A stretch of 63,688 nt of DNA, the filler included, from Reclinomonas americana ATCC 50394 (lineage: Eukaryota): the NCBI GenBank assembly GCA_048213135.1. It is 14 parts of 14 records of this genome, joined end to end, with 100 filler letters (N's around TTAATTAATTAA, not from the genome) between each part and the next. Parts side by side here need not be neighbours in the genome. Positions count along the whole stretch, not along the records: positions 4,177 to 18,480 come from AFZH01020929.1; positions 18,581 to 20,555 come from AFZH01020930.1; positions 20,656 to 21,862 come from AFZH01020931.1; positions 21,963 to 23,925 come from AFZH01020932.1; positions 24,026 to 30,760 come from AFZH01020933.1; positions 30,861 to 37,380 come from AFZH01020934.1; positions 37,481 to 39,260 come from AFZH01020935.1; positions 39,361 to 48,043 come from AFZH01020936.1; 6 more parts are not named here. One strand, 5' to 3'. The position numbers and the translations under genes were made by a program. Shown one piece after another: positions 1-63,688 of this stretch. Within the stretch, counting starts at the first letter, position 1; every line of letters begins with the position of its first letter. The notes below the pieces were generated by a model, which made no database searches, was not told where the DNA came from, and saw only the letters and a list, made by a program, of their open reading frames with translations.

Positions 1-1537
1 GGCACGTTTGTGGACGTCAGCGAGCCAAGCCACCGCGCAAGAGCCCGCCTCGAAAACAAGTCACAGAGTAACTGCTCGCTGCCCACGGGTGTCCAGTGAC
101 GTCTTTCGTCCCTGCCACGGTCACTTGTGGAATGCCGACGAATACTTCGTTCAGCGCAGCCAGCTCGACGCTGTCGCCCTTGACTGTGCTGGTGGCGTGT
201 GGAATAATGAGATCGATGTCGTCGGCAACCAGGTCGCTGTCGGCCAGCGTGAGTTTGATGGCGTCGCGAATGTGATCGGCGTTGAGTGCTGTCCAGTGGC
301 CGCTGGTGGAATGCGAGGAGCCGACGACCTCGGCGTAGATGGTGGCCCCGCGATTCAGCGCGTGCTGCTTCTCCTCCAAGATGAGCACGGCGGCAGCGTC
401 GCCAGACACCGTCCCTTGTCGGCGCCTGCCGAACACGTTCAGGCACTTGTTTGGATCCGAACCCGGCTCTGGCGTGGCGTATCCTCCCGCCGTCTGCAGT
501 GACTCGTTGAAGAACCGACTGTCTTGCCACGATTCCACAGCGCCGGCCAGTGCCACGTTGCAGGCACCATGCGCAATGGCGTTGGCCGCCGAATGCACAC
601 TCCAAGCGCCGCCGCAGCAGGCCATGTGCGTGACGGCGTTGGGTCCGCGCAACTTGTAGTCGATGATCAGGCGCTCGGGGAGGAGGTTGCTGACAATGTG
701 CGGAATCACGTCCTTGCGGAGCACACCCGCTGGCAGACGACCAGAGTAGACGTGAGCCAAGAACCGAGAGTTGGCAAAATTTGTGGCCACCCAGATGCCC
801 GACTGCAGCGAGTCTCGATCAGGCACGCTGGCAAAAGGGTATCGCGACGACTCAATGGCCTCCCTGGCGGCCTTGTAGAGAAATCTGTTGGGAGAGAGGG
901 AAAACAGGGAGATTCAACAGATACCGAAATGTTAATTGGAATCAAGACTTCTCGCAGACGCATATGCGGCAAGGACAACACCCACTCACCGCTCTGCGTC
1001 GGTCATCACTTGGCCAGACTGCAGCACGGGGAGGTACTTGGGGAAATACACTCCACCGTCGCTCTCTGTGGGGTCGGCGGATGCCAAGATTCGCCCCGCC
1101 ACCATTGGCTTCATTCCCGCAGTGGTCGAATCTGGCCAGCCGTCGGCTACGCTCCACGAGAAGTTCGACCGACCAGCCTTGACATTCTCCCACAGCTCGT
1201 CGGCGTTGCGGCCGGCAGAGCAGACGGCACCTGCGCATGAACATGCATGCAGACAACATGTCCGAAAACTTTTAAAACAGGATGGAGGGTCCTCATCGAC
1301 CAATGAAGCACGAGTACACCTGACATGGATACAGCACACGTGCACGTGCAACAGAGAGAGAAGAGTGCGTGCGCACGAAAAGAGCGACGGAAGAAGTGTG
1401 TGCGCGAACTCACCGACACCAGTGACGACCACTTCGCGATGCGGGTCGACTCGGCGGACAGAGCGCAGGAGTTTGTGGTCGTAAAACGGATTGGCCAGGG
1501 AAGCCACGCGACGCTTGCAAAGACGGAGGAGATTCAT
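1..1537 (-). CDS. beta-ketoacyl-ACP synthase (FabF/OXSM-like), 3' partial, at least 2 introns
   Basis: Spliced protein MNLLRLCKRR...REVVVTGVG|AVCSAGRNADELWENVKAGRS...GPNAVTHMACCGG...AAVLILEEKQHALNRGATIYAEVVG...PHATSTVKGDSVE...TKDVTGH. The Cys-His-His positions of KAS II are present, and the N-terminus is basic like a mitochondrial presequence. Confidence 0.85.
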
Positions 1538-1661
1538 GTTGTTGCCTTCTCGCAGCAAGTGTGCACAAATCTTCTTTTCAAAAAGAGTAAAAGACAACAG
1601 AATGTGCGCTGCGCATCTTACACAATCGCATCTGCACATTTCACCTGCCTTGAGTGCGTCA

Positions 1662-1880
1662 ATGTTACGTGCCACATTTCCGCTTCCCCGTGTATGGACT
1701 CGCTTGTCAGTGTCTGCGGGTTGCTATGGAACTCGCGAGAGCCGCTGCTGGTATTCGAAGGTCTCGGCGAGTGCCCTGGAAGCTGTGCGCGATGTTACCG
1801 ATGGCTCCCGTATCTTGGTGGGAGGATTTGGACTGTGTGGGATTCCAGAGGCCCTCACAGATGGTGGGTGACATGGTAGA

Positions 1881-1914
<34 letters not shown>

Positions 1915-4076
1915 CGTGTGTATGTACTCTTGTCATGATTACTGATACAGCAGCGAAATCTGAAACTTATTTGCATGCATGACCCGACACACAATGCAGC
2001 GCTGGTGCAGACCGGAGTGAAGAACCTTACAGTCGTCTCCAACAACTGTGGCAGCGATAACATCGGCCTCGGCAAACTGCTGGCTGCTCACCAGGTGTGT
2101 TTGTGAGCAGCAAGCGTTGTTGATTCTCAATTCACTCCACCCATTCGTCACACCCTTGCCACGCGCAGATCAAGCGCATGGTGGGCTCCTACGTCGGCGA
2201 CAATGTCGAGCTGGAGCGGCAATACTTCAATGGACAACTTGAAGTCGAGCTAGTCCCGCAAGGCTCCATGGCAGAGCGCATGCGTGCGGGAGGTGCCGGT
2301 ATTCCCGCTTTCTACACGCCCACCGGTGTTGGGACGATGATTGAGGTTTGTCTGTGCGTATGCTGATGTTGGTGCCGTTGCGGCCGGGTCATAATCGTCG
2401 TCTGCGCAGCACGGAGGATTGCCAATCAAATTCAGCAGCACTGGTGAGGTGCTCATCTCCTCGCCTCCGCGAGAGGTTTGGCGTCACAGTACAGCGTGTG
2501 CATATTATCAACAGGCTGATCGTGATTGGCGCCAATGCAGAAGCGCATCATCAACGGGCGCCCGTACTTGTATGAGGAGGCCATTGTGGGTGATTTTGCA
2601 TTGGTCAAGGCGTGGAAGGCTGACGAAGCTGGCAACTTGGTTTTCCGGTGAGAGCGTTGTCGTCACAGTCGCCGCGAGTGTGTTTGTGGGAGTTGAAGGA
2701 GGCGTGTTGTGGGTGTTCAGTGGAACGGCGAGGAACTTCAATCCCGACTGCGCCACAGCCGCACGTGTTTGCATTGCTGAGGTGAGAAATATACGCCGCA
2801 GTTGCGAAGAAGAGTGGACTGATGATGATGAACTCATTGACCCGTCGCCACCATCGCCGTCAGGTGGAGCAACTGGTACCGAATGGCACTTTTCAGCCGG
2901 ATCAGATCCACATCCCGTGCGTGTATGTCTCGCGCATTGTGGTGAATCCAAAGCCCACAAAGCACATCGAGGTGTGTGAATGACCTTTGCTCCATTCACT
3001 CTATAGATATACCTATATTCTGTGTGCTGTGCACACACTCACTTGCGCATACGCATGCACAGCGTCGTGGTGTGGTTCGACACGCAAACTCTCAGGCGAC
3101 AACTGTTGTTCATCATGGAAGTAACAGTTGTGACGTCGATCCCGCCACCGCTGCTGATCGCATTCGTACGCTGTCGCCACGAGAGCGCATCATCCGTCGT
3201 GCGGCTCTTGAGCTCCACGACGGTATGTTTGTCAACCTCGGCATCGGCATTCCCACACTTGCGCCCAGCTACCTGCCGCCCGGCCGTCGTATTGTTCTGC
3301 AGAGTGAGAACGGACTGTTGGGCATGGTGCGGGAACCACACTGCGCATGTCTGCAAGCTGTCCGCACGGGTTACCTCTCAAATCTCCTCTCCTCCGCCAC
3401 CAATGCAGGGCCCGTACCCCACTGCGACAGAACACGAGGACGCCGATTTCATCAACGCTGGCAAGGAGGCCATTTCGTACATGCCCGGCGCAAGCACCTT
3501 TTCGTCGTCTCAGTCGTTTGCGATGATTCGTGGGTGCGTACCTCTTAGAGACATATGCCTGCTGCGCTGCTGTGGTGGTGCTGCTTTGATGACACTTTGT
3601 ACGCACAGTCGACATTTGGATGTTACTCTCCTCGGCGCATTTCAAGTGTCGGAGCATGGCGATCTCGCCAACTGGATCGTGCCGATGAAGATGATCAAGG
3701 GAATGGGAGGGGCGATGGATCTGGTCTCTTGCGGCATGCGCGTTGTTGTTACAATGGAGCACAACACCAAGGTTTGTGTGCTCGCCATGACAACCTGCGC
3801 TGGCTATACGCATTTATTTGACTTATCATGATGATGCTTGCTGCGCAGGATGGTGGGCACAAGATCCTACGCAGCTGCACACTGCCGCTGACTGGCAAGG
3901 CGGTTGTGGACAGAATCGTCACCGACTTGTGCGTCTTTGACGTGGATCGGCGAGAGGGAGGCGGGCTGGTGCTGAAGGAGATAGCGCCGGATGTGACTGT
4001 GGACCAGATCCGGGAGAGGACCGGGGCTCCGTTTGCTGTCCCTGAGTATCCTGTGCCAGTGGTGCAGTATGCGGGC
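1662..4076 (+). CDS. OXCT1: succinyl-CoA:3-ketoacid CoA transferase (SCOT), multi-exon, stop codon lost in the gap
   Basis: Motifs [87 protein letters not shown], joined through GT-AG introns. Confidence 0.95.
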
Positions 4077-4176
4077 NNNNNNNNNNNNNNNNNNNNNNNN
4101 NNNNNNNNNNNNNNNNNNNNTTAATTAATTAANNNNNNNNNNNNNNNNNNNNNNNNNNNNNNNNNNNNNNNNNNNN
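4077..4176. other. artificial contig linker (N44-TTAATTAATTAA-N44)
   Basis: Identical 100-nt spacers with stops in all six frames also at 18481, 20556, 21863, 23926, 30761, 37381, 39261, 48044, 53422, 55485, 58188 and 61397. Confidence 0.99.
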
Positions 4177-4177
4177 C

Positions 4178-4232
<55 letters not shown>

Positions 4233-4236
4233 GCTG
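4177..4236. repeat. (TTG)n / (CAA)n microsatellite encoding polyQ on the minus strand
   Basis: Direct trinucleotide run at the contig end, inside the minus-strand ORF 4129-5406. Confidence 0.9.
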
Positions 4237-7200
4237 CTGTCTTCGTCGCTCGGACGCGTCGGGTGACAGACTCTCGAAGGGAATTTCGCGAAGCTTGCGC
4301 TTGGGGCGCGGTGGTGACGGCAACGGCACCTCCACGGCTGCCGCACTCGAATTCGACTGCGACGGAGGTGGCGGAGGTGGAGGTGGAGGTGGTGGCACCG
4401 CCGCCGGCGCCGAGGCAACAACAGAAACGGGAAGTGGAGGTGTGGGCGAGAGTGCCGGCGAGGTCGCAGAAACATCCAGATCCGTGTCGTCGGCCGTACT
4501 CAACACCGCAACATGCACCTCACGGCTCCACGGCCGATCGGGAGTGATGCGCCACGACGATGTTGGCGACGAGGCAAGGGACGACACGGGCGAGCTCGGC
4601 GACGGAGACCTCGGTCCAGTGCCACCCGCAGAACCGCTGCCGCCCGCCGGGTACATGAAGCGATCGTGAGTGGACGAGTGGAATGCCGAACGCACGCGCA
4701 GGCGAGCAGGCGGTGGAAGAACACCAGGTGCCGAGTCGCCGGCAGACGGCGGCATCGAAACCACGTCACTGGCTACTACCTGCACATCGCTGCGCACCGC
4801 CGATGCATCTGCGCTCACACCGCCGTCACCGACAACAGCAACAACAGCTGCTTCTTGCTGGTGCGGGTGCTGCTGCTGCTGCTGGGCAAATTTCCTCGGC
4901 ACCGTGACAGGCGGCAGTGATGCCAGCATACCGGCATCGACCACCAAATCACCGTCCGCGTCATCCGCCGAGGCGGCACTGTCGTCACTGGAGACTTCGG
5001 CCAACGCCGCAATTGCAGGCAGGTCGTCCAACCCAGACATGGAGATGGAACGTCGCCGTTGACTGGCCAAGAACGCAATCCACGGCTCCGAAGGCGGAGA
5101 GAATGCCTCTTCCGGTGCCACCGCGGTCGACGACTCGCCACCATCTGCTCCCACAGCGACGCTGAGCTGGCCACGATACCGCGGAGGAACCGGTACTGGC
5201 GGTGGAGCCGTCACCAGCGACGATTTTCGCGGTCGAGCCGACGAAGCTGCTGCCGATGCTGCTGCAACTGCGGCCACGGCTGCAGCGGCCTGCTGCTGCA
5301 TATCACCAGCAGCAGCAGCAGCACCGCCACGCAACGAATCCCGTCGTGACGACACAAGCGACTCGCGTCGCGAAGATACGAGTGAGTCCCGACGCGCCGA
5401 CACCACCGAGTCGCGCCGTCGCCGGCGAGGTCGAAGGGTGAGGAACGGCGAGGCCTCGGAGTCATCGAAATCATCTGCGCTTTATCATCAGCGACGGACA
5501 CTTTCACCGCCACTGCCCCACGCCACGACACGACGCAACATTTGTGAATTGACCGCGCCAGTAATTGTTCCACTTCGGGCGAGTTCCACGTGAGCCCACC
5601 GCGCAGTTTGGTCGTCTCGGTGAGTGTAGGATCAGAGGGCGGCACCAGCAATGACGATGACGGCTTGCGATTGAGAGACGACGAGGATGAGGGCGCAGGA
5701 GCCGCAGAGACGGCGACCGGGGGTGGCGGATCGAGAATCTGTACGGTGATTGCGGACAGCGACAAGGGGGCGACGGCAGTGCCGACATCACGTGCCGGCG
5801 GTGCAGTTGCATCCACTGTCGACAGTGAGGGGGGTGACGAAGCCTCTGAGAACGCCGCCGACGCGGCCGATGACGACTTTCTCAGCAGTGCATCAGCCTC
5901 CAGCTCGGGGGGTGCACCCGTAGCACGTAAGGCAGGAGGAGGAGGCTGTTCCGACGGTGGCGGCTCCACATTGCCGCTGCCACTGCTTCCCTTTGCACGC
6001 ACCGGAGCCGGGGCCAGGACGGGCTCATTGTCGACTTCCACTGCCTTGATGGACGCCATGGCGGAGCGGATTTCGTCCATCAGCGACGTGTCTTCGACTG
6101 GCGAAAACGCCGTAACCGCAGTCGTCACTGCTGTTGTATCCTCTTCTTCCCTGGTTGCCGACGCGGTATTGTCTGCATCGTGATGACTGGCAGCTGCAGC
6201 CATCGCGCCGACATGCTTCAGCACTTGTCGCGGATCCGGCTGCACGCAAAATCAAAAGGAATGAGTGCCGCCGGTCAGCACACACATCTTGTCGTGCCGG
6301 GCATGGACCAACAAACCTTTTGCTGCAATTTTCGTACTTTTTCACGCAGGCGCTCCTTGAGTTTGGCTTTTGTGTCGTCGAACTTGGTCTTGTTCTGTGT
6401 CGGTGGCGCAAAACACATGAGCGATCGAGGCATGAAAATATGCTGACCAACTGCTCGTCACGCACCTGCGTCATTCGTTGCTGTGCGGTGATGGCCGACG
6501 ACTGCGGTCGTTTCGGTGGTGGTCGCACCTCCACCACAAAGTCCGCAAATGTGACGCCCTTCCGCAACGACAATGGACTTATGGTCTGCACTCGTGGAAA
6601 GTGTTTCTTGAGGACACACAGACGAGCAGTGAAGACAACTGGGTACACAAGAACGTACCGGCACCAGCGGTGGCTGGTGGTCAGGTGGCGTGAATTGAAT
6701 CATGGGGATTGGAACGTGGCGCCCGTTCTCCATCAGTCCAAAATCGCTGCGCACACTACTGGGGCTGTGTCCCACAGACATGGGCGAGGGCGGTGACTGA
6801 TTCGTGAAATCGGTGCAGTCTTGCAGGGCGGTGTTGAGGTCTTCCGATTCGGCACGCTGGCGGGTGCACACACACACGCGTCAGGGCCATGAAGAAAGAC
6901 ACACGACAAGCTTCTGCGCAACTGCAAGATGACGCGTGACAGCTTCGGGATCGGAATCGACGCGGCGAAACGGCGGAGGATGACTCGCGCCGCTCACCGA
7001 GTCGGAACTCGACCGAATGTGTGAGGCAGCAGCAGTGGCGGCCAAGCTACGATGCACCGCCCTGTCGGCATGAGAGTCGGCCAGTGATGCGATGGTGGAG
7101 GTGCCGTCCTCCGACGTGTACGTCTCCGAACTGTAGAGCGGTAACCGTGACAGCGAGACACTCGAAAACGAATCCACATTGCGTGCATGGTAGTGCTGGT

Positions 7201-9029
7201 GATGACGCTGTAGCAAGTCGCCACCCTCCTCTTCGGTAGGTGCGGCGGCTGCTGATGCTGCATAGGCTGCGGCTGCGCCGTTCTCATGCGCCGCTGCGCC
7301 TGCGACACCTGCGCTGTCGGGGTTGTCCACGGCACCTTTCCGCTTCGTCGCATTCGTGACGGCGCCAACCAGTGCCGAAGTATCAAACATGCTCGTTAGA
7401 GCACCCTGATAGGTGGCGGCTGCCGCACGAAGTGGTCTAGCGGGCGGCTTGGCGGCAGCTCCATTTGCACCACCACCGCCACCTCCTGCTGCACTGTTGG
7501 CAGCAGACGGCCCACCCACACCCCCGGCACGGCCCGCACCCAGTGGCTCCGGCGTCGGCACACGCGCAAACGAGCTGTCGTCAGACTCTGTGTCGGGTGG
7601 CGTCGGTGGCGTCAGGAGATCAGGTGAGAGGGCAGCGGCCGAGTGGCCGTTGTGCGCCGATCGCGGCGCTCCATTGACACTGATGCCGGGCGGCATCAGG
7701 CGTTGTGAGTCCGTCAGCATGTGCAACTCGGTGGACATGCGCGAAAAGATCATTTTTGCATGCACGAGCTCGTAGTCCTGTTGTTGGTCAACGAAAGTAT
7801 GTGAGAGAGATGCGCGCGCGCGCACACACACACACACGGAGAGCGTGTGAGGTGAGTCGCACCGTCGACGCAGAACGCATGTGGGACAACCAGTGCGCCA
7901 TGTCGGCCAATCGTGCGCCAAACGCCGGTCCCAGGGTGAGTACACGTTGACCGAAGCGATCGGTGACACGCAGCTCGAGCTGCTTCTTATCACCACCCAT
8001 CGACGCCTGCTCCACCTTGCAGCCGTGCATGTGAATCAGTAGCTCCATTCCCGACTGTGACGAAGGGCGATTATTTAGTGAACACAACGCGCGTACATGC
8101 AAACTCGTGAACCCAAACGCAGCACCTCTACGTTGCGGTACACGCGGAATTCGGGGCCGCTAAGCACGCAGAACTTGGTCGAGTGTGCAGCTATGGTGCA
8201 CGAGCACACAGTCATGTGAGACGGACACACACACGGGGGAGAGCGAGAGAGAGAGAGAGAGGGTCGTTTCGACGCACTCTTGTCCATGAGGAAACCACAC
8301 TTGGAGATGGCGTACACCGGTCCATGACGATCGGCCTGCGACGGGGAGGGAATGGTGAGCCGGGGGGAGAGGCACGGCGAAAACAGCTGCAGACGCAACA
8401 TGCTCCTCGGCGACCTTCTTTCGAGCTTCGCGATCGTCGTCGCTCTCCACGCCCTGCACGATGCGAGAGAGGCGCAAGAGTGAGCACGGCGGCGATGACA
8501 CGAGCGGAGAGAGAGGGAGAGAAACAGCTGCGCACTCTTTGGTTGCTGCGAACGTGTGTGATCCACGATCGAATATTGTTGTCGTTCACCGAATCGCCGT
8601 CGTACAACACCCAGGCACCGTCGGGACCCTTGGCCAACATTGCAAACGCTCTCACCGTAGTCGGCATGATCGCCGACCCACGTAATCTAATCTGACCCAC
8701 CGCGGGCAGCTGCGATGTGTTGTGTGAGCGTGAGAGAAATGAGAGAGCCAGTCACACAACAAAAGACAGAACCTCAGGTGACGTGTGAAACCACAACATA
8801 TCATGAGCCAATACAATCCACACACGCTCGCCAGGCGTCATGGGCGTCGGCGTCGGTTCATCCTCATCGAATCCTGCACACACACAAACAGTCAATTTCT
8901 CTTCACTGTCACACACGCCACACACACACGCACACGCACGCAACTATGTACAAAGAGGTAGCCGGTCTTATCCGCATGCGCGTGAATGTGTGCTGGGTGT
9001 GGCGCGCCACCGAAACTCGGTGTCTTCAT
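4177..9029 (-). CDS. large protein with probable tandem N-terminal PH-like domains and a long Ser/Pro/Ala/Gln low-complexity tail; start uncertain, 3' partial
   Basis: Exons give DKTGYLFVH..RVWIVLAHDMLWFHTSPE..VGQIRLRGSAI..IRSWITHVRS and KCGFLMDK..KFCVLSGPEFRVYRN..LIHMHGCKV..DMAHWLSHMR, a PH-like strand and terminal-Trp helix pattern. Long ORFs follow at 6881-7996, 5211-6245 and 4129-5406. Confidence 0.55.
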
Positions 9030-9672
9030 TCCACTCTGTGTGTGAGAGAGTGTGAGTGTGAACGAAAATGAACCAAAAATCACAAACTCCGTCTGCGCGC
9101 GCCCAAACAAACACACACACACTCGCACACATGTACACACGCGCGACATATACAGCGGGGGCGTAGGTGGTGCGTGTGTGCGTGTGTGGGAAATGGCGTG
9201 ACAGTTCAACGACAAAGACGCGCACACAGACGGACCGAGAAGACAAGCGAGGCGCCATCGCCCTCCTCCTCATCACAATGACACTTGATCGAAATCAACG
9301 GTGGGTTATCGTCGTTTGGCGACGCCCGCACTGCTGATGCTCTCATCGCGAAACGGAAAAAACAGGCGGAAAAAGCGTGCCTCAATCACGCAAGAGAGTG
9401 AGAGTGAAAAGAAGCAGCAGAAGAGTGTGTGTCAATGCCAAAACAAGATTGAGAATTGCAGAAGCGTGCCACAACACCCCCACTCTCTCTCTCTCTCTCC
9501 CTCACACACGCTCCCTCACATGTCTCTCTGTGAAAACACGAACCATGCGCAAAGAGGCGCGACCTTCGCCATCGCCGCGCGACATCGTGGACAATAGACA
9601 GTGGACAGTGCTCTTGCCGCAATTGCATTCGTTTGTCCATGGCAAACACATTTCACACACGCAACGCAAAAA

Positions 9673-14611
<4,939 letters not shown>

Positions 14612-14655
14612 TGTGACGCGTGCCGTTTGTTAATGAAAGCAATACCAATCAGTGT

Positions 14656-16353
14656 CTATTTGCCAGTCTTGACCTCGTACAACCCCTGCTCTCTCTCCAA
14701 CTGCGGTTGCCGTCGTCGCAAATGCGCAGCATAGAATTCCATAATCGCCCGTGATTCTGCCTGCAGTCGTGGTGTGGGATGAGAATGACGAGACAGGGGA
14801 AGGGTGGTGATGCACGGACACACCTCGCTGTTGACCATGTCGTGCGCCTTGTCGCACTCGTGCACCGCGATCGCAGACGGGGACGAGTCGCCGGCGGTGC
14901 AGAGTGCATTCACCGCCGCGACAAGCTCGCGAACTCGAGTCAATGATGGCGTGCTGTCGCGCCGACCATGTGTCAACAGCACCGGCGTGCGCAGTGCTTG
15001 TGGCGACCGTGTGGCCAGCGACTCTTGCAACACGTCCACCTCGGAGATCGAGACACCGACAATGCCGCCGAGTGGGGCGGAGCCTGCTTCCCGTTCGCAC
15101 TCCAGTGCCGTCGCCAGTGCCATGCAGGCACCCTTACACAACAAAAGTGAGCGATCCCTGAGTATGAGGCTCGCCACTCTTCTCCTTGCCGAGTCACCTG
15201 CGAGTAGCCGTACAGGAAAATGTGTTCACGAGCGTATCCGAGCTCGCCCTCCAGCCTGCTGATGAACTGGAGCAGACTCCTGACGGAACGTGTGAGACCA
15301 GGAACGCACACAGCAGGCTCCAGATCCTCGAGGCCGAGATCTACACGGCACATGGTGGTTGTGGAGTGAGCATACTCATCCAAACACGCGCTGTTGGGTC
15401 GAGCGCTCGCCTTCCATGTCGGTGGCATCGAGGCCGGCAATGTTGGCCGGAAACCACCACCATCCGAGCCCGAGTGGCAGCTCCAGTGGCGCACGCAGCG
15501 CCACCAACGCCGTCTGCGGCAGCGCCATGCGGCGACCCAGCGTCATGAAATTCTCGTGCGAGTCACCCACTGCCACGCGAAGCAACGTGAGAAGAGTCAC
15601 GATCGCACACGCCAGCCGCAACGTACCGCCATGCAAGAAGATGACGAGATTGGCATCGATGCCGTCCGGCGACGCCGCATACGAGTGTGTGGTGAGTGGT
15701 CGCGGCAGGTGCGCTGCGGTGACGGCCGCATGACGCAGCTGGCAGCAACGACATGTGAGCGCACCATCACGCGCGACTGTATGCAGCACACTCACCGGTT
15801 CCTGCTTGAACTCCACCGGCACGACCTCCAGCGCGTCGGCAAGAGCCGTCAGTGCCCGCATGGCACTCTCGTTGTTGGGCTCGATCTGCAGTACTTGTCT
15901 CAGATCTGCCAGGCGTGAGACGGAGAGAATGGAGAAAGAGAGCGAGCGAGAGAAACGGGAACGCACCTGCCACCGCCTCTTCGCGTCGACCGCACTCCAC
16001 CAGCGCCGAGTGCCTCCTGTAGAGCGCCTTGACGTAACGCGGCTGCAGCTCCAATGCATGACTGCAATCATCAATCGCCGACACGGCATCGTGCTGTGTG
16101 CATTGCTGGTGAGATTGCTGGAGAGGAGAGACGTGTGCCAGTGGGGGGCAGGCGACGCAACGAGGGCCAGTGCACAGGCGGCGCGATTGGCCCACAGTGC
16201 AGCTTCATCGGCATCGCTCACTCGATCGGCGGTGCCTCGCACCTCTGCACACGCCTCGAGGGCCAGCGTGTACTGCTCGGCCGCTGCGGCGTGCGACTTG
16301 GCACGAAACAGCTCGTTGCCGCGTTCACGGAGGGATGCAACGCGCGAGGCCAT
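14656..16353 (-). CDS. TPR-domain + phospholipase/carboxylesterase (APT1-like alpha/beta hydrolase) fusion
   Basis: N-terminal TPRs (LRERGNELFRAK..ALWANRAACAL..YVKALYRR), then IFLHGVGDS, GYSQG nucleophile elbow, LLTHGRRD and HDM. Confidence 0.8.
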
Positions 16354-16409
16354 TGATCGGAAGAGAGGACGGCATGAGGACAACACTGCCTTCGTTCACT
16401 CTCCTACAC

Positions 16410-17855
16410 TCAGTCATCGCCGTCGCTGGCAGCACCGGAGCTGAGTTTCCTTCGCTTCCGAGGCACCTGCTCATCCCCGTCGTCGTCATCGGCATCACCG
16501 CCACGAGCTCCACGACTCTTCGACCGACCCGTGAACAGCTGTCGCGTGAACGCACAAGAACAATGAGCTACAGCGCGGGACAGCCAATCGATCGTCGCGC
16601 CCACCTTTTCAAGCAACTCGATGCTGGCTGGACCCTTTTGTCGCTTCTTGCTCTTCTTCGCACCGCTCGGGTTGCCGGGGAGCTTGATCTCGGCCGGCAG
16701 CACAATCGCCTCATCCGCACCAGCAGCAGCTGTCGCCTTTTTCGACGACGCCGCAACGCCATCCACGTCACTGACAATCGCCTTGAGCTGCCGGAACACG
16801 CGACGCACACGAGGCTTGCTGGTGACGCCAGTTTTCTCCGCCTGCCAAACCACCCGCGCACGATGAGTCGGCGAGCCAAGAACGCACACACAGGCTCGCG
16901 CATGCACACGCACTCTTCTCGCTTCCATGGCCTCCACGACCTTGGCCTGCGCCACTTGCTGCAGGTAGTCGTCGTGCTCTCGTCTCGCTGCCTCCACTTC
17001 ATGTCGCATCCGCTGGTCCTTGGCCGCCTGGTCTCGCGCTGTGCATGAGAGGGAGAGAGCGAGAGTGAGAACGGAGACAACTCGCCAGTCGCATGCTGAC
17101 GTCGGCCACTCACCCATGCTCTCCGTCAGGTGCTTCCACGTGAACTTGCGCAGGTACTTGAGGACCCACATGTCGTTGGCCCAGTGGCCGCGCTTCTCTG
17201 CTCACCGCAAACGCCGTCAGCAATGCACGGAGAGATGTCGCGAGAAGCACACCGTGAAACAGCGCACCGATGGGAGTGCCATTCAGAGTGCGCGCCACGG
17301 CCTTGGCCACTCGCTTGTCTGTGAACTCTACCCAACCCTCCTTGTACATGATCTGCGAACAAGCAGAGTGAGCAGGCACACACACGCACGCTCGTCGTCG
17401 TCGTGACATCACACTGCACCTTGCGATTACCACCGCGTTTTAACCGCTTCTCTCGTTCCCGCTGCGTCTCCGGTTCCAGGTACACTCGGTCGACGGTGCC
17501 AAACTCCTCCATTAGCCGCCTCACCTGCAGCAACAAGAAGGCGGTGAGGGCGCAGAGAGTGCTGATTCACATCACCACCGCCATGTACATCGCACACACA
17601 CGCGCGCGCGCCCACAGGAAACGGCGATTGCACGCGTGTGTGTGTGTGGAGAGAGAGAGCAGAGGCTGCTACACAGACACATGCACACGCTTGCAAGGCA
17701 GCCACAGTACCTTTGCTGGCGGAAAGAATGGTGGCAAGTGACCCTGTTTCCCGTGCACAAGCGCAGAGAGACAGAGATGAGGCGACTTGGAGAACACACT
17801 AGGTACATGAGCGCGAAGGGAACGCAACAACATAGACGATTCCGGGCTCGACCAT
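16410..17855 (-). CDS. ESF2: pre-rRNA processing protein ESF2/ABT1
   Basis: MVEPGIVYV|GHLPP..FGTVDRVYLEPE..YKEGWVEFTDKRVAKAVARTLNGTPIG..DMWVLKYLRKFTWKHLTE. Confidence 0.93.
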
Positions 17856-17922
17856 GTCTCGACACAGAGCTTGATTGATGTGAGAAATTTTCGCTTGTTT
17901 TTTCACTCACTCGCTCACTCTC

Positions 17923-18480
17923 ATGTTGCGCTCAGTGCTGGCGCACTTTGCGCTTCTGCTCATCATCGCAGTCGTCGCTGTGCATGCGAGCAACATCGAC
18001 ATGCCCTCCGATGTGCGTCTGAGAGAGTGTATAACACGCACTTCTCACACACACTCACTTACTCACTCTCTGAACTTACACAGACGTGCTACTTGGTGGA
18101 GGATTGTGGCGGCTGTGTGTCGCACTCCAACTGTGGCTGGTGTGTGTTTGGTCACTCGGATAACACCGCCATGTGCAGTTCCGTGCTCTTGTGTGTGTGT
18201 GATTGATTGCTCACACTCCTTCACTACTCACGCTCACACGCGTGCGCGCACACACACAGTGTCGGGCACAGTTGCTGGCCCCGCAAAAGGTGCGTCTGTG
18301 TGTGTGCTCACATGTGCATGCATGCATGTGTGATTGATTGCATTGCTGGCAGGCCTCTATCGATGCCCGGCCAAGGCCTGGAGCTACGGCTCGTGCAATG
18401 GTGGCGGATCCTCCACTGTGCGTGCCCTCCTCCTCTTCTCTCTCCTCTCCTCTCTGTCTCTCTGTCTCTCATGGTGTGTG
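17923..18480 (+). CDS. secreted or membrane protein with a PSI-like Cys-rich domain, 3' partial
   Basis: Signal peptide MLRSVLAHFALLLIIAVVAVHA, then CxxxxxCGGCVSHSNCGWC...CPAKAWSYGSC. Confidence 0.6.
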
Positions 18481-18580
18481 NNNNNNNNNNNNNNNNNNNN
18501 NNNNNNNNNNNNNNNNNNNNNNNNTTAATTAATTAANNNNNNNNNNNNNNNNNNNNNNNNNNNNNNNNNNNNNNNNNNNN

Positions 18581-18836
18581 GGTGATGCATGCACTGCACG
18601 GTGACGACGGACGAACCATCGATGAAGACCAGTGTGGCCCAGTTGCCTTCGGTGTGTGGCACCTGTCGTTTGCGCACGACTGGTGCTGACGCGCCTGCCG
18701 ACTGCTCCAGTGCCTCCACCGACTCGGATGCTGGTCGTTTGCGCGCGACAACTTGCCCCTCCTTGTCCTTCTCCTCGCCACCATTGTCGTCGTCATCGCT
18801 GCTGCTGCTGCTGCCATACTGTGCCAGTAGCTCCAT
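18581..18836 (-). CDS. USB1: U6 snRNA phosphodiesterase USB1/Mpn1, first exon only
   Basis: MELLAQYGSSSSSDD...RQVPHTEGNWATLVFI matches the USB1 N-terminal motif PHxxGNWATxVY/FI. Confidence 0.75.
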
Positions 18837-18890
18837 GCAGTGCGCAGCGATGGCGACGGAACTGACGACGGGACGATGACGACGTTGTTT

Positions 18891-20487
18891 TTACAATGAA
18901 CTTTGCACGGTCTTCCACAGACCGCGCTGCCGCATCTCCTTTTCCTTTTCGGAACCGCGTATCCACCCAGCATGCGAGATCACGCGGCGCTCCTCGGCAG
19001 CGTAGTGCCTGCCTTGGAGTTGGTCGAGCAGGTCGAAGCCTGGCAGGTTGTTGGCCAGTCGACCGTCCACGATCTCCAGCAGCAGGCCTTCGCGCACATG
19101 CAGATCCTGTCAAGAGCGACGTAAGTGACACTCTCGTCGTGGACGCGATCACGGGGGGCGAACGAGCAGCGCACCGCTAGCGTGTTGAACAGCTGTTGTT
19201 CCCAGGTCAGCCGACCCTCCAACCCCCACGACAGCACGTCCACCATCTGCCACCCGAAGCACTTTTCAGCGGCCGCACACATTGCTGAAGAGATAGGCAG
19301 TCGCAACTTGTGCCAGCAGATTAATTACGCGGGCGGTGGGCTGCGCCAACCAGATGCCGGTCGACGCGCAGTACGTGACCGGGAACGTGGGGCAGTACCT
19401 GTACTGCTGCAGTGGACAGTACTGATAGTACATGTACCTGGTGGAAAGAGCGCGAGTCAGGCGCCACACCTCGCTGCACGAAACGATGCGTGCGACACAC
19501 AGACCACGGTCGCCGAATGCGATCCAGACGCGACTTCTGCCACCAGTGTGGGGTGAGATTGCCGTCGAGCACATCGGTAATCATCTGCATCTCGGCCACA
19601 GCCACCGGCGCTCCGCCCTGGTCGTACCAAAAGAGGTGCTGCAGTGGATCCTTGTGCGTCGCCACGTCCAAGTCCAGGAACAGTGCTTGCATGCCGGCGC
19701 GCACGATCGCCAACCCGTACAGCCACTTGATGTTGACGGCCGCCTGCGAAAACTTTTCGGTGAACAGATAGCCCGTCCACCCGATACGATCCGTCCACAG
19801 GTACTCGGCGGGCACGCCACGGTTCTCCAGCGACGAGCACGTGGTGTCATCTGAGCACACGATCAGTGGTTTCATGCCGCGTCGACTTGTCCACGGCAGC
19901 ACCCACTCCAACCAGTTGTGCACCCAGGCATCGTATGTTCTGCGCGCACGACCGCATTAGCTACTCGGAAACGCACACAGACACAGTGAACGGTTGACGA
20001 AACGCCTTGTCGGGATCAATGGTCACTGTGGTGAAGAGCACCACCTTGTCGAGACCGGCATGCTCCTCCAGTCGTTGCAGCAACGCGCTGTCCAGCTGGA
20101 TGCCGTTGGAGACATCCGAGCCAGCAGTCAGCAGCACCTGGCCCGGTGACAGCTGACGCGTGTGGAAATCATTCTCGAGGCGATTGCACTCGGGAAACCA
20201 CCCTGCTGGAGGCATGCCGAGATCCAGCTGCCCGCGTGGCACATGTCGCATCAATGACTGTGCGTACGAGCGATCACAATGTGTGAGAAGCGATGAGTGT
20301 GTGCGATGTGTGTGCGTGCACTCTGACGCACTTGTGTGCTGGTAACATCGCCGTCGATCGCGCCAACGCCTTTTCGCGACCACACCATGACGACGAGCAG
20401 GAGAACAGTGCATAGAGCGATGATTACTAGTGTGCGTCGACGCCTGCCTGTGCCCAAGGTGCGCATCAGCTGCGACACGAGTTGCAT
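18891..20487 (-). CDS. nucleotide-diphospho-sugar transferase (GT77-like), type II membrane protein
   Basis: N-terminal TM anchor (TLVIIALCTVLLLVVMVW), LFLDLDV DxD motif, CASTGIW, EQQLFN, and C-terminal HAGW..G..K..MR..GLW. Confidence 0.75.
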
Positions 20488-20655
20488 CGCGCGCTCGAGC
20501 GCGCACGATCACAGGACACCCACTGACGGACAGACAACTCTTTGCTTTCGTTCTANNNNNNNNNNNNNNNNNNNNNNNNNNNNNNNNNNNNNNNNNNNNT
20601 TAATTAATTAANNNNNNNNNNNNNNNNNNNNNNNNNNNNNNNNNNNNNNNNNNNN

Positions 20656-23600
20656 AGCGCATGTACTTGCACCAGTACATCGCTCGATTGCTGTGACTTG
20701 CGCAGTGAGTGCACCGGAAAAACCCAACAAATGTGCACCGCCTGCTATCCGCGCAACTGCATCCTTTGGCGGTACCTCGCGTGCATCCCACACAATGACG
20801 CGCAAATGGAACTCCTTTGGCGGCGGTCGCCGCAGCGGTCGCATGGGTATCCGGCGCGCCTCTTCCTCCGATAGAATATCCACCGCCAGCTCAATTGATC
20901 CCTGCCACACACATCCACGATTATTTGAGACTTCGCTGCAGTCCATGGACGACATCCACTAAAGCTGGATGCAGGCAGACCTGTGCGTGCAATGCCGTGG
21001 CGTTGACCAGCGGCCTCCTCTCGATCGGTTTGGTCGGCTCGTTGACCCATCGTTCGCTGTGACACACATAGATCAGTGCGCAGTTGACGCACGACATTGA
21101 TCAGTTCACGGGTACGCACCTGAAAATCCTATTCTCCAGATCAATGTCGGTTACACCAATCATGTCATCGAACTGAATCGAGGGGAACTCGTGATCCCAC
21201 ACTTGCACGCGCAAATTCTCGCCTGCACCGATGTAGTAAGTCAGTGAGGCGAGCTGCATCGATCATCCATCCACCCACGATACACGAACCAGGAATGACG
21301 GCTTTCAGCTCGCAGCTGGTGTAGAAATCGGGATCCAGCGTGCGCTGCATGTGCTGCTCGCGCAGCACCACCTTGTGACCTGTAAATCTCGGTGGTTGAG
21401 CTCGATCCATCACAGGAAAGCAGCGATAGCACCCTTGCTCTTACCATCGCCTTTGCCGTCACCCGTGAGGAACACCAAGTAGGGGTCGGCCACACCGTCG
21501 GGCTTCGAGGGTTTGAGGTGCCACGCACGAATCACATGAATACGCACTCGATATCGCTTCGCCCGATACCGCTGCGCCAGTGGTCGGCGGTCGCGTGCAG
21601 CCAGAGCCAGCGCAGCAAGACCGGCACTCTCCTCCAGCCGAGTTACACGGAACGCAAGCTGCGTGTCAGGCGCATCAGCTGACCGGCTTCTCAAGCACGA
21701 ACACGCATCGCCGATTTTCCTTCGACTCACCTTGACCTTGCCGACAACTGCTCGGTTGCGCTCTGTTGGTACATATGTGGCATCCACACTGGCACGCATC
21801 TTTTGATAGAATCCGCGTTCCGTGTCTTCCCCGCTGAGAACGCGGTGTGAGTACGGCACACTNNNNNNNNNNNNNNNNNNNNNNNNNNNNNNNNNNNNNN
21901 NNNNNNTTAATTAATTAANNNNNNNNNNNNNNNNNNNNNNNNNNNNNNNNNNNNNNNNNNNNCAGAACCTGCAGCACGTTGTAGTCAAACGGATTCGGCA
22001 GCGGATCAGTGCTGAAACGCATGGGGTCCTGTGGCGGATCGCTTGTGGGACCTAGGTCTTGGTTGCGAGGGCCAGGATCCACTTGCATCTCCACAACAAT
22101 CGTGGGTCGCGATACAGTACGGCGAGTGATGGAGCCTGTCGACCGGTACGCAGCCATGTCACGCACACCGACAACATCAAGATCCACACGGCACCTCTGC
22201 ATCACAAGTACACACTCATATGTCACGCGACGAACAGCGATGTCAGTGTGAGAGAGGGACAAGCAGACGCACCGACATGGTTGGCCGAATGCTCTGTGGT
22301 GGCAGGCTACGCTGCGCCTGCTCAACCGGCAGCAGCTGGAACGAGCACAGCAGTTCACCACGAGGCGCACCCTCCAGCAACAATTGTCGCCTGTGCGTTG
22401 TCCGCTGAAATGAGTCCAAATGGAAGTTAAGCGAACGCACTCGCAAACCACACGCACCAATCGGGTCGCCCTTTGAAGCGCGCTGGCAACTCTCGAGGCC
22501 TGATCTGCAGCCGGCCCAACAGATCGTCCGGTCCGAATGTGTCCTCGTCAAACACCTGCGTGGCGCGGCGCATTTGTGAACAGCGAATCGAAATGAGGTC
22601 GCCGAACCTTGCGACTGCCATACCTCGACGCAAATCTCCGGCGCAGCATCCAGGTCGACCGGCAGCAGAACATCGGTGACAAGAATCTCGTACCTACACC
22701 GCACAATCAGTTATCAACACAAACACATGGCACTACAGAAATTCGTGCGCACCAGGTTGGACACAGGGAGCACGGAATCGTCCGCGTTCTCTTTTGTGGC
22801 GCAGAGCTGAACTTGATGCGCACATACGGGTCACTGCAGGAGCGCAACAGCGGTGAGCGCAATGGAACTTACAAGGACTATCACAGCATGACACTCTCTC
22901 TTTGACTCTCACCTCGTGCCACTCGAATCCTGCGCTGGCAGACCACGCGCCTGGATAAACGAATGCCTTTTCGTGAGACTTGCATTTGTGCGCATCACTG
23001 GCTGTCGTGCACCATCCACTCACCTGATAGATGAAAGCACGGAACTCGTACAATCGCTGCTGCATGTACTGGCGGGTGCTTGGTCGATGCAATGGCATCT
23101 CGCTCATGTGACCCATGATAGCACGGCAGAACAGATAGCCACTCAGCTCGTTCTTGCGATAGGCCGCCGACGCCTTGTCCGGCACAATCGGCTCCCACCG
23201 CAACGGGAACTTTTTGTTTCGATTCTCAAAGAAGATGTCCTTGGGCTAAAACACATTGATGTAGAACGTGTCACCACGCTGGTGCAACAAAGACACAATG
23301 GCGATAGCGCATTGCCATACCTTGAAGCGAATGAATCCGAGACGACTCTCGAATCCAATGCGCGACGTGAACACATGGATAATCACATCGGGCACATCCT
23401 CCAAGTCGGCAGGGTGCTCCGCTCGCAAAAAGTCAAACTCCTCCTGACTGAAATTGACGATTCCGTTCTGCAGCAGGCAAGTCAGGATCCCCCGCCACTC
23501 TCGTCGCTCAGACACGAGCAGCCGCAACTCGTGGTGTGCGGAACATGGAATGCTTCCGATCGGCACCCCACGTCACCTCCACACCGACACTGTCGAATGT

Positions 23601-23925
23601 GGTCGGAAAGCTGCGGCCACGGATAATGTCCACCCACAAAAAGTACGACTTCATGTCGGGCTCCTGGCACGAGTTGATGTGCTTGACAATGCACGGTGGA
23701 ACCTCTTCATCCTCGTCCTCATCCACTGGATCCGAGTGATCCATACCGAGCAGAATGCGGCCATAGTAGTCAATCGGCTCGAAATTCAACGCCTCCAGCG
23801 TCAACTTGCCCGTGCCAAACAATCTGCGACTCGGAAGACGTCAGGTTCTTGTCACCACCGCCGCTGCCACACGTGTAATGGCGCGCACCTGTCACGAATG
23901 TTGCGATGGTGGGGCAGTCCGTAAA
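20656..23925 (-). CDS. ferlin-like multi-C2-domain protein 1, partial, spans the linker at 21863
   Basis: YGRILL (FerB-like), YEFRAFIYQAR, VFDEDTFGPDDLLGR, RIHVIRAWHLKP..ADPYL, TLDPDFY, VWDHE..DDMIG.TDIDLENR, QGSIELAVDI, FHLRVIVWDAREV. Domain order is collinear across the two contigs. Confidence 0.85.
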
Positions 23926-24025
23926 NNNNNNNNNNNNNNNNNNNNNNNNNNNNNNNNNNNNNNNNNNNNTTAATTAATTAANNNNNNNNNNNNNNNNNNN
24001 NNNNNNNNNNNNNNNNNNNNNNNNN

Positions 24026-27000
24026 GTTGCAGGGATACTCGCTTCAGCTGCGCGTGTATGAGACAGCGACACCGTATCGGTGCGATTCTCTTTCCCTTTC
24101 TCCCTCATTCTGCGTCGCGTGTGTGAGGCATTTCCCTCATCGCATCGTGAGTACAGAAATCTCCTCATCGGAGGATGCGAGTTGAGAGTGGAGGACATTG
24201 TGGCTGGGTGTGGCACTGCCGACAAAAAGTGGGTGGCTCTCTTTGCCGACGCAGATACTGGCGATGTAGAAGCGGAGGCCGTCGCAGCTCAGCAGAAACC
24301 GCAGGTGACTCTCATGTGATTTCTCTCGGCTCCACCACTCGCACCGCCTCACATGTTAGAAACGCAGGGCTTTGTGCGTATCACTGTGCTGATCACGGAG
24401 CAGCTGGGAGGCGATGAGCTGTTCATCGACATGCTGGCCGACGACAGACAGGATGCTTCCGAAGTGGCTGACCTCGACATGGACACGCGACTGCAGTGCC
24501 TCAACTCGTCGCAGCTCGCCTTCCACTGGCACATCTTGCACTTTGTTATTCACGAAGCTCGACACATGCCCTACACTGGAGACGGTGAGGCGACGAGTCA
24601 CTTGCACTTCTCACGAACAACTCGCTGATTGATGCGATGGCAGGGCACGACGAGAGCAACGTGGCTGTGGATGTGACGTGGGAGTCCAACTTTGTCTCGA
24701 CGACACCGGTGTTGTGCGTGGACCGTGTGGCAAGTATCAGGCAGCAGCTGAACGTGCCCGTACTGCTGCCACACTTTGTGGACGTGGTGGAGATGCGCGT
24801 TCGTCAGCGCCATTCGGTGCTGGAGAAGATGCGCGCGACACGCATGACCGACATTGAGACGCTGGCTGTGGTGTATTTCAGCGTGGATCAAATCACCTCC
24901 AACCCCCTTGCACAGCAGCCGCACTGGGTGTCACTGTACGGATACCCGCTTGACCAGGCGTGGAGAGAGAGGTGTGTGTCTCTGCGGAAGTCGTGCTGCT
25001 GTGGTGAGTGACACAAATGAGTGACTGCTCTGCAGGCTGTTTCGGCAGCACCATGCTCGCCTAGAGTCCCTGATCGAGGCTCCGATGGAGTACTTCGGTC
25101 AGCTGTTGCTTTCGTTTGAGTCCTCCAAAGATCCGCGACCGCCAAATACGTTGTTGACTGTGAGCGTCGACGATCCCCTGTGACATGCACTCGCACCCGA
25201 TGTGACTCACGTGCGCCTTGCTGTTGCTGCAGAGTACGGTTGACAGAGTGGAACCGATACTGCAACCACGGGAGTTGCCGTACTTTCTGTCTGTGTACAT
25301 TGCACAGGGCATGAGCTTCCCGTCAGGCATGGACCGCGTCATGTTGGAGGTCAGCTGGGGCCACGAGAGAAAACAGTCGTCGTTGCGAAGTACCAGGGTG
25401 TGTTGAGCCTTCATTCTCTTCGCTGTGCGCACACTCTGCATCTCACACTTTGCTGCGCTACACAGCATGGCATCGTGGACTTTAGTGACCAGGATCTATC
25501 ACTACCGGACGTCATGTTTCCGTCGGACCGAGAGAGTACTCCCGACATCTTCATTCATGTGTATGCGGTGCGCATTGGATACCAGAGACGCATCGGCAGT
25601 GTGCGCATGAAGGTGTGAAGTTAACATTCCCGTGGAAGCTTGCATGGCTAGGCGATTTAATGTGTGCACATGCAAACAGGCGGCTGATGTGTGGTTCGAT
25701 CCGTGGGCGTCGCACCTGCGCCACCCAATCGTGTGGATTCCCGTACGCAGCGATCTGCTGCAAACGCAGGAAGACGACATGTCACTGTTGTCGACCGGGC
25801 ATGTGGCACCTGCGTACCTGTGCTGCAGAATTATGTGCGGGCATGCCAGACACTACGGAGCAGTTCCCCCACCATTGCCGCTGTATGCCACGCCGCAGTA
25901 CATGTACGACTTCCGGCTGCACGTCTACCAAGCGCGTGGTCTCTCGGCTGTGCTGGAGTGCGGCTTGAGTAACGCATTCGTGGAAATCAGCTTTGGGTGT
26001 GCCACTCAGAAGCGCACGCGTACCATTCCGCTGTCGCTCTACCCTTCGTGGTTCGAAACACTGCAGGCCGACGTGCTGTTGCCTCGTAACTTGGCCGATG
26101 CGCCGCCTGTGCACATCAATGTTGCGTTTGTTATTATGCAAGGGGTCTCCGTCACCTACACCTCGCTGATGACAATCAACGCAGGTGCTTCACGAGGACG
26201 TGTCTGGTGGTCATCGCTTGCTGCTCGGATCATTCACTGTTCAGGCTGCATCCTTGCCACGACGCTTCTCCGGAACACCGAGTTGGTGAGTGGTGGCGCA
26301 GAACGACAAGCAAGAAAAATGCAAACTCATTTATTCGGCGCTCGCTTGTCTCCTCGCAGGCGCACACTGCAGAGTCATCACAGCACGGGTGCTGGAGACT
26401 TGTTGTGTTCGTTCCAACTGATTCCGGTGGCAGAGGCGCGCCGTATTCGCCTGCCTAAAACCCTGCAGCCGCGCACAGTGGTCAGTGTCATTCACAGCAC
26501 ACTCCTTGCATCTAATGTTGTGTGACCTCACTGTATACCCACCCAATCGCAGCAATGTCGCGTGGAAATCGATGCCATTCGCCTGGTCGATATGAGATCA
26601 TACAGGAGGCATCAGCAGGATTTGGAGCGAGTCGGCGTCAGGAGACCATCGATCGAATTCGAAGTGCAGTGCGATCCGGGCGAGCGCGACCACAGATTAG
26701 CCCCGACTGATGACCCTCCCATTGCGCCCATCACTCGAGTTACCACGCCGACAACAGCCAAGTTTGCACACTTTGTGTTGCAGGTACGTAATCTGCAGCG
26801 ATATCATCATTCGCTTCTGAAGCTTATCGTGCACGCAGAGTATGTCGCTGGAGGCACCACTGCCAAAGAGCGGTCCATTCGAGACTTACTTGAAGGTGCT
26901 CGTGCGCGACACCGTCGACGGCTCCGTAGCAGCCGTGGGGTTTACGCGCCTACGGCACCCTCGTCAACAACACAACGAGGATCACACCGAAGCGGTAGAT

Positions 27001-29014
27001 ATCGACCTCGACTCACCACTCAATGCCGTGTCGCTCGACGAGACGACTCTTCTCGGCACCGCAGTGGATCGGCAAGTTGGAAGCGACTCACTGCAGGAGA
27101 TCCTTCGCCACGTCATACACGAAGTGGTGGCTGAAGATGCATACGGTATGCCGTCAGTGCCTTCCAAATTACCCGCTGTCGACCATTGACGAACGAATGT
27201 GTATGAATAACGCAGCACCACGTGCAATCGTGTCGACCCCTCTGGAGGCATCACCAGAGTGGCACTGCCCCGATCCACTGCAAACGATTCGCTTGTATCG
27301 GTATGTTGGTGATTCTCGAACTCCAGCATGCTAGCCGTTCATCGCGATTTACTGCTGTCTCCATCAGTGGCCTCCCCTACGACGGTGGTCACGGCGACAC
27401 TGAACGGCGCTCAGTGAATGCATTTCACTGTACGCTTCCACAACGCTTGGTGTCGGCTGGCGAGTTCAAGGTACGTGCGAGCGACTGAAAAATTGCTAGC
27501 TTGCAAAGTCATCACTGATATTCCGCACAGTGCTTGGTCCGCGTCACTCGACTATCAAGTCGACGGCCGTCTCCAGTTGATGCGCACTTGTCTGTGACTC
27601 CACTGACTGAGCGCTGGGTTCCTCGACTATATCAGGCGCGAATTCGCGTATTCCGTCTTGTCAACATTCGACCGCCATCCAACAGTTCGCCACTCGAATT
27701 GCGGCCGTACGTGCGCGTCATTGCCGGCGACGGAAGCACACCAGGTTCGTGTGCCTGTCTCTCTTGTCACCACTTGCTCCTCTCTCTCTCACATGCGACA
27801 TGCAGGCTCCACGGTGTATCTGCGTGAGCAGTCAGTGATGCCGGCCGAGACCACCAGTGAACACTCACCGCTGCTGACGGCCACTGTCTGTGTGCCGATC
27901 ATCTTGCCCGGCGAGCAGCTGCGTGTGGAGGTGGCCAGCAATTCGGACTTGCCGTACTCGGCTTTTGACGACCTGATTGGTGGCACAATCATCGAGCTGG
28001 AAGATCGCTTGCGCATGTTGCGTAGAGAGACTCTGACCTCTGTAATATTGCTTCTACTGACACACGAAACACGGCCACAGTGATAAATGGTGCGATGAAC
28101 TGCGAAAACCAGTCGAAGTGAGGCCACTGATCAACAAAACATCAAGAGAAGCCCAAGGAGCAATTGTGCTGGCCGTGGATGTGCTTCCACAAGCTGCGGC
28201 ACTGGCGGAATGGCCGACAACAGCCATCACTCCAGTCATGAGTGAGCTCTTCCACATTCGTCTCACCATCTGGTCGGTGCTCGATACGCCACTCGGACGG
28301 CAAGCGGTGCGTTGTGCACACTCCTCTACGCGGATGTGGCAGACCCGCTCACTGACTTGCCAACAACTGCATGCAGAGGTTGAGTGATGTATTTGTGCAA
28401 GGCAGTGCCATGTGGAACGGCGAGCAACACAGCACAGATGTGCACTTCGGCAGCGACGGCAACAGTGAATTCAACTACCGCCTTTGCTTCGAGTGCAAGT
28501 GGCCGAATGATGCCATTCGCGCGCGCCTCCGCGTCCAAGCGTGGGAACGTCAGTCGTGGTTGCGCTCGGCACTGCTTGGAGAGTGTGTGTTGGATCTCTA
28601 TCCCCTGTTGGAGAAGGTACTCCACACACACACACCCAATGCCACAAGCTGCACAAACTAACTCACTCGTGTGCGTGCAGATGGTCACCGACAGGCAACA
28701 GAAGAAAGAGCTGGATCACATCCGGCTACCACTACGACTTCCACGGCTGTCGCGCTCACAAGGCGTGGCAGTTGTTAGCCTGCAAATAGTGTCCGCTCGC
28801 GAACACCGAGAGCAACCAGGTGCGCGCAGACAGACTCCCGTCCATGTGCGCGTGGTGCGTGCACACAAGTAATACTCACTTCAACTGTGTGTGTGTGTGC
28901 GCAGTGGAAGACGGGCGCGACTCGGTCCCAACTCTGCAGGCACCGGACCGTGGAACAGCTCTCTGGTCGACCGCCAAGCGACTGCTGTCGTGCTGTGTTC
29001 GCCACCGTGCGTAA
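24026..29014 (+). CDS. divergent ferlin-like multi-C2-domain protein 2, 5' partial
   Basis: HWVSLYGYP, TPDIFIHV, YDFRLHVYQARGL..SNAFVEISF, LYPSWFETL, DDLIGGTIIELEDR, QGAIVLAVDV, HIRLTIWS, QHSTDVHFGSDGNSEFNYR. Confidence 0.8.
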
Positions 29015-29055
29015 AGATAAACAAGCCAATTATCCGTGTACACTGTCTGTCTGTC

Positions 29056-31759
29056 TCAGTCGTCAAAGTCGCCACCACCGTCGAAATCCTCATACCCATC
29101 CCCGTCAAATGCATCGTCACCACCACCACCACCACCACCACCAACATCGTCGCCTCCCATGTCGGCATCGTGACGATCCTCCTCTTCGTACACCATGTCT
29201 TGCTCTGCCTCGGCTTGCTGCCACGCCACTGTGCGCACACATGCACTGGTGAGAGAAGCGACGAGTGAACAGTGAAGAGAGGGGGAGGAGGATCGCAACT
29301 CTTGCCGAATGGTCCCTGGCGTGAGAGACCGACGCTGCTCACGCGGATGGCATCGGGATTGTCGACTGCAGAATGCGAAGCAGCCATGGCTGCCGCGGCC
29401 GCCGCCGCCGCTGCCGCACCAGACCCACCCGCGTGTGACGACGCCACGCTGTCGAACATGACACTGTCGGCACCGAGTGTCGCCAGCTTGTTGTAGTTCA
29501 GCTTGTTGGTCTTGGGACGGCGCGGTCCCACAGCCGATGGTGCACCGCCGCCGGCAGCCGAACCACCGGCAGCACCACCAGCGGCAACACCCTCGGCAAT
29601 CGCGGCAGCCGTCTTCCGTCGTTTCCGTGTCGGTGCTCCTGATTCACGTTCTGCGCGCAAAAATAACTCAGTCAATGTCAGCTGGTTGAAGGACAAAGAA
29701 GTGATCGCCAAACGCAACGCTGCTGCAGCCGCTGCAGAAAGTCGCCGTGCAGTGCGAGGATTAGTGCGAGCTTTGCATTGCGTTCTCGCTCGTCCAGGAA
29801 ATACTGGTCGAGACCCTCGTCGTCCTCCTCTGTCAGCTCCTCCGACAGCAGATGCCGTTGCGACTCCTGCGGTGGCCGTTGTTGCTGCAGCGCCGTGGCC
29901 TGCGTCTCTTCGTCGCTGTCGGCGAACGCCTCTTCTGCTTCGTCGTCATCCTTTGTCCGCGACGAGGCACCAAATCCGGAGGCTCTTGTCGCACTAGCAC
30001 CACCATCACCACTTCCTCGGCGACCAAAACGCGGTCCCCTCTCCTCCTCCTCGTCCTCCTCGTCTCCACCGTCGTCATCATCGCCGTCCTCGTCGCTGCT
30101 GGATGCAAACGGATTGTCGACCTCGTCGGTCTCACGGTTGCGCTTGCGTGATTTGGTGGCGGTGGAGAGGTCGCCCGCGGTCTCGCCACCGTCGCCCGTT
30201 GATTCACCCGTACCGCGTAACCTCGACAGCATGGAGGAGTACCGGCGCAACACATCGTGCACCTCCTTTTCCATGCGGGCTTGACTCGGATCGGTGACCT
30301 CCAGCTGCTGGTCGGCCATCTCCAGACTCAAGCGCACCAGCTCTGTCGGTCGACTGGCTCCAATCGAAAACCAACTCTCCACCACTCCTGCATCGCCGGC
30401 GGCCACAACTTGTGCCTACTCGTGCGCAACTGTCAGTGCGACCGACAACGCCAAAACAATCGAAAAAATGGCACGTGCCTGATCCATCTGAACCCTCTTT
30501 CGTCGTTCTTCACGCTGCAGCTCGCGTCGCAACACCGCAAACTCCGTACGTGCCATCAACGAGTGCTTCAGGTGGGAAGGAATGGCCGCCGCCGTCGGGA
30601 CACCCTCGTCGTCCACCACCCGAGCGCGCTTCTTCTTTTTCGGTGTTTTCTTCTCAGCGACCTTTGCGCCCGCCTGCTCGGCCGCTGCCCGTGGTGCTTC
30701 ACTCACACCCGTCTGTGTGGTTACGAGGGAGATGCAGGGAAAAAGCCAAACAATGGTGACNNNNNNNNNNNNNNNNNNNNNNNNNNNNNNNNNNNNNNNN
30801 NNNNTTAATTAATTAANNNNNNNNNNNNNNNNNNNNNNNNNNNNNNNNNNNNNNNNNNNNGGCGGCAGATTTAGGTGGTGATCGTGCATGAGCAACTCAC
30901 GCAGCTTGACGTACGTTGAACCGAGCACGTACAGGTTGGTCTGCGCCGCCACCATCTTAGCAACGAAAGAACACAAGCGCGCGCGCTGTGTCGCACCACT
31001 CACCGATGTGCACTCTGCGAAATCCAACAGCACGACTGGCGGCAGAGGCGTGGGTGAGTTGAGTGAATGACCCGACAGCATCTCGCGTCACACACACTAC
31101 GTACGTACCGCTGACATTCTCGACACGGCACGACATGTAGAGACACACAGCGGCCACAGTCTGGCTGTTGCGACCCTGCAGGAATCGCTTCTCCATGGCC
31201 AGGCGAAAGAAGCGCACCGCACGATCGACACGGCTCTCGGAGAAGGCCAGCAGTGCCGTGGCCCACCGTCGCATGTCGTCCTTGACTGAGAGAGCGTGGG
31301 GCGGAATGAGAGAGAGAGAGAGAGGCGAGAGGGAGGTGACAGCAAATCACACATGCTCACCTCGGTTCAGCGTCACCTGTCGACTCTCACTCAGCTCATG
31401 CTCGCCTGCAACAAAGAGAGTAAAAAAAACGATAGCCACAATGCTGGACTCATCAGTGCTGCACGCACTTGACTTGTGCACGTACTGGCCCTGCACAAAC
31501 GACTGGCCACCCGACGTCTCTCCAAACTGAATCTCTGACACAATCACATTGTCGTCGATGACCTGCACACGAGAGCGCGACGGGCGGGAAGGGGAGGGGG
31601 TGGAAGGGGTAAAGAGAGCGAGCACAATAGGGTTGGTGACGGGAGAGAGAGAGAGAGCGAGTGAGTTCGTGCGTGTGACTGCACCTGACCACATTCTGTG
31701 CACACGACTGCGCCCGACTCGAGAGTCTCCTTGTGGCGATGTGGACACTTGCCAGACAT
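29056..31759 (-). CDS. BRF1: TFIIIB subunit BRF1, spans the linker at 30761
   Basis: Zn ribbon CPH..VCTECG, IVSEIQFGE, QGRNSQTVAAVCLYMSCR, LLDFA..NLYVLGSTY, and C-terminal block EDDEGLDQYFLDERE..K...TNKLNYNKL. Confidence 0.9.
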
Positions 31760-31937
31760 GGCTTCACACTCACTTCACTCGTCGTGCTGGTCTTGTCTCT
31801 ACGCTACGCTCTTATCTCTTGATCGATTGATTGATGGTTCACGCGCTTTTTGTTCATTGTGACATCGACTCTCTGTTGAGTGCAACCCAGAGCGTGCGTG
31901 CCAACGGCGGTGTGATCTGTGCGTCGCCGTCCAGGGA

Positions 31938-33419
31938 TTATTCTGGGTCGTCAATGGCCATGCGGGCGGCCGCTGGTGCCTCGCCCTCTGCCGCGCCCTC
32001 CACGGCCTCAATGAATGCCAACTGTGCCGCGAGGGGCAAGTGAGAATGCATTGAATCAAGCGCGGTCCTCACACCACCACGAGTGGACAACGCAACAAAC
32101 TCCTCCACTTCTTGGTCCTCAAAGATGCGCACGGCGCTGTCCTTGCCGACCACACACACGGTGCAGTTCTTGGCATTCAGCTCCACGTTCTCGCCCAGCG
32201 TCTGCTGCAACGCCTTGAGCGCATGTCGAATGAGTTCGTCCCTCGAGGCTAGCACCCGCAGCAGCAGTGAGTTGATGGAATTGAGAGAAAGAAGAATGGC
32301 AAGCAGGTGACACACCGTCCTCGAACTTGGTGTAGTTGTCCTCGAGGTAGGTCTTGGCCGACTGCGAGCGAGCGCCAATGGCCACCGCCTTGTAGTCGTA
32401 GTAGTTGCCAGAGGGGCACGTCTGGAAGAGGTGCGGGCCGGTTTTCTGTGTGCGGTACAACAGCAACATCAGAGAGATGGATGAGGGATGCAAGAGAAGG
32501 AAGGAAGAGGGAGTGTTGACGAAACGTCAAAGCCGGCCACCAGGAGACCGACACCAAACGGCCTCTTGCCGGACTTTTGCGTGGCCACCTGACTCTTGTC
32601 GGCGACACGCGTGACGAGGCGCGACACCTGCACCGCGCTCTCGTACACGAATCGGTGTGTCATGCACTCGTTGCGCATAAACTTGCACAGCAGCCGCCCG
32701 TCGGCCGTCAGACCAGCCACCGACACCGCAATGTGCTCATCGATCTTGAACACCTTCTTCTGATACGACGACAGCTCAGCGTGCGGCGCACTGATACACA
32801 CACACGCACACACGCACAATGTGAGTGTGAGCAATCATCACATTTGCGAGTCTCGAGCATGCGAATCGCACCGCTTGAGTGACACGAGAATGACGTGCGT
32901 CTTGGACTTGACACCGACAGTGGCACTGCCCTGCTTCACAGCCTCCATGGCGTACTCCACTTGATGGAGGCGGCCCACTGTGTGCAGACAAGAGTGTGTC
33001 AAATTCGCGCCCACGCGCACTTGTCTCACTCACTCGCGTTTCATGGTGCATGCACAAAGAAAGACGGAGAGAGAGAGAGAGAGGAGAGTACTGCACAGTG
33101 GCAGCACAGACACACGCACGACGAGCGGAAGAGCGCGGGTGTGTGAGTGAGTGCGAGCGTGTCAATTTCGTTCAACACACGCGCCCCCAAAGGCATCCAC
33201 TCACGCACACGACTGCACTCATGTGCGAGTCGGTGCACAGCATCAACGCCAGCAGAAGCAGACTGATGCCTGAGTGCATGCAGCAAGAAGAGTCTGCTTC
33301 CCGCGCACTCTCTCTTTCTCCCTTCTCTTCCCTTTTACCTCCGTCTCTCTCTCTTTCTGAGTTGCTCACTCACCAGGGCTCCACGTGGTGATATCCGTGT
33401 CGTATGAGTTGCGATACAT
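31938..33419 (-). CDS. PSMA1: 20S proteasome subunit alpha 6 (alpha type-1)
   Basis: [84 protein letters not shown]. First intron is 396 nt (32978-33373). Confidence 0.97.
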
Positions 33420-33497
33420 GGCGCGTGTGTGTGTGCAGGCGACGTCTCCTCACACAGGTCGTTGATTGGATCAGACCGCGAATCGTGTGTGTTGACA

Positions 33498-36400
33498 ATG
33501 GAGGCGAGTGTTGCGTGCAGCGACCATGCCGTCTCCGGCAAGGTCACGTGCATCGACAGTGCCGGTGAGTTGTACGAGAGGAAAAAGCCACCAGAGAGAG
33601 AGAGAGAGAGAACGCGCGGCCATGTCACGCGCACTCACACGCTCTTCTTCTTCCTCTTTCCGCAGGCGACTATGTGTTTCTGGGCACGGCCACGGGTGTC
33701 ATCCAGACATTCGCACTGCAGCGTGCATCGGATTCCTCAGGGCGCGTCTATGAGGAGTTCGTGCCGGATCTGCAGGGTCATGTGAGTTTGCCCGTCGCAT
33801 GCACTCTTCTCTCCCTCTGCCTCTCACATCTCTGTCACACACAAAGATTGGCGAGTTGCTGGAGGGCGGACTGGCTGTCTCCGAGCTCGCTTCCTCATCG
33901 CTGTCATCGTCGTCGTCGTCGGTGACGGGTGGCGCGGCGGGTGCGGCGGGCGACAGCAGTGAGACGCGCAAGAGTCGCGTGGTGAGGCGCTCGGGAGGGC
34001 GGCCGATTGATGCATTGCGCGTGGTTCCCGGCACCTCCACGCTGGCGGTGCTGTCGGATGAGACGGTGACGCTACATAGTGCGTTGCCGGATCGCGGACT
34101 GCAGTTTCTCAGCTCGGTGCGCGAGGCGCGTGGAGCTCTGTGTGTGGCCGTGGACTCGGCGTCGCCAAAGAGCGCGCTGTTGCCCAATGCTGCTGCGGGC
34201 AAGTCGATGGGCTTGCTGGTGGCGGCGGCTGTGGAGGAGGAGAGTGTGTCGGGCGGCAACACACTGCTGTACATTGGTCTGAAGAAGAAGGTGGTGCTGG
34301 TGGCGTGCCTCAATGGCGCCTCGCCGTATCGCAAGCTGAAGGAGGTGGATCTGCCGGATCATGTCATGTCGATGGCGGTGTTGCATCCGATTCTGGTGCT
34401 CGGCAACCGCAAGGACTACTCGCTCTACAATGTCGACACCGGTCACTCGTCGCTGTTGGCCCGCTTCACCGACAAGAAGAAGGATGGACCGCTGGTGGCC
34501 GTCTGCCGCGACACCCGAGAGGCTGTCGTTCGTGTCAACAGTTGTGTGCAGTGCCCGAGCGTGCATATGTGAGAGATGACTGACGCCTGTGTTTTTGCAC
34601 TCTTCAGACACCGGCTTGTATTTCGACATTGGCGTGATGGAGTCGGATGCGGTCGAAGGAGCTGTGGCTGCCGAAGCCGGCAAGGCGGGCGCTGCCAGTG
34701 GATCAGGAGCAAGTGGTGCGACCGGAAGCAGTACGCCATCGGCGGCCAGTGGCGCCGATGCCACCGTGTCGACGGTCAACTCGCGTGCGACAGTCACCTG
34801 GTCTTCGACGCCGGCGTGCATCGCCCACTCGTACCCGTATGTCGTCAGCGCGCAGAACAACATGATGGAGGTCCACAACATTCTGGATCAGTCACTCGTG
34901 GACACTGTGCCACTCGGCAATGGTTTGGTTGGGAGCCAGGCAGTTGTCGCCAATGCGGCTGTCTCACCGTCGTGTATCCACAGTGCTGGGACTGGCGGAG
35001 AACGGCACAAAAGTGTTTGTGGCCATGCAGAACCAAATTCATGTGCTCGTCACCATTCCGCTTTTGCGACAAGTGGAGAACCTCATCAACAAGTTGCTGG
35101 TGCAAGAGGCTTTCGATCTGTTGTCGAAGCTCTTTGTGGGAGCCGACAATGAAAAGGTGCGCGCACAGATACACAAACACCACTGCTTGCATCTCCGCAG
35201 ATGCTGACACGAGGAGGCATGGTAGCGTGATCGGGAGCGTGACTTGCACATGTATGCGGGATGGACGCTGCTGCGACACTTGGAGTTCGAGCAGGCCTTC
35301 TCACATTTCCAGAAAGCCAACATGGACCCGCGTGAGGTACTCTGGATCTCTCCGATGCCTGTGGGGACCGAGGATTTACGCACGGATGCTCACTGTGTTT
35401 GTGTGCGTGCAGGTGGTGCGGTTATTTGAGGATTTGAAGTGTCCCGACGTGGACTTTTCGCGACCGTCGGCGTCGGTGGCCGCCCGCTCCGTGTCCTCCA
35501 TGAGCGAAGCCGTTCGCGCGGCTCTGCTGGCTCGTGTGGGCGGCCGAGCGCAGCTGGTGGCTCCGGAGACGCAGCGGGCGCTGGTGAATGAAGCGCGACA
35601 GGCGGTGCGCGTGTACCTGCAACAAGTTCGCGCCGCCGGCTATCTCTTTGCCGGCAGCGAGGCGTGGGACCAAGAGACACGACAGCAAATCGCCAAGTCA
35701 GTTGACTACGCGCTGGTGGTGATCTACTCGGAGGGTGATCTTGCCGCGCTGCATGAGCTGCTCTCGTCGACCTCGCACCACGTGTCGCTGCAGTATGGTC
35801 TCCCGCTGCTGCAGCGAGTGCCACAGGTTCGATGCACTTGCTACTGATTGTTGGTGCTTGCGTTCCTTCCTCATTGTTATTCTGCAGAGCGAGCACGCGC
35901 GGGCCCTCCTGTATAGATCGCGGGGCATGTACACCGAGGCGCTGGAGACGTGGGAGACGCTTGCGCTGGCACCGTCATCGTCGGCGCTGGCGGCACGAGT
36001 GGATGTGTCGGATTCGTTCAACTCTGGATCACGGAAACAGTCGGGTGCACCCATCCTCACCACGCAGGAGTGCATCAAGTGGACCGTGCGTGTTCTCGAA
36101 GAGTGCGGAGATCCACAGCTGATTTTCCGATCGTCGTCGTGGGTGCTCGCCGAGGACCCCACTGCCGGTCTCCAGGTGTGCACTTCGTCGTTGGTGGTGG
36201 TGGTGGTGGTGGTGGTGGTGGTGGTGGTGGTGGTGGTGGTGGTGGTGGCGAAGCAACTCACGAAGGGGTGCGCAGATCTTTACGAGCCCCATGGCTGCTT
36301 CATTGGACACGGAGCGCGTGCTCGAATACCTCGGTGTGTACTCGGAGGACGCACAGCGCGAGTATCTCGAACACCTGGTGTTGCACCTGCGCTCGGAGGT

Positions 36401-37380
36401 TTGTTTGGGTGCTCCAGTCATTGGTGATGGCGATTGACTGACACGTCGATATGTGCAATCGTACAGAACGGCAAGTACCACACCCAGTTGGCCATCAAGT
36501 ACATTGAGCAGATCACGTACTGGAAGGGAATGGAGTCCAGTGAGCCGCACGGCGATTTGCTGGTGCTGCCCGGCAATGAGGCCGGCATGCTGGGTGAATT
36601 CCGCAGCAAGCTGATTGCGCTGCTGGAGACCTCCACGGCGTACCACTTGCAAACGCTGCAGACGCGTCTGGCGCAGAGCTCGCTGTACTACGAGCGACTG
36701 ATTTTGTTCAAAAAGGTGTGTTTCCGCGCAAGAGAGGAGTGTGCATCTACCGCTAACTCACCACGCGTAGGCCGGCCAACATCGCGAGGCCCTGCGTGCC
36801 ATTGTGTACAGCATGGGTAACCTGCCAGCCGCCGAATACTACTGCCTCTTCCCGGATGCGAGCATTGCCGACTGCATTGTGGCGAGTGCCACCATACCGT
36901 CGTTCACTGGTGATGCCGGCGATGCAGCTGGTGGTGCATCTTCGTCCTCATCCTCATCCACGACGACGACAACGACAACCACCTCGGCTGCGACTGCCGC
37001 CTCAGCTGCCGGCGCCAGCTCGTCAACAGGCGGCCGCTTTGTGCTGCCTCAGCCACAGCCACATCACCGCGCCTTCTTTTTCGACCTGATTGAGATGCTC
37101 ATGAATCCACCACCGGGCGAGATGCGTGACTCGCTGGTCAACCGATGGTGCGCGCATGTTGTTTTCTTTTTTGCGTATGGTCTGCACGCTCACGCACGTA
37201 CCGTGCCATGCAGGACGGGCGCCAAGCAGAGTTTGCGAGAAGCCGCGCTGTCGCTCATGTTGCGCTACCCGAAGTACGTGGACCTGGTGCGCGCACTGGC
37301 CTTGCTGCCGGACGACATGCCGCTGTCATCGGTGCAGCCGTACCTGCAGCAGGCGTTGCGAGCATCGCACCACGAGTACC
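33498..37380 (+). CDS. Vps39/TGFBRAP1 (Vps3)-like CNH-domain tethering-complex subunit, 3' partial
   Basis: N-terminal CNH-type repeats (VFLGTATGVI, AVLSDETVTLH, KLKEVDLPD, SYPYVV), QVENLI, MDPREVVRLF, and clathrin-like repeat ALLYRSRGMYTEALETW..EYLEHLV..YHTQLAIKY..ALALLPDDMPLSSVQPYL. Confidence 0.85.
36190..36248. repeat. (GGT)n microsatellite inside an intron
   Basis: About 18 tandem GGT units between the donor at ~36176 and the acceptor at ~36275. Confidence 0.9.
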
Positions 37381-37480
37381 NNNNNNNNNNNNNNNNNNNN
37401 NNNNNNNNNNNNNNNNNNNNNNNNTTAATTAATTAANNNNNNNNNNNNNNNNNNNNNNNNNNNNNNNNNNNNNNNNNNNN

Positions 37481-37939
37481 AGTGCAGACTAACTCACCAA
37501 TCTCCATCTCGAAGATGCGTCGCGCCACCAGCGTTCGCGAGTGGTCCAGCGCCTCCAGCATCACATCGTACCGGTGGTCGGCCTCCGGGTCATCATTGGA
37601 GATCTCAAACGACAGCTCCGTGCCTCCCAACTGCAAACACCTATGAGATCAGGAAGAGCAAGGGAGAAAGGAGGTGGAGAGAGACAGAGAGAGAGAGAGA
37701 CACACACACACACCGTTTGCTGCTTCCACGACTTCTCGCCGTGCGTCCGCAGCGAGAGCACGTACAAGGCCACATCGAGTGGGTACAGACCGTCCCACAC
37801 CACCAGCCGCTGATTCCGCGACACACCCTTCTCCACGCGGATTGCAATGTCGGCCACTGAAGCTGCCACCACCACCACCAGTGAGCCACACGGAGAGACA
37901 GACACACACACGCGGGGAAAAACACACACCAGCACTCAT
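37481..37939 (-). CDS. hypothetical protein, 3' partial (possible FN3/Ig-like beta domain)
   Basis: Spliceable exons MSA|ASVADIAIRV..RLVVWDGLYPLDVALYVLSLR..WKQQT|LGGTELSFEI..RYDVMLEALD. Confidence 0.4.
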
Positions 37940-37970
37940 GGCGTGTCTCGTTTCACTCAAAGGTGCACTC

Positions 37971-38001
<31 letters not shown>

Positions 38002-38088
38002 TGGCTGTTACTCTCTACACGACACCGCCCGTGGCCTCGGCCTCCTCTCCTCCGTCCGACAGTCGTCTCCACACAATGTCCCGCATCG

Positions 38089-38874
38089 TCACTGGCCGAC
38101 GTCGTCGTCTTCCTCGGCATCGTCGTCCGCCAACAACATGCGCATGTGCTGATGCTCCTCCTCGCCATCGTCGCCATTCACCGCAGCCTCCCCCTCATGC
38201 TCGTGCTCGCCGACGTCGACGTCAATGGCGACGTACGACTCTTCCTCGAGCTCCGGATCCTGCTGGCGGCTGTCGTCGTACTGCAGCATGCGCGACTGGA
38301 GCGGCGACATGCCTCCACTGCCGCGGCCACCGGTACCCAGCTGAGCAGCGGGAGGGGCGCGATCGCGGCTTCCGGATCCATGCGCCGCTTGCAAGTGATG
38401 CAGCGCGCTCATCTGCGACGTGAGCTGCTCCAGACGCCGCTGCAGTGCGGCCTCTGCACGATGCGTTGCCGCCAGCTCTCGTTCGTACTCGTGCTGGGCG
38501 TCGGCAGCTGCACCATGGCCAGTGAAAGAAAGAGAGAGAGAGCATCGATATCGCGATCGGAAAAACGTTGTGGTGATATCGATCAGTGTGCGACCTGACG
38601 CACTCACCCTCTTGCATGGCGGCCTGCAGTACTTGCTGATGCTCATGCTCCACACCACTGCAATGATAGAGAGGGAAAGAGAGAGAGAGTCACTTTCGTG
38701 TGCGGTCAAAGTGCCTTCAATTGCGCTCACGGACGCACTGCAAGCGACTGAGACAACTCGCCAGATCGGCGCCCATAAGGCCATCGCGGAACTCTGCGAG
38801 AGGTGCTGGTGGTGAGGTTACTGGCGTTGGTCGTCGCCTTGGAAGGGCAACGCACCAAGCACGGCGCTCTCCAT
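38089..38874 (-). CDS. hypothetical small coiled-coil / acidic protein
   Basis: MESAVL|EFRDGLMG..|..QQVLQAAMQE|AADAQHEYERELAATHRAEAALQRRLEQL.. with GT-AG introns and an acidic tail. Confidence 0.5.
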
Positions 38875-39360
38875 GAGTGTGCAGAGAAAAACGGGGTGAA
38901 AACCGATTGAAGTTCGGGATGAATTCGTTCAGTCGACGCAAATCCGACAGCTTTGCTCAGTCTCCACAGGCGCACCATGCGTGCTTGATAACGCAACTGT
39001 CGCGATCCAGTGGTCGTGCATCTCAGGGACAGGTACAGGAGCGCAAACTCGATCGCGATCGGCTGATTTCGATATCTGTACATGTTCGAATTTGCAATTG
39101 ACTGCAGTCCTCTGTTGCTTCACGAGTATGCGTGCGTGCACAGAGCAGTGCTAGCGCTAGCATGATCTGCACATGGCAGCCATCCAACAAGCAATCATGT
39201 TGGTAACAAGAGTATTTCCGACAAAAATGCCTAATTTGGTCCTCGCGTGACAACTCGCCCNNNNNNNNNNNNNNNNNNNNNNNNNNNNNNNNNNNNNNNN
39301 NNNNTTAATTAATTAANNNNNNNNNNNNNNNNNNNNNNNNNNNNNNNNNNNNNNNNNNNN

Positions 39361-40848
39361 CTAATCGACAAGGAGACGTATGGATTTGTGATCATGGACG
39401 GGCACGGCGTGCTGTTTGCCACGGTGTGTGGCGCTCGCAAGACCGTGCTGCGTCACATGGGAGTCGACCTGCCATGCAAGCATCGACGAGTTGTGTATTT
39501 CCCTGTTGCGGGTTTGCGTCGCAGAGGAGGAGTGATGGCTGAGTCGATTGTGTGTGTGTGTGTGAGCGCAGGGTGGTCAGAGCTCGGTGCGCTTTGCTCG
39601 ACTGCGAATGATTGCCCGAGCCGCGTATGTACGTTCCCCCACCCCCTGTCATGCACACCAGCGTCAACGCTGCTGTGTGTAACTTACCTGTCCTCGCGTG
39701 CATGCAGGTGAAGCGAGCGGCGGAGATTGCGACCGAGTTGTTCCTTGCCAACAATCGAGTGACCGTGTCGGGCCTGGTGGTGGGTGGCTCGGCCGACCTC
39801 AAGGACGAGTTTGTGCAGTCCGACAGGTGGGTGCGCTGTGATCAACATTATTGCGGCCCTGCGAGTGTTCACTCACTGATGGGGGTGGCAGCTTGGATCC
39901 GCGAGTGGCGCGGACGATCTTGTGCAAGGTGGACACTGCGTACGGTGGCGAGAGTGGTCTGCACCAGGCGGTGGCACTTGCGGCGCCGCACCTGGGTCAC
40001 GTGGAGTACATTCGAGTGCGCGCCGAGCTCGACGAGTTCTTCTCGCACATTCAACGCGACACTGGCTGCATGTGCTTTGGCGTGCACGACACCATGGTTT
40101 GTCTCTTTTCTCCGTTGCTGCTATCATGCACTCCTCCCTCATTGTCGTGGAAATCGCGTCAGGCGGCCCTCATCGACATGGGCGCAGTAGAGAAGCTGCT
40201 GGTGTGGGAGTCGTCGCCTCTGTGGCGCCTTCAGCTGCAGACACACAGTGGTCCAGGTGCAGTATGTCTGTGTTAGCAGATGTCGTGGCTTCTCCCATCA
40301 ACATATTTGATTGAACCGCCGTCGCTCGTCAGTGGTGCGGTATGTTGTGCGCCGATCGACCGACGCGCAGCTGACGCTGGCGGCCGATGAGGTCGTGGAG
40401 GATATGCAGCCGCTTGTCGAGTGGCTGCTGGACCACGCGGCAAAGTCGTACGGATGCGAGGTTGTGACGATCACCGATGGTGAGTTTTCTCGTTCTTGTC
40501 CGACCTCGTTTGCCCATCTGACGTACCCCGGGTGTCGCAGCGTCACCACAAGGCACGCAGTTCACGCGAGGCTTTGGCGGCATTGGAGCGATTCTGCGGT
40601 ATGCTGTCGACGTGTCCAGTCTGCGCAACGGTGAGGGCGGTGGCGACGACGACGACGACAACGAAGACGACGACGATGACTGGGTTGGACGAGTGTGGAC
40701 CGATGACCTGGTTGACGACGACGACGACGATGCCGACGACGAAGGCAGCGATGTGGCAAATGGCGGAGTCGCCAGTGGCAGCAGCAGCGGCAGCAGCATC
40801 AAGAGCAACTCATCGACTCGATCTGCCGACTTGGACGACTTTATGTAA
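39361..40848 (+). CDS. divergent eukaryotic release factor 1 homologue (M and C domains; 5' partial)
   Basis: YGFVIMDG, VDLPCKHRR|GGQSSVRFARLR, GLVVGGSADLK, KVDTAYGGESGLHQA, MGAVEKLLVWE, LVEWL, QFTRGFGGIGAILRY. Confidence 0.88.
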
Positions 40849-40849
40849 A

Positions 40850-41686
40850 CTACAAGTGCGGTGCACGGCCCGCAAGGTCTGACGGCCTCATGGGCCGTTG
40901 CGGGCTGAATCGGTTGCCACCATGCGATGACTGTGATGGTGGTGGCGGTGGTGGCGGTGGTGGCGGTCGAGGCATCTCCGCTTGCATGTGTTGCATGTGA
41001 GCGACGAACTCGGCCTCCATGCGCTGCGCATCCCATCTCCCGCATGAGACAACTCCCTAAGTAAATCAGCACGTACATACTCCACCCACCTGCATGTGCT
41101 CCTCTTGCTGTCGGGCCACGGTCAGGTAATGATCGCGCTCAAACGTCATTGCCCGCAAGTCTGTTGCACAGACAGCGTGAGTCGCCTCGCTCCTTTCTCC
41201 TGCGTGTCCTCCCCCCTTACCATCCTCCAGCGCAGCAAACTCCTTGACGTGGATCTCGGCATTGCCCTTGAGGAACTGGTAGGCGCGCTCGAATGCCAGG
41301 CGATCCTTCTCAGCGCGCGCCTCATACTCGGCCACCACCCGCGCCAGCTCATCGCGCTCCTGTTCCACTTGTCGCAGCCGCTGTCGCCACTGCTCCACCT
41401 CGCGTATCATCGACTCCATCTGCTCGGGCTTGATCGCGTCGGCGACTGCGACCTGAAGCGAGCGCTTGTCGCTCAACAGCTGCTCGATGCGCATGTCTGC
41501 GCGCGCGCGCGTGTGTGTGTGAGAGAGAGCGAGACACCTGAGCAGTGCATGAACATGCAGGACGAGACACCACAGTGTGCCTTTGACTCGCAGCAGCTCT
41601 TCGTACTCGCTGATCACCAGCTCGGCCATTGCGATTGTGATTTGCAGAGACGGACAGCTGTGTCGGTGGTGCGTGACAACTTCCAT
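40850..41686 (-). CDS. hypothetical coiled-coil protein with Pro-rich tail (start at 41686 or 41629)
   Basis: Heptad-rich ORF 41066-41686, spliced to a last exon ending RAPHL-TAG. Confidence 0.55.
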
Positions 41687-41698
41687 CGTCTCGTTTAA

Positions 41699-42551
41699 TT
41701 ACAAGGTGGTATCGGAGAGCACGTGCTCCTCATACTCCTCACTCTCCTCACTGTACACGTCAAAGTTCCTGGTGACGACGCTGAAATCGACCTTGACCAC
41801 GCCACCTGATTGCACGCGCGTTACTTCGCGCCCTTCGCTCTTGCTCGGAAGCGTCGGATCGATAAAGTGCGGCGAGGAGCCGCTTAATGAGGACAACAGA
41901 CCCTGCAGCGCCGACGACGCCACCGGCTTGAACAGACGAATGTATCGCGTGTACCTGCAAAAAAAGAACGTGCGGCAATCAGCACTCCTTCCGCTCGCCC
42001 CTTTCTCCCCGCTAGTCGTGAAAGGAACCTTCCTGGACCGCATGGTACGTGGACAGCACCGTAGCCTTGCACAGTCTCCTTGCCCTTGCCTCCAATCGAG
42101 TACGTGGTTACACACAGCTGCGGCCACCCGTGCGGATTGGTGGAGCGAAACGAGATCTCAAACGGGAAGTTCCACACAAAGAGAGGTATGGCGCCGTTGC
42201 CGCCAAGCTCGCTGACTTGCGTGCACGACTCGCGAGGCACCACACGCTGCGCACATTGATGATGATGAGGAGCAGTTCGTTGTTGCAGGGGGGGTGTTTT
42301 TTTTTTGCTTGCGTCGCACCTCGCCATCACCGCGCTCAATCTCCCAGTTGGGTCCGTGCACAAACTGTAGTCGGCAGTACAACGAGCCGACGCCATCCAT
42401 CTGCGCAACAAGGGTGAGAGAGAGCAAAGGGGAGGGAGGAGGAGAGACAACAACATCAGCATACCTGCGCGCTCTCCACTTGGCCGTTGACGGTGACAAA
42501 GAAGGCGCTGGAGGAGGCCGAGGAGAGCGAGGAGGGGCCTGACTTCAGCAT
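41699..42551 (-). CDS. B9D1: ciliary transition-zone B9 domain protein 1 (MKSR1)
   Basis: FFVTVNGQVESAQ..LYCRLQFVHG..VWNFPFEISFRSTNPHGWPQL..GYGAVHVP..EGREVTRVQSGG, B9D1-type motifs. Confidence 0.93.
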
Positions 42552-42614
42552 TGTGTGGGAGCGAGAGGATGGACGTGGACAGAGCTCGCTTCGTTGCAAT
42601 CAATCACCGCCCAA

Positions 42615-45186
42615 ATGTCACGCGCTCGAGTGCGCGTGGCTCTCGTCGTCGAGGCCTCTGCCGAGGCCGTCGAGCTGTGCACAGACAAGGACTTTCTCCC
42701 CACACTGCTCAAGTCTCGTGTTGCATGCGAGTGTGTGTCTCGTGCGCTCTCTCTCACACACGCACGTGCACACAGACGATTCGCCAGTGCGCCAACGCAA
42801 GAAAAGTCCACGGTCTGTGACACATACAGAGTGTTCTCTTGCTCGAGAGCTGTCACTTGCTGAGCTTCTTGTCTGGCACGCAGCATGCGGTCGAGTTCTG
42901 CGTGATTGCATTCTCCAGCAGTCCACCGTTTGGCACGTTTGCAAGTGGTGGCACTGTGCGACAGTTCCCCGTGAGGCCGCACGTGGAGGGAGTGTTGCGT
43001 GCACTGCAGTCGGACTGCTTCAGTCCACACGAGGCCAGTCTGTGGAGGTTCGACTTGTCTCCTGTCAGAGACTGAATTGTTGATTTCTTCTCACGACGGA
43101 GTCGATGCAGTGAGGCGGCGGTGGCCGACGGACTTGGTGTGGCCATGGAGGTGCTGTATATTTGTGTCTCGCACCTTTTGTCTTTCTTGCCATCCCACTG
43201 CGTCTCATCATGCTCCGGCATGCAGTGGCTCCTGTTGCACCATGACATGTCGATATTGCGGCATTGTGTGCTGGTGACCTCGTCGGCCGCCAGTGCGCTG
43301 CCCAACATGGAATCCGTCGAGTTCTTTGGCAGATCTGTCGACGATCTTGTGCAGCTCATGTCCGATGTATGTGTGTCGTCGCTGCACCCGTGTCGCCACA
43401 CCCGATTGCTCACACGTGCGCTTTGGTGAGTGCAGGCGCATCGAGAGGTGTTTCTGTCGGTGATATGTACGCGCGACCATGTGCCAGAGTATGAGCGACT
43501 CTTTATGGTACGTGGTCCACAGCGCGTGGGTGGAGTCGAGTCTCGTTGTCCTCCTGACGATTTTCATTGCCTGTGCATCCAGTCGGCGTCGCAACGGCAC
43601 GATCACGGAGTGGAACATGTGGATCTTGCACGGGGTACTGCGTGGCTGCGCAACGTGCCACACTTGATGGCGGCACCGGTGGTGGCCACCATGCCGACAC
43701 CGCCTCTTCCCGCTCATGCGGCTCCCACGCCCATGGCCGTCGACAGCTCCTCGTACGTGTCTCCCATGCAAGCGATTCCGCAGCAGCCGCCACAGCCGCC
43801 ACAGCCGCAGCCACCGCAGCAACTGGCGGCACCAGCTGTTCCGCAGTACGGTGTGCTTCCGCAGCCACCCATGCAGCATCTACCACAGCCACAGGCACCA
43901 CAACCGCCAACACCACCACAGCCGCCACCGCTGCACATGAATGTTGCGAGCGAAGAAGTTGAATTTGTGGCGTAGTCATGTGCCGGGTTCATTTATTTGG
44001 CGTGTGTGTGCGTGTGTGTCTGCGTACAGGCGTCGGCAACGGGTCCCATCTGGGATGGAACTGTGCGAGTGGATTCGCTGTCCATCCCGGGTCAAATCTA
44101 CGCCGGCACTCTGCCTGAGATTGGGTCGCCCGAGGGCAAGCGATTCTAGTTATGGCGACACGCAGATGCCTGGCTTTTGTACTCTCTGTCTGTCTTGCTG
44201 ACGACTAGTGCGTCTCTCCCAGTTCGTGGTCACACGAAAAGATTCAGCAGTTGCCCACCAGCGTGGCGTTTACGCTTGCACCGTTGACGGTGCCAGTGCA
44301 GCAGCTGCCGCCGATTGTGGTGGGTGTATTCCGCCCGAGTCAGATCACCAACGAGTTCTTGAGTTTGCTGAGCCAGCTCAGTGGGTCGCCCAAAAAGGTG
44401 CTTGTCGATTGCGCGTGTGGGAATGGTGGCTGTGCTCAACGACGCGCTTGTGCTGCAGTACCTGTTGGGCAACATTCCGCTGGCCGCAGCCAATGGAACC
44501 GTCTACGTGTGTCTCATGTCGACGGCACCGTTGTTGCCGCCGGGGCAGCGTTTTCGCGAAGAGCAATGGTGTGTGACGACGATTGATGCACACTCTCACT
44601 GCAGTCTCCCTTTGTGGTTGACCGCGTTGCCAGGTTGTACGTCGGCTCGCTGCAGGGTGCACAACAGTCACCCGCTGTGCCTCCCGCCAGCACCGCCACC
44701 CCGACACAACCGGTGCCGGTTGCCTCGTCGCCGTACCTCCAGCAGCCTGTGGCACAGCCGCAGACCACCACACCACAGATGCAACCGGTTCACGCCATGC
44801 CAGCTGGCTACGCCGCTGCTGCACGGCAACCCACCGGCGCTGTTCCACAGTTCTCATCGCCGCCCGTGGTGAGCGGGCAGTCGCCGATGGATCCACAGCA
44901 GCAAGCCGCCATGCAACAGTACTACTATCAGCACACATTGATGCAGCAGCAGCAACAACAGCAACAACAACAACAACAACAACAACAACAGCAACATCAA
45001 CAACACTACCAACACCAGCAGCCGCCGCAGCAGCAGCAGCAACAGCCACCACCACAACCGCCACAGCAACAGCTACCCGCTGGGGCTCCCGCACAGGTAC
45101 CAGTCGCCGCAGCCCCTCAATACTACACCGGCGCCTACGGGTATCCCCCAGCACCGGGCTACGGATACCCACAGCCACCACAATAA
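42615..45186 (+). CDS. Mediator subunit 25-like (vWA domain, possible ACID domain, Q/P-rich tail)
   Basis: VALVVEAS..FLPTL, AVADGLGVAMEVL, RHCVLVTSS, SVDDLV..VFLSVIC..YERLF resemble the MED25 vWA domain; later IWDGTV and polyQ. Some exon junctions are unresolved. Confidence 0.6.
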
Positions 45187-45341
45187 ACGCGAAACAGACA
45201 AGAGCGACTGCCCGTACGTACGCATGTGTGTTAAGTCTAGGCGCGCAAGTTTACAAGAGGGAAAAAACATAGAAAGAGATACCACGGAGGAGAGGAGAAG
45301 CAAGTTGAGAAACATAACAACAATCGTCATCAGTCGTCGTG

Positions 45342-45956
45342 TCATTCGTCCCGTATGCTGCCGCCCAGTTCAGGGTGACGTGCTTCATCCACCAATGCGC
45401 GCAACAGATCCTCACTGTGCGTGTGCACGTGCACGAGTGAGAAACGGAGAACAGCATCAGCAGCCAACAGCCAAAAAAACGACAAGTCCGCACCAACGCT
45501 GCTGATTCTCGGCGACCGAGTCGCACTCTGTCGCCGTAATCGTAATGGTATCCGTGCGTGCATTGTAACGCGAGCCGAGCAGGCCAATCAGCTTGGATCG
45601 CTGCGGCGGTGTGAGGTCAATGTCGTTGGCCTTCAGCTGCGCCACCACCTTCTTCTCGTGCGGATGCCGTGCGCTCGCCGTGTCATAGAACGGGTACTGC
45701 GCGGCAATGAACTCCACTGCCACCGCTGTTGTGCGTAGATGCAGGCGAGTGTGAGTGAGTGCGTGTGTGAAACAGAGGTGGTTGGTGACATGTTGCACAC
45801 ACACACGCAACGACGACGCATTGCGGCGGCGGCTGCGGCGGCGTGCGACATGGGTCGTGTTGCAGCACACAGTGCCCACATGGATGACAGAGGACGAGTT
45901 GACGTCGTCGATGAGGGGGAGAGCGAGGCAGCGAGACGGCCCAGGCGCAGCAGCAT
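45342..45956 (-). CDS. mitochondrial ribosomal protein mS35 (MRPS35/Rsm24)-like
   Basis: Arg/Ser/Ala presequence, then HPHEKKVV..LTPPQRSKLIGLLGSRYNARTDTITI..ENQQR..DLLRALVDEA. Confidence 0.75.
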
Positions 45957-46063
45957 CTTTTGTGCGTGAATCAGAAGCCAAAAAACCGGGCATGGACAGT
46001 GCGAGTGCGATTGGCCAGCACACTGTCCCTTCACTTCATTATTTTTCACTCCCCCACACTGGA

Positions 46064-47099
46064 ATGCCGCCTGCTCAGCAGAAGAAGTCGGTGCGTTGAT
46101 GGTGGCGTAGTAGAGTGTGGTGCTGTGCGATGCTGTGTGGGAGTCGTCAGCGTGTGAGGAAGAGGGGGAGAAGAAGGGGGCGTGCATGTCGATGGCGCAT
46201 GTGCACTTGCATGCCTCGCCACTCGGCCGTTCTTCAGCTATGCGTCTGTGTGCGTGTGTGTGTCTGCGTGTGTGTGATAATGCGCTTGTGTGTTTCGTTG
46301 TGTGTTCTGTGACTGCTTGTGCTCGGAGAAGGACGAGACCGCAAGTGGTTCTTCGCTGTTCTCTCTTGTGCCGTTCTCTCTCTCTCTCCCTGTGTGTGTA
46401 TGCGCTCCCCACGCACAGGCGCGCACAGCGTGATGTCGTAAAAGCCACAGTGGAGAGAGAGCCATGAAAAGAGAGAGGGACTCCACCATGGCCGACATGG
46501 TCACGCTCCTTTTCTCTCTCTCCTCTCCTTGTCAGCACCACCTCCCTTCTCGCACGCATGTGTATATGCGCATATTCCATTGTATCACCACGGGCATCTC
46601 TACTCACACTGGTTTGTCATTTCTTTTTCGACGAGCGCAGAAGAAGGCTCTTGAGGGCGTGAACGCCCGCCTCAACCTGGTCATGAAGTCCGGCAAGTAC
46701 GTGCTCGGCGTCAAGGAGACCATCCGCAACATGCGCAACGGCAAGGCCAAGATGGTGATTGTGTCGGAGAACACACCACCTCTGCGCCGCTCCCAGATCG
46801 AGTACCTGGCGTACCTGGCACACGTCACTGTGTTGCACTATGCTGGCAGTTGCGCACACACTCTCCATCTTCTGTGTGTGCACCACTCCCTCCTGTGCTA
46901 TGTGCTCATCCACCCCGCAAACGCACAGACAACATTGACTTGGGAACTGCATGCGGCAAGTACTTCCGCGTGGGCGTGCTCGCCATCACCGATGCTGGTG
47001 CGTCGTCTCTTCCCTTGTGCATGTGAGTAGCAAGCAGCGCATCGTTGGCTCACTGTGTTTTCGCACACCACAGGTGACTCTGACATCCTCACGATGTAA
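46064..47099 (+). CDS. RPL30: 60S ribosomal protein eL30, 4 exons
   Basis: [75 protein letters not shown]. Introns 46091-46640, 46849-46928 and 46998-47073. Confidence 0.97.
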
Positions 47100-47545
47100 A
47101 TCGTCCTCCGCCCATTGTCGTCTTGCCGGCTGCATGTTTTCGGAGGGTCTCGGCTTGTCGGCTTCTGCTTCCTGTACTCTTTCCTCCTCCTCCTCCTCCT
47201 CCTCTTCAGTATCGGTCCAATCGTGCGATTGGCTGTCTCCCTTCCCGGGAGAACAGCTGGAAGGATGGGGATGGTGGTGGCGAGAGAATAGGGAGAAAAT
47301 GGTGGCTGAGAAGAAGTGGCTTTCTGCGAATGTGTGGCTGGCGGGCGGTTGTGAGTGTGTGCAAGTGTGTAGAGTCGACGAGTGGATGTGGTAGTGGTGG
47401 CGGTGGTGCGAGGAGTGAATGGGTTATCTGTGGTGCCAAGTCCATGTTGACACGCAGACAGAGAGAGTTGTAGTAGTAGACCCACGAGTCGATCCGAGTG
47501 GTGATCGTCGATGAAGTTGATCGGTGTTTCGCCCCTGCGCCCCTC

Positions 47546-47798
47546 ATAAGCCAAGGTGCGTGCATTTGCATGACTCACGCCACGCCGCAATTCTCCGATC
47601 TGAGGTGATGCACAACTGTGTGTGTGTTTGTCTCCGCCGCAGATCAAAGAGTAAGGAAACAGACTCTCGTGGATTGACCTCCCGAGTTTCCCTTGCGGGA
47701 AATAGTACCCAATTTTTGCGGGGGAGCGAAAGGCGGGCCTCGCTGGAAGCCCTTTGCCTTACACTCAGGCAGGGTGCCGCCTGGCTAGCCTCTCCCCC
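47546..47798 (+). ncRNA. U12-like (minor spliceosomal) snRNA, apparently containing a GT-AG intron at 47556-47642
   Basis: In U12 order: GAGTAAGGAAA branch-recognition motif (47649-47659), SLIIa CTCG-TGGA-TTGACC-TCC-CGAG, SLIIb TTTCCC-TTGC-GGGAAA, Sm site AATTTTTG (47711-47718), and a long 3' stem-loop (GGGGGAG/CTCCCCC, AGGCGG/CCGCCT, TGCCT-TACACTC-AGGCA). The 5' end is inferred. Confidence 0.75.
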
Positions 47799-48143
47799 TC
47801 GACCCAAGTGGATGATGAAAGCGAAGAAATAATGTGAGGGGAGTGCGTGAGGGGTGAGGTGGGGAAGAGCGCGTGTCGGCGGCCGCATCTCGCTTGCCTG
47901 TGCATCACCATGCGATGACGTGATTGCATTGGGCGATGGTGTAACGGTCATTGCAAAGCGCGCGCTCAACTTTGGCGTGCCATCTCTTTCTCCCGTGAGA
48001 ACGACACGTGCACATGCGCGCATGCACGCTCACCAAGGAGCGTNNNNNNNNNNNNNNNNNNNNNNNNNNNNNNNNNNNNNNNNNNNNTTAATTAATTAAN
48101 NNNNNNNNNNNNNNNNNNNNNNNNNNNNNNNNNNNNNNNNNNN

Positions 48144-48932
48144 CACAGCTACTACCACGGCCTGATCGACCACAACCTGTACGAGTTCCTCACCCAGAAG
48201 CAGTGGCCGCGCTGCAAGCGAGCCATTGCCGCCGGTGAACCCAAGGAGGAGAACCAGGCCTGCAACGGCATCATTGGCCGCATCAAGCGCTCGCACGGCT
48301 CACTCAACGTCTACGACGTCACCAAGCAGTGCCCGCCCAACAATTCGCTGTGCTACGACTTTACGGTACGATGGACAGCTCTGCCGTGATCTTGCGTTTC
48401 GCTCTCTCTCACCACCCCTCGTTTTTTTTCACAGCCGGTCTCACGCTACCTGTCCATTCCGGCCGTGCGCGAGGCGCTGCACGTGGACGACAACGCGCCG
48501 CGCTGGAAGCCCTGCAACCTGCGCGTCCACCGTCAGTTCTACAAGGACTGGTGGTCATCACAGGTGAAGGAGGTCACCCAGATTCTGCGCGAGCTGCCGG
48601 TCCTGTTCTACAACGGTGCCGACGACTTCATCTGCAACTTTGCCGGCACCGACAGCTGGCTGCGATCGATGGAGTGGGAGTACCAGGAGGACTTTAGGCG
48701 AGCGCGTCGCAATCCGTGGAAGGTCGACGGTGAGACCAAGGGTTTCATGAAGCGTGCCGACAACCTGCGCTTCTTGGTCGTCTTCAACGCGGGCCACATG
48801 GTCCCGATGGAGTTGCGTTCGTATTCGATATCCACTTCACCGCGCGATTTGCTCACGTTGGTGATTGCATACAGCCAACCTGTGGTTGCCCTGGAGATGT
48901 TCCGCAGCTTCATCTACGGCGACATGCAATAA
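48144..48932 (+). CDS. serine carboxypeptidase (S10), C-terminal part
   Basis: NVYDV, VREALHV, WKPCN, VLFYNGADDFICNFAG (catalytic Asp), VFNAGHMVPM|DQP (catalytic His). Confidence 0.93.
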
Positions 48933-49018
48933 CAGCAGCAGGCAATAAGAAACACAAAATGTATAAGCGCATGCATCAATCCTTTCGTCCTGCGTCGTCT
49001 TTGTTGCTTGGTGAGCGG

Positions 49019-49781
49019 ATGTTTGACATTGGCATTGGCCAGCTGCTGGTCATTGTGGGCGCCGGTGCCGTCATTGCTGGTGCGTGTCACGCACAAGAGC
49101 ACAAAGTTGATTTGTGTTGATGATGCAGTCACAGGCCCACGTGATCTGCCTCGCATTGCACGCCAAGTGGGAGTGATGGCGGGCTCGGCAGTGCGTTTCC
49201 TGCGCGTCGGCCGCGTCGCCTTCAACCAGTTCTCTCGCGACAACCGACTCGACGAGGTCCATCCCTCTCTCTGTGCCCTCTCTGTGCTCTGTGTTGTTGT
49301 TGCTGACTTTCCTGTGCAGCTGCAAGCCGACATTCGCCGTCGCGTGGACGATCTACACTCGATTCGACACGAGCTTCATCGCAGTGTGCACCTGGATTCG
49401 TTCATTGGCGGAGGCGCCACAACCTCCACGGCGTCGCCACCCTCACTACCAACTCAACCATCTCCACCCTCATCTGTTACGCCTTCACCACCACCATCTC
49501 CTGCTTTGTTTGCGGAGAGCCGAATGCCTGTTCCATCCCCATCGTCGACACCTCCACCAATGCCTGCGCTGCCGGCCTCGTCGGCAGCAGGTCTGTCGGC
49601 GTTCATGGCCAACGACCCGTCGCGAACAATGCACACGGAGCAGATGAGTGGTGGCGCCGACGTGATCTCCAACAGCGAGCTCGAGAGATTCCTCTCTCAG
49701 TACCAGTCGGGTCAGCGCGGCGCTGCCGCAGCGCGGCCTCGACCCCGCTCCATTGACGCACCACCACCGCCGGAATCATAA
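49019..49781 (+). CDS. TatB-like twin-arginine translocase subunit (nucleus-encoded, mitochondrial type), 3 exons
   Basis: MFDIGIGQLLVIVGAGAVIA|GPRDLPRIARQVGVMAGSAVRFL..DE|LQADIRRRVDDLHSIRHEL: TM helix, GP hinge, amphipathic helix and Pro/Ser tail. Confidence 0.8.
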
Positions 49782-49849
49782 ATGAATACGTGGTCTAGTT
49801 CATTCGCTGCACCCCCTTGCACACACCCGCACCTCTCCTCTGCGCCAGC

Positions 49850-51682
49850 TCATGTGTATCTGGCCAGCTGCTTCACCGCCTCGATGAGATCGTCATCGTC
49901 GGGGTTGAACAGACGCCCGATGCGGTACACGTCGGCAGCGGCGTCGTACTTTTTGAGCACAATCAGCGGCGCGGCCTTGCGAATGTAGCCCTGCGCACAC
50001 GCACACACACATGTTAATGAAAGTGAGAGACGAGACGCGAAATGAATGCATGCCGACCTTGGGCCACCACGGGTTGATGCGCAGACTCTCGTCGGCCTCC
50101 TCAATGGCACGCGGATAGCGCTTCATGTTGAAGTGGCAGAGCGAGCGGTTGCCGTACAGGGACTGCGCAGCACGACACAGAAAAAAACGTGAGCGAGCGA
50201 GAACCCAGTCGTCACACCACGTCATGGGGCACGCAACAAAGTTCTCCGGCGCCAGTTGCGTGGCTTCCTCGTAAATGGCCAGCGCCTGCTCGTACTTGCC
50301 CTCCTTGACGAGGTTGTTGGCACGCAGCTTCATGTCATTCGCCTGCAAACCACAATCTCACGCTGCTCAGCAATCGCTCTGCTATCTCGCTTGCACGACA
50401 AGATACGCACCGTTCGCCAGCGAGACTCGATCGCCGCGCCTGTCTCACCACGAATCGTGCACTCGAGGAGAGCACGCTCGCACGTCCTGTGCGCAGACAT
50501 TGAGAAATGTGAACACATGAGAGTATCTCGGGGAGTACGGACGCAACGAGTGACTGGTGGCCCGCGCCACATCAAGCGGCGTCTCCAGGTCATTGTCGAA
50601 TCCAAATAGCCTCGGAGCCGCCTCGAGCGTGGCCAGCCACTGCAGCGCCTCGACGTTGCCGGTGCCGGCGGCCAAATGCATCGCGGTGCCGCCGCCACGC
50701 ACTCGGTGTTCCACATTTGCTCCGGCCTCCAGCAGGAAGCGCGCCATGTCCAGCTGACCGGTGACTGCATCCGACTGTAAGGCGAGCAAGCAGGCAGGCA
50801 CGCTACTAGAGACTGAAGGCAACACCCGCACCAATGGCCGCATGGAATGGTCTGAGACCATTCGAGTCCGTGACATTGACATTCGCACCGGCCTCCAGCA
50901 GCTTGCGCATCGTCTCCACATCGCCGTCGCTGGCAAACTTGAACAGCGGGCTCCCATTATCCTGCTGCACGCGACCCACGTCGGTCATACGCGCACCGGA
51001 ACGCAGCAGAAAGTCGACCACATCAACACCCATGTGCATCGCTGAATGAACGAGAGAGATATATCAGTGACTGCATGCCCTTGCCATTCGCCCCTCTCCC
51101 GTCGCACAGACCAGCGTGATGCAGCAGGCCACACGGGTCGACTTTGGAGACCAAGTTCAGGTCGGCGCCTTGCTCCACCAAGAACCGCAGCGCTGCCTCG
51201 CTCTCACAGATCGCCGCAACCACAATCGCCGAGTGCCCCAGCTGCATCATCGACATCATCACACACAATGAGTCTCTTCTCTCTCAATGTGAGTGTCTGT
51301 CTCTGCACTGTCGCCACTTCGACTCAACATGATCCTGCTTATCGATATCCGCGCCACGCTGCAACAAGAAGCGCAACACCTCCACGTGATCCATGTGCGC
51401 CGCAAAGTGCAACGCAGTGCGTCCTCGCCCATCTCCCTCATCAATCAGCGCACTCCGCGACTCGGCACTCACGTCGTCGCCCAGCAGCTCCACCAGAGTC
51501 GCCATGTCACTGAGCGCGTGCAAGAGTGAGCGCGTGTGACTGACAATGTCGCCCTCTCTCTTCCGAAACTTGTCCTTGGCGGCTGTGAGCAGGCGGACTA
51601 CCTGTGGGCGGATCTCCACCTGCGTCACCTCGCTCTCGTCGATGGTTTGCAGCACGGGCGCAGAGGAAGCAGCAGCGCTCAT
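49850..51682 (-). CDS. ankyrin-repeat + C-terminal TPR protein
   Basis: GRTALHFAAH, SPLFKFAS, GLRPFH, GTAMHLAA, ETPLDVA ankyrin repeats; then ANNLVKEGKYEQAL..LYGNRSLC..WPKGYIRKA TPRs. Confidence 0.9.
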
Positions 51683-51745
51683 GCTCGTCAAGTGCGTGTT
51701 CGAGTCCTTCTTGCCTGACAGGACACACTGTGCTTCTCTCTCTCA

Positions 51746-53421
51746 ATGTCGAGCCTGCACTCCACAGTGGTGACTGTGGCCGGTGCCAGTGCGGGCTTTG
51801 GTGCGCGCAATGCACACTGCTGCCACACAAACCTACGCGCACACACACTCACTCTTCGCGAACAGGCATCGGTGGATCAGTGCTCATTATTGTTTCCTAT
51901 GTGCTTATGCGACGACTACGGTGCACCTCCCTCTCCCTCTCTCTTAAAGAGTGACACACACTATTGTTTGCTGATGCTCCCTTCTGCGCGCAGATATCAC
52001 GCCAGTCGGCTTGTGCTGATGCTGGCGATTGCTGACTTGGTCGATGGTTCGTTGTCTGTCTCTTGCACTCTCTCTCTCACGCTGATCGTTTCACGCACCT
52101 CTGCTTCTCCAGCGGTTGGTTGGATGCTTGGTCTGTCATTACCGGAGACGCTGCAAGTGAGCACGCCTCTGTGCAAGTTCCAGGCGAGTCTCATCCAGCT
52201 CGGCGGATTCAGCTCGCTCATCTGGCAGGTCGCCCTCAACGTCACCATCTGGTGTGTGCGAAGAGAGAAGACACACTGGGTGTGTGTCTCTGTCGCTCAC
52301 GCCACAGTGTGTGCAGGGCCACGGTGGTCTACAAGAAGACGGGAAAGTTCTTCAAAATGGAGGTCGCCTATCACATCATTGCCTGGGGGTTCGTCGCATC
52401 AACCCGTTCGCTCATTCGTCCTCGGCAATGCAGTCTGCTTCTCACTCTCCCTCTCCCTCTCTCTCACACACGCACACTCATGCCACAGAATTCCTGTGAT
52501 CATGACCATCACGCTGTTGGTGCGTATTTGCGTCTTCTCTCTCTCTCTGCGCCTCTCGCTCTCCGCCGTTCGCCGTTCTTTCTGATTCACGGCGTGCAGG
52601 CTGACAATGACTTTGGGCCGGTGGGCAACGGGTGCTGGATCATAGGGCCGCGGAATGTGTTTCGATGGGCGTTCGGATATGGCTTCCTGTTCGGAGTTGC
52701 GTGTTGATGTCTCCGCGCGCGCGTGTGTGCGCGCCTGCCTGCCTCCCTCATTGCATGCTTCTGTTGTGGTGCAGACGTTTATCATCAATCTCATCTTCTT
52801 GGTTCTCATTGCTCGGTGCGCTGGCCCCCTTCTGTCGTGTTTCGCTGCGCGCTGCGCGGGAATCGTGCTCATTGCTTTTGCAACAGTGGTCTGTCAAGTT
52901 ACCGACGGCAGTTAGCCAAGTCAATCAATACGTACACCTCCCACAAGCAGTACCAGGGCAAGGTGGCAAAGCGAATGATCTTTTACGTTGCGCATGGCCA
53001 CACTCTATCCAGCTCACCTCGTGACGCACAACTCACGTGGCTCTTCATCGTGACAGACGGTGGTCTTTGTGTTTATCTGGCTACCGGGTCTCACCGTTGC
53101 GCAATGCGTTGCTGCGATGTGTGTTCTTCCTGGCCGCAGCGTTGTTGGTGCTGACGACTTGTGTGCAGAATCGAATCTACGAGGCCATTAATGACGACCA
53201 TCATGGCATTGAGTTGCGTCCTCCCTGTGTCGTCGCCATTTTTATCAGCGTATGGCTCATCGTTTGCATCCACAGGTGGCTTTTCTATTTCCAAGCGGTG
53301 CTGGAGCCGAGTTCTGGGTTCGTCACTCACTTCTTCACCTTCTCTCTCTCTTCGCTCTCGCACCAACATCACTTCACAACAACAGGTTCTGGAACGCACT
53401 CGTGTACGCCATCACACAAAA
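51746..53421 (+). CDS. cAMP-receptor/GCR1-like 7TM GPCR, 3' partial
   Basis: Seven hydrophobic segments; RLVLMLAIADL, LCKFQASLIQ, YHIIAWGIP, GNGCWI, RMIFYTVVFVFIWLPG, GFWNALVYA. Confidence 0.85.
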
Positions 53422-53521
53422 NNNNNNNNNNNNNNNNNNNNNNNNNNNNNNNNNNNNNNNNNNNNTTAATTAATTAANNNNNNNNNNNNNNNNNNNNNNN
53501 NNNNNNNNNNNNNNNNNNNNN

Positions 53522-56500
53522 AACTGACCCCGCATTTCTCGCGCTTCTTGCACACCATGATTGAGGCCGTCAATGACGCCGTGCGGCACTGCATCCGCGA
53601 GCTGGGGGTATGTGTCACTGCATTCGCTGCGCGCGCGTGTCTGTGACTGATCGCATGTGCCAGGGACGAGCCATTGAGTTCGTCGATCTGATTCACGATT
53701 CGTTCGTCGTCGAGGCGCTGCCACCAGTCCTTTGCGCTGTGCACTTCCTGACTGCGGAGAATCGCGGTGACTTTGGCGGCATGATGGGCACTCTGGCCGA
53801 CATGTGTGAGCTCTTCCACAAGTTCTCCTTGCTGCTCGCCCCGGCCGCCCCCGCCGAGCCGACGACGTATGCAAGCGAGCACAAGTTGTGTCCTGCGTCA
53901 TTTTTCATGCCCTGATCTCGTTGGTGACAAGTCTCATGTGGTGGTGTGTCGCCGACACAGTTATGCGTTGAACACGGACGCCGAGTGGCATGCCAGCTTC
54001 CCGGGTGCACTGGCACTCGTGGTGGCGTTCTCCCCGAATTGCAGCACTGCGCGCAGGTGAGTTGTGTGCCGCCGTGCTTGCCTTTCGGTCACCTTGCTAA
54101 TTTTGCCCCCGTAACAGTGATCACGTGCTGCGCTTGTTCACCAAGCCTGGTCGCGACATGAAGCACCAGTGCGAAGTCGGTGACATTTGCCTCACACGGT
54201 TCCCCGACAAGCCCTTCCATGTCGCCGGTCACGAATTGTACGTCCACTTCCACACCTCGGGCGAGGGCGAGCCGTCTTGGGGCTTTGAGTTGCGTGCGCT
54301 GGCGGCAGTTTTCTCTTTGCCCTTGTTTTCGTATTTGACGGTGTGCGAGTGCAGGATGAAAGTCACGCCCGTGTACGAGCGCTTCTTCAGCTCCATCAGT
54401 CAGTTTTTGTGTGCGACTGTGTGCAAGGTGAACAGCGATGCATGTAGCAGTGCGTCGAGTGCACACACGCGCTAACCCTCTCGTGCATTTTTTGTTGCAG
54501 CTCACGGCTCGTGCATTCGGCACGCGTCACTTGCCGCCAGCAGCGAGCCTTCTCACACCGTGGCTCCATTCGCTTGTCTTTAAGAACGGCCGACAGGTAA
54601 GGAGAATAAGAAATGGCTTGTTCTCAGCTCTCGTGCTTCGTGCGTAACATGCACCACCACCGCTGCACGCAGAGTCTCGGACCGCAAGACGAGTTCCTGC
54701 GCCGACTGTACCAGGGTGATGCGGAGGTGGTGGCATGGTTCGACTCGACGCTGTCGTCGAAGAATGTCGACGCGAAGCAGATGAAGAACAAGGAGAATGG
54801 TGCGTTGCTGACGCCTCTCATCTGCGCTGTTTGGTGTCACTGTGCTGATGTCGTTGAGGGACGCAGTGAACATGCTGGTTCGCGGCCTCTTTGCTGTCTT
54901 CCTCAAGCACTGCCATGCCGTCCACACGGCCGAGGAACACTTTGCGGCCACGTCATCTGGAAGCACGTTTGCGTTGTCGACGCTGGACGCCGGCGCGGTG
55001 GCCGACGTCACCGCGCTCGCCAACCGCGCTCACAAGCTGCGAGTGTTCCTCAACCAGCAAAAGGGCGCACACCCTCTCGGCAACGAGCTGTCAGCGTTGC
55101 GTCCGTCCGGATTTGTTCTGGTTCTTTTTTTTGCGCTGCTGATTTGTGTTTTGTGTGTATGTGCGCGCGCTTAGTGACGCACTGCTGGAAGCTGTGTGCG
55201 CGCCGATCCGACCGCGCATTGAGCTGCTGTTGGAGACAAAGCCGTGCCAGATCAACGTGGTGGAAGCCATGAGCCCGCTCACCCCCGTCACGCCAGGCCT
55301 TGCCGCCGGTGGCTTTGGGAGTGGCGAATTCCTCAAGCTGCAGCGTGCCATTCGTGGACTAAAGGTCTCTCACGTGCATGACATGCGCGCCTTCCTTCAG
55401 CCGCCGTCGCCACTGACACATCTCCTCTTTTCTGTGTCTGTGTGTTGCCGCAGGCCACCGGCACCAGCTCCCGCAGCCAGATGCNNNNNNNNNNNNNNNN
55501 NNNNNNNNNNNNNNNNNNNNNNNNNNNNTTAATTAATTAANNNNNNNNNNNNNNNNNNNNNNNNNNNNNNNNNNNNNNNNNNNNGGGGGGGGGCGGTAGC
55601 TCGTCGAGTGTCTCATTCGCAGTGCATGCACTCGCAGATTACCGATGTGACGGGCGGCATTCGCACCGTGGACGATGCGCTGCGTGCCGGACTGGCGTCA
55701 GAGACAGCCGACGGCAGCTTCTTGTCGCGACGCGCGTCGCTCGTTCTCTTCGAGCTGATTCTGTCGTGCATGGAGCACTTGAGCTCTGACACGATGCTGC
55801 ACGATGCACATGCACTTGGTTCGTTGTGCTGTCCCAAAACACTGATGGCGCCTGTGTACTTACTCAACCCGATCTCTTCCCCCATCCGCCACAGCCTTCC
55901 TGGACAGCCTCATCAACATCCTGTTTGGCCAGCTTTCTCGCGCTTGCGAGCTGTTGGCGATGATTGGCGAAGGCGAGTGTCCGCCCAACGTCAAGGAGTC
56001 TCTTAATCTGGAGGTGCAGTGCCCTGCTCTGTGGATTGCTCGCCTGTTTGTTTGTACAAGTTGCTCACTTGATACACCACAATTGCGACGCGCAGATGGA
56101 GCACATTGTGTCGTTGCTGCATTGCTGCATCGAGCGCAGTGCACACCCCGGCGTGGCTCCCGACGCCGGCGAGTTGGCGTCACCTGCACCCACGCCGACT
56201 GGCACGCAGTGGCTGATGAGCAACGAGGAGCGACTGTCGGTGCTGTTCCACATCCTCCAGACGGGCTTCCTGCGCAGTGAAATCATTGGCCTGTTGCAGG
56301 CGTGGTTGCCGAAGTCGCAAGGTACATTTGGGTGTTGATTGTTTTTCGGCCTTTTGTTGCCTTGCTCACTCGTGCTCATCATTGTCATTCGCAGCGGCGC
56401 ACGTGTTGAGCGCTCTCCAAGTCAGCTCCGACTCGCCTGTCCCTGGTTCCGGGTCTGCCTTCATCGATCCCGTGCATCGTGTCATGGAGCACTTTGTCCG

Positions 56501-59500
56501 ACTCATCGGTCGCGGCCACCCGTTGTGTGCATTGGATCTGTGCGGCTCGTCAATGCCGACGGAGATCATGGACATGGCGCAGGACTCATTGCGCATCTTG
56601 CGCGGTCTGTGTGTTTGTGTGCATCTGGTGCGTGTTGGCGCACGTAGGCGGCGATCTGAACGTCGTTCCATTAACAGGAATGTTGCAACGCAAATACTGG
56701 CGCATTCCTGCGTGTGAATACATTGGCGTCACCCTCGACGAGGTGAGTCGTGTGTGCAAGTCTCAGAACCACTCATCACATTGTCCCACGCTGACTCGTA
56801 TCTCGGTAAACAATAGACGCTGCGCCTTGTGGAGAGTGCTGTGGCCAGTGGAGCAGAGGACCTGGCGATCACGAGCAGTGCGCACGCGGCACAGCTGGAG
56901 ACTGCTCTGGGACTATTGAGTTTCCTCGGTGCGTGATTTGAAGCTTGCCGCTGCGCTGTGCGTGGCGTGTGTGCAAGTGCTTACAACTGTGTCTGCAGGC
57001 GGTAGCACGCCCATGTCGCGCACGCGTGCTCTCATCTCCGTGAACGGAAGTGGAGCTCACATGATTGACGAGATTGTCAGCGACAGCATGAACGTGTTTA
57101 TGCATTCGACTCTGAGTCAGGAGAAGGCCTCGTGGGACAATGTGCGAGTGCAAGAGGAGGTTTGCGGAGCCTATGCCGTTACAATCCTTTGCAGGTTTCC
57201 GCTTTGCTCAATCTCCTCGCTGTGTAGCGTCCTGTGGTTCTTAGCGTGTTCGACTCGCTGCCCAACTTCCTTCCTTTCGTGCAACGGCTCATTCAGCTGT
57301 ACCTCCAACACACGGAGCTGTTCACCAAGACGCGTATCTTGGGTGCGCTCATGTACACCGCCATGCGGGCCCTGTCCGCCAGCACGCTGTCGCCCAGTGT
57401 CGTGAAGCAGCTGGCCAAGCGAGGTTTTTTTCTTGTCGCGTCGATCCCTCACTCTCTCTGCGCACAATAGAAGGCTAACAGTTTGGATGCAGAGTATCTG
57501 CTCGCCGTTCTCAGCTACGTGCGACACGGCAAAGTTGCGGTGGTCAGTCTGCCGGCGTTGGAGGACCGCTTGCAGGTGCTTCTCCACGTTTTGCGTACCA
57601 CGTCGACTGGGTCTGTGGACGCTGCAGCTGGTGAGCTCTCCATGCCGGATTGGAGAAATCAGCACCACTTTTCTCATTGTCCTCCCTGGTGCCTGCACGT
57701 GCAGTGGAACCGACGGCCGAATTGGACCTGTTTGAAGACAAGTCAGGCGAGGAGGGCGCGGTGGCGCTCACTACGCTGCCGTGGAACGACATTGAGGTGC
57801 TGTATCGTCACCCACCCACCCACCCTCCCTCCCATCGTCGTGACCACTGACTTCTGTGCTGTACAGACGCGTTTCGAGGCCGAAATCGCATCAGCGGTCG
57901 CAGTCATGCCCGCTGGCGCCAATGCGGCCTCCGATCAAGACAGCGGCCCGAAGAAGCTGAAGCTGCTGACAAAGGTGCATGCACGCGGTCGTGCCCTGCT
58001 CGGTACGTGCACGTGGACGTGTACAGGCTCACCAGCCGATGTTGAAGACCACCGCCCTCATTTCCCGCTCACAGGCCCCGTGTTTGAGCTGTACCGCTCG
58101 CTTTCGGCGCTTTACGGAGCTACTTGCGTGGCCCGCATGTTCGACACTGCCAACGTTGAGTTGGAGAGCGTCGACGAGGAAGTGGTCNNNNNNNNNNNNN
58201 NNNNNNNNNNNNNNNNNNNNNNNNNNNNNNNTTAATTAATTAANNNNNNNNNNNNNNNNNNNNNNNNNNNNNNNNNNNNNNNNNNNNTTTTTTATTTGCG
58301 ACGGATGAGACACGCTGGCAATATTCTGGGCGCTTACACTGTGTTTGTGTGTTGTAGGTGTATCGCGGAACCCTGAGTGTGCTGCTGGAATTCGGCACTC
58401 ATGAGCAGCTCAACTGGAAGTTGCCGGGCACTGGAAAGTCGATCCGAGAGGCAGCTGCGAACACGGTGCTTGGCGATCTAATCGAAGACAGTTGAGTTCT
58501 TCTTTTTATTATTGATGCTCGTTGTAATCTGCAGCGAGAGCTGATGCTGTGGGCGGGGATTTTTTTCATGCAGCCGTGGTCATGTGTGGCCAGTCGGACG
58601 ACGAAGTGGGTGTACGTGCCTCCGGCGGCGATGCCGTTGCGCGAGCCATTCTGCGAGCGCGTGAGTTGCCGGATTCTGTGTGCCGCGAAGAAGTTGACGG
58701 TGTGCGCAGACTTGAGCATGCCAGCTTGTTCAGCGCACACTCTCTGACATTGTGTCTTTTTTTGCAGTCATCGAGGTTGGATCGCTGAAGCAGTTCCAGA
58801 CCGTGTTCTTGGAACGCAACGGCAAGGTGGAACCGCACACTGTGCAGAGAATCTACCACGATGGCCTGCTGGCCGCGGTGCGTCCGGTCGAGGGAGCCGC
58901 CAACCGCGACGTGGTGTATCTGCCGCTGACGTCGCGCAGCATTGCACGTGTTGTCGAGAATGGTATGCGCCACCCGCCATTCTGTCGAGCGCATGTGGAC
59001 TTGGGGCGATGACACGTGTGTGCTCTTTTGCAGACCCCGTGCAAAATTTGCTCGAATTCCGCAAGTTCTGCGTGGCCCTCCTCTCTGGCCACGTGCTGCC
59101 GTCGCCAATGGTGGCCGAGCACGCTGTCGCGGATTCTGTCGTGCCTTTGCAGTTGCCGACTTCAAGACGTTCGACCACACCGCTGGACTACAGGTGTGTA
59201 TCCGTCCCGTGTGCCCCGTCTTTGCTCGTGTGGATGCACTCATCGACTGTGTCGGACGTGCAGGATCCCGCTGGAGGTATTTGCGTACCTCAAGTCGACC
59301 ATCAGTTCCTACTCGTCGACTCGCAATCTCTCGATCGACGCTCTCAACATCCACGAGGTGCCAATCGACCTGGAGGAGCACCAGCTCTTGCAGCAGGTGC
59401 GCAAGTGTTGCCGCCGCCACAGTTGGCATTACTTGTGTCTCACGCATGGCGCGCAGATGTCGAATGCAGTGCTTATGCAAAATCTCGAGTCCATTCGACA

Positions 59501-61382
59501 GCTCAACCTCAACTTTAACAGTCTGTTGCCGTTTGTCACTGCGGTGGACATGGGTGAGTTCGGGTCGTACATTCTCCTGCGTCGTCTGCATCTCTCCTCA
59601 TTGGTCGATGTTTGCAGGCCCCATGTCGGTGCAGTCGTCCATGTCAGTTCTGCCGCCGCCCACAGATGAGGACGGTGGCAGCGGCAGCGGCAGCGGAAGT
59701 GGCAGTGGTTTGTGCTCGTCGTTTCGTGAGAGAGAATGTCAAGTGTGCTCATCATTCTTCGTCATCCTCGCAGCTGTCGTGCAGTACTCTACGGCGCAGC
59801 TGTGGTCGTACGCTGTGCGTTACCTGATCGTGGACAAGGTCAAGACCGAGTTTGTCAGCAAGGTGCTGCGAGAGACGGCTGTGGACGAGCGACCAGTAAT
59901 TCGTGTCAATCGACCGCGCGCTCTGCGACACATGAGAAGTCACGTTGCCTCGCGGTCATTGTTTGTGTGTGTTTCTCGACGTTGTTGCTGACGTGCATGG
60001 TGTTGATGCATAACAGATCCGGCCAACGACCCCGACGGTCGCAACTCGCTTTTCGCGCAATGCATGGAGCAGCTGCTCTCCAAGGGACTGAAGCGCATGG
60101 AGAAATCGTTCAAGGTCGAGTTCCAGGGCGAAGGTGCCGAAGATGCAGGCGGTCCCTACCGCGAATGCTTGGCCCTGATCTCCGACGAGCTCATGTCCGA
60201 TGCCGTGCCACTATTCTGTCAGGCGCCAAATGGTATCTTGCGTGCTGCCACTGGTCGTGGATTAAGTGACTGACATATTTGATGGCAGGTACCGATAATG
60301 TCGGACAGCATCGCGAGACCATGGTCGTGCGTCCTTCAGCGTGCACCGAGTATCACCTGCGCATGTTCCGCTTCCTCGGCAAACTCATGGGTCTGGCAAT
60401 GCGAACAAACGACTGCCTCAGCCTGCGCATCAATCCTGTTGTTTGGAAGCAGCTGGTGCGTGTCTCCTAGTTTTTGTCGCCGTCTGTGTTTCTTGATACT
60501 GAGTGTCATTGTGTTGCACATGTCACAGGTCGGCGAGGCGCTTACTCGTGCCGACTTGGCACTGTGTGACTTCCGTGCGGCGCAAAACTTGGATCGTCTC
60601 TCGCAAGCGTCGCCACTGGTCGGCTCCACGGACCTCACCTTTGCCGTGGCGCTGTCTGACGGTTCGACTCGCGAGTTGCGCGACGGAGGCTCGGAGATTC
60701 GCGTGACGTTGCGTTTTTCTGTCATGGCTTTGCTGCGATGTGGTTGGTGTGTGTGTTGGTATCTCACATGTGCGACAGTGCCGAGAATTGCATGGAATGG
60801 GCCCTGTTGTACGAGCGTGCACGGCTCTCCGAGTCGAGCAGGCAAGTGGCTGCCATTCGCGACGGTCTGCTGGAGGTCATTCCCTCGTCCGTGCTATCCA
60901 TGTACACGTGGGATGAGCTGGAGGCGAGCATTTGTGGCCGACCAGATTTCGAAGTGGCGGTGCTGAAGGAGCGAGCGTCGTACGAAGGCTACACTGCCGA
61001 ATCCGACCAAATCCAGTGGCTGTTCCAGGCACTCGAGTCGTTCACGCCTCGCGAGCGCTCCATGTTCTTGCGCTTTGTGTCTGGTATGGCACGCCTGCCC
61101 AAGTACGCTTCGCGGAACTTTATGTTCAAGCGTGGCGCACAACGAGGTGAGTTTTTCTGGCACCTCCTGTGTGTCACACGGTCGTGTTGCTCATGTGCTT
61201 TCTGTTTGCTTGCAGATGACTCTTTGCCAACGGCCGCCACATGCTTCTTCTCCATCACGCTACCGAGATACTCAACGCGGGAGATTCTCACCGAAAAAGT
61301 GCGGTACGCCTGCACTCACTGTCTGGCCATTGATACGGACTACACGGCACAGAATGCTGACGTGTTCTCCAACGAAGACTGA
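53522..61382 (+). CDS. giant HECT-domain E3 ubiquitin ligase (HERC/HECTD4-like), 5' partial, spans two linkers
   Basis: C-terminal HECT: FKVEFQGEGAEDAGGPYRE, FRFLGKLMGLAMRT, ELEASICG, FLRFVSG, LPTAATCFFSITLPRYS..CLAIDTD. The upstream contigs are on the same strand; assigning them to the same gene is inference. Confidence 0.85.
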
Positions 61383-61496
61383 GGCAGCCAGTAACANNNN
61401 NNNNNNNNNNNNNNNNNNNNNNNNNNNNNNNNNNNNNNNNTTAATTAATTAANNNNNNNNNNNNNNNNNNNNNNNNNNNNNNNNNNNNNNNNNNNN

Positions 61497-63688
61497 GCCA
61501 TTAGACTTTGGCAATGTGCCGATGCTGGAGTGGAGACGCGCGATATGTGCTGATATTCTCAGCGTCGAATGTCGCATGTTCCCTCTCGACCACACGTACC
61601 ACTCGTCCAGATTGCGCGAATGAAATGCACAACATAACACATGCAGAGTGCGTGAAACCCGAGTACATTCATTCTGTGGATTGTTGAAGCTAAAGGAAAG
61701 GAACGAGGGAAGGGACACAAAAATAATCAGCGCTTGTCGGCGAGACGTGGAGAGGAGGAGAAGAGGCGGGGAAAAAAGAGAAAGAGAGACAGGCAATTAC
61801 ATGTGCAGTGTGTGCAAAGCGACAGACAAAATAAGCACATCCATGATCATTATGATTGGGTATTGCGTCGACCGCGACGAGCTGGAGACACACACACAGA
61901 GATCGTGAGAAGCAGGAGAATCAAGGTGACGGAATAAATGGACTCACAAGAAGCGGATGCCGCGGAACCGCGACGCCGTCGTTTCCTCTGGGGCGCTGCG
62001 CAGGAAAAGAAGATCGACAGGTTGGCACGAAAAGGAGAGACGAACTTCTACAACACCATCACCCAGGCTCACCGCTGCCGTCCCCTTCATCACCATCGTC
62101 ATCATCGTCGCCACCTCGGTCGTCCTCCGAGTGACTAAAGTGATCTCGCAGGTCTCCGGCGTCGCTACTAAAAGCACGCTTTCGCGAACCGTTGCCAAAG
62201 CTGCCAGGCTCCTCGCCATCGCCATCACCCTCAGCCTCGTCATCCTCGTCGGCGACCGCATACTCATCATCATCGTCCTCCTCATCGTCGTCGTCATCTT
62301 CGCCGTCGACTTCGTCCGCAAAGCCGGCGCTGAAACTTGAATTCTTTCGGCGCGGTCGCGACGATCGTCGCATGGGGACACCAGATCGCGCTTGCAACAG
62401 TCGCGCAAAGAAGGATTCTGTGTGACAACAACTGATGTCAATAACCTCGCGTGGGTCGATTATGTGGCGATCAGTCTCTCTCCACTCACCATCCACCATG
62501 CCGGCGCCAAAATCAATCGGCTGCGATGGCGGCGGGCACAGACTCGGCAGCATCTGGCACATGAGGTCGACCATCACCTGCTGCTCGATTGCTGCATCGC
62601 AGAAGCACGAGGTGAGCAACATATAAAAACACGCACCTACGGCGGCACGACACACAAAGTTACGCAACTCGGCAACTCGGTGACTCGACGGAAGAACTCA
62701 AAGCCAGCACGAATGCGCTGTCCCGGCGACAAGCGCGCCGGTCCTGAACCGAATGACTGCAGCAGAGATGCTGCACGACGGACACGCGAGATGAGCACAG
62801 TCACACAGCAGATGAAAGAAGCCTCCTGCAGACATCCACCCACCTCGGCTGTCGTCCTCGTGCATACTCGGCAGGCTACTGATGCTTCCGTGACGACCAC
62901 GGTCGGCGTTGACAAAGTGTGCCACCTTTTGCGACTGTGCAATTCCTGGGTAGGCGGCAGCACTCGCATTGACAGGAGCCGGCGGTGGTGGTGGTGGATG
63001 TGGCAGCGGGAGCGCTGCCGGCGACGTCGTGTTCTGCGGATACCCGTAGAATCCGCCAGCTGACGCACTCATGTCGCTGTTCATGACGGGCGGCAATGGC
63101 GGGGCCGAGGGCGGCGGTCCAGTAATCGGTGGGCCCACAAATGTGCCCGGGCTGTGATTGGTCGCAAACGGCATGCCACCGCCGACAAACTGCGGCGCGC
63201 CGGCCATTGGCAGCGGCGACACCCCAGGCGACGTACTTGACATGTTGGGCGGTCCACCAGCGCCACCCGCCATCACTGGCATACTGTACACTGGCGAATG
63301 CGCGGGTCCGCCCATCTGACCCGTGCCAGACGACGACGAGTACATCGTCGACATTCTCGGCCCGCGCGTCGATTCCTGCGCACGAGGTGGTGTGAGAAAG
63401 TAAATGATGGAGAGGCGAGAAAGGGGTGTGAAACGCACCTCCTCCAGCAGCCGCCGCTTCATGTTCTTGGTGACGTACACGTGCTCTTGGTCCTCCTCTG
63501 CGGCAGGGAACGGGAAGTGAGCAACAAAAAACCAAGGGATATCATCAGAACTCTCTCTCAACGCAACTGTCCGGCACACGCGCATAGATTTCGTACTCGG
63601 GGGAGTAGCACATCGCAATTGCGGGCTCGTGCAGCGCACCATTGACATCGACGCAGAACAAAGTGAGGCAGAACTTGAATCGCGGCTT
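61497..63688 (-). CDS. hypothetical multi-exon protein, both ends partial
   Basis: Spliceable exons KPRFKFCLTLFCVD..CYSPEYEIYARVPD|KEDQEH.., a Pro/Gly/Met-rich region, ..VTELP|TIEQQVMVDLMC.., an acidic tract and RKRRRR. Confidence 0.55.

Follow-up and report, generated by a model that had tools for sequence, protein, structure and literature searches.

The window analysed here is a stretch of 63,688 nucleotides of Reclinomonas americana DNA. Among its intron-bearing genes are those for DNA polymerase delta, RPL30, eRF1, proteasome alpha-1, mS35 (MRP-S28) and an S10 serine carboxypeptidase. About one third of the introns in the window open with a GTTGCGT-like donor rather than with the usual GTGCGT (7 of the 18 in DNA polymerase delta; 44 of the 121 in our census). 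We confirm that this offset donor class, which begins GTTGCGT and occurs only after an exon ending in a base other than G, is real in the window.

Offset donors in the window

The class numbers 45 sites, spread over about 17 genes on both strands. An earlier, sequence-only reading of the same DNA had proposed 24 of these; 21 are further sites. All 24 carry the motif claimed for them at the coordinate and on the strand given, with A, C or T at −1. Twenty read N/GTTGCG (the slash marks the cut), the other four being 39490 GTTGTG, 58491 GTTGAG, 59939 GTCACG and 42713 GTCTCG. The class is nearly invariant: the heptamer GTTGCGT accounts for 24 of the 45 donors, and the core is GCG in 32 and GAG in 3. 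Eleven of the 45 sites are placed by homology, and 34 by splice signals and open frames or by the earlier reading of the site. The offset introns are as follows (earlier, site of the sequence-only reading; new, newly found; signals, frames: placed by splice signals and open frames).

5262..5335 (−) C/GTTGCGT, 74 nt; signals, frames; new
6857..6922 (−) A/GTTGCGC, 66 nt; earlier; in-frame alternative T/GTCACGC at 6940, frames open for both
8336..8399 (−) T/GTTGCGT, 64 nt; earlier; signals, frames
8710..8760 (−) T/GTTGTGT, 51 nt; signals, frames; new
8874..8944 (−) A/GTTGCGT, 71 nt; earlier; signals, frames
9895..9962 (+) DNA polymerase delta, T/GTTGCGT, 68 nt; required for the open 1143-aa frame; flanks poorly conserved
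11710..11780 (+) polymerase delta, C/GTTGCGT, 71 nt; junction indel-free against 10 homologs
12220..12282 (+) polymerase delta, C/GTTGAGT, 63 nt; homolog alignment and open frame
13353..13415 (+) polymerase delta, A/GTTGCGA, 63 nt; junction aligned, no indel
13704..13775 (+) polymerase delta, T/GTTGCGT, 72 nt; junction aligned, no indel
13847..13913 (+) polymerase delta, A/GTTGCGT, 67 nt; homolog alignment
13946..14011 (+) polymerase delta, C/GTTGCGT, 66 nt, 3′ end GTAG; homolog alignment and open frame
16094..16161 (−) C/GTTGCGT, 68 nt; signals, frames; new
17744..17828 (−) ESF2 of the earlier reading, T/GTTGCGT, 85 nt, splice GIVYV/GHLPP; earlier; signals; flanks too short for Pfam
19247..19307 (−) A/GTTGCGA, 61 nt; signals, frames; new
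19474..19534 (−) variant with +3 C, A/GTCGCGT, 61 nt; signals, frames only
19940..20003 (−) variant C/GTTTCGT, 64 nt; signals, frames
26121..26184 (+) C2-domain (ferlin-like) gene, T/GTTGCGT, 64 nt; earlier; signals, frames; upstream exon has the C2 domain
29229..29299 (−) BRF1-like gene, A/GTTGCGA, 71 nt; earlier; signals, frames
29651..29718 (−) BRF1-like gene, C/GTTGCGT, 68 nt; earlier; signals, frames
32022..32096 (−) proteasome alpha-1, T/GTTGCGT, 75 nt; signals, frames; upstream exon stops at residue 232 in 1iru_F; downstream exon without PDB match
32446..32525 (−) proteasome alpha-1, variant C/GTTTCGT, 80 nt; exons end at residue 138 and resume at 139 of 1iru_F
39490..39571 (+) eRF1, A/GTTGTGT, 82 nt; earlier; exons end at residue 182 and resume at 183 of 1dt9_A (KHRR/GGQS)
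41497..41568 (−) possible variant T/GTCTCGT, 72 nt; signals, frames only; strand conflict with one gene chain; weak
42713..42775 (+) possible variant A/GTCTCGT, 63 nt; earlier (C-insert site); plausible by signal; candidate
43943..44029 (+) T/GTTGCGA, 87 nt; signals, frames; new
45726..45811 (−) mS35 (MRP-S28), C/GTTGCGT, 86 nt; earlier; downstream exon matches MRP-S28, the match excluding the junction itself
46849..46928 (+) RPL30, A/GTTGCGC, 80 nt; earlier; matches relative P0040 (see text); Pfam coordinates agree
48812..48874 (+) S10 serine carboxypeptidase, A/GTTGCGT, 63 nt; earlier; Peptidase_S10 match reaches last pre-donor residue; splice GHMVPMD/QP
49991..50036 (−) variant C/GTCTCGT, 46 nt; signals, frames
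50163..50237 (−) ankyrin/TPR gene, T/GTTGCGT, 75 nt; earlier; 34-residue TPR period unbroken over junction
50487..50547 (−) ankyrin/TPR gene, C/GTTGCGT, 61 nt; signals, frames; new
51242..51328 (−) ankyrin/TPR gene, T/GTTGAGT, 87 nt; signals, frames; ankyrin repeat stops at donor
52696..52774 (+) GPCR of the earlier reading, A/GTTGCGT, 79 nt; earlier; signals, frames
52987..53056 (+) same GPCR, C/GTTGCGC, 70 nt; earlier; signals, frames
53096..53168 (+) same GPCR, C/GTTGCGC, 73 nt; earlier; signals, frames
53213..53275 (+) same GPCR, A/GTTGCGT, 63 nt; earlier; signals, frames
53885..53960 (+) A/GTTGTGT, 76 nt; signals, frames; new
54289..54354 (+) HECT gene, upstream part, A/GTTGCGT, 66 nt; earlier; signals, frames
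55096..55174 (+) C/GTTGCGT, 79 nt; earlier; signals, frames
58491..58573 (+) A/GTTGAGT, 83 nt; earlier; signals, frames
59939..60016 (+) possible variant with +3 C, A/GTCACGT, 78 nt; earlier (C-insert site); weak signals; gene model picked another donor; candidate
60708..60778 (+) HECT domain, C/GTTGCGT, 71 nt; earlier; downstream exon from HECT profile position 137; upstream exon without match
62592..62668 (−) A/GTTGCGT, 77 nt; earlier; signals, frames
63498..63567 (−) A/GTTGCGT, 70 nt; earlier; signals, frames

How firmly are these junctions placed? Residue-level homology or solved structures fix 11 of them in six genes on both strands: six junctions in DNA polymerase delta, and others in RPL30, eRF1, proteasome alpha-1, the S10 peptidase and a TPR repeat. 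The claim that a donor displaced by one base recurs in unrelated genes on both strands is upheld. Removal of 18 introns from the polymerase delta gene leaves a stop-free open frame of 1143 aa, which over residues 69–1139 shares 54% identity with a mollusc polymerase delta. Seven of its donors read GTTG[CA]G, all after a base other than G, whereas ten of the other 11 follow G (Fisher 0.00025).

In RPL30 the spliced product HYAG/NNIDLG is identical, letter for letter, to the relative P0040. The unspliced open frame of an 84%-identical relative ceases to match RPL30 at the same residue and goes on as S-F-V; read back from that protein, its orthologous intron would begin A/GTTT[CT]GT, again an offset donor. 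The eRF1 donor proved to be the one previously proposed, 39490 A/GTTGTG, between residues 182 and 183 of 1dt9_A, and this mapping rules out an in-frame T/GTTGCGG lying 15 nt downstream. Our own gene models at first misplaced junctions in eRF1, the S10 peptidase and polymerase delta; gene finders with a single donor profile will misplace offset junctions.

Offset donors exclude an exon-end G

The word GTTGCG occurs 84 times in the window, against 69.6 ± 8.05 in shuffled sequence, a mild excess reached by 3 of 100 shuffles. The signal thus lies in the placement of the word and not in its count. We scored every GT site, independently of the donor, for an acceptor/length signal 45–130 nt downstream; 17% of 8526 GT sites have a good one. 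For GTTGCG sites the proportion depends on the −1 base (A 12/24, C 7/30, T 10/25, G 1/5), as it does for GTGCGT (G 23/32, A 6/26, C 1/21, T 3/44) and for GTGAGT (G 14/31, the other three bases 4/50).

The same split by exon-end base was found in an intron census, in which an offset donor was one with G at +6 and T or C at +3, and a canonical donor one with G at +5. The census was self-trained and its donor table ranks TGCGT top, which may inflate the share of the offset class. It called 122 introns, against 10 in a reversed-sequence control, and in that control no call had a GTTGCG donor. The base at −1 was G 53, A 6, C 5 and T 6 for the donors with G at +5 (n = 70), and A 15, C 15, T 11 and G 0 for the offset donors (n = 41; Fisher 5.6e-17). 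In the final table, to which the earlier sites were added and from which 8 rows with strand or decoy conflicts were dropped, the contingency of −1 base and donor class among these predicted introns is as the sequence-only reading had anticipated: the preceding base is G for 50 of the 67 canonical donors and for 0 of the 44 offset ones (Fisher p = 3.5e-17). Exons that end in a base other than G thus take an offset donor in 44 cases and an unshifted one in only 17. Of these 17, 9 read GT[GA][CA]GT; T stands at +6 in 15, so the remark that they ‘mostly’ carry the full consensus with +6 T was a fair one.

It had also been claimed that G/GTTGCG is never a donor. Five such sites lie in the window and none is a donor: 51220 (−) sits within an ankyrin-repeat exon, 22062 (+) and 30137 (+) run antisense to genes on the minus strand, 21755 (+) falls between two gene models of that strand, and 28559 (+), judged by its context, reads through as coding. 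The class exists, is frequent and excludes an exon-end G. To call this a genome-level rule is to extrapolate from one 64-kb window.

How do the two classes differ along the intron? Canonical donors have G at +3 in 64%, C at +4 in 47%, G at +5 in 100% (by class definition) and T at +6 in 83%; offset donors have T at +3 in 93%, G at +4 in 85%, C at +5 in 88%, G at +6 in 100% (again by definition) and T at +7 in 80%. The consensus G/C/G/T found at +3 to +6 in the canonical class is therefore that found at +4 to +7 in the offset class, displaced one base 3′ with the GU kept at the cut. Beyond the donor the classes are alike. Median lengths are 68 nt (offset) and 70 nt (canonical; p = 0.26), and both end in RCAG with a YTNAY motif some 19–20 nt from the 3′ end. 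Introns of the U12 type, spliced by the minor spliceosome, combine an extended, conserved [AG]TATCCTT-type donor with a branch site of their own; we reject this assignment, since the donors here are GTTGCGT-like and the acceptor and branch features are those of the canonical class. An all-against-all blastn comparison of the intron bodies found no shared sequence among them; of 22 non-self matches at E < 1e-3, the ten listed are stretches of 14–22 nt, plus two overlapping eRF1 candidates that match each other. A mobile, introner-like family, whose copies would share sequence along their length, is rejected on the matches listed.

Coding constraint does distinguish the classes. Among phase-0 introns, no synonym of the last codon ends in G in 10 of 18 offset cases and in 5 of 31 canonical ones (Fisher 0.0086). 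A compensatory relation of the exon-end G to positions +5 to +8 of the intron is described in human and other eukaryotes (Parker et al. 2022, preprint; Artemyeva-Isman & Porter 2021). As in those anticorrelated classes, weak exon ends here pair with strong intron starts, exons that do not end in G being compensated by a stronger or special one. The classes described there are apparently in one register, whereas in the window the class that compensates is offset by one nucleotide and nearly invariant.

Register of recognition and site of cleavage

We think it somewhat probable that these are ordinary short GT–AG spliceosomal introns in which a single recognition word is read in a shifted U1 register and the cut is made at the first GT. 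Both donor forms, GTGCGT or close to it after an exon-end G and GTTGCGT after A, C or T, would be one seven-base word, G-N-T-G-C-G-T. Where N is G, the cut would fall after the first G; where N is T, before it; in either case at the first GT. Early recognition by U1 snRNA, with C9 opposite the first G of the word, would bind both forms in the same register, and the cut would be set at a later step, at the GU, so that in the offset form recognition and cleavage would lie one base apart. By this arrangement exons barred from a terminal G for coding reasons would still supply the G. U1 as the reader of the word, and a shift in preference to a bulge, are our inferences.

Textbook 5′ splice-site recognition proceeds in one register, shifted and bulged pairings being exceptions at about 1–2% of human sites. 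Both ways of pairing, shifted and bulge +2/+3, are established for human U1 (Tan et al. 2016, PMC4856993); the shifted (+1) register at atypical sites was reported by Roca & Krainer 2009, and is described and re-measured in the later paper, where the non-canonical registers that were validated account jointly for 1.5% of 201,541 sites. The offset class resembles the human shifted register in three respects: the intron starts with GU and the remaining consensus lies one base further 3′; the +1 G would fill the place usual for the exon-end G, which would become dispensable; and cleavage at the GU would be uncoupled from the register of recognition. It differs in being strictly tied to a non-G exon end, in having the core UGCGU where the human sites have AAGUAU, and in frequency: the register is a rarity in human, and the offset class makes up about a third of the introns in the window.

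With the human U1 5′ end, from which that of the host may differ, the predicted duplex energy is −1.2 kcal/mol for A/GUUGCGU, −1.4 for A/GUGCGU, and +0.5 for C/GUUGCGU or U/GUUGCGU. A GAG core binds standard U1 better than GCG (−5.6 against −1.2 kcal/mol), yet the class prefers GCG. The standard energies do not favour the offset form, so U1 affinity alone does not explain 44 offset against 17 unshifted donors after non-G exons. When the offset −1 is equated with the canonical −2, about 17% G is expected at that position and none is observed.

A wider statement is conceivable, and we put it forward tentatively: that in this lineage recognition of the 5′ splice site has been uncoupled from the cut across the genome, G-N-U-G-C-G-U being bound in one register and cut at whichever GU is present. 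A U1 5′ end adjusted to set G/C opposite the GCG core, or an additional U1 variant, may accompany this. One intron in three would then be spliced in a register that other organisms show only at rare, atypical sites. An Rfam search of the window gave no match. If about one third of the genome's introns do use an offset donor, partitioned by the last base of the exon, they would form a natural system for asking how the cleavage site is fixed independently of U1 binding, why the exon-end G is so strongly conserved, and how coding constraints shape splice signals.

Might the extra U be bulged instead? U1, and later U6, would then pair with +1G and +2U, the U at +3 (or +2) would bulge, and pairing would resume at GCGU. 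The human bulge +2/+3 register (Roca et al. 2012, tabulated in Tan et al. 2016, PMC4856993, with 68 predicted sites) likewise has GUU followed by a displaced consensus; a U beside a U could bulge at either position, and the few candidates with C at +3 (GTCGCGT, GTCTCGT, GTCACGT) suit a bulge better than a shift. However, +3 is T in 93% of the class and none of the C variants is verified by homology. Moreover, the bulged register retains the pair between the exon-end G and C9, so that G should be at least as common there as in the canonical class (50/67); it is found in 0/44. This absence favours the shift, and we consider the bulge unlikely.

Just as unlikely, in our judgement, is a U1, changed at its 5′ end or present as a second variant, that would be complementary to GUUGCGU and have the offset donors as its true consensus; an example has G/C opposite +4/+5 and A in place of C at position 8. 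The prevalence of C at +5, and of GCG over GAG, is unlike the prediction from the standard ACUUAC core; in hypothetical duplexes GC at positions 5–6 raises both classes, and A8 in addition makes GUUGCGU the best at −13.4 kcal/mol. On the other hand, such a U1 is purely hypothetical, and U1 is very widely conserved at its 5′ end. The A8 variant, furthermore, would bind G/GUUGCGU about as well (−12.7 kcal/mol) as A/GUUGCGU, and so leaves the absence of an exon-end G unexplained.

Less likely still is that U1 does not shift at all, GTTGCGT being a second consensus that compensates for the missing exon-end G at a later step (the U6 ACAGAGA, U5 loop 1 or a protein). This would be an instance of the known anticorrelation between the exon and intron sides of the site, and would suit the human U1 energies, but no particular pairing at a later step could be named that favours the extra U, and since the two consensus strings are the same except for a displacement of one base, a shift is the simplest account. 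Finally, that GTTGCGT words are not donors and the class is an artefact of gene modelling is very improbable: although the first models were noisy at donors before correction and 34 of the 45 sites stand outside the homology set, the 11 residue-level junctions and the absence of GTTGCG calls from the reversed-sequence control argue against it, and of the window's 32 GTTGCGT heptamers 24 coincide exactly with predicted donors.

The exon-end base and the two donor forms

Introns in this window begin in one of two ways. Canonical donors carry G at +5 and have the consensus G|GT-G-C-G-T; offset donors carry G at +6, with T or C at +3, and have the consensus N|GT-T-G-C-G-T, where N is the last base of the exon. 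The sequence-only reading had listed 24 offset donors on both strands, all after A, C or T, and at 24 of 24 the reported sequence is present and is preceded by a base other than G. The word GTTGCG is hardly commoner in the window than in shuffles (84 matches versus 69.6 ± 8.05), so the issue is whether the copies at these sites are real donors. Runs of (GT)n or (TG)n occur in many introns, for example 8874–8944 (−), 39490–39571 (+) and 45726–45811 (−), and inflate the counts of non-donor GTGTGT and GTGCGT.

A gene finder without a donor model, together with re-trained versions of it, was applied to the window. Even in this donor-blind form its top hexamer was GTTGCG. Its models, though, fused neighbouring genes, misplaced donors and missed RPL30 and the genes read earlier as a GPCR and ESF2. 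For this reason we relied on homology and on a signal-first census, in which introns were called by self-trained signals with exon positions left out of the scoring. The census called 122 introns, compared with 10 in a reversed-sequence control.

Does the last exon base predict the class of donor? In the census, G stands before 53 of 70 donors with G at +5 but before 0 of 41 offset donors. The final table, which combines the census with the sites listed earlier and omits eight rows with strand or decoy conflicts, gives 50/67 and 0/44, respectively (p = 3.5e-17); the split by the −1 base proposed from sequence alone is thus borne out among these introns. Four of the eight omitted rows are minus-strand introns between 41089 and 42464, dropped because an erroneous plus-strand chain of the gene finder (39367–45174) crosses the region of a B9-C2 gene. 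The earlier statement that no G|GTTGCG donor occurs also holds: the window's five G|GTTGCG sites lie within exons, antisense to genes or between genes.

The same dependence appears in a donor-blind test, which scores only a good acceptor 45–130 nt downstream and for which the background is 17% of 8526 GT sites. GTGCGT scored at 23 of 32 sites after G versus 10 of 91 after other bases, and GTGAGT at 14/31 versus 4/50, while GTTGCG scored at 29/79 after A, C or T versus 1/5 after G. For GC-AG versions of either class the 3′ signal was no higher than the 17% background. Within a single curated gene, that of DNA polymerase delta, all seven GTTG[CA]G donors follow A, C or T, as against G before 10 of the 11 others (Fisher 0.00025).

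Where, then, is the offset form used? Among phase-0 introns, the last codon lacks a G-ending synonym (Phe, His, Asn, Asp and Tyr in the offset set) in 10 of 18 offset cases versus 5 of 31 canonical ones (Fisher 0.0086). From this excess it appears that the offset form occurs where the protein rules out an exon-end G.

The offset list comprises 45 donors, the 24 read earlier and 21 new ones. Thirty-two are GTTGCG, 24 of these being GTTGCGT. The list also holds GTTGAG, GTTGTG and GTTTCG donors, plus a few candidate forms with C at +3. Among the offset donors of the census, T occupies +3 in 93% and +7 in 80%. About three quarters of the GTTGCGT heptamers in the window (24/32) lie at predicted donors. 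In length, RCAG acceptor and branch-like motif the offset introns equal the canonical ones, which rules out a separate signature of this kind for the class, and comparison of the introns found no shared sequence, which rules out a family of introners. We conclude that offset introns are neither a different type of intron nor a mobile family. The acceptor is unusually rigid in all census introns (RCAG|, where −3 is C in 94–99% and −4 a purine in about 97%), and the pyrimidine tract is slight. Two offset introns of polymerase delta end in GTAG (11780 and 14011).

Junctions fixed by homology

Homology backs eleven offset junctions, on both strands and in six genes. Six are in polymerase delta (11710, 12220, 13353, 13704, 13847 and 13946), where the spliced model was aligned to ten homologs and runs through these junctions without indels. 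Two donors of the gene model, 11943 and 12505, gave insertions relative to the homologs; they were wrong and were set to 11931 and 12481. Removal of the 18 curated introns leaves 1143 aa in a single open frame, and residues 69–1139 share 54% identity with a mollusc polymerase delta; molluscs, at about 54%, supply the best matches of the gene.

RPL30 spliced at 46849 reads HYAG|NNIDLG, identical letter by letter to the environmental relative P0040. In eRF1, a search of solved structures placed the end of the exon before 39490 at residue 182 of the human chain 1dt9_A and the start of the next at residue 183 (GGQ). This rules out the gene model's choice, a T|GTTGCGG in the same frame at 39505, 15 nt further on, and upholds the donor at 39490 given by the sequence-only reading. 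The interval 39490–39510 (+) therefore holds two in-frame offset-type donors 15 nt apart, of which homology shows A|GTTGTGT to be used. A similar tandem pair, 18 nt apart, lies at 6940/6922 (−). Such pairs may offer a choice of 5′ splice site that would lengthen the protein by 5 or 6 residues.

In proteasome alpha-1, the exons flanking 32525 (C|GTTTCGT) map to solved structure up to residue 138 and from residue 139 of chain 1iru_F. The solved-structure search gave no match for the exon following the intron at 32096, and that junction is a prediction. In the S10 peptidase the profile match extends to the final residue before 48812; the gene model's donor at 48899 is misplaced. In the TPR protein the 34-residue period of the repeat is unbroken over 50237. 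The remaining 34 of the 45 sites comprise 30 at which splice signals are flanked on each side by an open, coding-like frame, and four from the earlier list that fell under the census thresholds.

Recognition of the offset donor

How might such a donor be read? The two forms can be combined into a single word, G-N-T-G-C-G-T, with the cut at the first GT. In a shifted U1 register the +1 G of the intron would pair in the usual place of the exon-end G, with cleavage staying at GU. This register, with +1 G pairing as the exon-end G, is described for a few human sites (Tan et al. 2016, PMC4856993), and its geometry is that of the donors here. The offset donors being real, as the eleven homology junctions attest, and tied to a non-G exon end, the earlier interpretation gains support, and a shifted register is the best-supported inference as to the mechanism of the class.

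More than simple U1 affinity would seem to be involved. If the standard U1 5′ end is assumed, the duplex energy predicted after A is −1.2 kcal/mol for an offset donor versus −1.4 kcal/mol for an unshifted one, and worse binding of the offset donor is predicted after C or U; affinity as such is therefore not supported as the explanation. The class favours GCG, though GAG is predicted to pair better with standard U1, and the offset −1 does not mirror the canonical −2, which has 17% G where the offset −1 has none. Candidates for the additional factor are a re-tuned or second U1 (so far hypothetical variants, used as thought experiments), the later U5/U6 steps, or a protein. The obvious rival to a shifted register is one in which the extra U bulges out of the U1 pairing, but there the G at the exon end would still be paired and should therefore be common, yet G is absent from the offset class.

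Both the shifted and the bulged register were already known (Tan et al. 2016, PMC4856993), as was compensation of the exon-end G by the intron start (Parker et al. 2022 preprint; Artemyeva-Isman & Porter 2021). Within a limited collection of literature, including searches on bulged splice sites, U1 snRNA and protists, we found no report of the offset donor as a major, nearly invariant class strictly bound to the exon-end base.

Relatives and the content of the window

Named relatives of RPL30 match at 61% identity or less, and two environmental proteins at 80–84% (P0040, 80%; P0039, 84%). The ORF of P0039 is unspliced and runs on through the two introns on either side of one exon; the RPL30 intron positions are thus conserved in that relative. 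The protein so read implies that its orthologous intron probably has an offset donor, A|GTTT[CT]GT, which suggests that the rule is not confined to the R. americana genome.

The window, with a G+C content of about 57%, is nuclear DNA from a eukaryote; genes are dense on both strands and have many short introns (median about 68 nt). It contains thirteen pairs of 44-N runs, each made up of 44 N, 12 bases and a further 44 N, for a total of 1144 N. Several fall within genes and interrupt the gene models there.

Identical masks in the window
4077–4176, mask
18481–18580, mask
20556–20655, mask
21863–21962, mask
23926–24025, mask
30761–30860, mask
37381–37480, mask
39261–39360, mask
48044–48143, mask
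53422–53521, mask
55485–55584, mask
58188–58287, mask
61397–61496, mask

Pfam, applied to single exons, named DNA polymerase delta, RPL30, eRF1, a proteasome alpha subunit, an S10 carboxypeptidase, an ankyrin/TPR protein, a HECT ligase, mS35, a TFIIB/BRF1-like protein, a B9 ciliary protein, Med25, a C2-domain protein, a CoA transferase and a ketoacyl synthase. Applied to the flanks of junctions it matched 14 of 68 segments, and most genes (the GPCR, the BRF1 C-terminus and the upstream part of the HECT gene) had no Pfam domain at the junction. An Rfam search of the window gave 0 matches. At 18594–18818 (−) an exon weakly matches the HVSL/USB1 family, the U6 snRNA 3′-end phosphodiesterase (E = 2.8e-05, under the curated cut-off). 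The C-terminal part of eRF1 (39893–40255 (+)) is divergent, a search with that exon for longer homologs returning one protein at 38% identity, unlike domain 2 with its GGQ motif, which is well conserved. The B9-C2 ciliary gene lies at 41705–42551 (−); its presence shows this to be an organism with cilia or flagella.

Follow-up and report, generated by a model that had tools for sequence, protein, structure and literature searches.

The U12 snRNA of the minor spliceosome is described as pairing through its GUAAGGA sequence with the branch site of U12-type introns and through its 5′ arm with U6atac, while its stem-loop III binds the 65K/p65 protein (PMC3201867). In the comparison given there, the 5′ arm is almost identical in 17 species of animals, plants and fungi. 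For some protists a different picture has been drawn: the available part of a survey lists no minor introns in Discoba (PMC10639083), and diplonemid studies, as far as their available text goes, report no U12-type snRNAs (PMC10161547, PMC12621601), the second of them having applied the Rfam gathering cut-off when reporting only U2-type snRNAs. These accounts are relevant here if the lineage under study is discobid. The original prediction for the locus described below was that of a U12-like snRNA gene interrupted by a spliceosomal intron in its U6atac-pairing arm. It pointed to introns in fungal snRNA genes, which are indeed documented for U1, U2, U5 and U6 (PMC5855946, PMC2396436), and held that no such case was known for U12. 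The latter statement fits the literature searched, in whose main texts no U12 gene with an intron was found, a result that also keeps the prior for an intron in this gene low.

The locus belongs to a contig at 39361-48043 of the window, i.e., the whole stretch of 63,688 bases that was analysed, and lies 245 nt from the end of that contig. The window is built of 14 short contigs (~1.2-14 kb) and 13 linkers of the form N44-TTAATTAATTAA-N44 (the first at 4077-4176, the last at 61397-61496), therefore features cannot be followed from one contig to the next. Upstream of the locus and on the same strand, exons 2-4 of RPL30 (46632-47098, +) were located by tblastn with RPL30 homologues, their stop codon ending at 47098. 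The U12-like RNA itself, as matched by the Rfam model RF00007 and by a model built in this work (R1, described below), occupies 47634-47798 (+), with a 5′ end that may lie anywhere within 47634-47641 and a 3′ end near 47798. It begins with a divergent 5′ arm, GCCGCAGAUCAAA (47636-47648, +), that both models align to GCCUuAAACUAAU and that is, by its position in the alignment, the counterpart of U12 nucleotides 3-15, the helix I segment that pairs with U6atac. Directly after it comes the branch-site recognition sequence GAGUAAGGAAA (DNA GAGTAAGGAAA; 47649-47659, +), which agrees letter for letter with G16-A26, a run of columns invariant among the aligned U12 genes. Stem-loop IIa with its UUGAC loop (~47666-47686, +) is in the Rfam alignment a stem of 8 pairs, one of them non-canonical, and stem-loop IIb (47687-47702, +), aligned to the corresponding part of the model, reads directly as a perfect 6-bp hairpin, UUUCCC/UUGC/GGGAAA. 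The Sm site AAUUUUUG (DNA AATTTTTG; 47711-47718, +) is placed by both models on the model's own AAUUUUUG, and the RNA closes with a long 3′ stem-loop III (47720-47798, +; predicted fold -45 kcal/mol) that carries the apical loop UACACUC (47760-47766, +). On the upstream side are found the ten letters of the putative exon 1, AUAAGCCAAG (= ATAAGCCAAG; 47546-47555, +), and an intron-like segment of 87 nt (47556-47642, +) that opens with GTGCGT (47556-47561) and ends with CCGCAG at 47642. Thus all motifs listed in the original prediction are present, and so is the reported lack of a convincing ORF, as none of the three ORFs overlapping the locus has a Pfam match. About 10 nt past the predicted 3′ end, at 47808-47827 (+), a C-box-like GUGGAUGAUGA is followed by a purine-rich stretch, and Rfam sR36 matches there weakly (9.9 bits, E 9.9); the element may be a signal of 3′-end formation, or nothing.

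The match to RF00007 covers 47634-47787 (+) and model positions 1-151 with 25.6 bits, which corresponds to an E-value of 0.0061 for a search of 741 nt and of 0.52 when the whole window and 4227 families are taken into account. Since this is less than half of the gathering score of the family (53 bits), the match is seen only with E-value reporting, and at gathering scores Rfam gives zero matches in the whole window. Taken alone the match is marginal: a full-length alignment to the U12 covariance model was obtained, but with a score below the gathering threshold. Contigs from metagenomes were therefore scanned for the two strongest U12 words at their spacing, GAGTAAGGAAA-N36-66-AATTTTTG, which gave at least 119 loci. 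Rfam was run on 14 of the 119 loci listed, and ten true U12 genes were recognised among them with scores of 43.9-119.5 bits (nine at 79-120 bits and one, L037, at 43.9). A covariance model, R1, was then constructed from nine non-identical metagenomic U12 genes with the candidate left out; because the structure derived by RNAalifold was poor (23 pairs), R1 is mostly a sequence profile. Its sole match in the 63,688 bases is 47634-47799 (+), at model positions 1-149, with 26.2 bits and a rough E-value of 1.6e-4. None of the 109 decoys that contain the same two words reached the candidate (the best scored 19.5, 16.8, 15.5 and 15.3 bits), and RF00007 gave no U12 match at E<=10 on any of 20 decoys. 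As decoys with both words score lower, the score of the candidate is not due to these words alone; it is raised also by the hairpins and by the G-rich start of stem-loop III. Near the top of that stem-loop, GCCUUAC is aligned by MAFFT with GCCUUAC of another true U12 gene, L116.

The same data leave some room for a different view, namely that U12-like motifs have come together by chance in intergenic DNA rich in GC, or that the locus is a decayed U12 pseudogene whose lineage has no functional minor spliceosome. The low Rfam score and the window-wide E-value would fit such an origin. So would the divergent helix-I arm and the missing stem-loop I, for which the Rfam alignment marks 2 of the 5 model pairs as non-canonical. 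In stem-loop III, 8 of the 24 pairs are non-canonical in the register of the model, and the loop UACACUC departs from the consensus UACUUU. The z-scores of the predicted folds at the locus are modest (-1.94 and -2.29), the second being that of stem-loop III at 47720-47798, which 6 of 200 shuffled sequences matched in folding energy. The 11-mer GAGTAAGGAAA occurs a single time in the window, even when one mismatch is allowed, where 0.20 occurrences are expected; with one mismatch allowed, at least one match was present in 17 of 100 shuffles. The 63.7 kb contain no other minor-spliceosome component, no other minor snRNA and no U12-type intron, a size too small to be informative: none of the seven RTATCCYY sites has a branch motif downstream, and of five TCCTTGAC sites the one that was placed (46717, minus strand) is antisense of RPL30 coding sequence. 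The survey with no minor introns listed for Discoba, mentioned above, points the same way, as the DNA polymerase delta of the window groups with a jakobid sequence. Against this stands the agreement of two models on one full-length match, together with the decoy control, in which no motif-matched sequence came within 6 bits of the candidate. Moreover, the exact 11-mer and the Sm site at the right spacing are expected by chance about 3e-6 times per window (an arithmetic estimate from base frequencies), and hairpins IIa, IIb and III have kept both their integrity and their order, something not required of a decayed copy. We therefore regard the chance or pseudogene origin as improbable. Judged by its sequence, the locus is very probably a real but divergent U12 homologue: the branch-recognition sequence, stem-loops IIa and IIb and the Sm site are all those of the U12 family, and the U12-like snRNA gene of the original prediction finds support in two covariance models, in the decoys and in the order of its hallmarks.

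The part in which the candidate departs from the family is the 5′ arm (U12 nucleotides 1-13), where the conserved sequence is not present: of the first 15 positions 7 agree, i.e., GCC and four A residues. G3, C4 and C5 are nevertheless kept, G3 and C4 being invariant in all nine U12 genes. Because the arm departs from a sequence that is nearly identical among U12 RNAs, a working RNA would require a U6atac that has co-varied with it. The GAUCAAA arm was seen in none of the ten true U12 genes among the 119 loci listed, and close orthologues, searched for as the helix arm together with the branch sequence and the Sm site, numbered 0 in metagenome contigs and 0 in viral contigs; one match to the strict pattern in a Prevotellaceae MAG was dismissed as a chance match.

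One may ask whether the divergence of the arm would disappear if the 87-nt segment was removed. According to the original prediction, it is a U2-type intron (47556-47642) that interrupts the U12 gene; transcription would start near 47546 and the major spliceosome would join AUAAGCCAAG to AUCAAAGAGUAAGG, giving a mature RNA of about 166 nt. Exon 1 would in this case supply a GCC two bases before GAUC. However, the unspliced sequence is aligned over its full length by both covariance models, which put GCC at positions 3-5, so the sequence has GCC in the exact canonical register already without splicing, which bears out the caveat of the original prediction that an intron-less reading places GCC at a U12-like spacing. 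Identity to the nine-gene consensus in the 15 nt before GAGUAAGG is 7/15 for the unspliced sequence, compared with 5/15 for the spliced one when ungapped, or 7/15 if the alignment is given a gap of one base and two additional bases at the 5′ end. The comparison of spliced and unspliced forms was made with a profile HMM on the in-silico join, as a substitute for the Rfam covariance model, and showed no gain from splicing: nhmmer with the nine-gene profile scores the unspliced sequence at 18.9 (18.7 without context) and the spliced one at 18.2, and the alignments of both forms all start at profile position 13. A canonical 5′ exon, ATGCCTTAAACTAAT, has no match with up to three mismatches elsewhere in the window. 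A pyrimidine run directly before GCC, which had been read as a polypyrimidine tract, precedes GCC in four true U12 genes too (L049, L085, L088 and L116).

The segment was further compared with 17 introns verified in the window, of which 15 belong to the DNA polymerase delta gene and 2 to RPL30 (46849-46928 and 46998-47073). The former were obtained by spliced alignment of a homologue to the region 10.3-14.6 kb, which gave 15 well-supported GT-AG introns; a 16th junction (12664) was dropped on account of its negative alignment score. The catalytic subunit gene of DNA polymerase delta (10404-14532, +) contains at least 15 GT-AG introns of 58-72 nt, and further junctions are present at ~12460-12770. 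Within its intron 13353-13415, the octamer ATATCCTC (13368-13375, +) resembles a U12-type 5′ splice site, a coincidence because the alignment of the conserved protein removes the whole 63 nt. The 17 introns are 58-80 nt long, their acceptors are mostly (C/T)GCAG, and their donors fall mainly into two classes, GTGCGT/GTGCGA (6) and GTTGCG (6), the latter an unusual class seen in the polymerase introns beside GTGCGT; the literature on these two donor words offered nothing relevant. YTSAY with its A at 12-22 nt from the 3′ end occurs in 11 of the 17, and the other six have, by eye, a looser YTNA in the same zone.

It had been claimed that the 87-nt segment is indistinguishable from such introns. 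This holds for its ends: with matrices from the 17 introns, the donor G|GTGCGT reaches 6.9 (verified introns, scored leave-one-out: -0.1 to 7.6), among the three best values, and the acceptor CCGCAG| reaches 7.3 (1.8 to 9.6). It does not hold for the length, as the segment is longer than every one of the 17 introns, nor for the branch site, as its only YTSAY lies 65 nt and its nearest adenosine 27 nt from the 3′ end. Both atypical properties weigh against an intron. On the other hand, the longest GT run is 10 nt in the segment and 0-8 nt in the verified introns, and a (GT)n expansion in a real intron could account for the extra length and the branch distance together. The splice-site look by itself is weak evidence, since first-order Markov sequence of the size of the window contains on average 17.6 donor-acceptor pairs of such strength at a distance of 55-95 nt, compared with 28 in the real window; splice-site matrices were for this reason rejected as a discriminator. 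From the Markov pair density, the chance that a pair of this kind has its end so close to the branch-recognition arm, only a few bases away, was estimated at roughly one in a thousand.

In favour of the intron one may add to the donor and acceptor scores that exon 1 ends with AAG, as at many real junctions, that the proposed acceptor is the first AG past the last adenosines, that the host is very intron-rich, with its polymerase gene as an example, and that fungi provide documented precedents. These precedents, as described in the accessible parts of the reports, have the intron within conserved snRNA sequence, whereas here splicing neither restores the conserved U12 5′ sequence nor raises the profile score. 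Besides, by our reasoning, a minor-spliceosome RNA that gained its intron through reverse splicing should contain one of U12 type, not of U2 type. The evidence for an intron consists at present of splice-site look-alikes. When this coincidence is set against the canonical GCC register, the lack of gain from splicing, an architecture atypical of the host's introns and the fact that introns are rare in snRNA genes, the U6atac-pairing arm appears unlikely to be interrupted by a spliceosomal intron, and this part of the original prediction is not borne out.

The reading that we consider likely, from the sequence in hand, is that of an intron-less, sequence-divergent U12 snRNA gene of about 160-165 nt at ~47634-47798 (+). 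The sequence can be explained without the proposed intron, whose likeness to an intron is more probably a chance property of promoter DNA. In such a gene the 87-nt segment would comprise promoter-proximal DNA and the first 7-9 nt of the RNA, and GTGCGT and the pyrimidine-CAG would be chance resemblances, these words being common in the genome. The U12-like RNA would assemble into an Sm snRNP, its GUAAGGA would pair with the branch site of U12-type introns, as in the rest of the family, and its unusual 5′ arm (GCC...GAUCAAA) would pair with U6atac. Some observations run against the intron-less gene: the donor G|GTGCGT belongs to the commonest donor class (6/17) and the acceptor is good, and exon 1, too, would supply GCC at a plausible spacing. 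Before neither candidate start was a TATA-like or other recognisable promoter element found. The motifs TTTGCAT and TGACTC, common to the candidate and to L037, were dropped as promoter motifs, as their distances differ.

The host is an intron-rich flagellate. Contigs of the window carry a B9 ciliary-protein domain, Med25, a TFIIB repeat, a proteasome alpha subunit, MRP-S28 and DNA polymerase delta, and several of these lie on the contig of the U12-like locus (39842-46035), with exons matching eRF1 domain 3, a B9-C2 ciliary protein (-), the Med25 VWA domain (+) and the mitochondrial ribosomal protein MRP-S28 (-; 45460-46035). For the RPL30 exon the best named matches have 62% identity, and relatives on short contigs have 84% and 77-79%. 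In a tree of DNA polymerase delta, a single-gene analysis of 33 rows assembled without SAR, Euglenozoa and metamonads, the sequence of the window groups with Andalucia godoyi and two further rows (SH-aLRT 97); A. godoyi is described as intron-poor in the available text of PMC7050145, so the host is a different species. Comparison with a protein atlas placed it no more closely than Eukaryota. Weak Rfam mir-3149 matches were also noted at 8924-9191 and 17592-17647, on both strands, scoring 25.8-37.4 bits where the gathering score is 100.

If the U12 gene is real, the lineage retains a minor spliceosome, and the tree places this lineage, though weakly and from a single gene, nearest to a jakobid sequence. 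A natural variant of the 5′ arm predicts compensating changes in U6atac and would thus offer a free covariation test of helix I. With 25.6 bits, compared with a threshold of 53, the gene escapes any search run at the gathering cut-off of Rfam, and the cut-off stated in the available text of PMC12621601 would miss it; reported absences of minor snRNAs in deep protist lineages deserve to be rechecked at lower thresholds with decoy controls. Were the intron true, it would be a more striking result than a divergent U12 gene: assembly of the minor spliceosome would have to wait until the major one had spliced U12, so that one splicing system would depend directly on the other. No intron is known so far in an RNA of the minor spliceosome, so this would be the first, and the 5′ exon of the gene would be hidden from standard searches.

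Among known systems, the proposed GT-AG intron in a functional snRNA arm resembles those of fission-yeast U6 and of U1, U2 and U5 of Rhodotorula hasegawae (PMC5855946, PMC2396436, as far as their accessible text describes them). It differs from them in that the removal of the 87-nt segment rebuilds no conserved sequence, in that the host RNA is one of the minor spliceosome carrying a major-type intron, and in that the candidate is known from DNA alone. Another parallel is offered by the metagenomic L037, whose U12 gene (327-471, +) is likewise below the gathering score with 43.9 bits; its arm GUGCUUCUA stands before GAGUAAGG and lacks 6 nt in comparison with every other U12 gene examined. The gene has no TATA-like element upstream and is another divergent protist-type U12. 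Both genes combine a 5′ arm that deviates from the consensus with a preserved branch-recognition sequence, Sm site and set of stem-loops, but L037 retains GUGC in an arm that is 6 nt short, whereas the candidate retains the full length with changed letters. Since the upstream regions and the 5′ arms are unlike, the two are not close relatives; L037 shows, as far as its sequence tells, that nature does contain U12 genes that score below the threshold and have an odd 5′ arm. With the U12 family as a whole (RF00007), the locus shares the exact GAGUAAGGAAA, stem-loops IIa and IIb, the Sm site AAUUUUUG with a G-run after it, and a long 3′ stem-loop whose 7-nt loop contains UAC, and the order, spacing and total length of these parts are equal. 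It differs from the family in the first 15 nt, near-invariant elsewhere and matched here at 7 positions, in the lack of stem-loop I, in the score (25.6 vs. 53 bits) and in the loop of stem-loop III, whose consensus UACUUU is given as the site of the p65 protein in the consulted part of PMC3201867.

Follow-up and report, generated by a model that had tools for sequence, protein, structure and literature searches.

The window, a 63.7-kb stretch of DNA, contains a locus on its plus strand at about 47636-47800 that, judged from its sequence, is most likely a divergent U12-type snRNA gene. When relic and variant copies are counted in, we regard the U12-type status of this locus as highly probable. 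The reading that we favour as reasonably probable is a genuine divergent U12 gene with a body at ~47643-47800 (plus strand) and an ordinary U12 5′ arm whose helix Ia has drifted, a reading for which no chimera is needed. The preliminary description of this DNA had presented the RNA as a U2/U12 chimera; we drop that designation because the arm retains the segment plan of U12, its helix Ia is three substitutions away, and the loss of its stem I has a precedent. The features of the locus are as follows:

47548-47555, plus strand: candidate exon 1 (AAGCCAAG) of the split reading, with the helix Ib GCC at 47550-52 and a consensus donor directly 3′
47556-47642, plus strand: 87-nt interval, a U2-type intron or, if the gene is contiguous, its promoter and 5′ end
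47636-47641, plus strand: GCCGCA, start of the contiguous arm with the helix Ib GCC and the bulge (cmscan; likeness to Spizellomyces punctatus)
47642-47646, plus strand: helix Ia segment GAUCA, the very sequence of the helix Ia strand of U2
47647-47650, plus strand: 4-nt linker AAGA, equivalent of human U12 nt 14-17 (AUGA)
47651-47657, plus strand: branch-site recognition box GUAAGGA, within GAGUAAGGAAA (47649-47659)
47666-47686, plus strand: stem-loop IIa (SLIIa; minimum free energy fold, aligned to the Rfam SLIIa)
47687-47702, plus strand: stem-loop IIb (SLIIb), a perfect 6-bp helix UUUCCC/GGGAAA with the loop UUGC (minimum free energy fold and Rfam alignment)
47711-47718, plus strand: Sm-binding site AAUUUUUG, single-stranded in the fold (Rfam alignment, fold and composite scan)
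47720-47798, plus strand: long 3′ stem-loop III (SLIII) of the predicted fold, with the apical loop UACACUC (47760-66)

With permissive filters, cmscan aligned positions 1-151 of the Rfam U12 model (RF00007) to the contiguous DNA 47634-47787 at 25.6 bits, which is less than half of the family's gathering score (53 bits). The E-value of this match is 0.0065 if 801 nt are searched and rises to 0.52 when all families are run against the entire window. Nowhere in the window did an Rfam family attain its gathering score; among the eighteen weak Rfam matches there, U12 is the only spliceosomal snRNA, and none is a further snRNA. At the locus itself, U12 was the match that cmscan retained as best within its clan. 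The word GTAAGGA is by itself at chance level (two occurrences in the window vs 1.64 expected), and the composite GAGTAAGGAAA-N35-65-AATTTTTG has a single occurrence there and was matched in none of 100 dinucleotide shuffles. It is this composite signature that carries the identification as U12, the score alone being unconvincing.

The branch-site box agrees in full with the Rfam consensus and with nt 18-24 of U12, a numbering that holds for an RNA starting at 47634 and becomes nt 17-23 in the spliced reading. Downstream of the box, the body (47660-47800) folds on itself into SLIIa, SLIIb, a free Sm region and one long SLIII (z = -2.2), with 6 of 200 shuffles folding as well; the order SLIIa, SLIIb, Sm site and long SLIII is that of U12. 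The closing helix of SLIII (GGGGGAG/CUCCCCC, 7 bp) reaches 11 nt past the end of the Rfam alignment (47787), and the 3′ end of the RNA is therefore probably at about 47798-47800. The apical loop of SLIII bound by the 65K protein (RNPC3) is CUACUUU (PMC3510501, in part); the loop at the locus, UACACUC, matches it partially, with UAC..U in common. Together, the full-model Rfam alignment, the composite signature and the fold architecture bear out the earlier statement that the remainder of the RNA is U12-like. Open reading frames across the locus matched no Pfam family. A U12-like RNA is presumed to be expressed from it.

Two pattern scans turned up no relative. A metagenome scan with the pattern CAAAGAGTAAGGAA-N35-65-AATTTTTG found five loci, all AT-rich chance matches, none of which Rfam recognized as U12 at E-values up to 1. 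Scanning prokaryote genomes with a 19-mer of the arm gave nine loci in MAGs, with an Sm-like site at none of the nine. Comparison of the promoter words of 47400-47640 with the rest of the window yielded scattered single 11-mers only.

In the region of the 5′ arm, the plus-strand letters read ...CTCATAAGCCAAG, with GCCAAG at 47550-47555, followed by the 87-nt interval 47556-47642 (GTGCGTGCATTTGCATGACTCAC ... TCTCCGCCGCAG), which has GTGCGT from 47556 and CAG at 47640-47642. From 47643 onwards, the DNA reads ATCAAAGAGTAAGGAAACAG (beginning ATCAAAGAGTAAGGAAAC). If 47556-47642 is removed, GCCAAG is joined to ATCAA and the product is GCCAAGAUCAA, which shares 10 of 11 letters with GCUAAGAUCAA, the corresponding arm of human U2, and 5 of 11 with GCCUUAAACUU, that of human U12 (PMC2396436 supplement 3). 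The U2-like spliced arm reported earlier is thus correct in its letters, its coordinates and its match to U2 at 10 of 11 positions; the word ‘spliced’ is not secured, since the contiguous DNA offers an arm of its own. That arm reads GCC-GCA-GAUCA-AAGA-GUAAGGA, with the canonical U12 segment lengths (3-3-5-4-7), and on contiguous DNA cmscan aligned CCGCCGCAGAUCAAAGAGUAAGG to positions 1-23 of the U12 model without a gap. Segment by segment, it compares with human U12 as follows (human positions and linker definition from PMC3201867, in part):

Helix Ib triplet: human U12 GCC (3-5); contiguous window GCC (47636-38)
Bulge: human U12 UUA (6-8); contiguous window GCA
Helix Ia: human U12 AACUU (9-13); contiguous window GAUCA
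Linker: human U12 AUGA (14-17); contiguous window AAGA
Branch-site box: human U12 GUAAGGA (18-24); contiguous window GUAAGGA

The spliced arm, GCC-AA-GAUCA, is 1 nt shorter than canonical U12 and copies the 2-nt AA bulge of U2. The sequence GCC-AA arises only with the 87 nt removed, GAUCA is present in both readings (its G being position 47642 in the contiguous and 47555 in the split reading), and the triplet is the GCC of U12 rather than the GCU of U2. Because the U2-like 7-mer AGAUCAA is uninterrupted in the DNA (47641-47647), the likeness of helix Ia to U2 is independent of the intron.

Across 53 published sequences, the U12 arm is near-universal (nUGCCUUAAACUnAUGAGUAAGGAAAA; PMC2396436 supplement 3, part 45). 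Against the conserved arm nUGCCUUAAACU, the window keeps GCC and the spacing and differs in helix Ia at three positions: AGAUCAA in place of the common AAACUAA, i.e. A9G, C11U and U12C in U12 numbering. Neither G at aligned position 9 nor GAUC at 9-12 occurs in any of the 53 published U12 sequences, so the arm is indeed unusual for U12, as had been noted. It also follows from the arm sequence that stem I (CCUUA/UAAGG) is unable to form, in agreement with the preliminary description. This loss has a precedent in the U12 of Spizellomyces punctatus, which alone among the 53 starts with GCCGCA (PMC2396436 supplement 3). Linker variants are on record as well: AAAGAG and UUAGAG/UAGAG occur in the U12 RNAs of Schmidtea and Trichinella (PMC2396436 supplement 3). 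With a front end three base changes away from the usual U12, the RNA is better described as a variant than as a U2/U12 chimera.

We also considered whether the locus is a U2 gene (RF00004) and rejected this: the box is GUAAGGA and not GUAGUA, a U2-type 5′ domain, which takes up some 20 nt ahead of GCU with stem I and helix II, is absent, and there is one 3′ stem-loop. A U2-like 5′ extension in the 36 nt upstream, which begin with AUCG as U2 does, was likewise rejected for want of the stem I complement; on reading of the upstream sequence, no complement to AGCCAAGA able to make a U2-type stem I was found.

As to a partner for the arm, published alignments give the strands that are involved in other lineages. 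U12 (U)GCC forms helix Ib with U6atac (A/G)GCA, and U12 AAC(U) forms helix Ia with U6atac (A)GUU (PMC2396436 supplement 3). The U6atac helix Ia strand is AGGUU in human, ACUUU in Mucorales, UAGUU in Spizellomyces, AAGUU in Drosophila and UGUUU in Daphnia (PMC2396436 supplement 3, part 48), and in these alignments the U12 arms vary along with the U6atac strands between lineages. Human U6 reads ...GAGAAGAUUAGCA and human U6atac ...GAGAAGGUUAGCA (PMC2396436 supplement 3). Their helix Ia strands, GAUU in U6 and GGUU in U6atac, are one base apart, and the GAUC of the window may therefore be able to pair with the canonical U6atac strand. By pairing rules, GAUC would form two Watson–Crick and two G-U pairs with the human U6atac strand GGUU, and three Watson–Crick pairs and one G-U pair with the human U6 strand GAUU.

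For the two arms of the locus, RNAduplex gave -4.3 and -4.5 kcal/mol with human U6atac as partner motif, -4.9 and -4.1 kcal/mol with the human U6 motif, and -7.9 and -9.5 kcal/mol with a Spizellomyces-type U6atac; the cognate controls gave -5.3 (human U12/U6atac), -6.0 (U2/U6) and -8.9 kcal/mol (the Spizellomyces pair). With either human motif, the arms come close to the cognate controls or fall slightly short of them. The full span for the arms is -3.3 to -9.5 kcal/mol, which does not separate U6 from U6atac. As these energies are small and overlapping, a U6 partner is not forced by the arm, and the economical reading of it would be that it co-varies with U6atac in the ordinary way or pairs by wobble.

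On this reading, and by analogy with the U12 family, the GUAAGGA box would recognize U12-type introns by pairing with their branch site, the Sm site would serve the assembly of the Sm ring, SLIII would hold a particle-specific protein site, and the 5′ arm (GCC, bulge and GAUCA) would form helices Ib and Ia with a U6atac-type catalytic RNA. Helix Ia would have drifted (A9G, C11U and U12C) in an otherwise ordinary U12 arm, and its partner would be either a co-varied U6atac or an unchanged GGUU strand engaged through two G-U wobbles. A U2/U12 chimera or a hybrid spliceosome is unneeded for the data. What the DNA shows directly is the sequence, the spacing of the motifs, the fold and the intron-like signals; expression, splicing and the pairing partner of the RNA are matters that we infer from it.

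The 87-nt interval admits two gene structures. The gene may be split, an 8-nt exon 1 (AAGCCAAG) being joined to AUCAAAG upon removal of an 87-nt U2-type intron, and to this we assign about an even chance. Alternatively, the gene may be contiguous, with transcription starting near 47634-47636 and giving GCCGCAGAUCAAAG, which we consider only a little short of an even bet. The candidate intron (AAG/GTGCGT ... CAG, 87 nt) has the donor, the acceptor and the length of an intron, and its donor GTGCGT is the same as that of the neighbouring RPL30 intron at 46998. In the window, counting both strands, AGGTGCGT occurs eight times; AGGTGCGC occurs seven times. The neighbouring introns used for comparison are:

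46849-46928: RPL30 intron, GTTGCGC donor
46998-47073: RPL30 intron, GTGCGT donor
about 48366-48434 and 48812-48874: carboxypeptidase introns

These four introns measure 63-80 nt, all end in CAG, have GTGCGT, GTTGCG or GTACGA as donors, and carry CTCAC or CTCAT about 20-27 nt ahead of the CAG. As a branch criterion, we took CTCAY or CTGAY at a distance of ~10-40 nt from the acceptor, the latter being the first AG downstream of the motif. The best such motif in the candidate intron, CTCAC at 47574-78, is separated from the acceptor by 65 nt but by only 27 nt from an AG at 47603-04, which it would favour, and this speaks against the split reading; an intron branched there and ending at that AG would measure 49 nt and have a poor GAG acceptor. 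A CTGAG (47600-04) lies 39 nt before the acceptor with no intervening AG. Also against the split reading is the spliced arm itself, 1 nt under canonical length.

How often such a configuration arises was counted over the 3018 YAG sites of the window. The strict configuration (GCC-N2-3-GTGCGT with intron-like downstream features) is found at two of them, the locus included, the broad one at nine and a very lenient one at 48; the sites other than the locus that share it are mostly real-intron-like. Without the GCC condition, the configuration is found at 22 of the 3018 sites, vs 0.10% in shuffles. The split reading, conversely, needs an intron end that resembles the U12 arm by coincidence: GCC at positions -7 to -5 of the intron end is present in 2 of 44 putative introns, one of which ends in GCCGCAG. 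The contiguous reading has its own difficulties: positions 1-2 would be CC, a combination found in none of the 53 published U12 sequences, and the GCC-preceded consensus donor upstream would be a coincidence of about 0.03-0.3%. The likelihood ratio is roughly 15-140 in favour of an intron; given the low prior that we took (1-5%) and a first exon of only ~8 nt, which itself counts against the split reading, the balance comes out about even.

Introns in snRNA genes are rare but on record, including those in U6 of fission yeast and in U1, U2 and U5 of Rhodotorula hasegawae (cited in PMC5855946, in part). Among 138 introns of fungal U3 genes, 133 are located in the 5′ half (PMC5832005, in part). 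No report of an intron in any U12 gene was found in the literature covered, from which most subscription journals are absent.

Signs of U12-type introns were sought in the window. RTATCCTT has no site in it; of five TCCTTGAC sites, none has a donor-like word within 160 nt upstream, and none of eight RTATCC[TC] sites has a branch-like word within 400 nt downstream. Upstream of the locus is the gene for ribosomal protein L30e (RPL30), which has its stop codon at 47097-99; downstream, the contig ends at an artificial joint. Elsewhere in the window, the best match of a HECT exon is 41% identical, an exon of DNA polymerase delta shows 63-73% identity across plants, fungi, animals and protists, and a B9 ciliary-protein gene suggests a flagellated or ciliated organism.

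Four other explanations have to be set against a divergent but genuine U12 gene. Of these, the one to which we give most weight, and which we nonetheless regard as unlikely, is that the minor spliceosome has been or is being lost and the locus is a decaying U12 pseudogene with a drifted 5′ arm. The low Rfam score (25.6 vs 53), the changes in both the arm and the SLIII loop, and the absence of U12-type introns from the 63.7-kb window are consistent with decay, and in Phakopsora the presence of U12 and U4atac genes that may be relics has been discussed (PMC2396436, in part). U12-type introns make up <0.5% of the introns in genomes (PMC3584512, in part), and being generally so rare, their absence from one window says little. 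A relic also fits less well with an intact 11-nt branch-site box and an intact 8-nt Sm site at the right spacing, with stems that are all kept by different sequence (including the 6-bp SLIIb and the 7-bp closing helix of SLIII), and with the retained spacing of the arm segments. Less probable than a relic is a variant paralogue, i.e. a minor, specialized or poorly expressed copy beside a canonical U12 elsewhere. Genes for snRNAs are frequently multi-copy with variants, and the search covered one 63.7-kb window, both of which leave room for such a copy. Least probable, to the point of being barely credible, is a chance resemblance with no snRNA gene at the locus: the whole-window E-value and the chance-level count of GTAAGGA would allow it, and against it stand the absence of the composite signature from all 100 shuffles and a full-length model alignment with matching architecture.

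We consider it quite improbable, between the paralogue and chance in rank, that the spliceosome itself is hybrid or remodelled, with U6atac and perhaps U4atac lost, the U12-type RNA pairing with the major U6, and a mixed machine acting on those introns that have a U12-type branch site. In support, helix Ia is the U2 sequence GAUCA, seen in none of the 53 published U12 RNAs, the intron-removed arm reproduces the AA bulge of U2, and mixed machines have been proposed for Phytophthora and Giardia (PMC11347168 and PMC3510501, each in part). The arm is, however, just three substitutions from canonical U12, and GAUC still pairs with the canonical U6atac GGUU, the U6 and U6atac strands being one base apart. 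Moreover, the ACAGAGA box of U6 would not match a U12-type 5′ splice site, the duplex energies do not favour U6, and helix Ia co-varies freely in other lineages. The full conjunction of an intron-split U12 gene, a U2-type arm, pairing with the major U6, and loss of U6atac and U4atac, which would amount to a natural hybrid of the two spliceosomes, is about as improbable as the hybrid machine taken by itself, or slightly more so. A genuine U12 gene with a drifted helix Ia thus remains our preferred reading.

Such a gene has consequences for the way in which minor spliceosomes are surveyed. One survey applied a cut-off for U12 of 53.0 bits (PMC11347168, in part), another a cut-off of E = 0.01 (PMC10639083). 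A U12 gene of this kind, which scores 25.6 bits and may be interrupted by an intron, would be missed by surveys with Rfam gathering-type or genome-wide E-value thresholds, and its lineage could be scored as U12-less. Should the RNA be expressed, it would show that U12 can alter its helix Ia strand all the way to the sequence of U2, and the U6atac of this organism would allow co-variation within the catalytic core to be tested directly. The intron, if real, sits exactly between helix Ib and helix Ia, and its removal needs the major spliceosome. Splicing of the 87-nt interval would give a U12 gene with a spliceosomal intron, of which no report was found, would make the assembly of the minor spliceosome dependent on the major one, and would make this the first split U12 gene.

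Compared with U12 RNAs of human, plant and Acanthamoeba (RF00007), the locus has in common the GAGUAAGGAAA box, the 4-nt linker, GCC, SLIIa, SLIIb, the Sm site AAUUUUUG, one long 3′ stem-loop and a total length of ~165 nt. It differs from them in helix Ia (GAUCA vs AACU(U/A)), in the loss of stem I, in the SLIII loop (UACACUC vs CUACUUU) and in that it may contain an intron. A likeness also exists to Spizellomyces punctatus, whose U12 arm also starts with GCCGCA and for which stem I is likewise impossible (PMC2396436 supplement 3). Co-variation between arm and partner is shown there, as the GGCA and AGUU of its U6atac are complementary to the UGCC and AACU of its U12 (PMC2396436 supplement 3, part 48); Spizellomyces U12 retains AACU in helix Ia, whereas the locus has GAUC. 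Physarum polycephalum U12 offers another case of a core pairing element altered in one protist lineage (bioRxiv 10.1101/2020.10.12.336362, in part). In Physarum, it is the branch-site box (GCAAAGAA) that has changed, together with the branch motif of the introns, whereas at the locus the box is canonical and helix Ia has changed.

The candidate intron, for its part, resembles those of intron-bearing U6, U1, U2, U5 and U3 genes, in which mRNA-type GT-AG introns interrupt a conserved part central to function (PMC5855946 and PMC5832005, each in part). The intron of fungal U3 genes is near the 5′ end, as in the candidate, whose first exon would be only ~8 nt. Features of both spliceosome types within one snRNA have been described for the ‘major/minor hybrid’ snRNAs of Giardia lamblia, where U2 combines a U2-type 5′ half, branch box included, with a U12-like 3′ stem (PMC3510501, in part). 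Unlike Giardia U2, the locus has the branch box and body of U12 and is U2-like in the 5 nt of helix Ia only. For Phytophthora, U4 has been proposed to pair with U6atac, and a mixed machine has been considered (PMC11347168, in part).

In the window, the probable divergent U12-type snRNA gene (plus strand, body at about 47643-47800) is placed between two protein-coding genes, each with short introns:

46640-47099, plus strand: ribosomal protein L30e gene (Pfam L7Ae/L30e, 5.4e-12)
46849-46928, plus strand: short intron of the L30e gene, GTTGCGC donor, preceding exon not ending in G
46998-47073, plus strand: short intron of the L30e gene, G/GTGCGT donor
48144-48925, plus strand: serine carboxypeptidase S10 gene, 3' part (Pfam, 2.4e-31)
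about 48366-48434, plus strand: carboxypeptidase gene intron, GTACGA donor
about 48812-48874, plus strand: carboxypeptidase gene intron, GTTGCGT donor

Both L30e gene introns have a CAG acceptor, with CTCAY approximately 24 nt upstream. The carboxypeptidase gene is without its 5' half, being broken off at a contig joint. Here, the 12-mer TTAATTAATTAA (48088-48099), which contains stop codons in six of six frames, stands between two N runs; in the interval 48044-48143, contigs seem to have been joined artificially, and the sequence to its right is therefore not necessarily a true neighbour of the U12 locus.

Elsewhere in the window, one interval resembles the candidate U12 intron (87 nt, 47556-47642), and further exons and weak RNA matches were recorded:

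28855-28904, plus strand: intron-like interval of 50 nt, GTGCGTGCA ... ACTCAC ... CAACTGTGTGTGTGT ... CGCAG
10224-14453, plus strand: DNA polymerase delta catalytic subunit, exons
41702-42603, minus strand: B9-domain ciliary basal-body protein, exons
60660-61379, plus strand: HECT ubiquitin ligase, exons
8924-9191, 17592-17647 and 18236-18319, both strands: weak Rfam 'mir-3149' matches

A CAACTG(TG)n tract occurs in both the look-alike and the candidate U12 intron, and the two also agree in their start and their branch word; the letters in common belong mostly to splice signals and to a microsatellite. The presence of the B9 gene points to an organism with flagella or cilia. The top database match of the HECT exon is just 41% identical. 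Rather than microRNA genes, the 'mir-3149' matches most likely represent GT/GC-rich low-complexity repeats.

The 36 nt preceding the candidate donor (47520-47555) start with AUCG, as in U2 snRNAs, and agree with the human U2 5' end at about 10 of their initial 14 positions. Because no U2-type stem I could be drawn in 47520-47555, this resemblance was treated as chance, and the interval was rejected as a U2-like 5' end.

Within the candidate U12 intron, 47564-47578 contains ATTTGCAT, the vertebrate octamer word, and an overlapping TGACTCA; either may be without a role in this organism. These words lie 58-72 nt upstream of 47636, the alternative start under a contiguous, unspliced reading of the U12 gene, roughly the distance at which a proximal snRNA promoter element might be expected.
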